From: a virus
Virus record (IMG/VR): IMGVR_UViG_3300032241_003073
Location: 34,315 to 98,314 of that record
Strand: one strand, 5' to 3'
Length of the DNA stretch: 64,000 nt
Positions within the stretch are counted from its first letter, which is position 1; each line of letters starts with the position of its first letter. The notes beneath the pieces were generated by a model. The model had not been told where the DNA came from, ran no database searches, and saw nothing but the letters and a program-made list of their open reading frames with translations. This document shows positions 1 to 64,000 of the stretch, piece by piece. The position numbers were made by a program, and so were the translations under genes.

Positions 1-140
1 TAATTGATTTTATTTTCTTTTTGTTCAATAAATTTTTCAATTAAATATTTTCTTAAATTAATTGGCAATTTATAAACTTTTTCAGGTTCTAATTCCATAT
101 GATACAAAAAGAAAAAAATTTCTTCAATAGTTATTGGCAT
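1..140 (-). CDS. Small tail/baseplate assembly chaperone C-terminal-domain paralog (gp51/gpT-like); stop codon at window edge
   Basis: Not in ORF track. GGAG RBS, ATG at 140: MPITIEEIFFFLYHMELEPEKVYKLPINLRKYLIEKFIEQKENKIN; near-duplicate of 175..396. Confidence 0.65.
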   Translation of the reverse strand, partial: MPITIEEIFFFLYHMELEPEKVYKLPINLRKYLIEKFIEQKENKIN

Positions 141-174
141 TTTTTGCTCCAAAAATTATTTAACGACGCAAAAT

Positions 175-396
175 TTAATGTTTCTTTTTACGGGCAGCTT
201 CCATTGCTTGATTTTCTTTTTCTTTTTGCTCAATAAATTTTTCAATTAAAAATTTTCTTAAATTAATTGGCAATTTATAAGTTTTTTCAGGTTCTAATCC
301 CATGTGATACAAAAAGAAAAAAGTTTCTTCATTGGTTGCTGTCCAAAATTCTAAGCTTGGGTCTTGTCCTTCTTGCGTCGAGGGGAGAAAAAATTT
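175..396 (-). CDS. -1 frameshift extension (T domain) of the gp26-like chaperone
   Basis: -1 frame opens just upstream of slippery A AAT TTT TTC (396..387) and reads ...PSLEFWTATNEETFFFLYHMGLEPEKTYKLPINLRKFLIEKFIEQKEKENQAMEAARKKKH*; first ATG is inside the conserved block. Confidence 0.7.
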   Translation of the reverse strand, partial: KFFLPSTQEGQDPSLEFWTATNEETFFFLYHMGLEPEKTYKLPINLRKFLIEKFIEQKEKENQAMEAARKKKH

Positions 397-1466
397 GATT
401 CAATTGGTAAATCAATTTCAAAATCCTGTAAGCAGCTTGGGCAAATGATTTCTACGCTTGTGTTTACTCCGAAAGGAGGTTCATTAATGCAATTTCTAAT
501 ATAAGATACATCGCTCATAGGAAGATTTTTAATTAAAATTTGCAATTCGTTTTTGTTTTCTATGCCATCAATATTGTTTAATAGCATTGCCGTTCGATAG
601 GTAAGAGTATCATCTGTGGCCGAATCGCCAAACATTTTTATTTTTCTTTCACGATAATTAGAAATTTCTTGTTCATCTCGTCCTGTAGAAAGTCGATAAG
701 AAAATGGAAGTTTCGTAGTTGGAAGAACGTCTTGTAAATTTGGTCCAAATTCATCTGGACAACTGTCAACATAAAGAGCGTTTAAATCAATGGATGTGCT
801 GAATTTTCTTTCGCACTCAGGACATTTAATTTCAACATCGTAGTTTGACCCATAGGAAATGCCACGAAGATAAATTAAAAGATATATTCTGTCAATACTT
901 AGCAATTGATCTGTTCGGAATTTTTCTTTGATACATTTTTGAAAAATCATATCCATTGCTTGTCCCTTTTTGACAAGACGAGATGTTGCTAAAATTTGTT
1001 CTTCTTCGCCAGTCATAGTTCTAATCGAAACAATTCCATTAGAAGGTCCATTTGATCCATCATAAAACCTTCCCTTGGAAGGAAGTTCAATTTCTTCATA
1101 AACAGAATTTGTTCCTTTTAGTTCTTCTAATAGTTCTTTTAGGTGATTGGAAGAATTTCCCGAACTTCTATTTTGTGGTTGTGGCGATGGGTTTTGTCCA
1201 AATCCACTCTTGGGTTCAGGCATCACTCCTTGACTTTTTTCTGCTCTAATCGCTTGAAGAAATTCAGGAGGAATATTTCCTTTAATGTTTAATCCTTCTA
1301 ATGGTCTAATATTCGTGTCTTCATGGGAACTTTGCTTTATTCTTTCTGAAACATTTAATTTGTTTAATTCATCTTCTTCTGTTTGATGAGAATGAGATTC
1401 GTACATTCCTTCTTGATGAGGTTGCTCTTGATGGGGTCTTCTTGGGCGAAAGCTTTCATCTGCCAT
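351..1466 (-). CDS. T4 gp26-like baseplate hub / tail assembly chaperone
   Basis: IELPSKGRFY, MTGEEEQIL, DRIYLLIYLRGISYG, two CxxC pairs (CPEC, CPSC), C-terminal NFF. Confidence 0.75.
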   Translation of the reverse strand: MADESFRPRRPHQEQPHQEGMYESHSHQTEEDELNKLNVSERIKQSSHEDTNIRPLEGLNIKGNIPPEFLQAIRAEKSQGVMPEPKSGFGQNPSPQPQNRSSGNSSNHLKELLEELKGTNSVYEEIELPSKGRFYDGSNGPSNGIVSIRTMTGEEEQILATSRLVKKGQAMDMIFQKCIKEKFRTDQLLSIDRIYLLIYLRGISYGSNYDVEIKCPECERKFSTSIDLNALYVDSCPDEFGPNLQDVLPTTKLPFSYRLSTGRDEQEISNYRERKIKMFGDSATDDTLTYRTAMLLNNIDGIENKNELQILIKNLPMSDVSYIRNCINEPPFGVNTSVEIICPSCLQDFEIDLPIESNFFSPRRKKDKTQA

Positions 1467-1525
1467 ATTTTATCTCCTTAGATTACTAATTTATAATCAA
1501 GATATCTTATGGTTAATATAGCTTT

Positions 1526-1885
1526 ATGGAAATAAATTTAAAAAATATTGAAGAATTAATTTTTTTTGACAAAAAATTGCAAGATCTACTGCCAGAATAC
1601 CGTCATATATTTGATCAATGGCAAATCGGACAAAGAGTTCCTGGAATGAAATCTCTAGGACAAAGAAGTGTTTTTGAATTGCTTAATTCTTTAGGAAAAA
1701 AAGAAATTAGTGTTTTACAGAATTATTTTAATGATATAATTGTTTTAAACAGAATTAACAATAAAATTGTTGATCATTATCAATCATTTTTTGATGATCA
1801 AAATGATTTATGTCAATTTTTTGATTATAAAGATTTTTGTTTAACTATGGATAAAGATAAATTTAATATTACTTTTTGGAGATAA
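1526..1885 (+). CDS. hypothetical protein
   Basis: 119-aa ORF, first of a + strand run. Confidence 0.6.
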   Translation: MEINLKNIEELIFFDKKLQDLLPEYRHIFDQWQIGQRVPGMKSLGQRSVFELLNSLGKKEISVLQNYFNDIIVLNRINNKIVDHYQSFFDDQNDLCQFFDYKDFCLTMDKDKFNITFWR

Positions 1886-1888
1886 ATT

Positions 1889-2218
1889 ATGAGTTTGCAA
1901 GTTTTGATTCTATTTGTTTTAAGCACAATTGGAATGTGTCACATTATTGTTGATGGCTCTATTATGGAATGGTTTAGGAATTATTTAAAAGAATTTTGCA
2001 CAAAAATTGGAATTCCTAGTTTTGGAGGAGTGGTAGATTGTTATCTTTGTTGTGGAACATGGTGCGGGTTTTTTATGGGATTAGTTTGGATTTCACACAA
2101 TCCATTTCAAGTTTTTGCATGCGGTTGTGCTGGAGGTTTTCTTTCTAATCTTGCGGCTGTGATTCTTAATTGGGTGGAAGCTTCAACTATGGTGAATTTG
2201 CCAAATGAAAATAATTAA
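1889..2218 (+). CDS. membrane protein with CxxC (DUF1360-like)
   Basis: Hydrophobic segments, DCYLCCGTWCG motif, GGAG RBS. Confidence 0.55.
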   Translation: MSLQVLILFVLSTIGMCHIIVDGSIMEWFRNYLKEFCTKIGIPSFGGVVDCYLCCGTWCGFFMGLVWISHNPFQVFACGCAGGFLSNLAAVILNWVEASTMVNLPNENN

Positions 2219-2513
2219 TTTTTATCAATTTTTTTGTGATAATTGTAGTTATAAAAGAATTTCTACAGGATCTGATATTCAAGATTTAATTCAATTAAAA
2301 CAAAATGCTATACCTCGTGGATCGCCATACCTAGATAAACATACAAATGAAAAAATTGTACCTCCTCCTATAAGTCGATCAAAAATTTTTAAGTGTCCGA
2401 AATGTGGACATGCGATTAAACCTTTTAAATTAAAAGAGGAAAGTTCAAATGACAGGAAAATCAGTGGGATTGATGGAAGTGAAACAGGCTTTACGGGACA
2501 AGAGATTTCGTGA
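2205..2513 (+). CDS. zinc-ribbon protein
   Basis: CDNC and CPKC pairs. Confidence 0.6.
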   Translation: MKIINFYQFFCDNCSYKRISTGSDIQDLIQLKQNAIPRGSPYLDKHTNEKIVPPPISRSKIFKCPKCGHAIKPFKLKEESSNDRKISGIDGSETGFTGQEIS

Positions 2514-2832
2514 AAGTTTGCCGGGCGAACTACAACCAGAAATACAAAAATATTTACAAAATCCAGGGTGTGCCTGTAATGTTCCTATTTATAAAAAAAT
2601 TATGATTGAAGCCAAGCAACAACTTCAAAATTATTATCCAAACAGATCAATTGCTAACTTGGAAGAAGAAGCTTCTAAATTAGCTGAAAATCATTTTAGT
2701 GTGATAAATTGTCATGTTGATGAGTTAGAAGAAAAACTAAGAAGGCTCAATCCTGGAAGAAAACAATTAGCCGTAGCAAGGTATGAGGACAGAGTTACTG
2801 TGGTTGTTAATGAATTAGATTTAGTTTTTTAA
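2449..2832 (+). CDS. hypothetical protein
   Basis: 127-aa ORF, NPGCAC motif, GAGG RBS. Confidence 0.6.
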   Translation: MTGKSVGLMEVKQALRDKRFRESLPGELQPEIQKYLQNPGCACNVPIYKKIMIEAKQQLQNYYPNRSIANLEEEASKLAENHFSVINCHVDELEEKLRRLNPGRKQLAVARYEDRVTVVVNELDLVF

Positions 2833-2841
2833 GGGGAAATT

Positions 2842-4044
2842 ATGATAAATCGTAGTGAAATTGGAGATGTTCTGAATCATTTTGGATTGGTTGGCAATGG
2901 AATTGAAATTGGTGTTCAAAAAGGAGAATTTTCTAAAGAAATTCTTTCTTCTTGGAAAGGCGAAAAATTATATCTTGTAGATTGTTGGCAAAAACAAGAA
3001 AATTATGATGATATTGCAAATAAAGATGATAATGAACAAGAAGAAAATTATAAACAAACATTAAAAAATGTGGAAAAATATAAAAAAAGAGTAAAAGTTA
3101 TCAAAGCTTTTAGTAAAGATGCAGCAAACAGTTTTGAGGACGGGTTTTTTGATTTTATTTATATAGATGCTAATCATTCTTATGAAGCTGTTAAAGAAGA
3201 TTTAAATTTATGGTATCCTAAGCTAAAAGATGGTGGAATGTTTTGTGGTCATGACTTTTTAGAAGGAAGATTCTACGATAGTGATTTTGGCGTAAAGTCT
3301 GCTGTTACAGAATTCGCAAGATATTTGAATAAAGAGCCTTATGTTTGCGGTTGCACGTCTTGGTATTTTTTCAAATCAAAAGATTCTAAAAAAAAAAAAA
3401 TAGGGTTATTAAATGTTTATGATCAAAATTATCAGAGTTTAGCTGATATTACAATTCAAAATAAAAAAGATTATTGTGACTTACATGGATATGAATTTAT
3501 AGATTTTTCAATTGCAAAAAATAATACTGGAAAACATGTTGCATTTAGCAAATTTTATGCAGCACTTAAAAAGATGTATAATTACGATTGGATATTTTAT
3601 AATGATTTGGACTCATTGATCATGAATTACAATATAAAATTGGAAAGTTTTATAGACAATAATTATGACATGATTGTAAGTTATGACATTAATGGATTAA
3701 ATTCTGGACAATGGTTTGTTAAAAATTCTCCGTGGGCTCATAGTTTTATGAAAAAAGTTTTTTGTAGAGATGAATTTAATGAATTTGGAGGATGGGCAGA
3801 CCAAATAGCTTTTTGCAACACTTGGTTATATTCAGGTGAAGCAATGCAAAAAACTAAAGTCGTTCCTCAAAAATTATTTAATTCTTATTTGTATGAAACT
3901 TTTGGAAAAAACGATGAAGGTGATAGTCCATATTGGCCACAAGGTCAATTTCAAAAAGGTGATTTTTGTCTTCATTTTTGCGGCATGCCACACGATATGA
4001 GAGAATCTTATATCAAACAATATTTACCAATGGTGATTAAATAG
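2842..4044 (+). CDS. Class I SAM methyltransferase (Methyltransf_24-like) fused to GT34/MNN10-like glycosyltransferase
   Basis: IEIGVQKG, FDFIYIDANHSYE, GGMFCGHDF; then YCDLHGYEF, YDWIFYNDLDS, LNSG, DQ, GDFCLHFCG. Confidence 0.8.
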   Translation: MINRSEIGDVLNHFGLVGNGIEIGVQKGEFSKEILSSWKGEKLYLVDCWQKQENYDDIANKDDNEQEENYKQTLKNVEKYKKRVKVIKAFSKDAANSFEDGFFDFIYIDANHSYEAVKEDLNLWYPKLKDGGMFCGHDFLEGRFYDSDFGVKSAVTEFARYLNKEPYVCGCTSWYFFKSKDSKKKKIGLLNVYDQNYQSLADITIQNKKDYCDLHGYEFIDFSIAKNNTGKHVAFSKFYAALKKMYNYDWIFYNDLDSLIMNYNIKLESFIDNNYDMIVSYDINGLNSGQWFVKNSPWAHSFMKKVFCRDEFNEFGGWADQIAFCNTWLYSGEAMQKTKVVPQKLFNSYLYETFGKNDEGDSPYWPQGQFQKGDFCLHFCGMPHDMRESYIKQYLPMVIK

Positions 4045-4999
4045 TGACATATCCTTTTGTTGAATCTTTAATTCTTTCGCAAGAATTAATCATTTTTTCA
4101 GGATATTCTTTGTATTTTGATATTTCTACCGGATAATCATCATCTCTTCTTCTTTTTTGTCCAATAATTAAAGCGTTTTCATAAAAATCTTTGGCTTTTT
4201 CATAATCCTTTACAGCGTAATAAATATCACCAAGTAAGCACCAAAATTCAGACATGGTTGGCATTTTCGCAATACAAGGAACTATAAATTTAATTGCACT
4301 ATGATAATCTTTTTTAATGTAACAATTAACCATTGAACAATAGTAATTTGTCATATAGACAGATACTCCGTTTGATTTTTCTTGATGTAGATAAAGATCT
4401 GCTAAATTTAAAAAAGAATCCCAATTTTTATTTATTAGGTGGAAGCATGCTGTGTAATATATTGGTTCTGTCGCTAAAGGGTTTTTAGATTGCCATTTTT
4501 TAAGTAAATCTAAATGTATGTCTGAATTTTGATTATTGCCAGAAGATATATAAATTTCTGTGGGTTTTGAGTTTTTAAAATTGATTGTTTCGTAAACGGG
4601 GTTTTTAAATTTAATTTCCATTTCTTTATGAAACAATCTAATTTGCTTTGTGATTATGTCATTCTGTATTATCGAGACATTATAAACATCTTCTTTTTTT
4701 TTGATTAATTCTTTTATTTCATCTTTTCCGCTTATTAGTATTTCCCATGGTTCTATATAAAAGTTCCATGGACTTTCTGAAATTTTTAACATTTCATTTT
4801 TAATTTGAGATAAGTCATTATTTAATTCTATTTTAATTGGATTTAATTTATATTTGTTACATAGGCTTACAGTGTTATCTTTAGATCCGATATCGCAAAT
4901 AATTATTTTAGAATTTAAATTAAAAACAGATTCAATAGTCTTTTCAATTGTGCTTTCATTGTTCCTGGTCATGATGTGAATCGTCAGAGGTGATATCAT
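4037..4999 (-). CDS. GT2-like glycosyltransferase with C-terminal TPR
   Basis: IHIMTRNNE, IIICDIGSKDNT; TPR-like EFWCLLGDIYY..KDYEKAKDFYENA. Confidence 0.7.
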   Translation of the reverse strand: MISPLTIHIMTRNNESTIEKTIESVFNLNSKIIICDIGSKDNTVSLCNKYKLNPIKIELNNDLSQIKNEMLKISESPWNFYIEPWEILISGKDEIKELIKKKEDVYNVSIIQNDIITKQIRLFHKEMEIKFKNPVYETINFKNSKPTEIYISSGNNQNSDIHLDLLKKWQSKNPLATEPIYYTACFHLINKNWDSFLNLADLYLHQEKSNGVSVYMTNYYCSMVNCYIKKDYHSAIKFIVPCIAKMPTMSEFWCLLGDIYYAVKDYEKAKDFYENALIIGQKRRRDDDYPVEISKYKEYPEKMINSCERIKDSTKGYVTI

Positions 5000-5150
5000 C
5001 TTTTTTCCTGAATTTTTGTTGTATTAGCCAATCAATTGCGGAAGATTCTAATGGCATTTCTTCTTTTTTGTATTGATCACGTAAATTTCTGTAAAATTTT
5101 GATACATTTGGTTTTTCTAATATTTCAATTAATATTTCATATATTTTCAT
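4956..5150 (-). CDS. hypothetical protein
   Basis: 64-aa ORF overlapping the start of the GT gene. Confidence 0.5.
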   Translation of the reverse strand: MKIYEILIEILEKPNVSKFYRNLRDQYKKEEMPLESSAIDWLIQQKFRKKDDITSDDSHHDQEQ

Positions 5151-5240
5151 ATTTGTTACTAAAATAGTTTAAGAAAGAATAAATTGTCGGCAGTATATAG
5201 ATATCCTTTCTAAGATCTTTTGATAAATTTAAGGAGTTTG

Positions 5241-5789
5241 ATGGCAACAGAATATCTGAACAATAAAGTCTTTGAAATACTTATTGTTAAATTTCAACAA
5301 TCTAAGAAAAATAGAAATAAGTATAAAATGTTTATGGATGATATTATTGCCACAGAACAAAGGACTTTAAAAAGAGGAAAGTTTAAAAAGCCAGAATCTT
5401 GGATAGAAGCAGAAAAAACTTATTTATTGGTAGATTCTGAATTTCAAGAGATACAAGGACAATTAGCTATAGCATTTTACACTCTTTCTCAAAATATTGT
5501 TAGATATGCTAAATTTAATCTTATTGATCAAGACGATGCAATTCAAGATGGTGTAATGGTTTGTTTTGAAAAAATAGATAGATTTGATCCCAAAAAAGGC
5601 AAAGCATTTAATTATATGACAACTTGTATATTGAATGCTTTTCGTCAGCTTTATAGAACGGCAAGAAATTATAATGAATTAAAAAGAAAATATTTAGATC
5701 TTATGCAGATTCAGATGGAACAACAGTTGCCCGCATCGAAAAACAAAGGATATATTAAAAAAAATTATAATTTCAATGAAATGTTATAA
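5241..5789 (+). CDS. Phage late-transcription sigma factor (T4 gp55-like)
   Basis: YLNNK N-terminus; DAIQDG..CFEKIDRFDPKKGKAFNYMTTCILNAF sigma region 2; AAGGAG RBS before ATG 5241. Confidence 0.8.
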   Translation: MATEYLNNKVFEILIVKFQQSKKNRNKYKMFMDDIIATEQRTLKRGKFKKPESWIEAEKTYLLVDSEFQEIQGQLAIAFYTLSQNIVRYAKFNLIDQDDAIQDGVMVCFEKIDRFDPKKGKAFNYMTTCILNAFRQLYRTARNYNELKRKYLDLMQIQMEQQLPASKNKGYIKKNYNFNEML

Positions 5790-5855
5790 AAAATATTTGA
5801 ATTTTTTGATTTAAATTTTATAATTATATGTTATTTAAATTATTTGGCTGGTAAA

Positions 5856-6113
5856 ATGAAAAATTATATTAGTAATTCTTTTGATCAATTGGAAAACCAA
5901 GAACTTATTCAAAAATTAGTAGATAATGGATATGGATCTCTTGTAGATGCTTTTTTGCTTAATGACAGTAAAGTTTACACAAAAAAGGGAAGATTGAATA
6001 AAAGCGGCGCATGTCGGGTTATGAAGTGCAAACCTAAAGATCTTGAAGATGCAATTAAGGCTTGTCAAGAATTGTTGCAAAAAGAAATGGATTTTGAAGA
6101 AAACGTCGATTAG
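5856..6113 (+). CDS. hypothetical protein, possible HTH
   Basis: YTKKGRLNKSGACRVM; follows sigma gene. Confidence 0.55.
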   Translation: MKNYISNSFDQLENQELIQKLVDNGYGSLVDAFLLNDSKVYTKKGRLNKSGACRVMKCKPKDLEDAIKACQELLQKEMDFEENVD

Positions 6114-6153
6114 GCCGTTATCATAATCAAGTTGGGTTGTATTTTGGGTTCGT

Positions 6154-6675
6154 TTAAAGAGATCCTGCATAATCAATGTATGCTCTATCATATCTAATTG
6201 TCAGATCGCAAGTAATAACTTCTGACGTAGACATGTCTAGTTCCCCGAATTCTACTGATTGAGGCCATATTGACTCAAATATCCACGATTCAATTGCTTC
6301 TCCGCAACCATCATAAAGTTCCAATATGCCTTGTGGTTTTTTAAAATTATTTAGCGTGGGGTTAAACTCTCCTTTGTCTGGATTATATGCTAATTTTATC
6401 CATTCAAAAACTGGATGAGATATATTATTTTTAAGATCGTATAGTGTTAATGTGATTGGCTTCCATTCAGGTCTTCCTGGAAAATAAACAGTTTCTGTAA
6501 CATGCTGTGCTTCAATTTCTTTAAAAGAAACTGATGGTCTCGCCCCTTTAGATGGAGGCAAAGAATTGACGCCTTGGGCACTAACTCCATCAATTTTAAA
6601 CAGCCAACGATTTTTTCTTTTAAAACAAGCATTTGGACTCTCTAGTCCAAAGTCAAATCCCATTGATCTTGCCAT
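6154..6675 (-). CDS. tail tube protein (gp19-like), copy 2
   Basis: KRKNRW, ARPSVSF, PGRPEWKPITLT, WPQSVEFGELD, LTIRYDRA. Confidence 0.85.
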   Translation of the reverse strand: MARSMGFDFGLESPNACFKRKNRWLFKIDGVSAQGVNSLPPSKGARPSVSFKEIEAQHVTETVYFPGRPEWKPITLTLYDLKNNISHPVFEWIKLAYNPDKGEFNPTLNNFKKPQGILELYDGCGEAIESWIFESIWPQSVEFGELDMSTSEVITCDLTIRYDRAYIDYAGSL

Positions 6676-6693
6676 TTAAACCTCTTGATATAT

Positions 6694-6737
6694 AAAAACA
6701 CCTTGCTATCAATATAGTTTGATAGCAAGGTGTTTTT
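6694..6737. terminator. intrinsic terminator hairpin
   Basis: aaaaacaccttgctatcaa / ttgatagcaaggtgttttt inverted repeat. Confidence 0.75.
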
Positions 6738-6747
6738 ATTTTTAATT

Positions 6748-7428
6748 TCACGCAACAGAGTTTCCGCCCAATCCTGGAGGAAAAGACCCAATTGGACCAC
6801 CACCAGTGCCAGTACCAGCACCAGATCTTCCACCAGATCCTCCTCCAGAAGTACATCCACTGCAAATAGAGTATGGGTCTTTTGATCCACATAGATTTGT
6901 GTATGTCACTTCTGAATAACGAAGAGTCGCTTCAATTGTAACTTCTTCAGAAGAACTAAAATCAAGTTCTCCAAAATTAATTGCTTGTGGCCACATGTTG
7001 TCAAGATCCCATATTTCCAACTCAGTTCCACAACCATCATATAGTGTTAATATACCTGCTCCAGAATAACCTTTGCCAGTTCCTCCTTGTGGTCCTTTTC
7101 TTGACATTTGTTGCAATCCAACTGGGTCAAGAAAGTTATAAACAGAAGCTAACCAACTATAAAGAGTTGTTATGTCTGATCCTGGCCCAAACAAGTCATA
7201 AAAAGTAACTGTTATAGTTTCCCAAGATGCTTTGCCTGGAATCCACATTTTTCCATTAAGAAAATTTATTTCAGTTTCTTCAATGCTTACATTAGGACGA
7301 GATGCTATTTTAACCAAGTAAGGCGAAATGGTTGATCCGTTCCAATCTATTTGAAGCGTCCATCTAAATTTTCTTTTAAATCCTATATTTGGTCCGGCCA
7401 ATGCCCCCATTCCCATATTTATTGCCAT
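6748..7428 (-). CDS. tail tube protein (gp19-like), copy 1, Gly-rich C-terminal tail
   Basis: KRKFRW, SRPNVSIEE, PGKASWETITVT, WPQAINFGELD; directly after sheath. Confidence 0.85.
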   Translation of the reverse strand: MAINMGMGALAGPNIGFKRKFRWTLQIDWNGSTISPYLVKIASRPNVSIEETEINFLNGKMWIPGKASWETITVTFYDLFGPGSDITTLYSWLASVYNFLDPVGLQQMSRKGPQGGTGKGYSGAGILTLYDGCGTELEIWDLDNMWPQAINFGELDFSSSEEVTIEATLRYSEVTYTNLCGSKDPYSICSGCTSGGGSGGRSGAGTGTGGGPIGSFPPGLGGNSVA

Positions 7429-7452
7429 TTTTTATCTCCTTTTTTAATTATA

Positions 7453-9837
7453 TTATAATGTTGTTGCAGGCTCCGTAAAACTTCCGGTTCGATGTATAGA
7501 AAATTCTAAGAAGATAAACTCAGCAGCACGTACTGGTTGAATCCCAATTTGAGCACGGAATTCATTTCTATCTACTACATCTGGTGTATTTAATGTTGCA
7601 TCGGCTACAATGATAAAATCATTAATGCCACGACCAACTTTTACTTGATTTAGAATTCCTGACGCAACTCTAATAAATTTATTTTGGAAAATAGAATCAT
7701 TTGGATCAAAAAGAAGTTGGCGACTAGCAATTCTAATTTCTTTTTCAATATAGAACATTAATCTTCTAACATTTACACGATCCAAAGCTGTTGGGGTTCT
7801 TTGCATGGTTTTTTGTCCCCATACCAAGAATCCATTGACATCTGGGAATTGAACAATTGGATTAATACAGTTACGATTTCCATACATCAAGTCACGTTCG
7901 GCAAGTGTGGGTCTGTTGTAAATATCTGTAATTCCAGGAACAATGCCACGAGTCATTCCAGCAGGAGCAAACCAAGGAGCCGACAAATTGTCGCTACGAG
8001 CAATTGTTGCTAATATTGCACCACTTGGAGGAATCCAAACATCTACTTGATTGTAATTGTCACGATACTTAACCCATGGCCAATAAAGAGCACCAAAATC
8101 CGAATCAAATCTGGTTCCATTTAATGGATGTGCTCCATTTTGCCATGCTGTTATTTCATCTACCGTTAGACCAAAAGGAGGGTCAATAATTGCCAAGCAA
8201 TCTTGTCTATAGTTTTGACAAAAATCTAATAGTGCGGAAACAACTGATGTGCTTGGGTGTCCAGGAACAGCAATTAAGTCAATATCAATTTGTTCTGGTT
8301 CGGATAGAGTATAAATTCCTGTGTATCCAACGCTGTTTCCTATTAGCAAAGAGTCTTGTTTATCTGGATCGGCAGGAATACCATCAGTTCCTCCAGAAAG
8401 GCTATATGTTCCATTTAAAGGGCCAGCACCTTCTGCCATGTTGTCTGTCACTCTGATATAGTCAGAAACTAGTGAAATATATGTTTCAACATAGTAGCTG
8501 CTTGTTTGATCTTTACTTAGATTTCCCCAAGATTCTACTCCAACCCCATTGTTGAAAACCTGAAGAACAAAGTGTCCCTGGCGGGTATCGTTTGTTATGA
8601 CAACTTGAGTTGAGTTTCCATCAATACCTGGGCTATCTGCAAAAACAGAGAACGAATTGCTTCCAGTTGTGTTTGCGGCACCTGTTACCAATCCATAGCT
8701 TGGAACACCAACATTTCCAGTGACTCCTTCTGGAGTATAGCCACTTTGTGTAATTGTGGTTAAACCAAAAATATCTTGTGCGGTTCCATCTGGTTTAACT
8801 CTAATTCGGGCATCAGTTCCGGTGTGATTTGTAGTAAATTCAAGATTATTTCCAACAGCTTTTGCAGTCCATCCTCCTGGTAAGCTACCACCATCAGAAA
8901 CTTTTTCTGCATTAATTGCTGTTACAATATTAGAAATTGTATTTGTTGATCCTTCTAGAGAAGACAAATCAATAACTTGAACGACTCCGTCAATTAAAAC
9001 ATTATCTGTTCCATCTACAACAATTTCTAGATTTAATCCGGTTAGTCCTGTGAAGTCATAATTTCCGCTAGTTTGATAGCTAACATTAGGATATTGTCCC
9101 ATGGTTCCAAGAACAGTTGCTTTGGTCATTCCTGTTCCTAAACCAGTTACGTTTCCGTTAAGAACAGTGTCTCCGTAAATAGCATTTTGAACAGAAACTA
9201 GTTCGATAGAAGCGTTTGGACCATATGCCCAGAACGATTTTACTCCAATTGTTTCGCTTGATGTTACGTAAAATTCAATTCCGTCATTTTCATAATCAAG
9301 TTGGCTGTTTAGTTCTGCAACTAATTCGGCAACAGTATATGCATTTCCAGTGTATGGTGCTGGTCTATTAGCATCAGAAAAAACAACTAAAGTCTTTGAT
9401 GATAGATTCTCGTTTAATCTCCATCTGAAGAATGAATCAACATCAAATGAATAAGGTCCAGTTGTTGCAGATTCGATTTTTACTAGTGTTCCAGCAGCGG
9501 GAACATTGACCATTGCTGTTAATGCTTGCTCATCACTTACTGGATCAACATCAGCAACACGAACAACGAATAATTCTGTCGCTACTAACAAATAAAGTTG
9601 AGCCGCATAGATTAGGAATGGATCGCTCACGTCTGGATGTGGATTTCCGAAGGTTTGTTTAAGCTGGCGACTTGTTGTAATAAGAGTCGGCAGATTAACT
9701 GGACCTTTGGAAGCGAAACCAACCAAGCCCGCACGATGAAAAGATTGATTGGGCGCAATATAGCTTAAATCTTTTTCAGTTATTCTAACACTTGGGCTAA
9801 TTGTGTTTGAAGGCGGGAACCCTTGTAAAATCGCCAT
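7453..9837 (-). CDS. tail sheath protein (gp18-like)
   Basis: SPSVRITEKD, WFAPAGMTRG, INPIVQF, WGQKT, ALDRVNVRRL, PVRAAEFI. Confidence 0.95.
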   Translation of the reverse strand: MAILQGFPPSNTISPSVRITEKDLSYIAPNQSFHRAGLVGFASKGPVNLPTLITTSRQLKQTFGNPHPDVSDPFLIYAAQLYLLVATELFVVRVADVDPVSDEQALTAMVNVPAAGTLVKIESATTGPYSFDVDSFFRWRLNENLSSKTLVVFSDANRPAPYTGNAYTVAELVAELNSQLDYENDGIEFYVTSSETIGVKSFWAYGPNASIELVSVQNAIYGDTVLNGNVTGLGTGMTKATVLGTMGQYPNVSYQTSGNYDFTGLTGLNLEIVVDGTDNVLIDGVVQVIDLSSLEGSTNTISNIVTAINAEKVSDGGSLPGGWTAKAVGNNLEFTTNHTGTDARIRVKPDGTAQDIFGLTTITQSGYTPEGVTGNVGVPSYGLVTGAANTTGSNSFSVFADSPGIDGNSTQVVITNDTRQGHFVLQVFNNGVGVESWGNLSKDQTSSYYVETYISLVSDYIRVTDNMAEGAGPLNGTYSLSGGTDGIPADPDKQDSLLIGNSVGYTGIYTLSEPEQIDIDLIAVPGHPSTSVVSALLDFCQNYRQDCLAIIDPPFGLTVDEITAWQNGAHPLNGTRFDSDFGALYWPWVKYRDNYNQVDVWIPPSGAILATIARSDNLSAPWFAPAGMTRGIVPGITDIYNRPTLAERDLMYGNRNCINPIVQFPDVNGFLVWGQKTMQRTPTALDRVNVRRLMFYIEKEIRIASRQLLFDPNDSIFQNKFIRVASGILNQVKVGRGINDFIIVADATLNTPDVVDRNEFRAQIGIQPVRAAEFIFLEFSIHRTGSFTEPATTL

Positions 9838-9841
9838 AGTC

Positions 9842-10063
9842 TTATTCTCCCTTTCGTATCTTGTTTGATATGTGTCTTGTGGAAATTAATCCATTCTTCT
9901 CTGCTCTATCTATGTATTCAGTTGCTCTTTCTTCTTCTAAAAGATAAACATTTTTTCCTGAACCTATCCCTGGAATGTTTAGTACAGTAGAAGAGCGTGT
10001 AGCCGTCCTGGACTTTACAATTAACTGAACTGGGAACTTGTTTTTGTTTCTAATTTCTAACAT
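9842..10063 (-). CDS. hypothetical protein of the tail module
   Basis: 73-aa ORF between gp15-like gene and sheath. Confidence 0.6.
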   Translation of the reverse strand: MLEIRNKNKFPVQLIVKSRTATRSSTVLNIPGIGSGKNVYLLEEERATEYIDRAEKNGLISTRHISNKIRKGE

Positions 10064-11025
10064 TCTAATTCCTTAACAGATTCTTCTATTCTTGAGATAA
10101 CTTGAGTTATTTCTTCTTCGCTCATGCCATCAACAAAATCAATTTTTGTTCTCAGCACGGCTTTTTTGCGTTCAATCGGTTGAGGTATATATGTTTCTAC
10201 TGTCAAATTAAATTCATATTTAATTATTCTTATTGCTTGATCTCCAGGTTCAGACTCTAGATTATTGGCAATAGAATCCAGTTTTACTATGACTTCCCAA
10301 GGAACGCCAGTTACTCTTATGTATGCTGTTTGGCTAAATTTTAACAAAATTTGTTCAATTATTTGATTCATATCTTCACGATACATTGTCCAAGATGTTA
10401 TTGTGTATCCAATGTTAATTGGAACGCCTCTGGAAAGTCCAAAAATTGTATCTCTTTTATATTTTTCGTTAATTGTTAGTCCTGGTTTTCCATTTTCTCT
10501 AAAATAATTTATTGCTTTATGATAAGTGTATCGGTTTAAATCATAATCAATTTGTGTTTGAGAAATTGCAATCATTGGAAGTTTAATTCGATCCACCACT
10601 AGTGTTTCATCTTTTCTTACATTATCTTGAACAATTGCAGCTACAGCTTTTTCTGGTGGTCCCAAAATAACAGGTATTGGCCATGCTTTTCCGTCCTCAT
10701 CAATTACAACCACATTGCTAAATAAATCAATCATTGCTTCATCTGTGCCACGAATTGATTTAGAATAACGATAGAGGACATTTCTGTCGGGATTTTCAGG
10801 ATCATCAATAATCAATCCTCTTTGGGCTGGATCACAATCTACCCTTGTTCCGAATCCCCTTTTTTTCATGGTTTCATTTTTAAGAAATCCCAAGCTATCA
10901 GGATCTCTTAAATTTTCTGAATCGTCTTTGCCACAATATGGTGGAGAAACATCAAAATTTGGATCGTTAAAAGATGTTCCTTTAATTCCGCAATCGTTTA
11001 AATTTTTTTGTTGATGATTTAGCAT
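10057..11025 (-). CDS. tail sheath stabilizer / tail terminator (gp15-like)
   Basis: IPVILGPPEK, LPMIAI, VPINIGYTITSW, DMNQIIEQIL; position upstream of sheath. Confidence 0.7.
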   Translation of the reverse strand: MLNHQQKNLNDCGIKGTSFNDPNFDVSPPYCGKDDSENLRDPDSLGFLKNETMKKRGFGTRVDCDPAQRGLIIDDPENPDRNVLYRYSKSIRGTDEAMIDLFSNVVVIDEDGKAWPIPVILGPPEKAVAAIVQDNVRKDETLVVDRIKLPMIAISQTQIDYDLNRYTYHKAINYFRENGKPGLTINEKYKRDTIFGLSRGVPINIGYTITSWTMYREDMNQIIEQILLKFSQTAYIRVTGVPWEVIVKLDSIANNLESEPGDQAIRIIKYEFNLTVETYIPQPIERKKAVLRTKIDFVDGMSEEEITQVISRIEESVKELEC

Positions 11026-11063
11026 TTTTCCTCTATAATTACATATTCAACTGAGATTAAATT

Positions 11064-11891
11064 ATGGACAAGTTAGAAATTAAATATAGGTTGTGGCATA
11101 AAGGAGTTCCCCCACGTCAAATTAAATTACAGATTCCTGGATGGTCTGGTGAACAAAACAGCCATACAGATGGAGACAAACCACAGCCCTGGCACTGTCC
11201 CCCGTTTGTTGATGGTGCCACTTATGGATTGGAGCTTTATTATCCATTTGAAACTGAGTGTCATGTGCGATTAGTAGATGGAAAAGTTGTATTTGAAGGT
11301 GATTTTGATAAAGATCAAATACAATGTCCCGATGTGAAATTGCCTCCTTTTATGTCTTTTGCTCCCGGTCATTTTGGGATGACTTCTGCTTTGGATATTC
11401 AAGTTCCTACAGGTTATGTTTTAAGAACAGAGCCTCACCCAAGGTATTACACAAGTGAATGCAACACAGTTCCTTGTTGCATTCCTGGCCACATTCAAAC
11501 CGAGTGGTGGCCAAAATTCTTTTTTGTTGTTTTTAAGAATCCACTTCCAGGGCAAACTATTATTTTTAGGCAAGGGGAGCCATATGGACAAATTCTTATA
11601 ATTTCAAAAAAAATAAGCTATGATATAAAAGAAATGACTTTAGGCGAATCTTTAGAACGAGCAGATTGTGATAATAAAATCAATAAATATTGTAAAAGAT
11701 TTGTTAAAAATGATTGGCATGATCATTTGGGTCATAATTTTGATGATAAATATAAAGTTTTAAGCTCAATTTGCTCCAAACACGGGGCAGATTCTGTGAA
11801 AGACTTTATAAAATCAGTTGCAAAAAAAATAGAAGAAAAGAAAAAGATCCCATTTAAATTTTTCAAAAAAGGAAAAAATGAAAAGCTTTAA
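11064..11891 (+). CDS. hypothetical protein (DUF6065-like)
   Basis: HCPPFVDGATYG, GHIQTEWWP, IFRQGEPYGQI. Confidence 0.5.
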   Translation: MDKLEIKYRLWHKGVPPRQIKLQIPGWSGEQNSHTDGDKPQPWHCPPFVDGATYGLELYYPFETECHVRLVDGKVVFEGDFDKDQIQCPDVKLPPFMSFAPGHFGMTSALDIQVPTGYVLRTEPHPRYYTSECNTVPCCIPGHIQTEWWPKFFFVVFKNPLPGQTIIFRQGEPYGQILIISKKISYDIKEMTLGESLERADCDNKINKYCKRFVKNDWHDHLGHNFDDKYKVLSSICSKHGADSVKDFIKSVAKKIEEKKKIPFKFFKKGKNEKL

Positions 11892-12039
11892 AATAAAAAA
11901 AAGAGAAAATAGGCAGCCAATTTTTATTGCTGGTCCTTCTATAGTCTCTTTCAAGAAGCCGAAATTGCCATTTTTACTTTTTACAAAAATTCATAAGCCA
12001 GGAATCCAAAATAATTCCAAATTTATATTTTTGCCTTAA
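11878..12039 (+). CDS. small basic hypothetical protein (53 aa)
   Basis: Below track cutoff; AAAGGA RBS; MKSFKIKKRENRQPIF... Confidence 0.35.
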   Translation: MKSFKIKKRENRQPIFIAGPSIVSFKKPKLPFLLFTKIHKPGIQNNSKFIFLP

Positions 12040-12407
12040 CCTTGTGCTTGTTGTTGTGAAAATTGTTGATTTTGGTCTTGGTTGGATTGATCGGGCTGAT
12101 TTTGAAATTGGTTAGATTGATCGGTTTGATTTTGATCAGATGAATTGTCTGCGTTTGCTCCAATTTCTTTGGAGAATTTGTTAAAAGCATTTTTGAATGA
12201 GTCATCTGAAACATTTTTTAAAGTTTCAAGGGCTTTTTTAACTTCAGGATCATCAAGAGGATTTCCAATTGCTGGAGATGTTTGTCCTCCTTGAACATCA
12301 GGGGTAGGAGGCGATTGTTGTTGTGATTGCTGCTGCATATCATTTGAATTTTGCATCATTGCATTTTCTTTTAGTATTTTTTGATAAAATTCATAAAACG
12401 ATTTCAT
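12036..12407 (-). CDS. Q/N-rich putative internal head protein
   Basis: Likely start MKSFYEFYQKILKE at 12407 (AGGTGA RBS); CTS-like N-terminus. Confidence 0.6.
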   Translation of the reverse strand: MKSFYEFYQKILKENAMMQNSNDMQQQSQQQSPPTPDVQGGQTSPAIGNPLDDPEVKKALETLKNVSDDSFKNAFNKFSKEIGANADNSSDQNQTDQSNQFQNQPDQSNQDQNQQFSQQQAQG

Positions 12408-12415
12408 TTTTTCAC

Positions 12416-12958
12416 CTATACAATTTTTATTTTTAAGTCTGGTTGTTTTTGGGTAACTTTGCCTTCTCCAGTAACCACGTCTTCTTGGAATCTTTGGCAA
12501 ATTAATTCAATTCTCAAAACCCCCCACATTTTAAATTCGGCCAAGTTTCTTTGAACTATTACCCAATTTTCACGCAAATGTGGAGTGAATAATCTTGATC
12601 CAATTTTAGGAGGATGTCCTATATTTTGCAAAACTGCTCTATAGTTTAATTCAAACTTCATTTCATCTGGGGCATCAATTCCAAATTGATTTAATAAGTT
12701 TTGTGATGGAATGGGTTCATAATTACACCATAATTGAACAGGATTGTTTGAAAAAATCTTTCCTCTTGCTTCCAAATACACTGGATCTATCATATTTGGA
12801 GTAATAATTACTTCATAATAATAAATTGGAGATCCGCCACGCAATAACGCTTCTTGATCCCATAAATTAAAAAGATCAAATGTACGGTCATTTGGATCAT
12901 ACATTTGTGTGCTTCCACGCAGTTGATAGCAAGTTCCGTCTAGATTTTTTAATGCCAT
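12416..12958 (-). CDS. neck / head-closure protein (gp14-like)
   Basis: DPVYLEAR, LLNQFGIDAPDEMKF, PKIGSRL; neck-gene context. Confidence 0.65.
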   Translation of the reverse strand: MALKNLDGTCYQLRGSTQMYDPNDRTFDLFNLWDQEALLRGGSPIYYYEVIITPNMIDPVYLEARGKIFSNNPVQLWCNYEPIPSQNLLNQFGIDAPDEMKFELNYRAVLQNIGHPPKIGSRLFTPHLRENWVIVQRNLAEFKMWGVLRIELICQRFQEDVVTGEGKVTQKQPDLKIKIV

Positions 12959-12969
12959 AATTTATATAG

Positions 12970-13398
12970 TTAATTAAGTGTTATTTTAGGAGTTATTGCT
13001 ATTTGTCCACCATCAGTCGTTGGCAAAACATAAGGAGAAACTGTAAATCTTTCCACCCACAACAATTGAGGAGTTGCCTCGCTTGTTGTTACATAATATC
13101 CATAAACAGTTGCAATTGCTGTAAATGTAAAAATTTGTTGAGGATAGGATGCAGAACTTACTCCTCCTGAAGTTCCTACTGTCCAATTTGTTCCTGTTAA
13201 AGTAATTGGACTATATCCAGCTTGTGTTGCTTCTGTTAGGTCTCCAATAACAGTATTTTTTCCTGGTGTAATATTGTTTGTAAAAAGTCTAAGTAATCTC
13301 TGACCTCCAGATGGGGCCGATCCTCCATCTTGTGCTTGTTGATTGATAATATATTGAAGCATTAAAACATCTGCTGTATTTGGAACTACTAAAGACAT
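12970..13398 (-). CDS. putative virion structural protein
   Basis: LRLFTNN..P, GY.PITL...W, VYGYYV, LLWVERF; T/G-rich beta-type sequence. Confidence 0.55.
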   Translation of the reverse strand: MSLVVPNTADVLMLQYIINQQAQDGGSAPSGGQRLLRLFTNNITPGKNTVIGDLTEATQAGYSPITLTGTNWTVGTSGGVSSASYPQQIFTFTAIATVYGYYVTTSEATPQLLWVERFTVSPYVLPTTDGGQIAITPKITLN

Positions 13399-13440
13399 AA
13401 TTTTTTCCTTTTTTATTTTTTTAAATGACTAATATATTAT

Positions 13441-14106
13441 ATGGCAATTCGTAATAAAGATGGCACTGTATATAGATTATCTGCACCGAATCCTGTTATG
13501 AATACTCAAGAACTATGGAAAGAGTATCAAATTCACAATATGGAATGGGATACTGAAAAAATTGAAGAAGTTGAATTTATTCAAAAAAATGATGAACCGC
13601 AATATCAAGATGATTTTATTTCTAATTTAGACAAAGCAAAAGAAGAAATAAATGAAAAAGAAGAAATAAAGCCTAAAGAGGAAATAAAAGCAAAAGAGGA
13701 AAAGTTTGATTATATTTCTGAAGGAGAATCAAAAGTAGAAGGCTTTTCAAGAAAATCTATTATTAAGCCTGATCCTAAAGATGATGATGAAGAACAAGAT
13801 GTCATTAAAAAAGTTTTTATTCATTGTCTTCCTGCAAAGATTCGAGAGAGAAAAGATTCACTTTATGGTGATTCTTATAAAACTGTACAATACGATGCTC
13901 CAACATCTTTTGAAGGTGTGGTTTTGCGTCAAGAGGATTTATTTATAGATGTTTGGGTAGATTTTGATGGCATTGGAATTGGTTCTATTCTTTATCCAAA
14001 AGAAAATTTTAAAAGATGGTGGAGAGTTCAAGAAAAAATGAAAAAAGCAGGAGGTTGGATATTGACGGCAGTTCCATCAAGTTTCCAACCTTCTTTCGAA
14101 TTATGA
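13441..14106 (+). CDS. hypothetical protein, possible paralog of the gp14-like neck protein
   Basis: N-terminus MAIRNKDGTVYRL resembles MALKNLDGTCYQL; DSLYGD, IGSILYP. Confidence 0.55.
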   Translation: MAIRNKDGTVYRLSAPNPVMNTQELWKEYQIHNMEWDTEKIEEVEFIQKNDEPQYQDDFISNLDKAKEEINEKEEIKPKEEIKAKEEKFDYISEGESKVEGFSRKSIIKPDPKDDDEEQDVIKKVFIHCLPAKIRERKDSLYGDSYKTVQYDAPTSFEGVVLRQEDLFIDVWVDFDGIGIGSILYPKENFKRWWRVQEKMKKAGGWILTAVPSSFQPSFEL

Positions 14107-14373
14107 TTTTGTTTCTCCCGGCACAATTCTGGCAACCAATCCTGCTTTTTTAAGTTGCTCTCGATGATCTTCTACAGCTTTTGTGTATGCTGTTTCATAC
14201 ACATCTCTTATTAGCTTTAAAAAAGAATTTAAATCACCTTCAGTCATTAGGGAAACACTCAGTCTTTCAATAATTGGTTCGTTTGAAGAGTATTTTTCTT
14301 GCAATACTTCAAACATTGTTTTTTTTATATAATGACTACGAGGATTACTCATAAAGTCCATCCAATTTGCCAC
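14101..14373 (-). CDS. hypothetical protein
   Basis: 90-aa ORF coupled to the 935-aa gene. Confidence 0.6.
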   Translation of the reverse strand: MANWMDFMSNPRSHYIKKTMFEVLQEKYSSNEPIIERLSVSLMTEGDLNSFLKLIRDVYETAYTKAVEDHREQLKKAGLVARIVPGETKS

Positions 14374-14374
14374 T

Positions 14375-17182
14375 TCAATCTCCTCTCTCTTTTAATGCTT
14401 TTTGAATGTTTTGAATTGAAGATTGGTATTGTTTCATCTCTTCTTCGTTTTGCGTTAATTTTATTTTTGTTTCAAACCATTGCAAAAGATTGTTTAGAGA
14501 TTTTGGATTGGTTGTTTTGTCATATAACCATAATGAATTATGAGCAATTCCAACATAATCTCCTTTTGCTTTTTGTTCTGCAAAATTACCATTGTTCATT
14601 GGTATCGTTGGAACAGATAAAGTTGGTTTTGGCGTTATTATTCTTGCAGCTTTTTTAATTTCTTCAGGCTTTTGTGAGAATCCAAATTTTTTGTCAATTT
14701 CTTTTTGTAGTAGTGATAATATTGATTCGTCGTTTGAAGCATTTATTTGGGCTGCAATGCCAAGTGCGGCTTTGCTGTATTTTTCTCCTGTTTTTGGTTT
14801 CGCTATTTTTTCTATTTGTGATTCTTCCATATTTTGTTTTTCAACCAAATCTAAAAATCTTTCTAAAGAATCTAATGCTTCTTGTTCTTTTGGATTTTTT
14901 TGCATTGTAATAATGCCTTCTGATTCTTTTGCTTGCACAACCAAAGGATGTTTTTCAAATGCTTGCAATAAAGACTCAGATGTTTTATTTCCTTCTTTTA
15001 TCCAAGAAATAATTGTTTTTTGTGCTGTATTGTCTGCTTGTTCTTGAGATGTTCCTGTTTTTTGTTGAATTAATTCCGCAAGTGTATTTTTAAGTTTAAC
15101 TTGGAATATGATTTTATCATGAAGTCCCAATTCATAAATATCTGCATTTTTTTCTGCGTCTGTGCTTTGAGCAACTGTTTGCTTTGCTGCTGTGTTGATT
15201 TCATCTGTCATTTTTGCATCTTTTCTTATGGAAGATAATGAAGATCTTAAATTTTGTAAATCATAAGGAAAATTACGACCAGAAGTGTCTAGTATTTTTT
15301 GTCCTTTTTTCCTTTTTTCTTCAGAAGACGATCCATATAAAGATGCAGGGCCTTCTTTCGTTCGTGATTCAATTTCTGCTGTAATATTTTTTTCTTCTCC
15401 TCCTCCTGAGAAGTATTGTGTTTTTTGGATTTGTCCTAAAATCCTAGTTCTACGAGTTCCACCTCCAGATAAATCTTTTTGTAAAACAACGCCGATTTTA
15501 TTGCGTGCAAAGTCTCTTCTTCCTGCTGCATCTAATAATTTCTTGTTTCCTAGATCTGCTATCATTTTCATAAAAACTAATTGATGAAAATCTTCTATTT
15601 CACTTCTTAATATTTCTATTTCATGGTTTGTTGCACCGCCACATCCATGTTTTAAACATTGTCTAATTCCCATTATAATATCTTCAAGATAATCTCCTTT
15701 TCCTGGCTCAAAATTGTTTTTTGAATCAATTCCGCCTCTTCTTTGAGAATTAATTATTTTTTCATATAGTTCATTATATTGTGGATCTGCTGGCGTGACT
15801 TTTGTTGATCTTTCGCTGCTTTTGTTTATACTCATAGACCCAGGAGATTCATGTCTTGTTCCTTGGAATTCTTCATCATTAACTTTAACAAATTGTTTGT
15901 TGTGTCCTCTTAATTTTTCTTTTGGAACATTAATGATTCTTTGTCCTGTTTGTGGATCTGTTATAAAATCATTTTTTTCTTTTCCTAATTCACGCAAATA
16001 ATGAGCGGGATTTACAATTGGAACCATTTTTTCAACTAGGTTTCCGTTTTCATGCAGAATTCTTTTTTCAAAAGGTAAATATAATGGAGGGTTTTTAATT
16101 TTGCCTCCTTCTATTGTTGGAGAAAACCCATCTTCATTCACTCCGGGAATTGGCGGTCCTTTTAACTCTCCTGATTTTATCATCTGTTTCAGTTTAATAT
16201 CTGTAATTTCTTCTGCTTTCTTTTTTCTTTTTGTTATATTTTTTGCATATTCTGGATCGTGTTCTAATTTTAATAATTCTTGATTTAAAATAATTTCTTT
16301 GGCTCGTGATACAGTAAATGTATCTTCAAATCCATTTACCTCTTGCCATACTACATCCTTTGGAAGATCTCCAAACATTCTATGACTATTGGCATTTAAA
16401 AAATCTCTTAACGCACTTTGAATAACTTGATTTTTAGGAAAATTCATTCCTTGGGTTGTTCTTGTGGGATCTTTATCTTCTTCATCATTATCTTCATATT
16501 CATCGGAAATTGGATTTGTCATGTCAAACCCATATAGACCTTTGCCAGAAGGAAGTCCTGACTCTGGATGAAAATCCTCTCCGTGTGTGGTTTCTAATTT
16601 GTGATATAAACGATTAAGATATGGTTTTGCTCTAAATTTTGTTACTTTTTTAACACCAACTTTTTTATCGCTTGAATTTAATGAGAATTCTACTTCTTCA
16701 TTTGGATCTTCTAAAAGATGTGGAGTTTTTTGTTTAACATAATAATGTGCAATTTGTTTTGCTTTTTCCATAATTTGATTATCACTTAATCCTTTTGTGC
16801 TTGTTAAATGATTAAATTCTTCTTTATCTAAAAAATATTTTTTAATTGAATCAAAATTTTTTTCTTTTATTCCTTGGTATATTTCATCTATAATTTCGCC
16901 TTCTTTGTGATCTTCTTGTCTGTGATTATGAAGCCTTTCTACAGCTTTAAATAACATGTCATATCTGGCTTTTATGGCATTTTTCCAATAATCATGTGGA
17001 AATTGTTTTAGAAAATTAATATCTTCTTTGTCAATTTTGATAGGATATTCATTTCTTATATCACCAAATCTTGCCATTTCATGGAAAATTTTGAAATAGT
17101 TTGGCCTTAAAAATTCATATTTTGAATTTTCACTAAAATCTTTTAAAATGAAGTCACGAAATGATTTAATTAATGAAGCCAT
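14375..17182 (-). CDS. large putative internal virion protein (935 aa)
   Basis: Long ORF; N-terminal IKSFRDFI; charged/helical; among neck genes. Confidence 0.6.
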   Translation of the reverse strand: MASLIKSFRDFILKDFSENSKYEFLRPNYFKIFHEMARFGDIRNEYPIKIDKEDINFLKQFPHDYWKNAIKARYDMLFKAVERLHNHRQEDHKEGEIIDEIYQGIKEKNFDSIKKYFLDKEEFNHLTSTKGLSDNQIMEKAKQIAHYYVKQKTPHLLEDPNEEVEFSLNSSDKKVGVKKVTKFRAKPYLNRLYHKLETTHGEDFHPESGLPSGKGLYGFDMTNPISDEYEDNDEEDKDPTRTTQGMNFPKNQVIQSALRDFLNANSHRMFGDLPKDVVWQEVNGFEDTFTVSRAKEIILNQELLKLEHDPEYAKNITKRKKKAEEITDIKLKQMIKSGELKGPPIPGVNEDGFSPTIEGGKIKNPPLYLPFEKRILHENGNLVEKMVPIVNPAHYLRELGKEKNDFITDPQTGQRIINVPKEKLRGHNKQFVKVNDEEFQGTRHESPGSMSINKSSERSTKVTPADPQYNELYEKIINSQRRGGIDSKNNFEPGKGDYLEDIIMGIRQCLKHGCGGATNHEIEILRSEIEDFHQLVFMKMIADLGNKKLLDAAGRRDFARNKIGVVLQKDLSGGGTRRTRILGQIQKTQYFSGGGEEKNITAEIESRTKEGPASLYGSSSEEKRKKGQKILDTSGRNFPYDLQNLRSSLSSIRKDAKMTDEINTAAKQTVAQSTDAEKNADIYELGLHDKIIFQVKLKNTLAELIQQKTGTSQEQADNTAQKTIISWIKEGNKTSESLLQAFEKHPLVVQAKESEGIITMQKNPKEQEALDSLERFLDLVEKQNMEESQIEKIAKPKTGEKYSKAALGIAAQINASNDESILSLLQKEIDKKFGFSQKPEEIKKAARIITPKPTLSVPTIPMNNGNFAEQKAKGDYVGIAHNSLWLYDKTTNPKSLNNLLQWFETKIKLTQNEEEMKQYQSSIQNIQKALKERGD

Positions 17183-17229
17183 ATTACACCTTTACTAGTT
17201 TCAATCGGATTTATGATATATATGTTACT

Positions 17230-18099
17230 ATGAACAATAATATGCTATTTATTCCCCGGCCAACTTCTGATCAATATTCTCAACTTTGTTGTGGTGGTTG
17301 TAATGATTTAGGTCCAACAGATCCTATAGATAGAATTGGACCACGTAAAAATAGAGAAAAAGTTCGTGGGCAAATTAAAGATTATGTGTTAACAATGCTG
17401 GGAGCACCCGTACTTCCATTAGAGTTAGACGATCAACAAGTTGAAAATTCTATAGATTTTGCACTTCAAGTTTTTGAGGATTATGCTCCTATGGAATATT
17501 TTCAATATTATACTTTTTATACCGTTCCCGGACAAAGTGTTTATAAACTACCACCAGACGTTGGTTTTATAAGACAAATATCATATAAAGAAACTGCAAA
17601 CTATGCATTTTCGGCTTCAGATTTAGGAGGAGTAATTCCTTTAGAATATATGGGTGCTGGAGCTTACGGATCTATTGCAGGTGGTATTAATCCACAACAA
17701 CCTGTTTGGGGTAAAATGGCAGATTGGGTAATGTACAAACAATATGAAGATATGTATAATAGAATTTCAGGCCAGCAGGGAGGATGGGAGTATCTAGCAG
17801 GATATAATCATGTGAAATTGTATCCTATTCCATATAGAACATATCCTGTTGCTGTCCACTATTTACAAAGAAGACCCGACTTTAGGCTTGTCACTCAGGC
17901 AATGCAAGAAGGTGCCTTGGCATTTGCTAAAATTATTTTAGGAAGAATTCGCAGTCGTATATCCAATCCTCCAGGGCCAAATGGTGGAATTCAATTGGAT
18001 GGAGCCACAATTCTTGCAGAAGGACTACAAGAAAAAAAAGATTGGGAAGAAAGACTGATTAACAGATTTGGTGATTTGCTCGGACCACGCATGATGTGA
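17230..18099 (+). CDS. neck protein (gp13-like head-tail adaptor)
   Basis: LTMLGAPVLPLELDDQQ..IDFAL, KIILGRIRSR, PGPNGGIQLDG; start uncertain (17173 or 17230). Confidence 0.85.
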   Translation: MNNNMLFIPRPTSDQYSQLCCGGCNDLGPTDPIDRIGPRKNREKVRGQIKDYVLTMLGAPVLPLELDDQQVENSIDFALQVFEDYAPMEYFQYYTFYTVPGQSVYKLPPDVGFIRQISYKETANYAFSASDLGGVIPLEYMGAGAYGSIAGGINPQQPVWGKMADWVMYKQYEDMYNRISGQQGGWEYLAGYNHVKLYPIPYRTYPVAVHYLQRRPDFRLVTQAMQEGALAFAKIILGRIRSRISNPPGPNGGIQLDGATILAEGLQEKKDWEERLINRFGDLLGPRMM

Positions 18100-18124
18100 C
18101 GTGTAATTTTTATAAAAGGCAAAA

Positions 18125-18982
18125 ATGAGAAGAAAAAAAAATCAAATTTGTGCATTTTCTTGGTATGGTGGAAAAACTTATCACTTAGATTGGATTTTAC
18201 CCATTATAAATCAAGTAGATCACAAAATTTATATTGAATCTTTTGGTGGATCTGCTGCTGTATTGCTAAATAAAAAACCAAGCCCAATAGAAGTTTATAA
18301 TGATATTCATGGAGATCTTGTGAATTTTTTTAGGGTTCTTAGAACAGAAGGAGAAGATTTGATTTCTCTTTTACAGTTGACTCCTTACAGCAGAGAAGAA
18401 TTTGTATTATCGTGCGAAATTCCAAAAAATTTATCACCATTAGAAAGAGCAAGAATGTTTTTTGTTAGAGCGAGACAAATTAGAAATGGCCTTGCTACTA
18501 ATGCGACTCCTGGAAAGTGGAGTTATACAAAAAAAGATGTAAGAAGAAATTGGGCATTGCCTATCAGTCAATGGTTTAATGCTATAGATTCGTTAGAAGA
18601 TATTTGCACTCGAATTGGTCAAGTTCAAATTGAAAATTTAGATGCATTCGATATTATTCAAAGATATGATACTCCTGAGTCTTTGCATTATATAGATCCT
18701 CCTTATTTGTTAAGTTCTAGAACTGGAGGAAAAAATTATGAATATGAATACAATGAAGATCAGCATGTTAATTTAATTAATTTACTATTAAATTTAAAAG
18801 GCAAAGTTGTTATTTCGGGTTACAAGAATGAATTATATCCTTCTTTGTTGAAAGGTTGGAATGAATATAGAAGGGCTGAATCTTTTGCAAATACAACTTT
18901 AAATAATGGTGAAAAAAAGTTAAGACAAGAAGTTATTTGGACAAATTTTGAATGCTCATTAGGCAAAGAAGGTTGGGAATGA
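18125..18982 (+). CDS. DNA adenine methyltransferase (D12/Dam class)
   Basis: WYGGK, YIESFGGSAAV, EVYND, YIDPPY, EVIWTN. Confidence 0.9.
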   Translation: MRRKKNQICAFSWYGGKTYHLDWILPIINQVDHKIYIESFGGSAAVLLNKKPSPIEVYNDIHGDLVNFFRVLRTEGEDLISLLQLTPYSREEFVLSCEIPKNLSPLERARMFFVRARQIRNGLATNATPGKWSYTKKDVRRNWALPISQWFNAIDSLEDICTRIGQVQIENLDAFDIIQRYDTPESLHYIDPPYLLSSRTGGKNYEYEYNEDQHVNLINLLLNLKGKVVISGYKNELYPSLLKGWNEYRRAESFANTTLNNGEKKLRQEVIWTNFECSLGKEGWE

Positions 18983-19578
18983 AGAACTTCCAAAATTGGC
19001 GAAACGAACAAAATATAGAAAAAAATAAAGATTTTTACGTTACCAGAGATGAGTTTTTAAATATTTGTCAAAAATATTTTGATTCTAATCTTCGTGGATC
19101 TATGAAAACTCATCATGAGTACATGCAAGAAAATTTAACAGAAGCTGTAGAAACTTCAAGATATTCAATTGAAGTTAATTATAGAACTACGACTAAAGAA
19201 GCTTTGGAAGGGTTTGCCAAAATTTGTTTGGGATATGTTAGTGCAGCATTAAAGAATCATGGATATCATACAAAACATGTTTTTTCTGAAAAACCTTTAA
19301 GACTTTTAATTTCTTCTAGAAATTGGGATGATGGAGAGTGGACGGGAGTTGTGACATGGCATCCTGATCATAATTGTTTTGTAATTAGCAAAGGTTTTTA
19401 TAATAAAGATCGTAAAACTGTGTCTATTCAAAGTTCACAAAAATGTAATGCAAATTCAGCCTCCGATGTCTCTAAAGAGTTACATAACATGATGAATCAT
19501 TTAAAAAATCAACCAGATAAAACATCAGAAAAAATTAAATTACGTCCTGTACCTTTGAAGAGAGGACCAAAAACATGA
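18979..19578 (+). CDS. hypothetical protein with CTS-like N-terminus
   Basis: ATGA overlap with MTase stop; MKNFQNWRNE. Confidence 0.6.
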   Translation: MKNFQNWRNEQNIEKNKDFYVTRDEFLNICQKYFDSNLRGSMKTHHEYMQENLTEAVETSRYSIEVNYRTTTKEALEGFAKICLGYVSAALKNHGYHTKHVFSEKPLRLLISSRNWDDGEWTGVVTWHPDHNCFVISKGFYNKDRKTVSIQSSQKCNANSASDVSKELHNMMNHLKNQPDKTSEKIKLRPVPLKRGPKT

Positions 19579-20060
19579 TTGAATTTTCAAAATGGCGAGA
19601 AAAAAAATTAAATGAACAATTTCACAGAATTGGCAAAGACAGTAAAAAATATTGGGGGCGACTTGGTGCTGGAATATTGTTTACAGATGGAGAGCGTGTT
19701 CTTCTTTTAAGAAGAGATGGCAGCAGTGATAATAAAGGATGTTGGGGAATTCCAGGAGGTAGAGCAAAAGACGGAGAAGCACCAATTGATGTTGCACGAA
19801 GGGAAACAAAAGAAGAATGCGGTTCGGCTGAAGGTCAAAGATTTGCACATTTTCACAGTGTGGATGGAGCCCATCATTTTCATACTTATTTGTTTGCAAT
19901 AGCTTCGCCTTTTGATGTTGAGCTTTCTAAAGAGCACAATCAGTGGAAATGGGTCAAATTAGACAAAGTAAAAGATCTAGATTTACATCCTCGCCTTAAA
20001 AAAGATTGGCCTAGTTTTTTAAAGGCGATAAAGAAAAAATTTTCTTTAAAAGATGATTGA
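19575..20060 (+). CDS. NUDIX hydrolase
   Basis: WGIPGGRAKDGEAPIDVARRETKEECG Nudix box. Confidence 0.9.
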   Translation: MIEFSKWREKKLNEQFHRIGKDSKKYWGRLGAGILFTDGERVLLLRRDGSSDNKGCWGIPGGRAKDGEAPIDVARRETKEECGSAEGQRFAHFHSVDGAHHFHTYLFAIASPFDVELSKEHNQWKWVKLDKVKDLDLHPRLKKDWPSFLKAIKKKFSLKDD

Positions 20061-20109
20061 ATTTATGATTTGTATTTTGTATATTTAAAATTTTAAGGAA
20101 TAATGTCAG

Positions 20110-20505
20110 ATGTTTGAATTAATTCTTGTGGTTTTGATGCAAGTTCGGCCTGACACGACAACCGAAAAAATAATTGTTCAAAAAGTAGAAATTATTTTAA
20201 GAGACACAGACGAATCAAAAAACTTAATTCATCCAGAAGCCACCCAATTAAAAAAAATTAAAAAAGAAAGAATTTGGGTTGATTCTGGTTGTGTAAAAAT
20301 TTTTGGTAACGATTGGTGTCTTGTTCCGATAAACATAACAGTTGGTCCTAAAAAAGTAGTAAGATCTTTTTTTATTGGCGAGAAAATAAATGAAAATTGG
20401 AAATTTATTGATGAGCCTAATTATCGTGATATAGTTTCAAAAAATTCTTATTATATTTCAGATAATATAAAAATTTTTGTTGAAAAACATTTTTTCTCAT
20501 ATTAG
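20110..20505 (+). CDS. hypothetical protein with N-terminal hydrophobic segment
   Basis: AAGGA RBS; MFELILVVLM. Confidence 0.55.
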   Translation: MFELILVVLMQVRPDTTTEKIIVQKVEIILRDTDESKNLIHPEATQLKKIKKERIWVDSGCVKIFGNDWCLVPINITVGPKKVVRSFFIGEKINENWKFIDEPNYRDIVSKNSYYISDNIKIFVEKHFFSY

Positions 20506-20514
20506 AATTGTGAT

Positions 20515-21354
20515 ATGAAATTTTATAAGGACTTTCAAATGAAAGATAAAGATCCGTTGGGTGATCGAATGAAGGGTTATGAAAAACAATACGATGGGAA
20601 TTTAATGGATTTACTTCCCATTTGTGCAAGAATTGATGGAAGGTGCTTTCATTCTTTTACTGCTGGTCTAAATAGACCTTATGATTTAGGCTTGCAAAAA
20701 ATAATGATTGAAACAACAAAATATCTCATAAATGAAACCAATGCTCTTATTGGATATACTCAATCAGATGAAATTAGTTTGATATGGTATCACGACAAAT
20801 CAGAGAAAAGTCAATTGTTTTTTGGTGGAAGAATAATGAAATTGAACAGCATGTTGTCCTCGATGGCGACAGCTTTTTTCAATAAAAATTTATCTAATTT
20901 TATCCCATCTAAATCTGATAAAATGCCAATGTTTGATTCTAGGATTTGGCAAGTTCCAAATAAGACGGAAGCTGCCAATTATTTGTATTGGAGAGAAGCT
21001 GACGCAATTAGAAATTCCATCAGCATGGCGGCTCAACATTATTATTCTCACAATCAATTGCATAAAAAAACTTCTTCTGAAAAGAAAAAAATGCTTTTAG
21101 AAAAAGGAGTGGTCTGGGAAAATTACCCAGACCATTTTAAAAAAGGTTGTTATTTGAGGAAGTCTTTGTTTAAAAGAAAGTTCACATCAGAAGAAATTGA
21201 AAAATTGCCTTTGAAACATGAAGCGAGATTAAATCCAGATTTGTTAATTTCTAGGTGTGAAGTGTGTGAAATTGAAGACATTCCTTTATTTAAAAATATT
21301 TCTAATAAAAAAGAATTTATTTTTGATTTAGATTTTCCCTTAATTAAGGATTGA
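20515..21354 (+). CDS. tRNA(His) guanylyltransferase Thg1-like
   Basis: LGDRMKGYE, RIDGRCFHSFT, YTQSDEISL, FDSR, WREADAIRNS. Confidence 0.9.
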   Translation: MKFYKDFQMKDKDPLGDRMKGYEKQYDGNLMDLLPICARIDGRCFHSFTAGLNRPYDLGLQKIMIETTKYLINETNALIGYTQSDEISLIWYHDKSEKSQLFFGGRIMKLNSMLSSMATAFFNKNLSNFIPSKSDKMPMFDSRIWQVPNKTEAANYLYWREADAIRNSISMAAQHYYSHNQLHKKTSSEKKKMLLEKGVVWENYPDHFKKGCYLRKSLFKRKFTSEEIEKLPLKHEARLNPDLLISRCEVCEIEDIPLFKNISNKKEFIFDLDFPLIKD

Positions 21355-21357
21355 CAC

Positions 21358-21726
21358 ATGTGGCAAATTGATGATCAATTTATTGAAAAAACCTCAATTG
21401 GTTCTTTGGAGCCAATTGAGGTTTTGTTTGAGGTTGGATGTGAAGCAATAACTTATGTTTCTTATGGTTTAAATCAAGAATTAATATTGGTTCATATTCT
21501 TTGTGTCTCTGGTTCTACATCTCGTTATTTGGCCGTACAAATTGATAATCAAACATTTGAAGATTTAAAAAATGATCGAATTTATTTTTTTAAACCATTT
21601 AAAAATAAGAAATGTTGGATTGTTGATATAGTTCCCGATAAGTTAACACAATGGAGAATAGAGAATTTATTTCTTGTTGATTTTTTTTCAATCCCCAAAA
21701 AATATTTGCCAATTGATCGTGATTAA
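21358..21726 (+). CDS. hypothetical protein
   Basis: 122-aa ORF following Thg1. Confidence 0.55.
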   Translation: MWQIDDQFIEKTSIGSLEPIEVLFEVGCEAITYVSYGLNQELILVHILCVSGSTSRYLAVQIDNQTFEDLKNDRIYFFKPFKNKKCWIVDIVPDKLTQWRIENLFLVDFFSIPKKYLPIDRD

Positions 21727-22208
21727 TCGTGTAAAATAATTTCAACACCATCAAGTGGATCTTCAGTTAGAAGAACTTCGGATCGCTTTTTGGTGGGATA
21801 TGTGTTGTCATTTAGTGGTCGGCTTTCTTGATTCACAATGATAGTTTCTACTTTTCCATTGTGTGTAATTGTATCTGGCTGATCAAGTAATAATTTTTTT
21901 TCTTGAGACACGTTTTCCTCCATTGTTTGTGGTTGCAAATTTTGATTTGTTATTTTAGGAGATATTTCTTCTACAAATCTAAGAAGATTCATTGGAGATC
22001 CAACCCATTTCATATAATAGCTATCTCCTTGAAATCTTTTTCTTGGTCCAACCATTCTAATTCCTGAATCTGTTGGTTTGGGAAGTTTTAAATCGCCATC
22101 GGTGTTGTTTTCATATACATAAACACCTGTTCCGCCCATATCATGCTTTAATTTTTCTTCATGAACTTGTCTTCGTTCATAACGATTCAATCTTGGTGCA
22201 TATTTCAT
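21723..22208 (-). CDS. hypothetical protein
   Basis: 161-aa ORF, AAGGT RBS. Confidence 0.6.
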   Translation of the reverse strand: MKYAPRLNRYERRQVHEEKLKHDMGGTGVYVYENNTDGDLKLPKPTDSGIRMVGPRKRFQGDSYYMKWVGSPMNLLRFVEEISPKITNQNLQPQTMEENVSQEKKLLLDQPDTITHNGKVETIIVNQESRPLNDNTYPTKKRSEVLLTEDPLDGVEIILHD

Positions 22209-22312
22209 TTTTTTTACCTTTCTTTAAGCTTATGGTAATTATGAGGTTGAATATTTTTTCCAAACATCATAATATTATAATATGGTCGTTTGGTAATTTT
22301 TTGGAGAAAACA

Positions 22313-22648
22313 ATGAAAAATAAAATGAAAACGCCTCCTTCTTGGACAAATGTTTATCCGCAAGGAACAAAAGAGGGCGATGAAGAACAGGGTTTTTTTA
22401 TTGCTTTAAGCAGAAATCCTAAGTGGCAATGGCGTTCTACTGCACAAATTGCAAAAGAATCTAATTTGACGAGAGAAAGGGTGGACGAAATACTGAATAA
22501 GTATTGGAAAAAAGGAATGGTTTTCCAAAATCCATCAAATGAAGACCAATGGGGTTACTGGGAACGTGTGCCTGAAATGCTGCCAAAAGACGAGAAATCT
22601 ATAACAGAAAAAGATCATGAATATCGAATTAAAAAGGCAAAAAACTAA
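22313..22648 (+). CDS. winged-HTH-like protein
   Basis: GGAG RBS before MKNKMKT; WRSTAQIAKESNLTRERVDEIL. Confidence 0.55.
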   Translation: MKNKMKTPPSWTNVYPQGTKEGDEEQGFFIALSRNPKWQWRSTAQIAKESNLTRERVDEILNKYWKKGMVFQNPSNEDQWGYWERVPEMLPKDEKSITEKDHEYRIKKAKN

Positions 22649-22650
22649 AA

Positions 22651-22682
22651 AAAAAACCACAGCTTATGGCTGTGGTTTTTTT
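22651..22682. terminator. bidirectional terminator
   Basis: aaaaaaccacagc / gctgtggttttttt between convergent genes. Confidence 0.8.
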
Positions 22683-22683
22683 A

Positions 22684-22917
22684 TCAACCAGATGTATCTG
22701 GTTTCTTTTTTGGATTTCCGTTCTTATCATACCCCATTTTAAATAAAGCATCAGCAGCATAAGGTGTAAAATAAGCATCTGGATATTGGTGGCGAACATA
22801 AGCATCTGGATAAGCCCAATATGCAATTCCCGCTCTTTTTATTCCAGACTTTTCGTCGTGCTTATAAAGTGGCAATTCTTTTTTAGATTCGCCTGCCCAT
22901 TGAATAAATGATTTCAT
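22684..22917 (-). CDS. small protein with CTS-like N-terminus and YPDAY repeat
   Basis: MKSFIQWAGE; YPDAY twice; GAGG RBS. Confidence 0.6.
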   Translation of the reverse strand: MKSFIQWAGESKKELPLYKHDEKSGIKRAGIAYWAYPDAYVRHQYPDAYFTPYAADALFKMGYDKNGNPKKKPDTSG

Positions 22918-23025
22918 ATTTTTCCTCATTCTTACTGTTTGAGTTTAAACTCTCTTGTTATTATATATGAGTTTGTTTGTAATTTTAAAAATTACTGACT
23001 TTTTTAAATTTTTTATAAAAAAATA

Positions 23026-23054
23026 TTGATTTACAAGCAGTTAGTAACTAAAAT
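23026..23054 (+). promoter_or_regulatory. sigma70-type (early) promoter
   Basis: TTGATT-N17-TAAAAT with AT-rich upstream tract. Confidence 0.55.
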
Positions 23055-23107
23055 TAAAAAAGTGATGGATTTGCATCACAGATTTTTAAAAGGGCATAGG
23101 AAAAGAG

Positions 23108-23413
23108 ATGAGCAACACACTTTCTGTTCGATTGACTGGCCGAAAGACTGAAACAAGCGAATATTATGAAGGAACTGTAAGCATTGTTGGGCTAAAGCCA
23201 ACCAAGTTGGCACGCCGCAGCGATGGTGGAACTCAGTTCCCTAATAAGTCCGCAGTAGGTGGAGCAGCTAGGGCTTTGGCAAAGTCTTTGGGTTTTGCTG
23301 ATGTTGCTGTTGAAGATACAACCAAGCCCAAGGTTGCTTCTGTAAAGAAGGCAGCGGCCAAGAAGTCACCAATTAAGAAGTCTGCAAATCAAAGTACAAA
23401 TAATAATTCTTGA
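23108..23413 (+). CDS. small basic protein with histone H1-like K/A-rich tail
   Basis: KPKVASVKKAAAKKSPIKK; own promoter and terminator. Confidence 0.6.
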   Translation: MSNTLSVRLTGRKTETSEYYEGTVSIVGLKPTKLARRSDGGTQFPNKSAVGGAARALAKSLGFADVAVEDTTKPKVASVKKAAAKKSPIKKSANQSTNNNS

Positions 23414-23433
23414 TTTTTACAAACTTTTTAAAT

Positions 23434-23478
23434 AAAAAAGGGACAAATAAGCAATAAGTGCTTATTTGTCCCTTTTTT
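23434..23478. terminator. intrinsic terminator
   Basis: aaaaaagggacaaataagca / tgcttatttgtccctttttt. Confidence 0.8.
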
Positions 23479-23504
23479 ATTTTAGATTTTTCATAAATAC
23501 ATAT

Positions 23505-23690
23505 ATGGATAATTCACAGACTACAAATGGATTAAATAGTTCTGGATGTGGTTGTGGTAAAAATAATTCTAAATCTATTGTTAAACCAAAACCATTAAGC
23601 CAAAAACAAGAAGATTTAATTAACAGAATTCAAAAAACAAATCATAAAAATGATTCTGTTTATAAAACAAATACACGTTATTTTATTTGA
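23505..23690 (+). CDS. small GCGCGK-motif protein
   Basis: ATG 23505 follows TAAATA; SGCGCGK. Confidence 0.5.
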   Translation: MDNSQTTNGLNSSGCGCGKNNSKSIVKPKPLSQKQEDLINRIQKTNHKNDSVYKTNTRYFI

Positions 23691-23699
23691 GGAGTTAAT

Positions 23700-23906
23700 A
23701 TGGCATGTGGATGTAAAAAAGGAAATTCTAAAGGTTCGCCTCCATCAAATGGAAATGCTGTTCGACGTGCAAATGCATTATCGCCTCAAGTTTTTAATCC
23801 GTCACAACAACCTCAACAGCCATTAAATTCGGCTGGGATAAGTGCAGAAAGACGTAAGGTTCAAGCAGTTAGAAGGGATGCAATTAGAAAAGCTTTTAAT
23901 AAATAA
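23700..23906 (+). CDS. small MACGCK-motif basic protein
   Basis: GAGGAG RBS; MACGCKKG. Confidence 0.6.
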   Translation: MACGCKKGNSKGSPPSNGNAVRRANALSPQVFNPSQQPQQPLNSAGISAERRKVQAVRRDAIRKAFNK

Positions 23907-23910
23907 AAAA

Positions 23911-24732
23911 TTATTTTGAAATATCAATTGAATTATTTATTTTTGGCATATTCCAATATAAAGAATTCAATTCTTTGTTGATTGTTAAGTTAGAAACATT
24001 CCAATCCAATTTAATATCTTCCTCATGCCAAGTGATTAATATTCTGCTTGGCAAATTGTTTTCAAAATTATCATACTCAGTGCTTGCCATAATTTTTTTA
24101 TATTCATCATATAAATATCTTCCAATTACATTTTTGCTGGTGGGATCTACTATTATTGTGACAATTACTTTTTTGTTGTTACTGCTGATTCTGTTTTGTT
24201 TTATGATCCAATAATTATTGGATTTTGAAATTTCTATATTTTTTGAATCAATTTCGTTAATTCCGATTGACTCCATGATCCAGAATGGATTTAGAACTGT
24301 TCTAAGATTTGTTTTAGATAAATTTTCATATTGAGAATAGTACAAAGCAGAAGGAGTCATTCTTTTGGACCAGAACCAAAACAATTCTTCGTTTGATCCT
24401 ATGTCCATTTCTGTTCCAGTAAAAAAAGTTTTTATTATAAGTCTAAACTTTTTTTCTTTTTCCATTGCCAGTTCTCCATTTGCTCGTGCAAAAAACTTTC
24501 CTTGTTTTAAAATAATTGGCATATTTGAAAGGTAAATATTTTTAATTTTTTTGTTTTTTTCATTAATTGTTTGAATTACTTCATATATTTCGTGTTTTTT
24601 ATCTGGAATTTCTTGTTTTTCTAAAATATGTTCTGAAGTCGCTAAATAAATTGGCTTTATTTTTAAGCTGTTAAAAAATAAAACCAAATATAACATTAAA
24701 TTTAAAAAAAATATGATAAGAAGTTTTTTCAT
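23911..24732 (-). CDS. exported LolA/DUF4292-like protein
   Basis: N-terminal TM/signal; EMDIGSNEELFWFW; LPSRILITW. Confidence 0.45.
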   Translation of the reverse strand: MKKLLIIFFLNLMLYLVLFFNSLKIKPIYLATSEHILEKQEIPDKKHEIYEVIQTINEKNKKIKNIYLSNMPIILKQGKFFARANGELAMEKEKKFRLIIKTFFTGTEMDIGSNEELFWFWSKRMTPSALYYSQYENLSKTNLRTVLNPFWIMESIGINEIDSKNIEISKSNNYWIIKQNRISSNNKKVIVTIIVDPTSKNVIGRYLYDEYKKIMASTEYDNFENNLPSRILITWHEEDIKLDWNVSNLTINKELNSLYWNMPKINNSIDISK

Positions 24733-24802
24733 TTATTTTACTTTTAAAATGTGAATTCAATCATATATAGATTTATCCAGTTTAGATCGAAAGAGGAACA
24801 TT

Positions 24803-25714
24803 ATGCTATCATACAAACAATGGAAAACTTTGAATGAATCAGTAATGCCTAGCTTCACACTTGGCATTGCATCTCCTTCAAATCTTGGAATTCAATCTCC
24901 ATTTGCTATGGATTTGGAAGAAGCCAAAAAAATGGCAAAAAAGAAATATAAGAAAAAGTTCAAAGATGAAGAAGAAGACGATGATGAAACAGGCGATGGA
25001 GAAATGGTTAAGCCATCATCTGATAAAGATGAGCCAGATGTTGATGTAGATGTTGATTCGGACGAAGATTCAGATGAAGACAAAAACGTTTGCTCTAAAT
25101 GTGGAATGATGTCTAAAAAGAAATCAAAGATGAAGTCCAAAAAGAAAATGTGGTCTGATGACGATGATCAAGACGATGATTCTGAAGATGACGACGATCA
25201 AGACGATGAAGAAAAGTCTAAAGATGATGATGAAGAAGACGAAGAGGGCGATGATGAAGTTTCACCAAAGAAGATGATGTCTAAAAAGAAAATGAAGTCC
25301 GACGAAGAAGATGAAGATGAAGATGAAGACGATGGTAATGAAGAAGATGATGATGACGAAGACGAAGGCGAAGAAGACGAAGACGATGAAGGCGACGAGG
25401 AAGATGACGAAGATGACGAAGAAGAAGGCGACGATAAGCCTTCAAATAAAATGATGTCTAAAAAGAAAATGCTTAAAGGCAATCAACACAAGATTGACAT
25501 GAACAAAAATGGCAAAATTGACGCTGAAGACTTTAAGATTCTTAAAAACAAAAAGAAGAAAAATAAAAAGAAGGATGATTTGTCGGAAGATTCTTCTTGG
25601 TGGAACAGTGTTCAAAGCATGAATGTTTCTCCTTACACAAAATACAGTGATGGCTGTGAAAGTTTATTCACACCAATTGACACTGAAAATTTAACTCAAG
25701 GTGTTCGCTCCTAA
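24803..25714 (+). CDS. highly acidic low-complexity protein with EF-hand-like loop, putative prohead core/internal protein
   Basis: MLSYKQWKTLNE; D/E tracts; MMSKKK three times; DMNKNGKIDAED. Confidence 0.6.
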   Translation: MLSYKQWKTLNESVMPSFTLGIASPSNLGIQSPFAMDLEEAKKMAKKKYKKKFKDEEEDDDETGDGEMVKPSSDKDEPDVDVDVDSDEDSDEDKNVCSKCGMMSKKKSKMKSKKKMWSDDDDQDDDSEDDDDQDDEEKSKDDDEEDEEGDDEVSPKKMMSKKKMKSDEEDEDEDEDDGNEEDDDDEDEGEEDEDDEGDEEDDEDDEEEGDDKPSNKMMSKKKMLKGNQHKIDMNKNGKIDAEDFKILKNKKKKNKKKDDLSEDSSWWNSVQSMNVSPYTKYSDGCESLFTPIDTENLTQGVRS

Positions 25715-25738
25715 TTAAATGTATCTAATTTTGTAAAT

Positions 25739-25770
25739 AAAAAAGCCACAATTTTACTTGTGGCTTTTTT
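25739..25770. terminator. intrinsic terminator
   Basis: aaaaaagccacaa / ttgtggctttttt. Confidence 0.75.
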
Positions 25771-25882
25771 ATTTACAATAAAAATTTTAATTAAATTGTT
25801 TTTGATGTTTTTCATCAATGCATTTTTTGCAATAATTAAATCGTTCAAGGTTTTTTGCGATCTCAATTTTTTAGAGGTAGAT

Positions 25883-26041
25883 ATGCAGATAAATAATTTT
25901 TGGATTGATAGAATTAATGAGAAAAATGTTCTTAAAGTTGTTGAATGGGCACACAGACAGGGAATTTTGATTGAGAATTTGACAATATCTGATATAATTG
26001 AAGCTGCAAAGTCTTATCTTCGTGATCCATCTCATGCGTGA
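25883..26041 (+). CDS. small hypothetical protein
   Basis: GAGGT RBS before MQINNFW (internal start of track ORF 25760). Confidence 0.5.
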   Translation: MQINNFWIDRINEKNVLKVVEWAHRQGILIENLTISDIIEAAKSYLRDPSHA

Positions 26042-26047
26042 AAATTT

Positions 26048-26776
26048 ATGTTAAAATGGTATGATGCTTATGTTTCTGTCGGACTAAAGCCAATTGCAAT
26101 TTTTTGTGGAACAAAAATACCAGTTGGTCAAGATTGGAATAAAAATTGGGAACCAAATAAATGGCGAGATTATTTCAAGAGTGATTCCTATAATATGGGA
26201 ATATTGCTTGGAGAAATAATAGATGTAGAAGGAGATACATCTGAAGCCAATAATTTTTTATTGGAAATGATTGGCGATACTGAACATCCAATGTTTAGTA
26301 GCTCGAAATCAATTCATCATTTGTTTTTAAATCCAGATCCTAAATTAACTCGTTGGTCTTTTAATGGAATAGAATTTAGAGGTCATAAACATCAATCAGT
26401 TGTTCCCCCATCTGTTCATGATGACGGAACTCCTTATAAATGGATGGTTAATTCAAATTCTTATTTTAAAATACCAAATTTACCACCATCGCTTTTAGAT
26501 TTTTATTTTCAAAATAAAAATCTAAATAAAAATAAATTTTCGCAAAAGCATAAAAATAAGCCAGGACACAAAAGAACAGAATGTAAAAAATGTGGCGGCT
26601 ATTTTTACATTCATAAAAAAAGATTGATATTAGAAGTTAAAGCGTTTGCAATTATGGGGCAATTATGGTCATGTCACGGTTGTCGTCAAGCCGACGTTAA
26701 AGAGATGTGTCGATCTATTCGAAAAAATTTAAATAAGGATCAAAGTTCTCGTTTCTTTCCTGTATGGAAAGATTGA
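26048..26776 (+). CDS. bifunctional primase/polymerase N-terminal (Prim-Pol) domain plus Zn finger
   Basis: K.P...W, NMGILLG..IDVE, HHLF, IEFRG, VVPPSVH..G.PY.W; CKKC and CHGC. Confidence 0.75.
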   Translation: MLKWYDAYVSVGLKPIAIFCGTKIPVGQDWNKNWEPNKWRDYFKSDSYNMGILLGEIIDVEGDTSEANNFLLEMIGDTEHPMFSSSKSIHHLFLNPDPKLTRWSFNGIEFRGHKHQSVVPPSVHDDGTPYKWMVNSNSYFKIPNLPPSLLDFYFQNKNLNKNKFSQKHKNKPGHKRTECKKCGGYFYIHKKRLILEVKAFAIMGQLWSCHGCRQADVKEMCRSIRKNLNKDQSSRFFPVWKD

Positions 26777-27377
26777 ATATTTCTGCGATCCATTCTCCAG
26801 CATCACTAATATTTTCTTTAGAAATATAATGTCCATCTGAATCATTTTCAATTGTTTTTATTTTATAGTTTTTTTCGATAAACGCATTTTTCATTGGGAT
26901 ATATCTTTCTTTCCAATCAAAACAATCATCATTTTGATTGTGAAAAAGTAAAAATGGAGTTTTGTGTTTTGATGGAAGCAATTTATCTGGTTCTAAAATT
27001 GCACCATTGTGAACCACAACGCCTCCAAAAGGTTCATCTGAAGTAGAGGCAATTTGAATTGCCATAACCGCTCCTGCTGAAAATCCCGCAAGAACTATTT
27101 CTGATCTATTAACATTGTGGTCTTTCTCAATTTTTTTTATACAAATGTCTAAGTCGGGAACTGAAATTTTTAACCCCCAAACCGCATTCATTTGATCGTT
27201 TTCTCCATTGGGTATTGGATACCATTCATCAAATGGATCAATACCTATAATTTGCATGGGTACTCCAGAAAATTTAGAATACCCATGCAACAAGTTATAT
27301 GCAGTTTGTCCTCTTCCTGGCAATACTATGATTGTTCCATAATATGTGTCTGGAGTATAATTTACAATGTTATACAT
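26715..27377 (-). CDS. phospholipase/carboxylesterase (alpha/beta hydrolase)
   Basis: LAGFSAGA nucleophile elbow; HNQNDD; DGHYI. Confidence 0.85.
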   Translation of the reverse strand: MYNIVNYTPDTYYGTIIVLPGRGQTAYNLLHGYSKFSGVPMQIIGIDPFDEWYPIPNGENDQMNAVWGLKISVPDLDICIKKIEKDHNVNRSEIVLAGFSAGAVMAIQIASTSDEPFGGVVVHNGAILEPDKLLPSKHKTPFLLFHNQNDDCFDWKERYIPMKNAFIEKNYKIKTIENDSDGHYISKENISDAGEWIAEIFNLSIQERNENFDPYLNFFE

Positions 27378-28315
27378 TATTTAATTTTCCATTCAATATA
27401 GGGGTCTGGAAGATTTACTCCAGATAATTTTTCAATTTCTTGAAATAGATTTTCTGGTAAATAATTGCTGATAAAAATCATAAATTTTTGTGCTAACTTT
27501 TTATCGCACGTATCAATTGCTCTTCTTAGTGAATTTACATCATAGCCAAAGCAATGATAGGCTTCACTTGGATCTTCTTCTAGTAAATCTTCATCTACTG
27601 ACCAAAATCTTTCATGTTGTTTGGTTTCAACAAAATTTAAAGAAAATTTAGTCAAATCGTAAATTAGAGATGCTATTTTAGGCGAAGAAAACCAAAAATT
27701 TCCAAGAGTTCTGTATTCTATTCCATATTCTGGAGTTCTGTGAGATCCAGCATGACCATAAATTCTTCTTCTGGCTTTTGATGTTGGATCGGTGTCGATA
27801 AAAATAGATGGTATTCCTAAAAATAGGTCCATCATTCTGACCACGCTAAAAGCATTTGAAGGATCTTGAAGCATGTTCGATCCAATATGGATGTGTCCAC
27901 CCGCTGAACGAAAAGGAGTTTTAAACTGAAAATATCCGTCCAAGAGTTCAACATCTTCATCTGGAGGATAATCGCACTCTAACGTGTACACATTCCATTC
28001 TGGGCTACATCCAGCAACTTTTGCATCCATACAATTTAATTCTTTTTTAGGATAATTCGCAGATGCTTTAATTGTAAATTTATTTTTCCCAATTGCATCT
28101 GATAATCCCTGTAAAGATTTTCTAATGTTTTCTATTGATTCATCTTTTGTGTTGGCTGGTTTGATTGCAATTTCGGCCAACACATTATCAAAATAATAAT
28201 GATTATTTTGTTTTACAATTGCACGCTCTTTTTTAGGAAGAATGCCAATTGCACTTTTTAATTCGTTTTGACTCGTAAGCATGAATTCAGGATCAGATCC
28301 AAAAGAAAAGTTCAT
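27377..28315 (-). CDS. phiEco32-like COOH-NH2 ligase type 2 (amidoligase)
   Basis: GSDPEF, DNVLAE, GCSPEWN, RSAGGHIHIG, RRRIYGHAG, YGIEYRTL. Confidence 0.85.
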   Translation of the reverse strand: MNFSFGSDPEFMLTSQNELKSAIGILPKKERAIVKQNNHYYFDNVLAEIAIKPANTKDESIENIRKSLQGLSDAIGKNKFTIKASANYPKKELNCMDAKVAGCSPEWNVYTLECDYPPDEDVELLDGYFQFKTPFRSAGGHIHIGSNMLQDPSNAFSVVRMMDLFLGIPSIFIDTDPTSKARRRIYGHAGSHRTPEYGIEYRTLGNFWFSSPKIASLIYDLTKFSLNFVETKQHERFWSVDEDLLEEDPSEAYHCFGYDVNSLRRAIDTCDKKLAQKFMIFISNYLPENLFQEIEKLSGVNLPDPYIEWKIK

Positions 28316-28324
28316 TGCAAATCC

Positions 28325-29137
28325 TCATTTTTGATAGTGCCAGTACGGAACAAGAACGTTTTGGCCAAGAGATTTATACGTTAAATCCTTAGCAAACCCG
28401 ATAGCTCCCAAGCAATTGTGAATGGTGTCTACATTCATACTGCTTGGGTAGTTCAACTGAATATCTCGACAGAAGATTCGTCGATCTCCAACTCTCAAAA
28501 TTTTTTGAAAAGCGGGATCAATTTTTTGTAAAAAAAATGCATCTTTTCTTTGGTAAGGTTTAATTTCGCCAGAAACAATTCCTTGTATTGTTTCGGTAAA
28601 ATGTTTTCCTTCTGTATGGCAAAACCCAGTTCTTAAAAAAAGAGAGTAAAGCGAAAGCATTGGAGGAGCTTGAATCCATCTTTTGCTTCCTTCAAACATA
28701 AAAATTCCAGATTTTTTGTAACAATCTGGAGGCGAGGCACACCTTCTTACAAATGATTTTTTTATTTTTAATTGATTTTCAATTTGATTGATGAAATCAA
28801 CAACCTTTGTAATTTTTTTTGAAAAACTTTTATCCTTTGGATTGGTTATTAGCAGTCTGGTTCGGTCTAAACAAGGAAGAGGATCAGTGAATGGATTAAA
28901 CTTGAATTTATATATTGAAATATTTTTTTTGTTTGTTGCAGAATAAATTACATCTTGTAGAAAGTCTTTGCACCAAACAAAAGGGTGACATTGTTCGTAA
29001 TTTGAGGAAACAAGAGAATATTCTAATCCCTTAGAATATATTTGAAGTATTTTATAATTTGCTTCAACAGGCTTCCATTTTATATGACGACTATATCCTT
29101 CCATATAATCCTCTTTTGTTGTGGGGCAAAATTTCAT
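28325..29137 (-). CDS. hypothetical protein co-transcribed with the amidoligase
   Basis: 270-aa ORF; WCKDFLQD, W..APPMLSLYSLFLRTG. Confidence 0.6.
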   Translation of the reverse strand: MKFCPTTKEDYMEGYSRHIKWKPVEANYKILQIYSKGLEYSLVSSNYEQCHPFVWCKDFLQDVIYSATNKKNISIYKFKFNPFTDPLPCLDRTRLLITNPKDKSFSKKITKVVDFINQIENQLKIKKSFVRRCASPPDCYKKSGIFMFEGSKRWIQAPPMLSLYSLFLRTGFCHTEGKHFTETIQGIVSGEIKPYQRKDAFFLQKIDPAFQKILRVGDRRIFCRDIQLNYPSSMNVDTIHNCLGAIGFAKDLTYKSLGQNVLVPYWHYQK

Positions 29138-29208
29138 TTTATATAATATCTTTTAAATTTCTTCGATCAATATATTTTTAGAAAAAAAATTTAAAACGTA
29201 AATAATGT

Positions 29209-29514
29209 ATGTTTGGATTTCGTCAATTTATCGCTGATCGGGGCAACGACTCAAGTATAATTAATTTATACCTCAACAATCCCAAAATGAGGATTTCTGA
29301 AATTGCAAACGAATTTGGGAAGTCAGATGCGGAAATATACCGTATTCTTCACACACATCAGGTTTCCCCCAATCGTTTGAAAATTAATCATCAAAAAGTT
29401 CATAATCTTTTTAATTTAGGTTGGAGTATTAAAGAAATTGCACAATTTACAGGATACACTCCTAGAAATGTTCGATATATAATTTCAAAAAATATTTCCG
29501 AAGGTGGAAAATAA
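29209..29514 (+). CDS. double-HTH DNA-binding protein
   Basis: ISEIANEFGKS..EIYRIL and GWSIKEIAQFTGYTPRNVRYII. Confidence 0.7.
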   Translation: MFGFRQFIADRGNDSSIINLYLNNPKMRISEIANEFGKSDAEIYRILHTHQVSPNRLKINHQKVHNLFNLGWSIKEIAQFTGYTPRNVRYIISKNISEGGK

Positions 29515-30350
29515 TGGCAATTGGAGAAAACGATATAATTTTGTCTTATTCTGGTGGATCGTCAAATGCCGATCCCAATCTTTCATTGGGCGGGGATATC
29601 TCGGAGCAGCCTATTTTAAGCACAAGATTGTTTAATGATGTTTCAGAAGCACAGTCGGCATCTGGATCTATTAATTATCGGTGTATTTATTTAAACAATC
29701 ATAGTAGTGATGGATATTTGTACAACAGCACTATCAATGTTGTTTATACAAATTCCAGCGATGTTGTTGTAGAAGTGGGAATTGGATCTTCGAATGATAT
29801 TTCTTTGATATCTACAAATGACCGTCAAATTGTAACCATTATAAATGGTCCGAATGCAACTGGAGGTAATTTTACTTTAACATTTAAAAATGTTGTTGAT
29901 TATGATGTTGTTGTCTATTGGAATGCTGATTTGGCAACTTTCTCTAATAATTTTCAAAATGCTCTAAGATTGATTCCAGATTTACAAAATGTTCAAGTTT
30001 CAGCATCAATTTTAAGCCCTAATATTGTTTTTGAAGTAGACTTTACTGGTGGTCGATATTATGATCCATTTGTTTTAAAAAGCAATAATTTAATTTGTAT
30101 ATATACCACCTATATTTTTATATCCAAGGCTGTCAATGGATATCCGTTCAACTCTAAAGCCAGCGAAATAGATGTTGAAACCACGCCACCAGCAAACATT
30201 TCTTTTTATTCTTCTGTAGCTGTTGGGAAAATTCAGCCATTAGATGCTTTGCCGATATGGATTAAAAGAACTGTGCCGCCCAATGCGGCAGCAGTTCAAA
30301 ATGATGGATTTACTTTAAATATTGAAGGGCATGGTCTTCCAGTTATTTAA
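29514..30350 (+). CDS. putative virion structural protein
   Basis: YSGGSSNADPNLSLGG, LFNDVS, YRCIY, PIWIKRTVP. Confidence 0.6.
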   Translation: MAIGENDIILSYSGGSSNADPNLSLGGDISEQPILSTRLFNDVSEAQSASGSINYRCIYLNNHSSDGYLYNSTINVVYTNSSDVVVEVGIGSSNDISLISTNDRQIVTIINGPNATGGNFTLTFKNVVDYDVVVYWNADLATFSNNFQNALRLIPDLQNVQVSASILSPNIVFEVDFTGGRYYDPFVLKSNNLICIYTTYIFISKAVNGYPFNSKASEIDVETTPPANISFYSSVAVGKIQPLDALPIWIKRTVPPNAAAVQNDGFTLNIEGHGLPVI

Positions 30351-31312
30351 CTGTGAGAGTGGACCCATTCTTCTAATTTTCTTGGGTCGATAATTCCAAA
30401 TCCTTCAAAAAATTGTTGACCAGCAAACTGAGGGCTTTTTGTTGGAATTGTATATTCTTTCATTGCTTGAATATAATCTTTATTGTTTTCAAGCTTTATA
30501 TCTAATCCCTTTTTTCTTTTGTAAGATAAAAGTAAAGCCGCAACACCAACGGCAAATGGATTCGCCATGCTTGTTCCCGATAAAATGGCATACCAATTAT
30601 CTGGAACTGTGCTTAATATTTTTACTCCTGGTGCAACAAAATCTAAATCTGGACCAGTGCAGCTAAAAGATGCTCTTTCAAATTTTTCATCAACTGCTCC
30701 AATTCCAATGACTTCTGGATACGCAGCAGGGTAAAAAATTTGTCTGGTTCTCCCAGCGTTTCCGGCAGCACACCACGTTACACAACCTTTAGAAGCGGCA
30801 TATAATATCGCTTCGTGAATTATATCCATTTGTGAAGGAGATCCTAAACTCATTGTTATAAAATCCACTCCTTGATCTGCTGCCCAACATATACCATTGG
30901 CAACATCAGATAAATTGCCAGAACCTTGACTGTCTAAAACTTTAACTGGTAAAACTTTTGATTTTGGTGCAATACCAACAACCCCTCTATTGGCGTTATT
31001 TCCACAAATAATGCCACACACATGCGTTCCATGACATGCATCATCGTCTGGAGTATTGCTTGGATTTAAAAAATTCTTTCCGGGAAGAAGATTGTCAACT
31101 AGATCTTCATGATCTAAGTCTGCTCCCGTGTCTAGAACAGCTATGGTTACATTTTCACCCTGCGTGTACTTCCACGCTTCTGGGAGATTAAATGCTGTAA
31201 TTTCCCATGCGATTTGGGTTTTAACTTCTTGAATGCTAACAACATCTTCTCTGACATAAGGAAGAAGGTTGCATTTATTGTGTTGCTTGTGTTGTTTGAC
31301 TCGTTTCGCCAT
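30347..31312 (-). CDS. subtilisin-family (S8) serine protease
   Basis: Triad motifs VLDTG, HGTHVCG, GTSMA; AAGN; AGGAGG RBS before MAKRVK at 31312. Confidence 0.93.
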   Translation of the reverse strand: MAKRVKQHKQHNKCNLLPYVREDVVSIQEVKTQIAWEITAFNLPEAWKYTQGENVTIAVLDTGADLDHEDLVDNLLPGKNFLNPSNTPDDDACHGTHVCGIICGNNANRGVVGIAPKSKVLPVKVLDSQGSGNLSDVANGICWAADQGVDFITMSLGSPSQMDIIHEAILYAASKGCVTWCAAGNAGRTRQIFYPAAYPEVIGIGAVDEKFERASFSCTGPDLDFVAPGVKILSTVPDNWYAILSGTSMANPFAVGVAALLLSYKRKKGLDIKLENNKDYIQAMKEYTIPTKSPQFAGQQFFEGFGIIDPRKLEEWVHSHS

Positions 31313-31728
31313 TTGTTGTAGCCTCCTGCTTTGCGTTCCAAAATCCTGCGTTATATTTTGCAACTATAAAATCAATTAAATAGCTGACTAATATATTTAT
31401 TACAAAACTTTTAATTTGTCCAGAAAAAGGTTGAAGCCATATTGGAAAAGCTTGGATTACGATATAATCAAATAATCTGCTTGCTATTGTCATTACGGCA
31501 GCTTTTTTGTCTGTTCCTGTTGGAATAATTTTTTCTGCTAATAAAATTGATTCATCAATAACTTCCATCATGAAAATTGTTGATTTCATTAAATATTTTT
31601 GATTAATCAAAAATATTTGTTTTATTTTTGGATTCGCTTGATCCCATTTTTTTTTTTGACTCTTGAATGTAAGATTCAAGTTTAGAAATTGCATCTTGTA
31701 TTTCAATTCCAGAAAAATTTTTGTTCAT
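31275..31728 (-). CDS. membrane-associated/holin-like protein, frameshifted at an A11 run
   Basis: ATG 31728 frame stops at 31603; removing one A from run 31647..31657 joins it to track ORF 31275..31706. Confidence 0.5.
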
Positions 31729-31758
31729 GGTTATCTCGCTCTCTACATTATATATATT

Positions 31759-32388
31759 TTAATTTTTAATTTGTTTAATTAAACTTTCGAGAGCATTCCA
31801 ATCATTGTAAGATTCTATGTCCCAAGAACTTCCAAAAATATGAAAAATGCTGTTGTCATCACATTTATTTATCATTTCTTGTGCAAATAATTCCCAGCTT
31901 TTTTCTTTGTATTCAATTCTATCAATGCCTATCTGAACCGTGCATTGAATAGAATGGGGGTCATTTCCAGGATTTAAACTTCCAGTTATACTTGTTCTTG
32001 CGGTTGTATATCCAGCACCTTTTATAAGAGCTTTGTTTAAAGAATTTAAACTGTTTCTTGGATATGCAAAAGATTTTATTTCTTGTCCCGTTACATCTTG
32101 CCAATATTTTTTTGAACTATGAATCTCCATGCTTATGGCTTGGATCATTCTTTTGTTCATTGGTTTGTTTGTAACAGATTTAGATCCAATTTCAAATTTG
32201 CTGGCAATTTGTTCGCAATCTTTTTCTGATAGCCAAGAGCTTGTCATTGCTAAATCTTTTGCGGCACCAATCATAGAGGGCCAATAGAATATTGTTTCTA
32301 TTTCATATTTTGCCATCAAATCAGCCATTCTTAAATCTGCGGTTGACCCATCATCCCAAGATGCAATGATTTTCATTTTTTCCCTCAT
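31759..32388 (-). CDS. NodB-like polysaccharide deacetylase fold, metal-binding histidines missing
   Basis: SWDDG, EIGSKSVTN (canonical EIGSHxxxH), FAYP, AGY..ART. Confidence 0.7.
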   Translation of the reverse strand: MREKMKIIASWDDGSTADLRMADLMAKYEIETIFYWPSMIGAAKDLAMTSSWLSEKDCEQIASKFEIGSKSVTNKPMNKRMIQAISMEIHSSKKYWQDVTGQEIKSFAYPRNSLNSLNKALIKGAGYTTARTSITGSLNPGNDPHSIQCTVQIGIDRIEYKEKSWELFAQEMINKCDDNSIFHIFGSSWDIESYNDWNALESLIKQIKN

Positions 32389-34357
32389 CTAATAATTCAA
32401 TTATTTTATTCCACATATCTTCTACAGAAACTTTATTTATACAATCTAGAGTGTTCGTTTTGCATTTGTGAGTTGTTTTGCTAGCAAATAAACTTTGATT
32501 GTGATGACAGCCAAGACATGTCAAATTGTTCGCAGTAATGCTTTTCATTTTTTTGCTGTAAAGAATTAAATTTGGACTCACAGATCCAAAAAAAGCTATT
32601 CCAGGAATATTGAAAGATTGTGCGATATGCATGGGAAAAGAATCAATTCCTATAAAAAATTTGGAATTTTTCATAATCCATGCTGTTTGTCGTGGAGTAG
32701 TTTTAAATCTTGCATCTATAGTGCAAGGAATAAATGTTTTTTCTGTTGATCCTCCAACAGAAACAATTTTTTCTCCTCTTTCCAATAGTCTTTGTGCTAT
32801 TTCTGCAAATTTTTCTTGAGGCCAATTTCTTCCCGCCCAATTTGTTGATCCTGCATGAATTACAATGTAATCATTTGGAAGTTTAAAACTTATATTAGGA
32901 TCTGCATTAATTGTTACTTTACAATCTTCTTTTTTTACTCCAACAGCTTCGGCAAAATTATCTAGCAAATTAGTTCTAGGTCTTATTTCACAAGATAAAT
33001 AGTCTAAATCATAAAAAACATTATAATTTATATTTTTTATTTCACTTGTTTTTATAATTTCATCAATATATGGATTTTTTTCAACTACAGTTGTCAAGTC
33101 AGTTGCAAAAGTAATTTTTACGTCTGAATACTTTTTTTTAAGTGCCGCACAAACCCCAGAAGCAACAAGAACGTCTCCGTGCGATGCTCTTCTTTTTATC
33201 AAAATGTTTTTAACTGGATTCTGATTGACATTTCTGGCTTGAGAAAAAAGTAAATCATCAATTCTGTGGGAATGAACCCATTTATTCATAAAATATTTAA
33301 TGTTGTTTTGTATAAATGCATGACCTCCAGAAGAAGTATGTCCAGCTTTATGGTATATTCTTGAATTAGGTTGAAACATAATTTTATATCCTAATTCCCT
33401 GACAGTCATACAAAGATCTGTATCCTCCCAATAACCAATTCTGTAATTGGGATTAAATCCACCAACATATTTAAATAGATCTGATTTTATTGCAAAACAA
33501 CAACCAGTAACCATTTCTCTTTCGCCAATTTCTAACAAATCTTGTGGTGCGTTTTCGACTTTATAGGGATTTTTCAAAAAGTGTTTTTTGTGTGTTGAAA
33601 AACCAATGTGTTTAAAACTCTTGCTGCCCCAATCCCATTCTGATCCGGCACTGTGAATGATTTCGGTTTGTCCTCTTTTTTGTATCTGCAAATTGCCAAC
33701 CATGCCAACCGAAGAATCTTGAAATAATTCAATCATCGGTTCAATCCAGTTGGGGGTTAACACTGTATCTGCATTTAAAAATATTAAAAATTTCCCAGAA
33801 GCAAATTCCACTCCAGAATTACAGGCTTGTCCATATCCTTTATTGGCATAATTTTGAATTATTTTTCCAATTGGATTTTTAATTTCACGTCTTCTTTTTT
33901 CCCATAATTTTAACACAACATCTTTAGATGATTGAGGACAACAATCATCTACAAATATTATTTCAGTTGAATATTTATTTTCTAAAGGAAATGTGGAAAT
34001 TAGTTCCTCTAAAACAGAAGCACTCTTATAAAGAGGTATTATAATTGATACATCTACATTTTTTTTATTTTGAAACCATTCTGGAGTTTCAATTTCTTTT
34101 GATCCAATAAATAATATATTGGGAGAAAAACTAAGATCATTTTTATTTTCTGTAATTGTTCTATTTTCAAATCTTTTTATATTTTTACTTTCCTGTATGA
34201 TTCTTTCTTGTAATATTTTTTCTTTGGCTTTAAAATCTATGTTATTTGAATTTCTTAGCGTGGAAGCAGTTGGCTTTTGATTTAATGCTTCTTTTATTTT
34301 TTTCTCATATTCAGATTTTCTTGTAGGATTTTGATATACTATTTTTTTATTATGCAT
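32351..34357 (-). CDS. GT2 + GT9 (heptosyltransferase-like) glycosyltransferase fusion
   Basis: VSIIIP, VDD, FLNADT, VTGCCF, GYWEDTDLC; then SHGDVL, IHAGS..WAGRNW, FIGIDSFPMHIA. Confidence 0.88.
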   Translation of the reverse strand: MHNKKIVYQNPTRKSEYEKKIKEALNQKPTASTLRNSNNIDFKAKEKILQERIIQESKNIKRFENRTITENKNDLSFSPNILFIGSKEIETPEWFQNKKNVDVSIIIPLYKSASVLEELISTFPLENKYSTEIIFVDDCCPQSSKDVVLKLWEKRRREIKNPIGKIIQNYANKGYGQACNSGVEFASGKFLIFLNADTVLTPNWIEPMIELFQDSSVGMVGNLQIQKRGQTEIIHSAGSEWDWGSKSFKHIGFSTHKKHFLKNPYKVENAPQDLLEIGEREMVTGCCFAIKSDLFKYVGGFNPNYRIGYWEDTDLCMTVRELGYKIMFQPNSRIYHKAGHTSSGGHAFIQNNIKYFMNKWVHSHRIDDLLFSQARNVNQNPVKNILIKRRASHGDVLVASGVCAALKKKYSDVKITFATDLTTVVEKNPYIDEIIKTSEIKNINYNVFYDLDYLSCEIRPRTNLLDNFAEAVGVKKEDCKVTINADPNISFKLPNDYIVIHAGSTNWAGRNWPQEKFAEIAQRLLERGEKIVSVGGSTEKTFIPCTIDARFKTTPRQTAWIMKNSKFFIGIDSFPMHIAQSFNIPGIAFFGSVSPNLILYSKKMKSITANNLTCLGCHHNQSLFASKTTHKCKTNTLDCINKVSVEDMWNKIIELLDEGKNENHCILG

Positions 34358-34360
34358 TTA

Positions 34361-34744
34361 TTATCCTGATGCCATTGGCTGCAATGGTGGAGAAGGTTTT
34401 TGTAGCGGATCACGTTCAGGCATCATTGGAGTAGCACGTTCAGAATTTGTATTAATATTTTGTTTTTCATTGTTGAATCCATGTCGATTGGCAATGTTGT
34501 TAACAACATAATAAATTGTTTCTATTGCTTTTTGTTTGTTCATTCTATTTTTATCAACGATTTGCAGAAAAGATTCTATTCTTCTTTGTAAATCATTTTG
34601 AAAATTTTCTAAATTTTCATTTTCATTGGCCGGTTCATGGTTTGCAGTAACATTAGATTGATTTTGCATAGAAGGATTTTGACCAACAGGGAGTGTTGGG
34701 CTTTCTGCATTATTTCCTTGTATGTATTCAAAAAAAGTTTTCAT
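34361..34744 (-). CDS. putative internal head protein
   Basis: MKTFFEYI; GAGGAG RBS. Confidence 0.6.
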   Translation of the reverse strand: MKTFFEYIQGNNAESPTLPVGQNPSMQNQSNVTANHEPANENENLENFQNDLQRRIESFLQIVDKNRMNKQKAIETIYYVVNNIANRHGFNNEKQNINTNSERATPMMPERDPLQKPSPPLQPMASG

Positions 34745-35070
34745 TGCTCCTCTGTTGGAATGGAATCAGGATCAGAATCGTCAGGCAAGCCAGTCTTAAT
34801 TAATTTTTTATTTTTACTTGTAAAAGTATCTGAATCTGAATTTGTCACCTTTTCTAAAGCATGTTTTATTTTTTCGTGCCAAGTTGAAATTTTTGTTGTG
34901 GGAACATCGAGAAGATCTGAAAGTCCTTCCGAATTATTTATAACAAGCAAAAAATCGTCCCAAAAAGAATCATTTACACCTATACCAGTGCGAATTGCAG
35001 ACATCGACAAGTCATCTATTTTAGGCGATTTGTCATTTTGCATGTTCTCCCACAATTTTTGAAAATTCAT
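34741..35070 (-). CDS. hypothetical protein
   Basis: MNFQKLWE after AGGA RBS. Confidence 0.6.
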   Translation of the reverse strand: MNFQKLWENMQNDKSPKIDDLSMSAIRTGIGVNDSFWDDFLLVINNSEGLSDLLDVPTTKISTWHEKIKHALEKVTNSDSDTFTSKNKKLIKTGLPDDSDPDSIPTEEQ

Positions 35071-35081
35071 TTTTATCCTAT

Positions 35082-35378
35082 TCAATTTTCAGAAACAATT
35101 TGTAATACGTCATCTAGAGATCCGGTTACATATGTTTTTTTTAAATAAATTGCATTGTAGCCAGTTGCTGTAAAAGTATCTCCATGATGCAAATAACCTT
35201 TAGGTCCAATTCCTTCAATATTTCCACGTAATAAATTAGGAAGGAAAATAGATCTGGTGTTTCTCATATTATCCGCTTCTGAAACAGTTTCATTTCCAGA
35301 AATTGTAGTTTTGTTCGGCTGTAGAAAACCAGTTCTTCCTATTGTTTCCAAATTTACCTTAAAAGTTATTGTTTTCAT
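35082..35378 (-). CDS. hypothetical protein
   Basis: 98-aa ORF, GGAG RBS, ATGA coupling. Confidence 0.6.
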   Translation of the reverse strand: MKTITFKVNLETIGRTGFLQPNKTTISGNETVSEADNMRNTRSIFLPNLLRGNIEGIGPKGYLHHGDTFTATGYNAIYLKKTYVTGSLDDVLQIVSEN

Positions 35379-35593
35379 TTTTCTTCTCCATTATTTTTAT
35401 TTAAATTCCTTTTCATAGAAATTCCAAAAAAAAGTTTTTCAGGATCAAAATTTGATTTAATTGATTTTTCTGGCGTTACATTTTTAGACTTAACGCCATT
35501 TTTCCCAAATCCCATATCTGAATTGGAACGATTGTCCCAAATTTCTCCAGCCCCTTGAGGCGAATCCTTAGAAAGCCATTCTTTGAAACTCAT
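35375..35593 (-). CDS. putative internal head protein
   Basis: MSFKEWL; TAAATA-N4-ATG. Confidence 0.6.
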   Translation of the reverse strand: MSFKEWLSKDSPQGAGEIWDNRSNSDMGFGKNGVKSKNVTPEKSIKSNFDPEKLFFGISMKRNLNKNNGEEK

Positions 35594-35622
35594 ATTCTAT
35601 TTATGATTTTATTTAAATAAAA

Positions 35623-35880
35623 TCATTCTCTTGACTTCAACCAATGAAAAACTTGTTCTATATTGTCCTTGGCAACTGCAATGTGGTCATTTGCCCAATC
35701 GTGACCATTAGAAATTCTGTTGTCAATTTCTGTTTGGTTCATTTTTAAAATTTCTTGGATGGCATCTTGAATGGTTTTAAGATTGGCAAAAAACATATAA
35801 TGTTTCTTATCTTCTTCTTCATTTAACCATTCGCTCTCTGTAATGATTCCTGATAAATACTTTATATATTTAATGTCCAT
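35623..35880 (-). CDS. hypothetical, putative prohead-associated protein
   Basis: YLSGIITE, LNE; YMFFANL, GHDWANDHI. Confidence 0.6.
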   Translation of the reverse strand: MDIKYIKYLSGIITESEWLNEEEDKKHYMFFANLKTIQDAIQEILKMNQTEIDNRISNGHDWANDHIAVAKDNIEQVFHWLKSRE

Positions 35881-35888
35881 TTTTAATC

Positions 35889-36119
35889 CTATTTTGTAAT
35901 TTTATGACGAAAAGATACTGCGAACGGGTTGACTTTTTGTGAGCCAAATGCTTTTTTTTCTGCAACTTTTTGTAAGGCTGCATCAACTTCTGATGTCGAA
36001 TGCTTATCGCATGTTTTTAATTGAACATTATTTAAATGAACTCCAAAAAATATGCCATCTTTTTTGTTTATTTTTGTAACGCTATTTTTACATCCTGGCA
36101 TTTGACATTTCATTGGCAC
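35889..36119 (-). CDS. small Zn-binding protein
   Basis: CQMPGC ... CDKH; GTG start with AGGAG. Confidence 0.55.
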   Translation of the reverse strand: MPMKCQMPGCKNSVTKINKKDGIFFGVHLNNVQLKTCDKHSTSEVDAALQKVAEKKAFGSQKVNPFAVSFRHKITK

Positions 36120-36145
36120 ACTCCTTTTGAACTAATTTTATATAT

Positions 36146-36874
36146 TTAAAAGTTTTTAAATAAAACTTCCGATTTCTCGGTTTTATTCTTTTCTACATTC
36201 CATTCTTTGTAAATTCTCTTATAAAGAGGAGACATGCATCCACTAATTAAAACTTTTCCATCATATGAATTTAATATTCTTGATAATTCTATATGATCAT
36301 CTGTTGTCATTTCAGAAGAATAAACACTTTTAGATACTTTTGCTTCGTGCAGATATGGCGGGTCACAATAAACCAAAGTGTCTGAAGCATTAAAAACTTC
36401 TAGAACTTCTATTGCCGGTTTATTGAAAATATAAACTTCTTTTATTCTTTCTGTTAAAATTAAAAGTTCTTTTAATGTTTTGGTCCAAGATTCAGAATTT
36501 TGTGATTTTGCAAATGTTTTTTTTAATCCATTTTGACTCATTCTATTCAAAATAAATTCATTTATAGCTTGATCCAAATAATCATTAAATTTATTTTTTT
36601 TTAATGATCTTACAAATGTGTCTTCGCAATATTTGCAAAGACTTAAACGACGAATAAATTCTTTAGGTTCGTCTCGAAGAGCCCGGTACACTGTTATCAA
36701 ATTAGAATCAATATCATTGATAGATTCAACTTTTGATGTTTTTTTGTTTAGTGCTACTGATATTTCCCCCCCAAATGGCTCTAAATATGTCATTTCTTCA
36801 TACTGTTCTGGAAAATTGCTGATGATCCAAGAACTTAAATTCTTTTTCTTTTTTTTCAATGCTGATTTAATCAT
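36146..36874 (-). CDS. second Dam-class adenine methyltransferase, divergent N-terminus
   Basis: YLEPFGG, IND, YCDPPY; lacks N-terminal GGK. Confidence 0.8.
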   Translation of the reverse strand: MIKSALKKKKKNLSSWIISNFPEQYEEMTYLEPFGGEISVALNKKTSKVESINDIDSNLITVYRALRDEPKEFIRRLSLCKYCEDTFVRSLKKNKFNDYLDQAINEFILNRMSQNGLKKTFAKSQNSESWTKTLKELLILTERIKEVYIFNKPAIEVLEVFNASDTLVYCDPPYLHEAKVSKSVYSSEMTTDDHIELSRILNSYDGKVLISGCMSPLYKRIYKEWNVEKNKTEKSEVLFKNF

Positions 36875-36875
36875 T

Positions 36876-37100
36876 TTATTCCTTACTTTTAGAATGTATT
36901 ATGTGATTGCATTTGCTGCAAATAAAATCAAAAGGCCCATATCCTAACTTCGATCCTTCCCAAAACCATCCTAAATCTGGATTTTTTAATTGACACTTTT
37001 CACAAAGTATATTGATTTTTTGTTCATTTTCTGGAAGCTTCTCATCAATCCAAAAATAACAATCTTCTTTTGTTTCGTTCATACTTGCTATCCTCAACAC
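36876..37100 (-). CDS. small Zn-finger protein
   Basis: CEKC, CSKC; start may be 37082. Confidence 0.55.
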   Translation of the reverse strand: MLRIASMNETKEDCYFWIDEKLPENEQKINILCEKCQLKNPDLGWFWEGSKLGYGPFDFICSKCNHIIHSKSKE

Positions 37101-37132
37101 TAAATAATATGACTTAATAGAGAGTTAAACTT

Positions 37133-37477
37133 ATGAATCCTTCCAAACAAGCGTGTTCTGTTTATCAAAGATTATCAAAAAGTACATTATTAGCCTTATT
37201 GAATAGTAAAATTGATACTTCTAAAGTTGTTGTTGTTTCATCTGGACAAGTTATTGATGTGACAAATATTCCTTCTGTAGATGTAAATGTTAATATACAT
37301 AATGGAGTTTGGGTTTATTATGAAGAATATCAACCAAAAAGAATGTTGATGACAAATCCTAATTGGAATATTGCTAGTTTTGATTCTAAATCAAGGATGG
37401 TTTGTGTGCAAATATATTCTAAATCAGGATTTCAAGTGTTAAGCATAGATTTGCCAGAACCTGCTCCTAAATTTTGA
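37133..37477 (+). CDS. hypothetical protein
   Basis: 114-aa ORF downstream of TAAATA. Confidence 0.55.
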   Translation: MNPSKQACSVYQRLSKSTLLALLNSKIDTSKVVVVSSGQVIDVTNIPSVDVNVNIHNGVWVYYEEYQPKRMLMTNPNWNIASFDSKSRMVCVQIYSKSGFQVLSIDLPEPAPKF

Positions 37478-37518
37478 TAATATATTATATATAATTTATA
37501 TTTCTAAGAGAGGAATTA

Positions 37519-38607
37519 ATGAAAACATTTTATGAAAGCTTATCAAAAACCAAAAACACTCTTTTATTAAAGGAATGTTTTGTTTTAATGTCTCAAAAAG
37601 GTGTTGATCCAAATAAATTTGTTGAATGGTATTGCTCAGAAGGATTTATACATCAAAAAAATGGTAATTTGCCAAAACAACTTCAAGAGTGGGCTATTTC
37701 AGAGGGAGCGTGGGGAACTGGATTAGGTGCTACAGCAGGTACTATGATGGCTGGTCCAATAGGAGGAGCAGTTGGTGGATATCTTGGAAATAAAGTTGGA
37801 AATTGGCTTGGAACTCAATTTAATCAACAGCAGAATCAACCAGCCGATCAAAATCAACCTAATCAGAACCAACAACCTAATCAAAATGATAAAATTAATG
37901 CAGCAAAAGCGTTAACAAATTTTCATAAATTTTATCAAAATTCTCCTTCTTTACAACAACAAATTAATAATCCTGAATTTAACAATGCTTTGACTGGTTT
38001 AATTGGCATGTTAAATGACCCTAAATTAGAAACAATAGATTATTTATACCAATTACAAAAGCAATATAACATTGACCCTTTAAAATTGGTTGATTGGTAT
38101 ATTAAAGAAGGCCAATATTTAAATGAATCAATTGGAGATTGGGCTAGAAATGCTTGGGGATCGGCAAAAAATATGTTGAGCAGATTTCAACAAATGCCTC
38201 AAAACGATCAGGATGCATTAAACCAATTGAATCAAGCTATTGCCGTTTTAAAAAATTCTAACATTAAAAATGTTCAATTTAAAAATGCACTACAAATAAT
38301 TCAAAATTCTTTAAATAAATCTTCATCATCTAATCCAAATCAAAAATTAGAATCTTATGAAAATATTATAGAAGAAATGATGAGTTTGATAAAATCTTCA
38401 TTAAGACCTGATTCTAAAATTAAAAATATGGAGAATATATTAGATAAAATTAATTTTAATCATATTAATAGAAAAAGATTATATGATATGATCGTAAAAC
38501 AAATGGATAATGATAATTTAACTCGTGGAAAAAAACCTGATGATTTCGGATTTACAGAAACTCCTCAGCCTAGAAGAAATAATATTATCAATATTTATGG
38601 TCAATAA
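37519..38607 (+). CDS. putative internal/ejection protein with glycine zipper and internal duplication
   Basis: MKTFYESL; GLGATAGTMMAGPIGGAVGGYLG; DP..(F/L)V.WY..EG twice. Confidence 0.6.
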   Translation: MKTFYESLSKTKNTLLLKECFVLMSQKGVDPNKFVEWYCSEGFIHQKNGNLPKQLQEWAISEGAWGTGLGATAGTMMAGPIGGAVGGYLGNKVGNWLGTQFNQQQNQPADQNQPNQNQQPNQNDKINAAKALTNFHKFYQNSPSLQQQINNPEFNNALTGLIGMLNDPKLETIDYLYQLQKQYNIDPLKLVDWYIKEGQYLNESIGDWARNAWGSAKNMLSRFQQMPQNDQDALNQLNQAIAVLKNSNIKNVQFKNALQIIQNSLNKSSSSNPNQKLESYENIIEEMMSLIKSSLRPDSKIKNMENILDKINFNHINRKRLYDMIVKQMDNDNLTRGKKPDDFGFTETPQPRRNNIINIYGQ

Positions 38608-38611
38608 AATG

Positions 38612-38795
38612 GACAGGGTTGAAATTACAATTTGCTTTATCTTCCCCATTGTTACGAACGAAAAGTTTTTGTTTAATTATGGTTATTCGCTGAACAATAT
38701 TTGCAATTCAAATTTTTGGATAAAAAGTGGTAATCACCCCCCCTCAATTTTACAAGCTCCAAAATAATTCGATTATTGTAATTTCAAACCCTGTC
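38612..38795. repeat. 184-nt element bounded by ~20-bp inverted repeats (candidate structured ncRNA)
   Basis: gacagggttgaaattacaat (38612-38631) vs attgtaatttcaaaccctgtc (38775-38795), one-base bulge. Confidence 0.7.
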
Positions 38796-38807
38796 GGGAA
38801 GTTTCCT

Positions 38808-39176
38808 TTATAATAAAAATAGATTTGCCGAAAGAATTATGCAAACCTGATGAATAAATTGATCAAATCCGATAGAAATGAAAAATTTTCCAATCTGACC
38901 ATTAGACCAAAATAATTTATTCATTCTACTCGTGACATAATCTGTAATCCAATGAAGACCAAAGTTTAACACAGCGAAATCTACAACGCTAATGTCCCAA
39001 CCTTTCAATAAATAGGCCCCACAAGATATCACTATTGTATAAACTAAAACATGAAGAGTCAATATATAAATATTTTTACTTTTATTTTCAGCTAACCATC
39101 GGTTTTGTAAAACAAAGTCGCCAATCCAATGAAAAAAAAGTAAAAGAATTAATTTTTCGCACATGATTAAATCCAT
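38808..39176 (-). CDS. DUF3307-family membrane protein
   Basis: HWIGDFVLQ, HVLVY, HWITD, GFDQFIH. Confidence 0.8.
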   Translation of the reverse strand: MDLIMCEKLILLLFFHWIGDFVLQNRWLAENKSKNIYILTLHVLVYTIVISCGAYLLKGWDISVVDFAVLNFGLHWITDYVTSRMNKLFWSNGQIGKFFISIGFDQFIHQVCIILSANLFLL

Positions 39177-39451
39177 CCGGTACTGATTGCAGTCTTGATG
39201 TCGTCCATTGTAACGTGTCTTCCTAAAACTTCCGATACTGATTCTATAAAATGTTTCTCAATACTTTTTTGAATTTCTCTTCGGAATTGTGGCCCCATTT
39301 TCATTGCTTCAAAATAAGAATTCATGTCAACAGACCAATCTAAAAGTTCACCATCAATAAAAATTGCTTTCTCAATTCCACCACCTTGAGCCGGTCTCAT
39401 CTTGACTTCGAACTTTTTTTTGTTTTCTGGAGGTAATATTTCTTCGCTCAT
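39167..39451 (-). CDS. hypothetical protein
   Basis: 94-aa ORF. Confidence 0.6.
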   Translation of the reverse strand: MSEEILPPENKKKFEVKMRPAQGGGIEKAIFIDGELLDWSVDMNSYFEAMKMGPQFRREIQKSIEKHFIESVSEVLGRHVTMDDIKTAISTGWI

Positions 39452-39485
39452 AAAAATAATATAGTTTTTATTGTGTAAATATTAT

Positions 39486-40022
39486 ATGCAATTTCAAAAT
39501 TGGTTATTCATTAATGAGTCAAATCTTCAAAGTCTTTATTCAAGCACAGTTAAAGCCTTCCCCAGAACACTGAAAAGACAATATTCTATTGATCCAATAA
39601 AAATCATAGAATTAAAATGGTTGCCATTTTTAGGAATGAAAACCTTGTTTGTTAAAGGGTTGGCACATAGTGATGAAAGCGGAAAAGATTATAATTCTAT
39701 GATATTATTCAAAGGAGTTAATTATCAAGAAAACAAAAATAAAAAAAATTTGATAGAAATTATTGCAAATGATGGAAACCAATACATTTTTGAAAAAATA
39801 AATCAAAAAAATGAAGTTTTAGTTCGATGCGATTGCAAAGATTTCCTTTATCGTTTTAATTATTTTAATCATAAAGATGAGTCTTTATATGGAAAAGTCA
39901 GAAAGAAATATGAAGCAAAAATCAATCCAGGTTCATCTAACCCATCAGAAATGCCTGGATTGTGCAAGCACTTAATTAAACTTGCCAAAGCATTAGATCA
40001 ATCAGGAATTTTGGAGGATTAA
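39486..40022 (+). CDS. SWIM-type Zn-finger protein
   Basis: VRCDCKDF ... GLCKHL; start MQFQNWLFINE. Confidence 0.7.
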   Translation: MQFQNWLFINESNLQSLYSSTVKAFPRTLKRQYSIDPIKIIELKWLPFLGMKTLFVKGLAHSDESGKDYNSMILFKGVNYQENKNKKNLIEIIANDGNQYIFEKINQKNEVLVRCDCKDFLYRFNYFNHKDESLYGKVRKKYEAKINPGSSNPSEMPGLCKHLIKLAKALDQSGILED

Positions 40023-40024
40023 AT

Positions 40025-40585
40025 ATGGAAAAGGAATTTAAATTGTTGATCGAAACTATAGCGAAATTTGAAGGTGCATCTATTATAAACACAAATGTTG
40101 AAGCAACTTGGATTCATTTTAAATTAAAATCAGAAGCAAGTTTGGCCGCATTGTCCAATCAAATTCTTGATGTTAAAGATCAATATCCTTGCAATTTGTT
40201 AATACTATCCAATCAATATAACCCAAATGATTTTTCTTATCAATTAATTATTGAAGCAGAAGATCGTTTCATGGCAATGAAAATTTTAACAAAGAAATTA
40301 ATGGCTGTTTTAGAAAATGGTCAAGATATTAAAAAAGTTACACAAAAAGAATTAGGATTGCCAGATCTTTCTATGGTTACAGTTAGACAGATGGCAAATG
40401 AATTGAAAACAAGACAAAATATAACATTTGCTCTTGTTTGGACCGAAAACAATAATTCCGACAATATTGCAGTTGAAGGAAAAGGAGATCCAAATCAAGT
40501 TATTGGATTGCTTTCAAGAGGTTCACATATTGCAATAGAATGGGCAGATAAAGATTTTAAATTTTTTCAGTCAGAAGAAGATTAA
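40025..40585 (+). CDS. hypothetical protein
   Basis: GGAGG RBS, 186 aa. Confidence 0.65.
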   Translation: MEKEFKLLIETIAKFEGASIINTNVEATWIHFKLKSEASLAALSNQILDVKDQYPCNLLILSNQYNPNDFSYQLIIEAEDRFMAMKILTKKLMAVLENGQDIKKVTQKELGLPDLSMVTVRQMANELKTRQNITFALVWTENNNSDNIAVEGKGDPNQVIGLLSRGSHIAIEWADKDFKFFQSEED

Positions 40586-40587
40586 AT

Positions 40588-40630
40588 AAAATAGGGGCAT
40601 TAGTGAAACGCACACTAATGCCCCTATTTT
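40588..40630. terminator. bidirectional terminator
   Basis: aaaataggggcattagtg / cactaatgcccctatttt. Confidence 0.8.
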
Positions 40631-40662
40631 ACGCTTAATTAGAAAGATAAATTAAAGATAAA

Positions 40663-41004
40663 TTATTGATGACCAGTTTTGATTACTGCATAATTAACAG
40701 TTGCTCCGCTGCCACCAGTAATAACAAATCTCCAATCATTTGAACTAGAAACAGCAGTTAAACCAGTAGAAACGTAAGAAAAATTATTGCTGTTAGAAGT
40801 TAACAATACAGTGTAATCACTTACAGATCCAATTGGGGCTGCAAACAAAACAGTTCCCGTGGTTCCAGATAAAGTGATTGATCCTGCCACAACAACTTTG
40901 GGTCCAATTAACTTTGAAACACCAAGAGTCATTCTTTCCGATCCTTTTTGATTGCCTTCGGCACTTCCAGGTCCGCTTACTCCTGTTACGCTTGTTGCGC
41001 CCAT
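40663..41004 (-). CDS. putative virion structural/decoration protein
   Basis: G/S/T-rich 113 aa; AAGGAGGTGA RBS; TATAAATA upstream on minus strand; terminator downstream. Confidence 0.55.
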   Translation of the reverse strand: MGATSVTGVSGPGSAEGNQKGSERMTLGVSKLIGPKVVVAGSITLSGTTGTVLFAAPIGSVSDYTVLLTSNSNNFSYVSTGLTAVSSSNDWRFVITGGSGATVNYAVIKTGHQ

Positions 41005-41120
41005 ATCTTCACCTCCTTATAGTTTAGATTCTATATTATTTATATTTTTGATCTTTAAAATAAACTATTTTTTGGAAAAAATATTGCGAAAAGTATATAA
41101 TAAACATATTAAGGAGAAAA

Positions 41121-41693
41121 ATGACTTATCAGTGTGGACCAAATTTAAAAGACATTCAAAGACAGGTTATTTATGGGACCATTCTAGGAGGATCTTCTAT
41201 TATTCGTCCTGCTCGTGGCAAAAATTGTTATTTGGCAATGAGGGATAATAATAGTTTGTGGCTTTCTTACAAGATAGAAATGCTAGAAGATTTTTTTAAA
41301 ATGGACCAAAACACAATTCGAAAAGATAAAAACACTTATAGATGCTACAGCGTTGCTTATCCTGTTTTCAATAAAATTTATGATGTTTTTTATCAAGAGG
41401 AAAATAAAATTGTAACCAAAGAAATTTTAGAAACTCTTTCGGATGAGGCTTGGATGATTTGGTTCGTAGATGCAGGAAGAAAAAGTAAGAAAAAAGTTTA
41501 TTTGAGAACCCATAAATTTGGAAAAGAAGGAACTCAAATTATAGTTGATTATTTTAATTCTTTAGAATGCTCTTGTGAGTTGCATCAATGCAGAGGCAGA
41601 TATGAAGTTGTTTTTGACAATAAAGGTTCTTATGAATTTCTTTCTATAATAGCTCATAAAATTCCTAATTTTTTAATTCATAAATACGAATAA
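41121..41693 (+). CDS. LAGLIDADG_2-type endonuclease-like protein, degenerate motifs
   Basis: YGTILGGSSI and WMIWFVDAG in place of GxxLGDG and WxMDDG. Confidence 0.7.
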   Translation: MTYQCGPNLKDIQRQVIYGTILGGSSIIRPARGKNCYLAMRDNNSLWLSYKIEMLEDFFKMDQNTIRKDKNTYRCYSVAYPVFNKIYDVFYQEENKIVTKEILETLSDEAWMIWFVDAGRKSKKKVYLRTHKFGKEGTQIIVDYFNSLECSCELHQCRGRYEVVFDNKGSYEFLSIIAHKIPNFLIHKYE

Positions 41694-41709
41694 AAGGGGA
41701 TAATTTTTT

Positions 41710-42399
41710 ATGTATGACGCAATTATAATTTCAGATCTTCATTTGGGAAGCAATGTTTGTCAATCTAAAGAAATTTTAAAATTTTTACATCTTATTGATA
41801 ATTTGGAAATTATTACTGATAAATTAATCATTAATGGAGATTTTTTTGATTCTTGGGATTTCAGAAGATTGTCCAAACAACATTGGAAAATACTTTCAGC
41901 AATAAGAAAAATTTCAAAAAAAATTCAAATTGTTTGGATTAATGGAAATCATGACGGACCTTCAGAAGTAATATCACATCTTATAGGTGTTGAAGTAGCT
42001 GAAGAATTTATTTTACAAAGTGGATTTGAAAAAATTATGATTATTCATGGACATCAATTTGATGATTTCATTGTAGATCATCCAATTATAACTGAAATTG
42101 CTGATTTCTTTTATAGACAACTTCAAAAAATACATATTTTTTGGGCAAAAAACGCTAAAAAATACAGCAAAACATTTCTTCGTTGCTCAGAAAAAATTGA
42201 AAAACGTGCAAAAGAATATGCATTCCAAAAAGATTGTAGGGCAGTTTGTTGCGGACATACACATTTAGAATTAAAATCTATTGGTTTAATTGATTATTAT
42301 AATAGTGGATGTTGGACAGAATTACCATGTTCTTATTTGACGCTTCAAGCGGGGAATGTTCAATTAAACCACTTTTTTACAAACCAGGAGAAGAAGTAA
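41710..42399 (+). CDS. LpxH-like calcineurin-type metallophosphoesterase
   Basis: ISDLHLG, NGDFFD, GNHD, IHGHQFD, GHTH, YYNSGCW. Confidence 0.85.
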   Translation: MYDAIIISDLHLGSNVCQSKEILKFLHLIDNLEIITDKLIINGDFFDSWDFRRLSKQHWKILSAIRKISKKIQIVWINGNHDGPSEVISHLIGVEVAEEFILQSGFEKIMIIHGHQFDDFIVDHPIITEIADFFYRQLQKIHIFWAKNAKKYSKTFLRCSEKIEKRAKEYAFQKDCRAVCCGHTHLELKSIGLIDYYNSGCWTELPCSYLTLQAGNVQLNHFFTNQEKK

Positions 42400-42574
42400 C
42401 TCCTCCGCTACTTGCACAAGCACCTCCTGGACCTGGACCACCACCCATGCCACACAATTTCAAATCGTGTGGCTTTGGCTTAATATCTCTCGGTCCAGGT
42501 TTTCCAACAGAATTTTGAGCCTTTCCTTTGCTGAACCAAACTTCCTGTAGTGATAACCATTTTTTAAATTGCAT
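42377..42574 (-). CDS. small putative internal head protein
   Basis: MQFKKWLSLQE; TAAATA-N4-ATG. Confidence 0.55.
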   Translation of the reverse strand: MQFKKWLSLQEVWFSKGKAQNSVGKPGPRDIKPKPHDLKLCGMGGGPGPGGACASSGGVTSSPGL

Positions 42575-42679
42575 GATTTATTTACATCCTGACTCACTTA
42601 AACCTTAGATATAAATATATATGTTCAATGATAATATATATAAATAATAAGGTGAAATTCTTGATTCGGAGAAAATCAA

Positions 42680-43030
42680 ATGAAAAAGTTTTTAATTTTT
42701 TGTGCCACAGTAATTTTCCCTCCTCTTCTTATTTTAGCAATAATTAATATTTTAAAAATTTCTCCAGAACCATATCATCCCATTTCAGATTTTCCAATAG
42801 CAGAAAATAAATCTCAAAAAGAAAATATGATTGGTTCAGAGAAAGAAATTGCAAAAATGTATCCACCAAAAAAAATTCAATCAGATTCTTATATGAAGGG
42901 TTATTGGGATGGGAAAAATGGAAAGGCTCTAGGTCCAATTCAATGGATTCTTAATGATGAATATCGTCAAGGACATATGGTTGGAGCATATGACAAAAAA
43001 AATAAAATTGAAAGATATGAAAATCCTTAA
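42680..43030 (+). CDS. membrane-anchored hypothetical protein
   Basis: N-terminal TM; YMKGYWDG and YRQGHMVG motifs. Confidence 0.6.
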   Translation: MKKFLIFCATVIFPPLLILAIINILKISPEPYHPISDFPIAENKSQKENMIGSEKEIAKMYPPKKIQSDSYMKGYWDGKNGKALGPIQWILNDEYRQGHMVGAYDKKNKIERYENP

Positions 43031-43270
43031 TTATTTTTTTTCTACTAATTTTATAAATTCACTGTTGGAAAGATATGTTTTTGGATTTCTTAAAATTTTA
43101 TTCATCAATTCTTTTCCTTTTGGTGAATTTAAATGTTCCCAAACATAATGTCTTGTAGAAATATCATATTTTTCAAAAACTTCCCTCAAAGATTTCACCA
43201 AAGATGTCATCGCCTGAACTTTGCTGCTGCTAATTTCTTTGGCCTCTTTAAATTCTTGATATGATTTCAT
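43031..43270 (-). CDS. putative internal head protein
   Basis: MKSYQEFKE, close to T4 IPII/IPIII MKTYQEFIAE. Confidence 0.65.
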   Translation of the reverse strand: MKSYQEFKEAKEISSSKVQAMTSLVKSLREVFEKYDISTRHYVWEHLNSPKGKELMNKILRNPKTYLSNSEFIKLVEKK

Positions 43271-43278
43271 TTTTACCT

Positions 43279-43632
43279 TTATATTATTGGTCTTTCTTTG
43301 ACTTTTTTAAGCATGTTTGATGCATCTTCTCGAACATTCGGATTATATGCGTACCAATTGTACAAATGTCCAAAAACCAAGTGACAATTATGATCTTCAC
43401 ACAGAGTAATTAGATTAGAATCATCCAGTTCTTTTGTTTCGTCTAAATGAAATGGAACGCAATGGTGTACCTGTAATTTTTTGGTTCCTCCACAAGCAGC
43501 ACAAGTTGGCTCATTTTTCAAGTGTTTTTTTCTAACAGTCTGCCATTGACCGGATCGTGGCACATTTAAAATGTTAACCATTTCTCCTTTAGAAAAAAAA
43601 GAATTAATATAATTTAATGTTGTTTTGATCAT
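43279..43632 (-). CDS. small HNH endonuclease
   Basis: CAACG, LQVHH, NLITLC, CHLVFGH; start uncertain. Confidence 0.8.
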   Translation of the reverse strand: MIKTTLNYINSFFSKGEMVNILNVPRSGQWQTVRKKHLKNEPTCAACGGTKKLQVHHCVPFHLDETKELDDSNLITLCEDHNCHLVFGHLYNWYAYNPNVREDASNMLKKVKERPII

Positions 43633-43664
43633 TATAAATTTATTTATTGATTCATACATAAATT

Positions 43665-43850
43665 ATGCAAACATTTCAACAATTTTTAGAGTCAAAAGAA
43701 AAAAAGAAAAAACACAAGCTCAGACTCGGAATGGACATAGAAGGAGAGCCAGTAGTTGTGGGCGATGATCCTCCTAAAAAAAATAAATTAAAAATGACGC
43801 TATCAAATGAAGGCGAGCCAGTAATTATAAAGAAGCAAAGGAAAAAATGA
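43665..43850 (+). CDS. small basic putative internal protein with EGEPV repeat
   Basis: MQTFQQFLE; EGEPV twice. Confidence 0.6.
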   Translation: MQTFQQFLESKEKKKKHKLRLGMDIEGEPVVVGDDPPKKNKLKMTLSNEGEPVIIKKQRKK

Positions 43851-44266
43851 GAACAATTTCAGATTTTAAAAATTCAAATTCAATAAAAAATGAATCAACA
43901 TCGAGTGAAAAGAATGTAACTTCTATGTTTTCAAAACTTTTTGAATCAAGAGATTTTGCACATTATGCACATCTAAAATCAAAATCTTATGCAGAGCATA
44001 AGGCTTTAGGAAGCTTTTATGAAGAAATTATAGAACTGGCAGATACTTTTTATGAGACTTATGCTGGACAATATGGTCAAGTTAGCTTTAATTTGTCTTC
44101 TACTCCAAAAGATTCAAATGTTATTAGTTATATGGAAAATTTAGGCAAAACACTGGCAGATGGTCACTCATTGTTAGAAAAAAATGACACACATCTTCAT
44201 AATATCTTGGATGAAATTGTTGGTCTGATTTATCAAACATGCTATAAATTAAAATATTTAAAATGA
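43847..44266 (+). CDS. ferritin/Dps-like protein (DUF5856-like)
   Basis: HYAHL, SYAEHKALG.FYE, DTFYETYAGQYG, NILDEI, YKL. Confidence 0.75.
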   Translation: MRTISDFKNSNSIKNESTSSEKNVTSMFSKLFESRDFAHYAHLKSKSYAEHKALGSFYEEIIELADTFYETYAGQYGQVSFNLSSTPKDSNVISYMENLGKTLADGHSLLEKNDTHLHNILDEIVGLIYQTCYKLKYLK

Positions 44267-44300
44267 AAATTTTTATAAAATTTATCACCAAAAGTTAAAT

Positions 44301-45155
44301 TTATTTTCTGGTTAAAGTAAAACGATCTCCTGATATTGTTATATCCCAACCAGACGAAAAATATTTTTCAACTAATCTTTTATAAATTGCCGCTCGACGA
44401 TTTTCTTTTCTTAAATATCCTTCTTGAGATAAAGATTGAATTGCTATTGAGGTATCTTTTAAATATTCATATAATCGCTCAATATCAAAATCCAAATATT
44501 TAAAAGATCCTCTTTCTATTTCATTCCTTAAATTATAAATAAATACTTCTAATTCTCGACCTTGATTGCTTTGAGGTTGTGCTGTCATATAAATATTAAT
44601 GTCTCTAATGAACTCTAGCCATTTTTCTTTATTGAAGTCTGGCTCAGGGCCGGGAATTGGACGGTTAAGCTTATTAAATAAATCAATTCTTTGTTGATTA
44701 GGAGGAAGCATCGTTGTTACATGACTTTTTATTGCATTTTTAAATTGATTTAATATTTCATTTGTATTCTTTATAAGAGTAACAGCATCCATTCCTCTGA
44801 TTAATTTTTCATCTCCCTGACCACTATGAGCAGTAAATGTAAATTTATTTGCATGAATCTTATCTGATTCTCTTTTTAAAAGACCAAGAACCCCAGGCAA
44901 TATTTCAGGATCTCGATACCTCTCGCCAGAACTAGCATTATCATCCAATACATTATTTACATAAAAAATAACTTGATATTCTTTGTTCCAATTGTCTATA
45001 AGTTGAACCTCCACTTTATTTTTTAGCTTTGTAGTGAAATTAATCTTTATCATTGGCTTTGCGTTATTTGTAGAAGCGTTTTTTATTGTGTTTTTTCTAC
45101 GGTATCCTTTAGGTATTACAGGTTCTATAATTTCTAGCCAATTTCTAAAATTCAT
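44301..45155 (-). CDS. hypothetical protein with CTS-like N-terminus
   Basis: MNFRNWLE after AAGGA RBS; C-terminal RAAIYKRL. Confidence 0.6.
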   Translation of the reverse strand: MNFRNWLEIIEPVIPKGYRRKNTIKNASTNNAKPMIKINFTTKLKNKVEVQLIDNWNKEYQVIFYVNNVLDDNASSGERYRDPEILPGVLGLLKRESDKIHANKFTFTAHSGQGDEKLIRGMDAVTLIKNTNEILNQFKNAIKSHVTTMLPPNQQRIDLFNKLNRPIPGPEPDFNKEKWLEFIRDINIYMTAQPQSNQGRELEVFIYNLRNEIERGSFKYLDFDIERLYEYLKDTSIAIQSLSQEGYLRKENRRAAIYKRLVEKYFSSGWDITISGDRFTLTRK

Positions 45156-45192
45156 GCGAAATCCTTTTGTTTTTATATATATAAAGATAATT

Positions 45193-45918
45193 ATGCAATT
45201 CAAACAATATATTTACGAATCTGAAACAACATTGCAGTACCATGACAATTTAAATGAAAAGTTGTGGTCAAATAAAGTGTTGCATAAAAAAATAAAAAAT
45301 CATCTTTTAAAAATTGCATCTGCTTGGCAAGAATTTGCAAAAATACCAGAATCTGCCGTTTTAGATATAATTATAACAGGAGGAAATGCAAATTATAATT
45401 ATACAGAATTTAGCGATATAGATTTACATTTGTTCGTAGATAAGAATAAAATAGCAGCATGCAACAAAGATGTTCTTAATGATTATCTTTTGGATAAAAA
45501 AGCACTTTGGGCCTTGCATCATGACATTAAAGTTGTTGGTTATCCTGTTGAGCTTTATGCGCAAGATGTAAATGAGCCAACATCAAAAAATCAAGGCGTT
45601 TATAGTTTGTTGAAAAATAAATGGATAAAGCCACCTGTTAAAGAAAAAGTAAATTTTAATGATCCATTAATTAAACACAAAGTCGCATCAATAAAACATC
45701 ACATTGACTTTTTTGTTAACAACAAATCAAATGATGTTAAAAAAATGCAAGAATATAAAGAAAAAATACGCAAACTGCGAGCAGCATCTGTTCAGAAAGG
45801 TGGAGAGTTTAGTATAGAAAATCTAGTGTTTAAAGAACTTAGAAATAAAGGATATATTGAAAAATTCCACGATTATATTGATCATGCTCAAGATCACGAC
45901 TTGAGTTTGAAAAAATAA
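45193..45918 (+). CDS. Pol-beta-superfamily nucleotidyltransferase
   Basis: TGGNANYNYTEFSDIDLH, YPVELY, GEFSIENLVFKELR; start MQFKQYIYE. Confidence 0.8.
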   Translation: MQFKQYIYESETTLQYHDNLNEKLWSNKVLHKKIKNHLLKIASAWQEFAKIPESAVLDIIITGGNANYNYTEFSDIDLHLFVDKNKIAACNKDVLNDYLLDKKALWALHHDIKVVGYPVELYAQDVNEPTSKNQGVYSLLKNKWIKPPVKEKVNFNDPLIKHKVASIKHHIDFFVNNKSNDVKKMQEYKEKIRKLRAASVQKGGEFSIENLVFKELRNKGYIEKFHDYIDHAQDHDLSLKK

Positions 45919-45932
45919 TTAATATATAAATC

Positions 45933-46505
45933 ATGCAATTCAAAAATTTTTTAGAAAATTCAGAAAATAATAAAAAACGCATTTTAGTGCTGATCCATCC
46001 AGAATGTTGTGCTGAATTAGGTCCAGATCAAGCAAAAAAATACGTAGAATCACTTACAAGGGATTCTAATAAATTTGATTACATAATAACTCATGCTTTC
46101 ACATCAAGCTCTGATTGGGTTGATAATTCAATTTTGTCAAATGAAAGTAAAGAAGCTTGGAAAATTTTAAGAAAAGTTTCTGAGTCAATTAGTGATGTTT
46201 TTTTATGGAATCCTAAAGACATGTATGGGTGTTCTTACAGCAAAGAATTGCCCGATTATTTAATTGAGAATCCCGAATCCGAAATTTATATGGCGGGAGG
46301 CTATGAAAGCAATTGTTTGTGGATTGCATATCGGCAATTATTTGAAAAATTAAATTGGGTTTTAAAAGAAAACAAAACAAAAGTTCATTATTATAAGCCT
46401 CTTATTTTTACGAATAAAATTTCTGGTTATGCTTATCCCGAACCAAGATATCGTGACGACTTTCATCCTAGTAAAATTTCTTATAAAAATTCATTTGAAA
46501 ATTAA
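45933..46505 (+). CDS. hypothetical, possible cysteine-hydrolase (isochorismatase-like) fold
   Basis: ILVLIHPE, IYMAGGYESNCL; start MQFKNFLE. Confidence 0.45.
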   Translation: MQFKNFLENSENNKKRILVLIHPECCAELGPDQAKKYVESLTRDSNKFDYIITHAFTSSSDWVDNSILSNESKEAWKILRKVSESISDVFLWNPKDMYGCSYSKELPDYLIENPESEIYMAGGYESNCLWIAYRQLFEKLNWVLKENKTKVHYYKPLIFTNKISGYAYPEPRYRDDFHPSKISYKNSFEN

Positions 46506-46541
46506 CATTAAATTTGTTAGTGTTCAAGTGGAGATTTCAAA

Positions 46542-46973
46542 ATGATGTATTTGTCTCATGTCGATAATAGTGAATATGTAATGGCAATTGAATTGGATGA
46601 TAGCTTTTTAAAATATATCAAAGAAATTGAACAAAAATTGTTAGAAACAAATTTGGATATTGCGATTGTTGAAATAACTTTTGATGCAACAAAAGCAAGG
46701 CTAATTGAAGACGGATTCTATCCTTATGAAGATAGGCAAATTCATGCAATAACAAATGGAGAAGACCCATTAGATTATTACCGATTTCATATAAGCAAGT
46801 ATTATTTTCCGAAAGAAGAATATTGGGAAGAACTAAAGCCAGATAAAGTTTATTTGAAATTTTATAATGGCAACTTTTTTGGTTTTCGTTTCATCAAGAA
46901 CACTATTAATGGTCGTGAGGATTATGAAGGAATTTCAATAAGAATTAACGATTGGGAGCATTTTTTATCATGA
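46542..46973 (+). CDS. hypothetical protein
   Basis: GGAG RBS, 143 aa. Confidence 0.6.
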   Translation: MMYLSHVDNSEYVMAIELDDSFLKYIKEIEQKLLETNLDIAIVEITFDATKARLIEDGFYPYEDRQIHAITNGEDPLDYYRFHISKYYFPKEEYWEELKPDKVYLKFYNGNFFGFRFIKNTINGREDYEGISIRINDWEHFLS

Positions 46974-47120
46974 TTCAAACAACTTTTTTTTGGCAATCTC
47001 AGCTTGTTCTAAAGTCATAACGCCAGCCTTTACCATAAGATCAATACGATCTTTTCTTGGCATTAATTTAAATTTTTCCATGGATTCTTTTATTTTTTCA
47101 ACAGATGATTTAGTATTCAT
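46968..47120 (-). CDS. small hypothetical protein (50 aa)
   Basis: Below track cutoff; AGGA RBS; MNTKSSVEKIKE...KKKLFES*. Confidence 0.5.
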   Translation of the reverse strand: MNTKSSVEKIKESMEKFKLMPRKDRIDLMVKAGVMTLEQAEIAKKKLFES

Positions 47121-47352
47121 AATCTATTCCTATCGTTCCTTCTTGATATGCATCAAAGGCTTTTTGAGCAGCACTCGTTAGTTCTTCGGGAGTTAATGGA
47201 TCAATTCCTGTCATGAATTTGATATATTCTAATTTTAAATTATTTTCTTTTAATTGTATATTTAATTCTTTTAATTCTTTTATTTTTCGCTTGAATTCTT
47301 TTATTTCTTTTTTTATTTTATTATTTTTTTCATACGTGGCCACTTTTAACAT
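47110..47352 (-). CDS. coiled-coil hypothetical protein
   Basis: 80-aa K/E-rich ORF. Confidence 0.5.
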   Translation of the reverse strand: MLKVATYEKNNKIKKEIKEFKRKIKELKELNIQLKENNLKLEYIKFMTGIDPLTPEELTSAAQKAFDAYQEGTIGIDYEY

Positions 47353-47456
47353 TTAACAACATTATACTATATTAGTTTTATAAAAGTTAAAAAACAAAAT
47401 AATCGTTAATTTTCATATATAATGTGAACAAAAAATTAAGTTTAATGGGAATTTAA

Positions 47457-48581
47457 ATGCCGCTATACTATCCTCCTTTGGCTCTTACTCTTGGTGGAAA
47501 CACAACAGGAACAGCAACCATTATTAGTAATGGTACAGCTACACTTGCTGGAGGTAATAATATTACACTTTCGATGGCTACAGCAGGAGGCAATGCCATC
47601 ACAATTGTAGGTGGTGGATATCAAGGATATCAAGGCTATCAAGGAGCTTCTGGTTTTCAAGGAGCTGCGGGAACTGGTACTGGTGGTGGAGGAGGTGCCG
47701 CTTTTAGTTTGGTTATAAGTGGAAATACGGCAGGAACAACAGCTTCTGTTTCTTCTGGAACAATGACATTAGTTGGAGGAAATAATATAACTCTATCACA
47801 AAATAATAATGCCATAACCATCAATGCAAATTTATTGACTTATTATAATCCAATTTCAATTCCAGGCACTGCGGCTGTCACATATTATGCGATGAGCAAT
47901 GCAACTTCTGGGTCTATGTCATTATATCCATTTCAGGTTATAGAAGGAATGGCTGCTGAGTATGCTGGAATTGTTGTTTCAATGAATTTTGCCACTATTG
48001 GCACTGCTGCTATGTCGCATACAAGCTCGCTACAATGGGGCATTTATTCCCGTGCAACGGGCAGCAATAGCACACAATTGTCTTTAATGGGAAGTAATTC
48101 ACTTTCAATTGCCTATACTTACAATAATTCCTCAATGACTTTTAATCAGGTCACAACAACAAATGCTTCTGGCGTCTATAGCACAGGATCAACATCGGGC
48201 AACAATGTTAGCTTTTCTTCGGGTTATACTGGGCAAAAGTTAATTTTATTGGGATTAAATTCAACAATTCTTCCTGGTCAATATTGGTTGGGATTGCATC
48301 AAAGAGGTAGCACTTCAGGATCACAAGGTGGATTGGCTATTTCGCTTCAAGCCTATATTGCCAGCGGATTAAGTGGATTGGCTCCATTTGGATCATTTTC
48401 TTCTAATTTTAATTCGGGAACGGCATTGGGCGATGTTGTTGGAGGCCCTTGGTGTTTGGGCGGCTATTATTCCGTCCCAAACATGACAGGATTAACCAAT
48501 CAAATCACACTGAGTCAAATGACTATATCATTGACCGCCAATCAAATTGTTCCAACTCTATTTTTTGCTACGAGGATATAA
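47457..48581 (+). CDS. fibre/appendage-like structural protein, paralog 1
   Basis: GGNNITLS repeats, collagen-like GYQGYQGYQG, G/S/T-rich. Confidence 0.65.
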   Translation: MPLYYPPLALTLGGNTTGTATIISNGTATLAGGNNITLSMATAGGNAITIVGGGYQGYQGYQGASGFQGAAGTGTGGGGGAAFSLVISGNTAGTTASVSSGTMTLVGGNNITLSQNNNAITINANLLTYYNPISIPGTAAVTYYAMSNATSGSMSLYPFQVIEGMAAEYAGIVVSMNFATIGTAAMSHTSSLQWGIYSRATGSNSTQLSLMGSNSLSIAYTYNNSSMTFNQVTTTNASGVYSTGSTSGNNVSFSSGYTGQKLILLGLNSTILPGQYWLGLHQRGSTSGSQGGLAISLQAYIASGLSGLAPFGSFSSNFNSGTALGDVVGGPWCLGGYYSVPNMTGLTNQITLSQMTISLTANQIVPTLFFATRI

Positions 48582-48585
48582 AATA

Positions 48586-49680
48586 ATGCCATTGTATTAT
48601 CCGCCATCTATGAATCTTTCTATTGGAGGAAACACTCAAGGAACTACTTCCATTATAAATTCTGGAACAGTAAATCTTGTTGGCGGAAGCAACATAACAT
48701 TATCAGAAGGATCGCAAGGAATTACTATTATTGGAAATCCACAAGGATTTCAAGGGTATCAAGGCAATATCGGTGCGCAAGGATATCCAGGCGCAGGTGC
48801 AAATGGATTAAATATAACAATTGGTGGAAATACAGCAGGCACAAATGCGATAATTAGTTCTGGGAAAATGACATTTGTTGGTGGAAATAATATAACACTT
48901 TCTCAAAACAATAATGCTTTAACTATAAATGCCAATTTATTAAATTATTATAATCCCACGCCAATTATTCAGAGTCAGGAGTTGATTCTAGGATCAATAA
49001 ATGAAACTCAATTATTTACCAATTCTATTAGTTTAATTCCATTTTCTTTGCCAACGGGAATTGCAGCAGAATATGCTGCAATTCTTGCAGCTCCAAATTT
49101 TACTACTGCATCAAATGCTTTTACACAAACTTGCACTTGGAATTGGGGAATTTATTCCCGTGCAACAGGAACAAACAGCACACAATTATCTTTAATGGGT
49201 AGTAATTCATTTTCATTCGCTGCTGCTTATTCGAGTGGTAATTTGAGTTTTACACAAGTAACAACAACATATGCTGGCGGTTCATATGGAACTGGAACAG
49301 TGAGTGGGGGAACTTCACTAGTTTCAGCATATGGTAATAATTGTATAATGTTTTTAGGATTAAATTCAACTATTCTTCCTGGTCAATATTGGTTTGCTAT
49401 AGGATTAAAAAGTAGTGCAACTACAAATGTAACAACCGGTTCAATCACTGGTTTCGGAAACAGTATATGGGTTAGAAGCATAAATGGTCCGAATCTTTCT
49501 CCTATTGGTTCTACTTCTAAATCTACAGGAACGGCGTTGGGTGATTACGCTAATAATTATCCAGGGTTTGGTTATATTGTTTCGTATAATGGTTCTTTAG
49601 CTAATTCAATTGGATTAAATATTGTGACAAGATTTTTAAGCAATGCTATGTTAATGATGCACTTTAGTTCTAGAGTGTAA
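48586..49680 (+). CDS. fibre/appendage-like structural protein, paralog 2
   Basis: Same MPLYYPP start; shared WGIYSRATG.NSTQLSLMGSNS and LGLNSTILPGQYW. Confidence 0.65.
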   Translation: MPLYYPPSMNLSIGGNTQGTTSIINSGTVNLVGGSNITLSEGSQGITIIGNPQGFQGYQGNIGAQGYPGAGANGLNITIGGNTAGTNAIISSGKMTFVGGNNITLSQNNNALTINANLLNYYNPTPIIQSQELILGSINETQLFTNSISLIPFSLPTGIAAEYAAILAAPNFTTASNAFTQTCTWNWGIYSRATGTNSTQLSLMGSNSFSFAAAYSSGNLSFTQVTTTYAGGSYGTGTVSGGTSLVSAYGNNCIMFLGLNSTILPGQYWFAIGLKSSATTNVTTGSITGFGNSIWVRSINGPNLSPIGSTSKSTGTALGDYANNYPGFGYIVSYNGSLANSIGLNIVTRFLSNAMLMMHFSSRV

Positions 49681-49686
49681 TTTGAA

Positions 49687-49995
49687 CTATACCAGATTTT
49701 CCTCGAAGTCTTCAATTGTTATCTCTACATCTACTGGAGAAACATCTACTGGAGAAGTAATAGATTCGTCGTATTCAATAAATTGTATATCTTTTTTTGA
49801 TTCATAAATTTTACTTATTTCTTCCCAAAAATTTTTAGCGTGATTTTCATTTTGAAAACTTTTATATTGATCCAGAGTTAAAAAACATTGATCTTTTGTC
49901 TCTATAAATGTTTTTAAATAAATCGAATCTATTTCAATATTGTTGGGAAAGTTCACTTTCAGAATATGCTTGGGGCTTTTCTTTAAAATATTCAT
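49687..49995 (-). CDS. hypothetical protein
   Basis: 102 aa; SPVDV tandem duplication. Confidence 0.55.
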   Translation of the reverse strand: MNILKKSPKHILKVNFPNNIEIDSIYLKTFIETKDQCFLTLDQYKSFQNENHAKNFWEEISKIYESKKDIQFIEYDESITSPVDVSPVDVEITIEDFEENLV

Positions 49996-50001
49996 TTCAG
50001 A

Positions 50002-51570
50002 TTATCCTTTTGCTTTTTTCTTTTCGTATGCTATTTTCATTTTCTCACTTCTACAAGTTTTACACATTGAACAATATCCGTCACGCCTACTTTTATCTAG
50101 AGAAAATTCTTCAAATAATTTAATTTCCTTGCATTTGACGCACTGCTTTTTGCCATCGTTTACATGAGGATTTTCTTTTCTGAAATGTATCTTTGGTTTG
50201 CTGCCAGATATCTTACCACCTTCTCTTTCGCAAATATATCGCCCATTTTTCGCTATGTTTCGATCATAGGTTAATCGTAAAGCAGTGTGTCTCTCTTGGC
50301 AAAAATCACACTGAAATTCTACCTTTTCGGTCGCAATTTTTGTGTCGTAATGTTTTTTTGCTTTCTTTTTGTTATTTTCTTTTTGCTTACGAATCCAGTC
50401 TATATTTCCTGTTGTTTCTGCTATGAAGTTTTTTGCCCAATGGATAATGGCACGATCATTTTTCAAACCAGATTGTTGTTCTGTCCAAATTGAAAATTTG
50501 CAACCAATTGAATTGGCATATTTTTCAGTTTCTAAAATTTGTTTCTGTATATCTATTTCTTTTTGAAATCTAGATTCTGGCTTTACTTCTAAAATCTCTT
50601 TTGAATTATTTGTATATGTAACTTCAATGTCTGGATTGCGACTTTTTCCATCGCTATCAACAAATACATCTGCACGCTTAAAATATAAAACATTTTCATC
50701 TTTTTCTAAAAGATAAATACATCTTAATTCATAAGACGAACCATAAAAAATATCAGATTGACACTTTTTAGATGAGAAATAACCTCTGATATGTGAATGT
50801 TTAAAGTCGCCTTTTTGGTTTTGTTCTGCACACTTTTGAGATAATTTTTGTTTCCAAGTTTTTTTAGTAGGATCAAGTGGATAGACCCATCTTTTCTTAC
50901 CTTTGTCCCATATTTTTTTAAGACCACGCAATTCTGCCCATTCAAATTCTGTCATTCCTTCTGGGCATTTTGATGAGGACTTCTTTTGGCTTTGTTTGCT
51001 AATTCTTTTGTGTGGATTTTTAGTGTCTACATAACAGTAATCTGGTTTGTGATTTTTTTCCAATTGAAACTCTAAGACTGCATAAACATTGCCGTTAGTA
51101 AAACGATTGTCGCTAAAACTGATTATTTCTTCATAATTATTATGTTTGGCCCATTCTACACATCGTGCAAAAAGTTTACTTGCGCCTCCCTGAACATGAA
51201 TTCCGTAAGAAATGCAAAATCTATCCAAAACAATTCTATTTTCAAAAACTTGTCGATTGTGGCGACCAAGTGACATCACGCCAATAAGTTCTTTTTCATA
51301 AAATAATCCAAAATAAACCACTCCAAGATTATTTGATCCTTGAATATGATTTTTTGACAAAAACTCTTTCCCCAACTCATTTTGAATTTCTTTAACTATG
51401 CACTTTCTTCCATGTATTTTTCTATCAAAAACTTTGTTTTGAGATTTTATGAAATTCATACATTGTCGTTTTCTTAATAGCCATTCATCTGAAAAAAACA
51501 CAATACCATCAGACCACTGTTTGTTTTCATGATTTTTTGGGTCGGATATGTCTACAATTGTCACTTGCAT
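50002..51570 (-). CDS. multidomain homing-endonuclease-like protein (Hef-like + TnsA/gp4-like PD-(D/E)xK + Zn fingers)
   Basis: NHIQG, GGASKLF, SFSDNRF; SSYELR, NPDI, LEVKP; CVKC and CSMCKTC. Confidence 0.7.
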   Translation of the reverse strand: MQVTIVDISDPKNHENKQWSDGIVFFSDEWLLRKRQCMNFIKSQNKVFDRKIHGRKCIVKEIQNELGKEFLSKNHIQGSNNLGVVYFGLFYEKELIGVMSLGRHNRQVFENRIVLDRFCISYGIHVQGGASKLFARCVEWAKHNNYEEIISFSDNRFTNGNVYAVLEFQLEKNHKPDYCYVDTKNPHKRISKQSQKKSSSKCPEGMTEFEWAELRGLKKIWDKGKKRWVYPLDPTKKTWKQKLSQKCAEQNQKGDFKHSHIRGYFSSKKCQSDIFYGSSYELRCIYLLEKDENVLYFKRADVFVDSDGKSRNPDIEVTYTNNSKEILEVKPESRFQKEIDIQKQILETEKYANSIGCKFSIWTEQQSGLKNDRAIIHWAKNFIAETTGNIDWIRKQKENNKKKAKKHYDTKIATEKVEFQCDFCQERHTALRLTYDRNIAKNGRYICEREGGKISGSKPKIHFRKENPHVNDGKKQCVKCKEIKLFEEFSLDKSRRDGYCSMCKTCRSEKMKIAYEKKKAKG

Positions 51571-51591
51571 GATTTTCTACCTTTGTGTTGT

Positions 51592-51620
51592 ATTATACCC
51601 CAGTTGAAAAGCCCTTTCAA
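51592..51620 (-). promoter_or_regulatory. sigma70-type promoter
   Basis: TTGAAA-N17-TATAAT on minus strand. Confidence 0.7.
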
Positions 51621-51639
51621 GGACAGAAATTAAAATAAG

Positions 51640-51668
51640 TTGAAAGTTTTTGTTTGTTGAGCTATAAT
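51640..51668 (+). promoter_or_regulatory. sigma70-type promoter
   Basis: TTGAAA-N17-TATAAT on plus strand. Confidence 0.7.
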
Positions 51669-51699
51669 AAAATTGTTCAAACAACCAAAGGATTTTCTC

Positions 51700-52845
51700 A
51701 TGTATCTTCAAGATGTTTCTGATGTGCCGTTCACCACTACTTTGATCAAAATCAAATATGATTGTTGCGGTAAGGAGCATGTTTTAAAATGGAAAGATGC
51801 AAAAGCCAACTATGAAAAGAATCAAGGCAAGCATATTTGTCGATCTTGCGGACTCAAAATCAACAATCCTGCACGAAGTGAAAAGGTAAAAGAAAAAATC
51901 AAGAAAACTAATCTTGAGCGATACGGAGCAACGATAGCTTTAAATACCAAAGAAAATATAGCTGCTCGTGTAGAAAAAATGTTCGGCACTGAGGAAGCTA
52001 CAGCAGCAATTGTTGAAAAACGCAAAACAACTTCACAACAGCGTTATGGTGCAGAACACATTATGAAAACTCAAGAAGGAATTAAAAGACTCAAGGAAGC
52101 GATGCAAGAAAGATATGGAGTAGACTTCCCACTTCAATCAGAAGAAATTAAACAAAAAATGAGAGAAACATGTCAAGAACGATATGGAGTTGACAACCCA
52201 GCACAGCTTCCAGAAGTTCAAATCAAAATGGCAAAAACAACTTTAGAAAAGTATGGAGTTGAACATTATAATCAATTGCCCGAAATGAAGGATTATTTAA
52301 GAGAAAATTGCAGAGATTGGCTCAAAGAGGCATGGGCTAATCCTTGGGCAAAAGGCATTATACGCCCAGAGGACTGGAATCAGAAGCAGAGAGAAACTGT
52401 AATGGAATTGATGAACAAGAATGAATGGAAGTCTGGTCCCAAATATTCAATTAAAGGTCATTATCAAAGTCAAAAATGCAAACGATTAAATTCTATGTTT
52501 CGATCTAGTTACGAACTGAAAACTCATTGGCATTTAGATAATGATCCTGAAGTTGAATGGTATGATTATGAACCTTTTAGAGTTTCATACTATGATGTTG
52601 GACAACATAAAAGATATTATATAATTGATTTTATTGTTAAATATAAAAACATTGAAAGACTATTGGCCATAGAAGTGAAAAATGATTATTCAGAGAAATT
52701 AGAACTTGTTTTACTCAAGAAAAATGCTTTTGAAGAAGAGTGTGGAGAGATGATTGATTATGAGATTTGGTCAAATGAAAAGATTAAATCGCTAAATCTT
52801 GAACTTGATGAATTACTTGAATCATCTTTGGTCACGATCATATAA
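51700..52845 (+). CDS. endonuclease with (E/Q)(R/K)YG repeats and TnsA/gp4-like PD-(D/E)xK domain
   Basis: Five (E/Q)(R/K)YG(A/V) repeats; RSSYE, YEP, IDF, IEVK; AAGGA RBS before ATG 51700. Confidence 0.75.
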   Translation: MYLQDVSDVPFTTTLIKIKYDCCGKEHVLKWKDAKANYEKNQGKHICRSCGLKINNPARSEKVKEKIKKTNLERYGATIALNTKENIAARVEKMFGTEEATAAIVEKRKTTSQQRYGAEHIMKTQEGIKRLKEAMQERYGVDFPLQSEEIKQKMRETCQERYGVDNPAQLPEVQIKMAKTTLEKYGVEHYNQLPEMKDYLRENCRDWLKEAWANPWAKGIIRPEDWNQKQRETVMELMNKNEWKSGPKYSIKGHYQSQKCKRLNSMFRSSYELKTHWHLDNDPEVEWYDYEPFRVSYYDVGQHKRYYIIDFIVKYKNIERLLAIEVKNDYSEKLELVLLKKNAFEEECGEMIDYEIWSNEKIKSLNLELDELLESSLVTII

Positions 52846-52862
52846 AAATACCACTCAAAAAT

Positions 52863-52895
52863 AAAAAGACCAGTCATTTCTGACTGGTCTTTTTT
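52863..52895. terminator. bidirectional terminator after major capsid gene
   Basis: aaaagaccagtca / tgactggtctttttt. Confidence 0.8.
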
Positions 52896-52937
52896 AATCA
52901 ATAAATTCTATGCTTGATTTATCAATGCTCGACAAAA

Positions 52938-54374
52938 TCAGATCACAAAATTTGCAATCGACATTCTAGCATAGAATTTAGCACCTTCACGGAGCAATTT
53001 TTTGCCGTATCTTGTTAGAATTCCCTTACGTGGGCAGAAGCTCTCTGGATCGAGAACAACTGGCGTTTGGGTTAGTGGAACATATGGACAGTAGAAATAA
53101 CCCGAATCCATATATGAATCTCCCTTATATCCCATCAAGATTTGATTGGTTGGGAATAGAGGATCTTTATATAGTCTCCAACGGTTGTTAACTGTTCCAA
53201 CATATTGAATGCCCAAGCTGCTAGTGAATGTCTCAGAAGGAGCAGGAGCGAAACCGGCTGTAGCTGTTTCAAAGATAGAAGCGACTTCAGGGCTGGTTAC
53301 GAGCCAGTTAGCTCCACCACGTAGTGTCTTTCTATGGATGACAGCAGATACTTCAACAACTTTGACGTAAAGGCTTTCATACTTTTCTTTGATTGTTTCG
53401 CCTAGTGCTGTATTGAAGTCCCAAGCAGTAACAGTACCAGAGTTGTTACGTAGGTCAGTAAGAACTTCACGGTCGATTTCTAGGTTGATTTCTTGGGCTA
53501 GAACAGCAGTCAATTCGGCTTCGGCATCCAAGTTGTGTTGGCTGCGAAGGTCTTGTTGTGCTTCATAGCTCCAAACAGCCTTTAGCTTACGAGTCTTAGC
53601 AGCAATTTCTTCTGATTCAATAACTAGATTGATTTCAGGAAGATCTTGTTGGCATTCCATGTTGTACTCATAGCTTAAAACAGCACGGTTTGTTCCTGGG
53701 GTGCCATTCCAAGTAAGAGAAAGTTCGCCAGTGTTTAGACTTAGGCTACCATTGGTAACATATGTTGATGGCGATCCAATGCTTGTTAGTGTAAAGCTGC
53801 CGCTTGAAGAAACAACGAATGTTTGAACAGCAGTGCTTCCAGCATAAATGGTTCCTGTTACAGTACCAGCAAGAATTGGGGTGTGTTCTAGTGGAGCATA
53901 GGTCGAAACAACTCCTGTACCTGGATCAGTTGTTGTTGATTCGTTTTGAACGAACTGATGGGTATAGAAGATGTCGAGGTTTGCAGTACCATCAGCGGTT
54001 TGCATTAAGCTGTTGGCATCATCACCTGGGAATCCACCAATATTGTCGGCACCACGAGTTGCACCTTTGTTGCTGCTGTAGCGGAAACGTAGGTAGTAAA
54101 CTAGACCAGTTGGTCCCAATAGTGGTTGAACGCTAACAATCTTGTTGGCGATTAGTTGTGGGTAAATACGACGAACTAGTGGAATGCTGATTCTCTTGAA
54201 TTGAGCAATATCGCCAGTGTCGGTTGAGACTTCGTTCATAAGTCTCTGATTTTCGAGTAGAACTGCTGTAGCAGAACGAGCATACTTATCTTCGATGCCT
54301 TCGAGGAGTCCGGTTCTGCCCCAACGAGATTCTAACTCCTTAGCTTCGTTTAAAAATCTAGAATTTGCGTTCAT
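52938..54374 (-). CDS. major capsid protein (T4 gp23-like)
   Basis: LLENQ, PLVRR, VSVQP, AKTRKLKA.WS.EA.QDL, EINLEIDRE, YCPYVPL, TRYG. Confidence 0.97.
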   Translation of the reverse strand: MNANSRFLNEAKELESRWGRTGLLEGIEDKYARSATAVLLENQRLMNEVSTDTGDIAQFKRISIPLVRRIYPQLIANKIVSVQPLLGPTGLVYYLRFRYSSNKGATRGADNIGGFPGDDANSLMQTADGTANLDIFYTHQFVQNESTTTDPGTGVVSTYAPLEHTPILAGTVTGTIYAGSTAVQTFVVSSSGSFTLTSIGSPSTYVTNGSLSLNTGELSLTWNGTPGTNRAVLSYEYNMECQQDLPEINLVIESEEIAAKTRKLKAVWSYEAQQDLRSQHNLDAEAELTAVLAQEINLEIDREVLTDLRNNSGTVTAWDFNTALGETIKEKYESLYVKVVEVSAVIHRKTLRGGANWLVTSPEVASIFETATAGFAPAPSETFTSSLGIQYVGTVNNRWRLYKDPLFPTNQILMGYKGDSYMDSGYFYCPYVPLTQTPVVLDPESFCPRKGILTRYGKKLLREGAKFYARMSIANFVI

Positions 54375-54418
54375 ATTAATTAACTTTCCTTTATATTAAC
54401 TATTTGGAGTATTACTTG

Positions 54419-55315
54419 TTAGGATGATTTTTTTACACCTGATAGGATCAATAGTTGATCAATATCATTGTTTGTGGGTGCTGCGTATTCCGATAAAACA
54501 ACACCTTCGTCTGCAATTTTGCCTCTCCCCGTTACATTCTTTGCTTTTTCAGATCTTTCTTTCTGTTCCGTGATAAAACTGGACTTTTTGTCACGAGAAA
54601 TTGCCTTACGGCTTTCTGTGATAATTTCTTGAGCTTGTCTTACGCTTTCGTTTAGCTTTGTGTTTTCAGTCGATAGACGAATATTACGAGCTTCCATTAG
54701 GCGAAGTTGGCCCTTCATTTCTTCGATTGATTTGTTTGCTTCGTCTAGCTTGCTAGAAGAAACTGTTGCGAAATCTACATCAGATAGATAATTACTTGTT
54801 AGATCAATGATCTTATCTAGAGTAACCTTGTGTTCAGACATGCGAGGATCATTAAGAACATCTCTCTTGGCTTGTTCGTAAATTTCTTGTCCTTTGAATT
54901 GAAGGAATTGATCAACCTTGTCAACAATGTATTCCTTCATTTCTGCTAGCTTCTTGTCGTATTCTTCATACATTTCGACTTCTAGCGATTGATTTTTGTT
55001 TCTCTCTGTCTTTAGAATTTGATATGCTTCTTCGTATCCTTCTTCTAGTGCGGCCTTGTATTCTTCGCCTTGAACTTCTAAGCGATTTCTAAGATCAGCG
55101 ATAATTGCATAAGCTTCTTCGTATCCCTTTTCTGCTGTTTTTTCAGCAGTTTCTAGTTCGCCTGTAAGCTCTGCATAAGCTTCTTCGAGCTTATCGTTGA
55201 ATTCCTTTTCAAGACTGTTCTTGGTTTCTTCTAGCATTTCCTTTACAGCAGATGCTACTTCACCAACTTCAGCTTCAGGTAACATTCTTTTAAGTGCTTC
55301 TGTGATTTTGTCCAT
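54419..55315 (-). CDS. prohead scaffolding protein (gp22-like)
   Basis: Acidic coiled coil directly upstream of MCP; many (I/L)xE sites. Confidence 0.8.
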   Translation of the reverse strand: MDKITEALKRMLPEAEVGEVASAVKEMLEETKNSLEKEFNDKLEEAYAELTGELETAEKTAEKGYEEAYAIIADLRNRLEVQGEEYKAALEEGYEEAYQILKTERNKNQSLEVEMYEEYDKKLAEMKEYIVDKVDQFLQFKGQEIYEQAKRDVLNDPRMSEHKVTLDKIIDLTSNYLSDVDFATVSSSKLDEANKSIEEMKGQLRLMEARNIRLSTENTKLNESVRQAQEIITESRKAISRDKKSSFITEQKERSEKAKNVTGRGKIADEGVVLSEYAAPTNNDIDQLLILSGVKKSS

Positions 55316-55460
55316 ATTTCCCCTTGCTAATGCTTTTATATATGCATTTATAAATAAATTTTTAAAAATTTATTTCGCCAAAACTAGCATTCTTAACCTA
55401 AATGCTAGTGTTTACTTGCATATAATACATATGCAGCAGTTTTATTTTTTTAGAGAAAAA

Positions 55461-56429
55461 ATGAAAAATTTATCACAAGAAGTTATTTTTAATTTATTTA
55501 AAGATGCGGGATGCCAACTTTTAAGCGAATATAAGAAGTGCAATATTCCTTTGATTTATATTTGCAAATGCGGAAAAAAGGGGGAAATTACACTTGATAA
55601 ATTTAGAAAAAGAATTAAGAGGGGTGGTGGTTGTGCTTTTTGCGGCAAAAAAGAATGGACAAAAAATCAAGATGAATGTTTGAAAAATTTATATGGAAAA
55701 GTACCAAGAAAATTGATATTGGAATCTATTCCTGGAATGACTTATTCAGATATAAAAAATCGAGCTAATAATTTAGGACTAAAAGGAAATAGAAGATTAG
55801 TTAGCAAGCAAATAAATAAAAAAAGAAAGTATCATATAAATGATTCTTATTTTAATGTTATAAGATCAGAAGCATCATATTGGGCTGGCTTTATGGCTTC
55901 TTCTGGAATTATAAATTATAATAAAAATCAAATTTCAATAAACGTATTCCAAGAAGATCTGGTTCATTTGGAATTATTTAAAAAAACAATTGATTATAAT
56001 GGAAAAATTTATGATTTTAATGGTAAATTATCTTTGCAAATACATGGTGTGGGCGATTGGATTTTTTTGTTAGAAAATAATTATCAAATTACTACAAGAA
56101 AACATTTGCATTTAAAGCCACCATTTGATTTGGACGAATTAAACTCTATGAGTTATATAATTGGCTACATTGATGGTTGTTGTGAAATATCGCTTGATAA
56201 TGATTCAATGAAAATGTTTGGAACTATTGATGTTCTTTCTTGGATAAAGAATTGGTTTGATTATTGGTGTCCATGCGTTCAAAGAAGATATGCCGTGATA
56301 AGAATGGATAGAAATGATCGTTATTTTTATTGTTTATCTGGCAAAAGGGCTAATTATATTTTAAATAAAATGATTAATAATGATTTGCCATTCCTTGAAA
56401 GGAAATGGAAAAGAGGCAATGATAATTGA
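55461..56429 (+). CDS. LAGLIDADG endonuclease-like protein with Zn finger and HTH, degenerate motifs
   Basis: ICKCG, CAFCG, IKNRANNLGL; YWAGFMASSG and YIIGYIDGCC. Confidence 0.7.
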   Translation: MKNLSQEVIFNLFKDAGCQLLSEYKKCNIPLIYICKCGKKGEITLDKFRKRIKRGGGCAFCGKKEWTKNQDECLKNLYGKVPRKLILESIPGMTYSDIKNRANNLGLKGNRRLVSKQINKKRKYHINDSYFNVIRSEASYWAGFMASSGIINYNKNQISINVFQEDLVHLELFKKTIDYNGKIYDFNGKLSLQIHGVGDWIFLLENNYQITTRKHLHLKPPFDLDELNSMSYIIGYIDGCCEISLDNDSMKMFGTIDVLSWIKNWFDYWCPCVQRRYAVIRMDRNDRYFYCLSGKRANYILNKMINNDLPFLERKWKRGNDN

Positions 56430-56449
56430 ATATCATTGCCTCTTTTTTT
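56409..56449. terminator. bidirectional terminator
   Basis: aaaagaggcaatgata / tatcattgcctcttttt. Confidence 0.75.
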
Positions 56450-56467
56450 TCTTTTTAAAAGATAATA

Positions 56468-57127
56468 TTAAATTCTTTTAAGCATTTGTTTCTTTTCTGA
56501 TTCAACAATTCCTCCCAAGCAAGCTATCAAAGCTTCTTTGGATACTTTGGGTTTTGTTGGAATTGAAGAAGTATTATATGTTGGAACATAACTTTCTTTT
56601 TTACCAGAAAATTCTTTTTGATATGCATTATGAGTGCTTGGGTCAGCAACAGCGTCGAATGTGATTAGCTTATAGCTTTCTCCAATAACAAGAATTCCAT
56701 TTTCATCACTTCTGCCGTTTCCAACTCCACGGCTACTAATTCCAACTCTTACACCATCTGATATAAGACTTTTTAGAATTTTACCATGAGGTGTGTTAAG
56801 GATTTCTCCTTCTCCCATTAGGTTGTTTCCTTCCCACCACAATTTTGTGATAATGTGGGAACACTTTTCAAAGTGAATAATTGAATCTGTAGGATGGTCT
56901 AGTTCTCCAACTAGACCACGAGCTTCAACAATTGGAATTAGCTTTTTTAAATTTTCATCAAGAACTGTATACGGGTAAATTCTTTTGTTCTTATTGACTG
57001 CTTCAGCTTCTTGGAATTTACCTCTAAATTTAGTCAAACCTTTATCGGTTGTTGATTCATTTAGACTTAGGGTGAATCCGCTGTTGTTGCAACAGTCAAC
57101 GAATAGACTTAGTTTCTCATCATTCAT
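56468..57127 (-). CDS. prohead protease (T4 gp21-like)
   Basis: NKNKRIYP, GELDHP, TPHGKI, GISSRGVG, FDAVADPS; GGAG RBS before ATG 57127. Confidence 0.93.
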   Translation of the reverse strand: MNDEKLSLFVDCCNNSGFTLSLNESTTDKGLTKFRGKFQEAEAVNKNKRIYPYTVLDENLKKLIPIVEARGLVGELDHPTDSIIHFEKCSHIITKLWWEGNNLMGEGEILNTPHGKILKSLISDGVRVGISSRGVGNGRSDENGILVIGESYKLITFDAVADPSTHNAYQKEFSGKKESYVPTYNTSSIPTKPKVSKEALIACLGGIVESEKKQMLKRI

Positions 57128-57144
57128 TGGACTCCTTTTTAAAA

Positions 57145-58920
57145 TTAAGCTTTGGTTTCGCCCTTGGTTTTGTCCCATGGAGAAGCAGGAACATATGGAT
57201 TCTTTAGATTTGGCCAAGTGTCGCCAGATTGCCAACGACTCCAATCGCTATCGCCATCATCCACTGCTGATTTTTCTTTCATTTTGTAGTCGCCAAATGG
57301 CTTGGGAACGTATGGGTTGCTAAGTGCTGGCCATTCATCGCCATCAGAATGATTGCCCCATGCATTGCTTCTCATTTCGTCTGCCAAATTGTTTTTATAG
57401 CTTTTTCCATCAGATACTGGAGCCGAGTCGCCCCAATCTCCAGGGAATTTGGATGGCACAGCATCTCCAACTTTAGCGGCCCAAGACATACGTGGGTGAT
57501 CTCCACTTACTGTATGATGGACATTGTTATTGTTTACATCCCATGTGTCGTTTGCTCCATCTACATTAGCTTCAACAAAACTATGAATGTAAGAAGCGAT
57601 TGATTCTGCTAGTCCCAAATCAATTTCTGTTTCATAATTTAGAATTGCAGCACATTCTTGCATAAAGTTTTCAGTTTCTGATTGAGTAGCTTCATCACCA
57701 TTCTTTACAGCAACTTTTCGAACTTCATTTAATGCATTGAATAGATCAGAGAACATTTTGAAATTAGCTTGATCAGATTCATCTAGTTTGGCATAGAATC
57801 CATCAACCAATGTTTTAAACTCTTTGTAAGAATCTTCGCATTGTTTGCATTCTGCTGTTACATCAGTTGTGGCTCCTGCCAAATTTCCAATTTTACGAAC
57901 ACGATCAGTATAAGCATTGTGTGCTGTTCTTAGAATAGCTTCGGCCATAAACGAACAAACTTTATCATCATAATTTGATACGTTTGCAGTCTCTAATGCA
58001 GTGGCAATTTGCGAAGATAATTCTTCTTCTGTAGAATAAAGAACATCTGGCCAACGGCTAACAATGGCTTCAAGTGTTTCTTCGAGAGAGATATTGTCAG
58101 AAATATTGTTATATCTCTTGAGATCTGACATTGCTTTGACGAATGCTTGATCTTCAGACAATCTCTTCATTTTTCCACGTAGAACTTTAAGTTCGTGATC
58201 TAGTGTCTTCCAGTTGAAGCTTAGAATCTTGCTTTCGTTTCTCTTTTGAAGAGTTGGAACAGCAACAGCAACAACATTACCTTTGTTATCGGTACGAATA
58301 AAAGATTCAGAAAGAACTGGTCCAAATTCCTTGTAATTAATGTAATTGATTACATTTTCGCACATAACTTGCCATTCTTTGATGGTTTCAGGCTTGATTT
58401 TTTTGGCATAGAAAGCAGTTTTTGGATTTTTTCCTTTCTTGACAAATTTTTTAAGATTCTTTAGATTCTTGAGATTCTTCTTGGATTTTTTCGATGCTAG
58501 TTTTTCTGCCTTTGGCTTGGTTGCTTCGTTTACTAGCAATTCACGCCTAACGAATGGCATGGATAGATAGCTTTCAAATAGATTGCTTGCTTTTGCTTCA
58601 TTATTTTCTAATAAAGAATCAACCATATTTACCAAAACTTGACGAGCAGATTTCTTTTCGCCGCTTTCTTCAATAACTAATTGTTCAATATTTTCAAGAA
58701 CCAATTGATCCTTGTTTAGACTATAAGTAGCATGAACGAAGTTTCCATCTGGTTCTTGATAAGTAACATCAGATTCTCCATAAACAAATAGATTTAAACT
58801 ATCTTTTTCTAGAGAATTTGCCAAAACTTCTTCTGCACCAATTAACTCTTCTTGGGCTTTTGTAAGTGATCCTTCTTCGATTTTTTTGAAAGCATCGAAG
58901 CTGATTAATTTTCTTTTCAT
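57145..58920 (-). CDS. prohead core protein
   Basis: ~590 aa, in the portal-to-protease interval; many (L/I)xE sites; C-terminal WP.L.NPYVP twice. Confidence 0.6.
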   Translation of the reverse strand: MKRKLISFDAFKKIEEGSLTKAQEELIGAEEVLANSLEKDSLNLFVYGESDVTYQEPDGNFVHATYSLNKDQLVLENIEQLVIEESGEKKSARQVLVNMVDSLLENNEAKASNLFESYLSMPFVRRELLVNEATKPKAEKLASKKSKKNLKNLKNLKKFVKKGKNPKTAFYAKKIKPETIKEWQVMCENVINYINYKEFGPVLSESFIRTDNKGNVVAVAVPTLQKRNESKILSFNWKTLDHELKVLRGKMKRLSEDQAFVKAMSDLKRYNNISDNISLEETLEAIVSRWPDVLYSTEEELSSQIATALETANVSNYDDKVCSFMAEAILRTAHNAYTDRVRKIGNLAGATTDVTAECKQCEDSYKEFKTLVDGFYAKLDESDQANFKMFSDLFNALNEVRKVAVKNGDEATQSETENFMQECAAILNYETEIDLGLAESIASYIHSFVEANVDGANDTWDVNNNNVHHTVSGDHPRMSWAAKVGDAVPSKFPGDWGDSAPVSDGKSYKNNLADEMRSNAWGNHSDGDEWPALSNPYVPKPFGDYKMKEKSAVDDGDSDWSRWQSGDTWPNLKNPYVPASPWDKTKGETKA

Positions 58921-59100
58921 AATCAATTGACTCCCTGTGCTGTTGTTGAATTTTTTATTCGCAACTACTGCCTATGATGAGGTTATTTATTATAGTCAGC
59001 TTAATTTTTATTAAAGTCGGCTTATTTTTTTTAAAAAAACATAAAATGGATAAACCTCTGGTATATAGTTATGCATGTAAATATAAAAATGAGTGTAAAA

Positions 59101-59454
59101 ATGAAAACATTTCAAGATTATTTGAATGAGAACGATAATGAAGCATCATCTTCTGGGTCTGATGATGCTTATAATGCAGCAATTCAGGCATTTGAAATCG
59201 TTATGTCAAAAAACAGCAAAGCGGCGGTAAATTTTTTAAATGACATTTCTTCAACACTTCCAGAAATTAAAACAATTCTTCAAAAATATGGTTTAGATTC
59301 TTTTAAGTCTGTGAATCCTGGATATGAAAGAAAAAATGGAAGAAAAATAACGCATAAAGGATTGGGAGATTTTTCTACACACGATGTAAATGATCGTAAT
59401 GTTGATGTAATTGCAACTAATGCAGCAGACTCATATCAAAATCCAATTGGATAA
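59101..59454 (+). CDS. putative internal head protein
   Basis: MKTFQDYLNE, canonical CTS-like; start could be 59089. Confidence 0.65.
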   Translation: MKTFQDYLNENDNEASSSGSDDAYNAAIQAFEIVMSKNSKAAVNFLNDISSTLPEIKTILQKYGLDSFKSVNPGYERKNGRKITHKGLGDFSTHDVNDRNVDVIATNAADSYQNPIG

Positions 59455-59464
59455 AAATTTTATA

Positions 59465-59493
59465 TTGACAATTTATAAGTTTTATGATACATT
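59465..59493 (+). promoter_or_regulatory. sigma70-type promoter
   Basis: TTGACA-N17-TACATT. Confidence 0.55.
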
Positions 59494-59533
59494 TTATTTG
59501 GTTTCGATTTTCATTTGAAAAATGAGGTGTGTC

Positions 59534-59875
59534 ATGAAAATAGTTGCTTTTTGCTTTGCGTTTTTTATTGTAAGTGCCAATGCTTTTTCTCAGGAAAAGC
59601 CGATTGTTGAATCTTTAGGTTCAGATGGGAGAGTTCTTCGTAATCCTCCTCAAAGTCTGCCTGGACAATCATATCCTGGATATCAACCATATCCAGCTTA
59701 TTCATATCCTCAACCTTACGCATATCCTTATCAACCTTATTATCCAGCATATCCTGTATATTCTTATCCTCAACCTTACGCATATCCTGTATATCCTCAG
59801 CCGTACTATTCATATCCTCAACCTTACGCATATCCTGTATATGCATACCCACGACACTCACTCTTTTTTCGTTGA
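59534..59875 (+). CDS. exported Tyr/Pro-rich repeat protein
   Basis: GAGGT RBS; signal peptide MKIVAF...SANA; YSYPQPYAYP three times. Confidence 0.7.
   Translation: MKIVAFCFAFFIVSANAFSQEKPIVESLGSDGRVLRNPPQSLPGQSYPGYQPYPAYSYPQPYAYPYQPYYPAYPVYSYPQPYAYPVYPQPYYSYPQPYAYPVYAYPRHSLFFR
59699..59836 (+). repeat. three 30-bp coding direct repeats
   Basis: tattcWtatcctcaaccttacgcatatcct at 59699, 59759, 59807. Confidence 0.85.
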
Positions 59876-59895
59876 TTTTTAGATGATTTTAAAAT

Positions 59896-59925
59896 AAAAA
59901 ACCCCTGCTGTGTCAGGGGTTTTTT
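59896..59925. terminator. bidirectional terminator
   Basis: aaaaaacccctg / caggggtttttt. Confidence 0.8.
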
Positions 59926-59927
59926 AT

Positions 59928-60179
59928 TTATTTTGGTTTAAACCAAAATAAATTGGCTCTTTTTAATATTTCTTCAGATAGTGCGATTCCGCACATATCT
60001 CCTATTACAGAATCAATTTCGCAAAACGGGCAAATGACTGTTTTTTCTGCATCTGTATAATTTTTAATTTCTTTTACATCAAATATTTTCAAGCAATTAA
60101 AACAACCAGCATTTTTAGATTGTTCTACTAATTTTCTGTTGTGCATTGCAAGTAATGGAAATTCATTAATTCCTGTCAT
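59928..60179 (-). CDS. small Zn-ribbon protein
   Basis: GCFNCL ... ICPFCEIDSVIGD. Confidence 0.7.
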   Translation of the reverse strand: MTGINEFPLLAMHNRKLVEQSKNAGCFNCLKIFDVKEIKNYTDAEKTVICPFCEIDSVIGDMCGIALSEEILKRANLFWFKPK

Positions 60180-63100
60180 AAATCATTCCCTATGCTATAG
60201 TCGATATCTTCTATGTCTTGTTCGCTTTCATAATCCATAATTTCTAAATCATATTTTTTAATATCTTCAGAATTAGGATCTGGTATATTTATGCCCTCAG
60301 TTGACTTTGTGTTAGAAAGTTCGGGAGCATCATTTTTTTGATTTTGTGAGTTATCGGGAGCAGGCATTTGATCTGGGCTTTGAGATTCATCAGGATTTGG
60401 CATTTCATTAGGACCGCCAGATTCTGCCCCCAATTCTCCTGGATTGTTTTGCTCATCTCCAGGAACTCCAACTCCCAACAATGCTGGATTTTGAGCTAAC
60501 ACTTGTAGTTTTAGATCTTCTAGTTTTTGTAGTTTCAATCTAGCAATTAATTCATCAGCTTCGTCTTCAGAATATTTTAATATTTTTGTTATAATATCAT
60601 AGTCTGACATAATTTGGCTGCTTTTTAACGTTCCTGCATTGCTATATCTTGCAGTTGTAACTTCTGCACGAGATAATTCTCGCCAATCCGAAGGAGCAGT
60701 CATTTTAACTTTTAAGTCTTGATAACTCTCTTCTGGATATCCTCTCAATTCTAGGTGTCTTTCTAAAATTTCTAATATTCCATCTTCGAAATGACTTTGA
60801 AGACGTTCAATCATTCGAGCAAATTTAACATCTTGTGCAGAAAGAGTAATTCTTGTGGCACCTGGATCTTCATTGTTAAAATAATTTTTAGGAAAGTTTA
60901 ACGCTGTTAAGAGTTTGTTTCTAAAATAAACAGCATCATCAATTTCTCCTAAATTTTCTGCTCCTGGTAAAGTATCAATTCTTGTGTTGCTATTTGGTCG
61001 AGTTGGAAGCCATATGTCTTCATCTTGTGCTGGAGGCATCCATCTTTCTTCGACTTGATTGGCACCTGAAGACCCACGATTGCTGGTAACTTTTCTCTTG
61101 CGGAATTGATCTTTTAATCTTTCTAATAGCATTTCAGACTTAAATGGCGGTAATTGTCCGACATCTATATAAAAAACTCTACGCTCAGGAGCACGAGTGT
61201 TATGTGAGCAGCAACCATTAACCACAAAGTTGTGCGGTTTGCCATTTGCAACAGTTATATCGTAAACATGTTCAATTCCATCAGCATCTATTGACCAAAT
61301 ATTTTCATATTTTGGTAATTCACGATGACTTATAGTAATGTTCCAATTTTCGGTTTTTTTCATTACTCGATTGCCAATTTTATGGCCACCTTCACGGACT
61401 CTATGAGTTATGTGGCCACTGCACAATCCTATGCCATGCCACATTTCTTTAATATCTTCAATTAATTCTTTATTGCACAAAGAAATTGTAGAAAACCATA
61501 ATCCTTTTTTTGTATGTCTTTCGCATCCATCAGCGTCAGAAATTCCTTCTATTAAAGCTTTTCTAATTTTTTTATCTGCTTTAAATGCCCAATTAGGAAT
61601 TCTTTTTTTGTATTTATTTGGAATATATCCCATAGCAAGAAAAATTTGACAAGCAATTTTAGAAGATACAATTATTTTTCCTACAGATGAATGTGAGCTT
61701 CTCTTGTCTTTTTCAAAATAAACTTTGCCAAAATATTTTTGTAATAATTTTTTATAATAATCATTAAGTTTTTCATCTGTAGACGTTGCAAATCCTAATT
61801 GTGATCCATGTGCTATGAATCCATCTCCTAGAAAAAATCCAAATAATCTAGCAAATTCTTCATCAACTATTTTGGGAACATTTATTCTTTCTGGATTAAT
61901 TTCTCCTTTGTTGCAAACAACAACATCATCATCTTTAAGATCAAAAGCTTCTTTAATTATATTAAAATCACATTCAGGAACTGTTATTCCGTCACGATAA
62001 ATAAATTGATAAGCCTGTGAAAATAAAGAGCAACTTTGTGCCAATTTTCTTCTGTTTACATTCTTGTTTTTTTGAATTTTTTCTTTTCCTAAACTTTTGA
62101 GAGAATAGCGTTTTTCTCCAAAAAATCTTGGAATTTCTATTGGAATTGATTCTGTGTTTAACACATTTACAAATTGATCTCCTTTTTGCAGATCTTGAAG
62201 ATCTATATATTGTATAATCCCATTTCTGTTAATTAACATTGGATGTGTTTTAGTTCCACGAATTTCTATATGTTGAGATTTAACTTTTAGAATTTCTTGT
62301 TTTCCGTTGTCAATCCAGTCAACCACAGATGTCAAACTTTGTTTTCCTCCCGGAAGTACGCAATATACATTATCGCCAATTTTAATATCTTTAATTGGCA
62401 TCCATCCGTTTTCTGTTCTAACTCGACTATCTCCAGTCAAACAAAGTCTATAGACAACCATTGCATCTTCCATCATTCTTAGGCTGTGTGCAGGACCACG
62501 AGCCGGTTCTATTAGACTTTGTCCATATGGATAAAATGTTTTTCTGTCATCTCCAATTCTAAAATGTATAATTTGACTTGGCGAAAATCGAAGTGCAGTT
62601 GTTTGGTTCAATTCATTTTCATCTTGATCTGTTATTGATCCTCTTAATAGTGCTTGATAGTCTGGTCCTTCTTTGCTTTGCTGATATTCGATTAATTTTC
62701 CTTTAACTGTTTCAATTCTATACATGGTTTCAGGAGGCAACGGAACTGCTTTATAAATACCCTCTTTAGGGTTATCTGGGTTTATAACCATTTCCAAAAA
62801 TAAATCTCCAGATATGCATAAATTCTTAAAATAAGTCCATCCTTGTCGATTCATATTAAGCATTTTTCTGTTTAACAATACAAATTCAGACTCTTTCTTA
62901 ATTTCATCGTTTTCTGTATATATTTTGAATATATTGCCATTTTCATCTTTTTGACAATTGTGTAAAATTACGCTATTTGTAGCAAAACATTTGTGCTTAT
63001 CCACAGACAAATCGTAAACATCTTGTTCTGGTCCTTCTTCTACTCCTATTACTCTACGTCTATCTTCTTTTCTGTATAATTTTCTTACTTCTCTTGAAGT

Positions 63101-63934
63101 GAATCCTTCTTTTACAAGCCATCCTTCAATTGATCCCCATTTATATTCTGTTATTTTTGAAATTTGTCTGGTTCTAAGTCCAGATCCAATCATTCGAATA
63201 ATTCGATTAACTTTCTCGTGTTCCTCGGATGTTTTTCCTGTCTTCCAATCTTCTATAAATTGATGCTCGCTAATCCAACCTTTTAAAAAACTGTATAAAC
63301 GTGGGTATTGTTTGTATTTAATATTAGTTGATGCAGAAACTCTGTAAAATGGCATGAGTTCATCACCAAATTTTAATTTGCCAGTTTCTGTCCATGTTCC
63401 ATCTCTTTTAAGAACTCTATGATCATGAGTTGCTGTGAATTTTGTGCCATTATCTAAAATAATTGTTCTGGTTTTATCCTTTTTAACCAGTCTTGGTGCA
63501 TATGCCCAACCAATAGTATAATCTTTTTGCTCAAAATCATAACAATAGACTAAAAACCTCTCATCAGATTTTTTTTCTGCTAATTCTTTTATTGTAATAA
63601 ATCCTAATGGAGTCGCAATTAATGTATCTCCAGCAACACATGATTCATCTGAAAAAACTGTCATTGCCAGTTCTATTTCTGGAACATTACGCAATCTTTC
63701 ATACTCTTTATATCTCATAGAGCGATTAGAAAGCGTAGTCGTATCTATCATATCGTTTGTTTGACGATAGCTAGTTTGTCCTCCTGGACCGCCACCACCT
63801 TCAAAATCAGTACCTAATGCTTCTGGCGAAGCAATACCAGCGGTACTAAATTGCTTGGGGTCTTTAAGAGCAGATAGTGGATCTCTCTCTGTTGCATATG
63901 TAAAAAGACGAAAAAAATCACTCCATATTGGCAT
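60176..63934 (-). CDS. portal protein (T4 gp20-like) with two inteins
   Basis: PYGQSLIEPAR, MEDAMVVYR|TRAPERRVFYIDVG.LP, IDTLPGAENLGEIDD. Confidence 0.95.
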   Translation of the reverse strand: MPIWSDFFRLFTYATERDPLSALKDPKQFSTAGIASPEALGTDFEGGGGPGGQTSYRQTNDMIDTTTLSNRSMRYKEYERLRNVPEIELAMTVFSDESCVAGDTLIATPLGFITIKELAEKKSDERFLVYCYDFEQKDYTIGWAYAPRLVKKDKTRTIILDNGTKFTATHDHRVLKRDGTWTETGKLKFGDELMPFYRVSASTNIKYKQYPRLYSFLKGWISEHQFIEDWKTGKTSEEHEKVNRIIRMIGSGLRTRQISKITEYKWGSIEGWLVKEGFTSREVRKLYRKEDRRRVIGVEEGPEQDVYDLSVDKHKCFATNSVILHNCQKDENGNIFKIYTENDEIKKESEFVLLNRKMLNMNRQGWTYFKNLCISGDLFLEMVINPDNPKEGIYKAVPLPPETMYRIETVKGKLIEYQQSKEGPDYQALLRGSITDQDENELNQTTALRFSPSQIIHFRIGDDRKTFYPYGQSLIEPARGPAHSLRMMEDAMVVYRLCLTGDSRVRTENGWMPIKDIKIGDNVYCVLPGGKQSLTSVVDWIDNGKQEILKVKSQHIEIRGTKTHPMLINRNGIIQYIDLQDLQKGDQFVNVLNTESIPIEIPRFFGEKRYSLKSLGKEKIQKNKNVNRRKLAQSCSLFSQAYQFIYRDGITVPECDFNIIKEAFDLKDDDVVVCNKGEINPERINVPKIVDEEFARLFGFFLGDGFIAHGSQLGFATSTDEKLNDYYKKLLQKYFGKVYFEKDKRSSHSSVGKIIVSSKIACQIFLAMGYIPNKYKKRIPNWAFKADKKIRKALIEGISDADGCERHTKKGLWFSTISLCNKELIEDIKEMWHGIGLCSGHITHRVREGGHKIGNRVMKKTENWNITISHRELPKYENIWSIDADGIEHVYDITVANGKPHNFVVNGCCSHNTRAPERRVFYIDVGQLPPFKSEMLLERLKDQFRKRKVTSNRGSSGANQVEERWMPPAQDEDIWLPTRPNSNTRIDTLPGAENLGEIDDAVYFRNKLLTALNFPKNYFNNEDPGATRITLSAQDVKFARMIERLQSHFEDGILEILERHLELRGYPEESYQDLKVKMTAPSDWRELSRAEVTTARYSNAGTLKSSQIMSDYDIITKILKYSEDEADELIARLKLQKLEDLKLQVLAQNPALLGVGVPGDEQNNPGELGAESGGPNEMPNPDESQSPDQMPAPDNSQNQKNDAPELSNTKSTEGINIPDPNSEDIKKYDLEIMDYESEQDIEDIDYSIGNDL
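61199..62443 (-). mobile_element. intein 2 (415 aa) with LAGLIDADG homing endonuclease
   Basis: CLTGDS...TKTHP...GFFLGDG...GISDADG...VYDITV...SHN/T. Confidence 0.92.
62957..63640 (-). mobile_element. intein 1 (228 aa), no recognisable endonuclease
   Basis: CVAGDT...THDHRV...VYDLSV...LHN/C. Confidence 0.92.
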
Positions 63935-64000
63935 AATATTACCTCTTACTAATTAAATATAGTTTAATTTGTTTTTTTTTAATGAAAGATAAAATGAAGA

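What the first reader, a model, noticed from the sequence alone, without database searches (positions are those of the whole stretch)
12036..59454. About 20 unrelated genes share a T4 capsid-targeting-like N-terminal tag: a candidate head-packaged cargo system
Seen: after correcting starts, these ORFs begin with M-x(1-2)-F/Y-x-x-F/W/Y or a close variant, usually with a nearby Glu: MKSFYEFYQKILKE (12407-), IKSFRDFI (17182-), MKNFQNWRNE (18979), MIEFSKWREKKLNE (19575), MKSFIQWAGE (22917-), MLSYKQWKTLNE (24803), MFGFRQFIAD (29209), MKTFFEYI (34744-), MNFQKLWE (35070-), MSFKEWL (35593-), MKTFYESL (37519), MQFQNWLFINE (39486), MQFKKWLSLQE (42574-), MKSYQEFKE (43270-), MQTFQQFLE (43665), MRTISDF (43847, weak), MNFRNWLE (45155-), MQFKQYIYE (45193), MQFKNFLE (45933), MKTFQDYLNE (59101). 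The rest of each protein is unrelated. Known: T4 internal proteins use MKTYQEFIAE/MKTFKEF to enter the prohead and are cut by gp21 after (I/L)xE; a gp21-like protease is encoded at 56468. Inference: a short portable tag loads a far larger and more varied protein set than T4's three IPs, for injection with the DNA.
Basis: partly seen in the sequence, partly recalled or inferred. Interest (0 to 1): 0.85.

Follow-up and report, generated by a model that had tools for sequence, protein, structure and literature searches.

The report
T4-like head-loading tags, huge phage
About one gene in seven on this piece of an uncultured huge phage starts with a short peptide matching the tag phage T4 uses to load proteins into its head. 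The phage probably packs and injects dozens of different proteins, several of them enzymes, but packaging has not been shown.

Summary
The window lies in a 98-kb fragment of a T4-superfamily huge phage that encodes a Gp23 capsid protein, an S77 prohead protease, a gp20 portal and a gp55-like late sigma factor.

- **How many:** a profile of the tag, trained only on this contig and its 595-kb relative LR756511, finds it on 17-20 of 139 genes here (15 in the window) and on 43-54 of about 1,080 genes in LR756511. It matches 0.1% of internal Met positions.
- **Cross-check:** in phage T4 the same profile picks ipI, ipII and ipIII, plus gp61.1.
- **Conserved positions:** aromatic 4, aromatic 7, Leu/Ile 8 and a following Glu. 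These are the positions that experiments in T4 showed to drive targeting (4, 7) and cleavage (8, 10).
- **Portability:** a NUDIX enzyme carries the tag here but not in LR756511.
- **Other properties:** the tag lies outside the predicted fold of one cargo, and the cargo proteins are basic.
- **Promoters:** half to two-thirds of tagged genes have a TAnATA late-promoter box 4-5 nt before the ATG, which implies leaderless late mRNAs.
- **Spread:** T4 has 4 tags. XacN1, Mel-JY01 and the 484-kb LR756508 have 0-1.

Packaging, cleavage and injection are inferred, not shown. This scan has noted the same kind of tag on other huge-phage DNA. I found no paper describing it.

The parts
12036..12407 (-). 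Tagged gene, 123 aa, MKSFYEFYQKILKE, Shine-Dalgarno start, Q-rich linker after the tag
   Evidence: Profile 9.6 bits; LKE at residues 12-14; no Pfam family
18979..19578 (+). Tagged gene, 199 aa, MKNFQNWRNE, Shine-Dalgarno start
   Evidence: 12.4 bits; the LR756511 orthologue (61% identity) starts MLNFKDYVEE and also carries a tag
19575..20060 (+). Tagged NUDIX hydrolase, 161 aa, MIEFSKWREKKLNE; the tag and linker form a 27-residue extension before the NUDIX core
   Evidence: NUDIX E=4.9e-17 over residues 29-140; the LR756511 NUDIX homologue (41% identity) starts directly at the core without a tag
24803..25714 (+). Tagged gene, 303 aa, MLSYKQWKTLNE
   Evidence: 13.8 bits, LNE at residues 10-12; no Pfam family
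29209..29514 (+). Tagged small HTH protein, 101 aa, MFGFRQFIAD; late box 4 nt before the ATG; Asp instead of Glu at position 10
   Evidence: 14.0 bits, box at 4 nt; HTH_24 and Sigma70_r4_2-like hits; the orthologue in LR756511 starts MDGFKEFFAE
34361..34744 (-). Tagged gene, 127 aa, MKTFFEYIQG, low-complexity linker after the tag
   Evidence: 12.0 bits
35375..35593 (-). Tagged gene, 72 aa, MSFKEWLSKD, late box 4 nt before the ATG
   Evidence: 17.2 bits, box at 4 nt
39486..40022 (+). Tagged conserved cargo, 178 aa, MQFQNWLFINE|S, with a SWIM-like CxC...CxH motif; late box 4 nt before the ATG
   Evidence: 15.7 bits. 182 homologues, on contigs up to 633 kb. Glu11 is present in 118 of the 120 listed, and some members have a shortened tag or none. 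AlphaFold2 pLDDT 87.8, with residues 1-9 below 50. Best solved-structure match ZSWIM8, Z 5.4
42377..42574 (-). Tagged gene, 65 aa, MQFKKWLSLQE, late box 4 nt before the ATG
   Evidence: 15.4 bits
43031..43270 (-). Tagged gene, 79 aa, MKSYQEFKE
   Evidence: 15.5 bits
43665..43850 (+). Tagged gene, 61 aa, MQTFQQFLE, very basic, late box 4 nt before the ATG
   Evidence: 22.8 bits, the best in the contig
44301..45155 (-). Tagged gene, 284 aa, MNFRNWLEIIE
   Evidence: 19.6 bits
45193..45918 (+). Tagged nucleotidyltransferase-like protein, 241 aa, MQFKQYIYE
   Evidence: 13.4 bits; NTP_transf_2 E=5.5e-4, just under the cut-off
45933..46505 (+). Tagged gene, 190 aa, MQFKNFLE, late box 4 nt before the ATG
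   Evidence: 17.5 bits
59101..59454 (+). Tagged gene beside the head module, 117 aa, MKTFQDYLNE, conserved across the clade
   Evidence: 15.0 bits; 26 orthologues in IMG/VR loci, nearly all of which keep MK[TSK]F..Y[LVI].[LIVMF][KRN]E followed by a linker of variable length
22684..22917 (-). Borderline tag, 77 aa, MKSFIQWAGE
   Evidence: Matches the regex but scores only 3.8 bits
34741..35070 (-). Borderline tag, 109 aa, MNFQKLWEN, aromatic spacing one residue too long
   Evidence: 6.2 bits
14375..17182 (-). 935-aa protein with the motif four residues in from the Met (MASLIKSFRDFILKD): a possible offset tag
   Evidence: Fails the N-terminal register; its LR756511 homologue starts MLLKFKEFLD, 8.4 bits with Phe at residue 5
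56468..57178 (-). Prohead protease, gp21-like (Peptidase_S77); the proposed enzyme that removes the tag
   Evidence: PF03420 at 94.4 bits, phrog_207 E=6.8e-48
54419..55315 (-). Candidate scaffold (gp22 position between protease and capsid gene), 298 aa, acidic and helical in character; proposed docking partner of the tag
   Evidence: No family hit. Highest [LI]xE density of 106 proteins: 14 sites against 7.1 after shuffling, P=0.0035
57145..58920 (-). 591-aa protein between protease and portal (the place of gp67/gp68 in T4); possible prohead core protein
   Evidence: A homologue was found only in LR756511 among the five genomes compared; [LI]xE 11 against 6.1 after shuffling, P=0.04
52938..54374 (-). 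Major capsid protein, Gp23 family
   Evidence: PF07068 at 290 bits; the site aligned to T4's LTE|A cut reads LMNE|V
60176..63934 (-). Portal protein, gp20 family, interrupted by intein and homing-endonuclease domains
   Evidence: Portal_T4 at 228 bits, plus Intein_splicing and LAGLIDADG_3
5241..5789 (+). gp55-like late sigma factor; the proposed reader of the TAnATA boxes
   Evidence: phrog_234 E=5.3e-11 at contig 39747-40034, which is window 5433-5720

Best explanation
The shared N-terminus is a T4-type capsid targeting sequence (CTS) that has spread to a large set of unrelated genes in one clade of uncultured huge phages.

Proposed course of events:
1. Late in infection a gp55-like sigma factor reads TAnATA boxes. 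For half to two-thirds of the tagged genes the box ends 4-5 nt before the ATG, so the mRNA has little or no leader.
2. The first 9-15 residues, M-x-[TSN]-F-x-[EQ]-[WFY]-[LIF]-(x0-3)-E, dock the new protein onto the scaffolding core of the assembling prohead. The two aromatic residues three apart are the main contact, as at positions 4 and 7 of T4 IPIII.
3. After the shell closes, the S77 prohead protease cuts after the Glu of a hydrophobic-x-Glu site at the end of the tag.
4. The mature, mostly basic proteins stay with the DNA and enter the next host with it. There the enzymes (here NUDIX and a nucleotidyltransferase; in the relative NADAR, papain-like and legumain-like peptidases and a 2H phosphoesterase), the DNA-binding proteins and the many unknowns act before any phage gene is expressed.

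Shown here: the tag, its enrichment and strict N-terminal position, its match to T4's CTS and its determinants, the T4-type head genes and late sigma factor, the link to the promoter box, the basic cargo, and gain and loss of the tag.

Inferred: docking to the scaffold, cleavage, retention in the virion, injection, the transcription start at the ATG, and the roles of the cargo.
For: 1. Enrichment and position: 23/140 at an unbiased start against 1.7% background. 26 observed against 3.8 +/- 1.8 after shuffling. Phe at residue 3 or 4 in 20 proteins against 1 hit in 25,290 deeper positions.
2. Cross-validation: the profile was trained only on the two huge-phage sequences. In T4, four of its five hits at 6 bits or more are ipII, ipIII, ipI and gp61.1.
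3. Determinants: experiments in T4 place targeting at CTS residues 4 and 7 and processing at 8 and 10 (PMC9026906). Here column 4 is Phe/Tyr, column 7 Trp/Phe/Tyr, column 8 Leu/Ile/Phe, and Glu is enriched at 9-12. A strict [LI]xE follows the aromatic pair in 13 of the 20 tags (my count from the sequences). On the looser regex set it is 15/33 against 16/106 in untagged N-termini.
4. Machinery: Gp23, Peptidase_S77 and Portal_T4. The candidate scaffold is the protein richest in [LI]xE. The capsid protein has LMNE|V where T4 is cut at LTE|A.
5. Portable peptide, selected as a peptide:
- Orthologues keep the aromatic pair while the other residues change.
- The NUDIX enzyme is tagged here and untagged in LR756511.
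- The 39486 family has full, shortened and absent tags.
- The Phe codons (TTT 31, TTC 18) follow genome-wide usage.
- Nearly all orthologues of the 59101 gene keep tag-[LIVMF]-x-E followed by a linker of variable length.
6. The tag lies outside the fold: residues 1-9 have pLDDT below 50, and the confident model starts just after Glu11.
7. The cargo is basic, like T4's internal proteins: median pI 9.2 against 6.7 here (P=0.04), and 8.85 against 6.3 in LR756511 (P=2e-7).
8. Late timing: the TAnATA box lies 3-6 nt before the ATG in 10/20 tagged against 2/120 untagged genes here, and in 34/54 against 46/1029 in LR756511. The same box lies about 30 nt upstream of the capsid and tube genes of LR756511, ahead of a ribosome site. 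A gp55-like sigma factor is encoded. T4's late box spans -13 to -6 (PMC2988020).
9. Precedent for function: T4 IPI blocks GmrSD (PMC3012670), and IPIII is needed to infect ECOR17.
Against: - No virion proteome, cleavage data or RNA data exist for this phage or any relative. No RNA run was listed.
- About a third of the tags lack a strict [LI]xE. In LR756511 the commonest ending is W-L-E, with an aromatic at P3, which is not T4's consensus.
- The scaffold has no detectable similarity to T4 gp22, so the docking partner is a guess.
- Fifty or more different packaged proteins would be far more than T4's handful, and some cargo types (NUDIX, HTH) could equally act inside the producing cell.
- The link with the leaderless promoter box leaves room for a role in expression.
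- The closest phages outside the clade, which have the same protease family, have essentially no tags, so the protease alone does not predict the system.
Confidence: 0.72

Rival explanations
1. The peptide is a docking or sorting label, but for something other than the prohead. It could be a shared chaperone, a protease that activates or destroys these proteins at a set time, or another virion part or a structure in the infected cell.
For: The properties shown here would suit any address label: strict N-terminal position, portability, position outside the fold, and a conserved aromatic pair. The reader of the tag has not been identified, and the scaffold has no detectable T4 homology. Relatives with the same protease family lack tags.
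Against: The profile retrieves T4's internal proteins and almost nothing else in T4. The conserved positions are those shown in T4 to drive head targeting and gp21 processing. The cargo is basic, like DNA-associated internal proteins. The genes carry late-type promoters, as head proteins do.
Confidence: 0.15
2. The conserved start is a requirement of expression rather than of the protein. The first codons would serve translation of leaderless late mRNAs, or form part of the promoter's initially transcribed region.
For: There is a strong association with a TAnATA box 4-5 nt before the ATG: odds ratio 59 here and 36 in LR756511.
Against: - Eight of the 20 tagged genes here and 13 of 54 in LR756511 have a Shine-Dalgarno site and no adjacent box.
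- In LR756511, 46 untagged genes have the same box geometry.
- Phe and Glu codons vary synonymously, in line with genome-wide usage.
- The motif occurs in two registers relative to the ATG.
- T4's internal-protein genes carry the same peptide behind ordinary ribosome sites.
Confidence: 0.05
3. The shared start is a by-product of recombination. A mobile promoter-plus-start cassette has spread between genes and carries a few codons along, with no function for the peptide itself.
For: The box and the tag travel together on many genes. The tag differs in presence between homologues. Tagged genes cluster in variable islands, for example 42.3-46.5 kb.
Against: The tags differ widely at the DNA and residue level and keep only the aromatic pair, the hydrophobic residue and the Glu. 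That is the pattern of purifying selection on a peptide, not of recent copying. Orthologues at 38-61% identity still keep it.
Confidence: 0.05

Closest known systems
Capsid targeting sequence (CTS) of phage T4 internal proteins IPI, IPII and IPIII (Mullaney and Black 1996; reviews PMC3012670 and PMC9026906)
   Same: A 10-19-residue N-terminal propeptide on otherwise unrelated, basic proteins. Aromatic residues at positions 4 and 7, a hydrophobic residue at 8 and a Glu at about 10. T4-type capsid, portal and S77 protease genes. The tag profile built here retrieves ipI, ipII and ipIII in T4.
   Different: - Scale: 4 candidate genes among 258 called ORFs in T4, against 17-20 of 139 here and 43-54 of about 1,080 in LR756511.
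- The cargo includes recognisable enzymes.
- Trp is common at position 7, and many tags end W-L-E rather than [LI]xE.
- Most tagged genes have a late box abutting the ATG instead of a leader with a ribosome site.
- The capsid protein is only 29% identical to gp23.
- Nothing has been tested experimentally.
Variable internal-protein loci of T-even phages (Repoila et al. 1994, as cited in PMC9026906)
   Same: Different basic proteins are swapped behind a conserved CTS-like start. This is read as an arms race with host defences.
   Different: Those phages carry a few such genes at one or two loci in about 170 kb. Here dozens are spread over the genome of a distant huge-phage clade.
Propeptides of ejection proteins in phiKZ-like giant phages such as SPN3US (PMC5694885, PMC10052503)
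   Same: A giant phage head holds many packaged, ejected proteins that are processed by a gp21-related protease after Glu.
   Different: Those propeptides are mostly over 100 residues long, have no shared short motif, and are cut at S/A/G-x-E-type sites (for example ALE and SLE). Here the tag is a 9-15-residue motif of T4 type.
T4 late promoters (TATAAATA read by gp55; PMC2988020)
   Same: An AT-rich box without a -35 element, also found upstream of the capsid and tube genes. A gp55-like sigma factor is encoded.
   Different: The conserved core is the shorter TAnATA. On tagged genes it ends 4-5 nt before the ATG, which by T4 geometry (box at -13 to -6) puts the transcription start at or next to the A of the ATG. 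I found no description of that arrangement for T4 late genes.

Membership tests
T4-type capsid targeting sequence (CTS) | Sits at the extreme N-terminus of otherwise unrelated proteins | tested here: met
   Phe column at residue 3 or 4 in 20 proteins, against 1 hit in 25,290 deeper positions. The 73 tagged proteins align only over the tag.
T4-type capsid targeting sequence (CTS) | Aromatic residues at positions 4 and 7, the targeting determinants in IPIII (PMC9026906) | tested here: met
   Column 4 is Phe/Tyr and column 7 is Trp/Phe/Tyr in all tagged proteins. These are the most informative columns of the profile.
T4-type capsid targeting sequence (CTS) | Processing determinants: Leu/Ile at position 8 and Glu at position 10, that is an (L/I)-x-E site at the end of the tag | tested here: met
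   A strict [LI]xE follows the aromatic pair in 13 of the 20 tags (my count). On the looser set it is 15/33 against 16/106 in untagged N-termini. Nearly all orthologues of the 59101 gene keep [LIVMF]-x-E. Seven tags lack a strict site, and one has Asp at position 10.
T4-type capsid targeting sequence (CTS) | Sequence likeness to the proven T4 tags | tested here: met
   The profile, trained without T4, scores ipII at 9.6, ipIII at 10.0 and ipI at 7.4 bits. Of the five T4 ORFs at 6 bits or more, four are ipI, ipII, ipIII and gp61.1.
T4-type capsid targeting sequence (CTS) | A gp21-type prohead protease (Peptidase_S77) is encoded with a Gp23 capsid protein and a gp20 portal | tested here: met
   PF03420 at 94 bits, PF07068 at 290 bits, PF07230 at 228 bits.
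T4-type capsid targeting sequence (CTS) | A gp22-type scaffolding core to which the tag binds | tested here: inconclusive
   A 298-aa acidic protein occupies the gp22 position and has the highest [LI]xE density in the contig. It has no detectable similarity to any family or to T4. Binding was not tested.
T4-type capsid targeting sequence (CTS) | Tagged proteins are present in the virion, have the tag removed, and are delivered to the host | not testable with these tools
   The phage is uncultured. No proteome exists and no RNA run was listed.
phiKZ/SPN3US-type ejection-protein propeptides | Long propeptides (mostly over 100 residues) without a shared short motif, cut at S/A/G-x-E-type sites | tested here: not met
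   The tags here are 9-15 residues long with a shared motif. The fold of one cargo begins at about residue 12. The description of the family is taken from PMC5694885.
T4-type late promoter | An AT-rich box of TATAAATA type about one helical turn upstream of the start, no -35 element, read by a gp55 sigma factor | tested here: inconclusive
   The TAnATA core is strongly linked to tagged genes and is present upstream of the capsid and tube genes in LR756511. A gp55-like gene is found (phrog_234, E=5e-11). No transcription start has been mapped.

The most novel reading that the evidence does not exclude
A module of roughly 45 bp (late box, ATG and about ten tag codons) works as a portable switch. 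Placed in front of any gene, it would make the product a late-expressed, leaderless, head-loaded and injected protein. With it, a widespread clade of uncultured huge phages would deliver fifty or more different proteins with their DNA, many of them enzymes aimed at host defences and signalling. That would be the largest injected protein arsenal known for a phage, and it could be read directly from sequence.
Probability: 0.35. Interest if true: 0.8.

Novelty: new variant of a known kind. Interest (0 to 1): 0.6.

Why it matters
If the tag works as in T4, the packaged and injected protein set of uncultured huge phages can be listed from sequence alone. That would point to dozens of candidate counter-defence and host-takeover proteins per genome, most of them without known families. 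It would also show that T4's head-loading signal has kept its key residues across very distant relatives (capsid protein 29% identical), and that a large head goes with a large cargo repertoire. The link to promoter boxes that abut the start codon suggests a compact unit of regulation plus targeting that can be moved between genes. Such a unit would be of practical use for loading foreign proteins into phage heads.

Tried and rejected
- **Megablast** of the head module against cultured phages found no match.
- **Sequencing runs:** no RNA holder was listed, only three DNA runs of one study, one of them probably the source. I therefore did not lay reads, and the leaderless start remains unmapped.
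- **T4 gp55** as a single-sequence query found nothing in the contig or in LR756511, and Pfam has no gp55 family. The PHROG profile phrog_234 did find a homologue.
- **Family searches:** most tagged proteins had no Pfam or PHROG hit.
- **Fold search** with the 39486 cargo model: Foldseek against the PDB gave nothing at E <= 0.001. The wider search gave only ZSWIM8 at Z 5.4, which fits the CxC...CxH motif but is weak.
- **Scaffold and 591-aa protein** gave no tblastn hit in T4, XacN1, Mel-JY01 or LR756508. This is uninformative because scaffolds diverge quickly.
- **Chance or AT-rich composition** was rejected. The same tag and box occur in LR756511 at 42% GC, and the shuffle, internal-Met and positional controls all fail to reproduce it.
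- **Secretion signal** was rejected by inspection. The tags are short and acidic and have no hydrophobic core.
- **A single paralogous family** was rejected, because the 73 tagged proteins share nothing beyond the tag.

Full report
**What the window is**

The window is bases 34,315-98,314 of a 98,314-bp IMG/VR viral contig, about 30% GC, which CheckV rates 23% complete. It encodes these T4-type genes:
- a Gp23-family major capsid protein (52938-54374, minus strand);
- a Peptidase_S77 prohead protease (56468-57178, minus strand);
- a gp20-family portal interrupted by inteins (60176-63934, minus strand);
- a tail sheath and two gp19-like tube proteins;
- a gp55-like late sigma factor (5241-5789, plus strand; phrog_234, E=5e-11).

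The nearest record is LR756511.1, an uncultured phage of 595,163 bp and 42% GC, with a capsid protein 81% identical. The T4 capsid protein is 29% identical. IMG/VR holds at least 353 relatives. The best 80 have capsid proteins 82-92% identical and lie on contigs up to 532 kb. The window is therefore a fragment of a T4-superfamily huge phage from a widespread uncultured clade.

I called genes on the whole contig with a simple codon-usage caller, which gave 140 genes.
- Taking the first ATG of each ORF, a rule that cannot favour the motif, M-x(1,2)-[FY]-x-x-[FWY] matches 23 of 140. It matches 1.7% of internal Met and 1.7% of all positions.
- After start correction 26 match. Shuffling residues 2-15 of every protein gives 3.8 +/- 1.8, and never more than 9 in 1000 trials.
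- I built a 10-column profile from the N-termini of this contig and LR756511 only. At 8 bits it accepts 0.1% of internal Met. It finds 17-20 of 139 genes here and 43-54 of about 1,080 in LR756511.
- The hits sit almost only at the very start. Phe is at residue 3 or 4 in 20 and 54 proteins respectively. Deeper than residue 30 there are 1 hit in 25,290 positions here and 29 in 138,873 in LR756511.

Two are borderline: 22917 at 3.8 bits and 35070 at 6.2 bits. Two fail: 37519 and 43847. In 17182 the motif starts four residues in from the Met. Five more tagged genes lie upstream of the window on the same contig.

**Is it T4's tag?**

A review of the T4 work states that the first 10 residues of IPIII suffice for head loading. 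Targeting depends mainly on residues 4 and 7, and processing on residues 8 and 10. An Asp at position 10 blocks cutting but not loading (PMC9026906).
- The profile's informative columns are the same ones: Phe/Tyr at 4, Trp/Phe/Tyr at 7, Leu/Ile/Phe at 8, and Glu enriched at 9 and 12.
- I ran the profile, trained without any T4 sequence, over the T4 genome. Of five ORFs at 6 bits or more, four were ipII, ipIII, ipI and the 54-aa hypothetical gp61.1 (MKTFKEFIKE). The fifth looks like chance. The profile therefore detects the CTS.
- A strict [LI]xE follows the aromatic pair in 13 of the 20 tags here (my count). On the looser regex set it is 15 of 33, against 16 of 106 untagged N-termini.
- In the 27 sequences of the head-module gene 59101, the pattern MK[TSK]F..Y[LVI].[LIVMF][KRN]E is kept in nearly all. 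The next 15-30 residues are a linker of variable length before the conserved domain.

**Evidence about the protease**

- Where T4 gp23 is cut (LTE|A), this capsid protein reads LMNE|V and that of LR756511 reads LFNE|I. The protease may therefore accept a bulky hydrophobic residue at P3, which would also fit the frequent W-L-E and F-L-E tag endings.
- The 298-aa acidic protein at the gp22 position has the highest [LI]xE density of all 106 proteins of 100 aa or more. It has 14 sites against 7.1 expected from its own composition (P=0.0035). This is what one expects of a scaffold that is chopped up, as T4 gp22 is.

**The tag is a portable peptide selected as a peptide**

- Orthologues in the two phages (38-61% identical) keep the aromatic pair while the other tag residues change.
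- The NUDIX hydrolase at 19575 carries the tag on a 27-residue extension. Its LR756511 homologue starts at the catalytic core without one.
- The cargo at 39486 has 182 homologues, on contigs up to 633 kb. Of the 120 listed, 49 pass the 8-bit threshold, many more carry lower-scoring variants of the full tag, and others have it shortened to M-x-x-W-L-E or lack it. Glu11 is present in 118 of the 120.
- An AlphaFold2 model of this cargo is confident (pLDDT 87.8) except for residues 1-9. The confident part begins just after Glu11.
- The Phe codons in the tags (TTT 31, TTC 18) follow genome-wide usage, and the motif occurs in two registers relative to the ATG. Selection therefore acts on the peptide and not on the RNA.

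**Properties of the cargo**

With the first 12 residues removed, tagged proteins are basic. The median pI is 9.2 against 6.7 here (P=0.04) and 8.85 against 6.3 in LR756511 (P=2e-7). T4's internal proteins are likewise described as basic (PMC9026906).

Most tagged proteins have no known family. Those with one are:
- here: NUDIX, a small HTH/sigma-region-4-like protein and a nucleotidyltransferase-like protein;
- in LR756511: NADAR, CAP, papain-like (C39-like) and legumain-like (C13) peptidases, a 2H phosphoesterase domain and a sulfotransferase.

In T4, IPI blocks the GmrSD restriction enzyme (PMC3012670), and IPIII is needed to infect strain ECOR17. A counter-defence role for much of this cargo is therefore a reasonable guess, but only a guess.

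**Promoter boxes**

A TAnATA box ends 3-6 nt (mostly 4-5) before the ATG in 10 of 20 tagged against 2 of 120 untagged genes here. In LR756511 the figures are 34 of 54 against 46 of 1,029. In that 42%-GC genome the box cannot be put down to AT richness. These genes have no Shine-Dalgarno site.

The same box lies about 30 nt upstream of the capsid and tube genes of LR756511, followed by a ribosome site. T4's late box spans -13 to -6 (PMC2988020). Taken with the gp55-like sigma factor, the box is most likely the late promoter. On most cargo genes it would then place the transcription start at or next to the A of the ATG, giving leaderless late mRNAs.

This coupling is not obligatory. Eight tagged genes here and 13 in LR756511 have ordinary ribosome sites and no adjacent box, and 46 untagged genes of LR756511 have the leaderless geometry. 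For that reason I reject the idea that the peptide is merely a requirement of leaderless translation.

**How widespread is it?**

Counts of ORFs at 8 bits or more:

| Genome | Tagged ORFs | ORFs called |
|---|---|---|
| T4 | 3 (ipI scores 7.4; 5 ORFs reach 6 bits) | 258 |
| Microcystis phage Mel-JY01 | 1 | 234 |
| Xanthomonas phage XacN1 | 0 | 538 |
| LR756508 (484 kb; capsid protein 34% identical) | 1 | 702 |
| LR756511 | 43-54 | about 1,080 |
| This contig | 17-20 | 139 |

The 0.99 Mb around the capsid gene in 80 IMG/VR relatives holds 87 tagged ORFs, against 4 hits at 5,633 internal ATGs. Forty-eight of the 80 loci have at least one. The expansion therefore belongs to this clade and not to huge phages in general.

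**Novelty**

The CTS itself, and the swapping of internal proteins behind it in T-even phages, are textbook. The review even suggests that the CTS is an evolutionary means of loading varied proteins. What I could not find in the searchable literature is three things:
- a genome with dozens of CTS-tagged genes;
- the tag in huge phages;
- its coupling to promoter boxes that abut the start codon.

Earlier notes of this scan report the same kind of tag on other huge-phage contigs and on the upstream part of this contig, and the TAnATA box on this stretch. These are unchecked AI notes. I reached the box and the upstream tags independently before reading them. I class the finding as a new variant of a known kind.

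**What remains inferred**

Docking to the scaffold, cleavage, retention in the head, injection, the transcription start and the roles of the cargo are all inferred. The decisive data would be virion mass spectrometry with N-termini after the Glu, a protease assay, and 5'-end mapping.

Noticed in passing
T4 genome NC_000866.4, 18966-19130 (gene 61.1): The hypothetical 54-aa gp61.1 starts MKTFKEFIKE and gets the highest tag score in T4 (14.5 bits), above ipI, ipII and ipIII. It may be a fourth, unrecognised head-loaded protein. It lies next to 61.2.
   Followed up: partly
window 29209-29514: The tagged HTH protein starts MFGFRQFIAD. This is T4's FIAE ending with Asp at position 10, a change that in T4 blocks cutting but still allows loading (PMC9026906). 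It may be carried with its tag uncut. The LR756511 orthologue has FFAE.
   Followed up: no
window 60176-63934: The portal gene is 1,252 codons long. It carries Intein_splicing, Hint and LAGLIDADG homing-endonuclease domains inside a gp20-type portal. The LR756511 portal has 857 codons.
   Followed up: no
window 55316-56467: A 1.15-kb stretch separates the scaffold and protease genes, which are adjacent in LR756511. It holds only a plus-strand ORF without any family hit. It may be an inserted element.
   Followed up: partly
window 50002-51570 and 51700-52845: Two homing-endonuclease/HNH-type genes sit directly beside the capsid gene. One also has Mom-like and endonuclease VII-like matches.
   Followed up: no
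window 12416-12958 (-) and 13441-14106 (+): Two divergently placed paralogues, MALKNLDGTCYQLR and MAIRNKDGTVYRLS, start without a ribosome site. The first has a TATATA box 4 nt before its ATG and the second a TATAT stretch. They appear to be leaderless-type genes without the tag, and they have no known family.
   Followed up: partly
LR756511.1, about 474464-474877 (NUDIX gene): The untagged NUDIX protein of the relative ends ...HNHSFKEWLSQRI. This is a tag-like SFKEWL motif at its C-terminus, possibly the remnant of the start of a neighbouring tagged gene fused in frame.
   Followed up: no
window 20515-21354: A Thg1-like tRNA-His guanylyltransferase gene (E=2.6e-30). Its start MKFYKDFQ resembles the tag only loosely (-0.6 bits).
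   Followed up: partly
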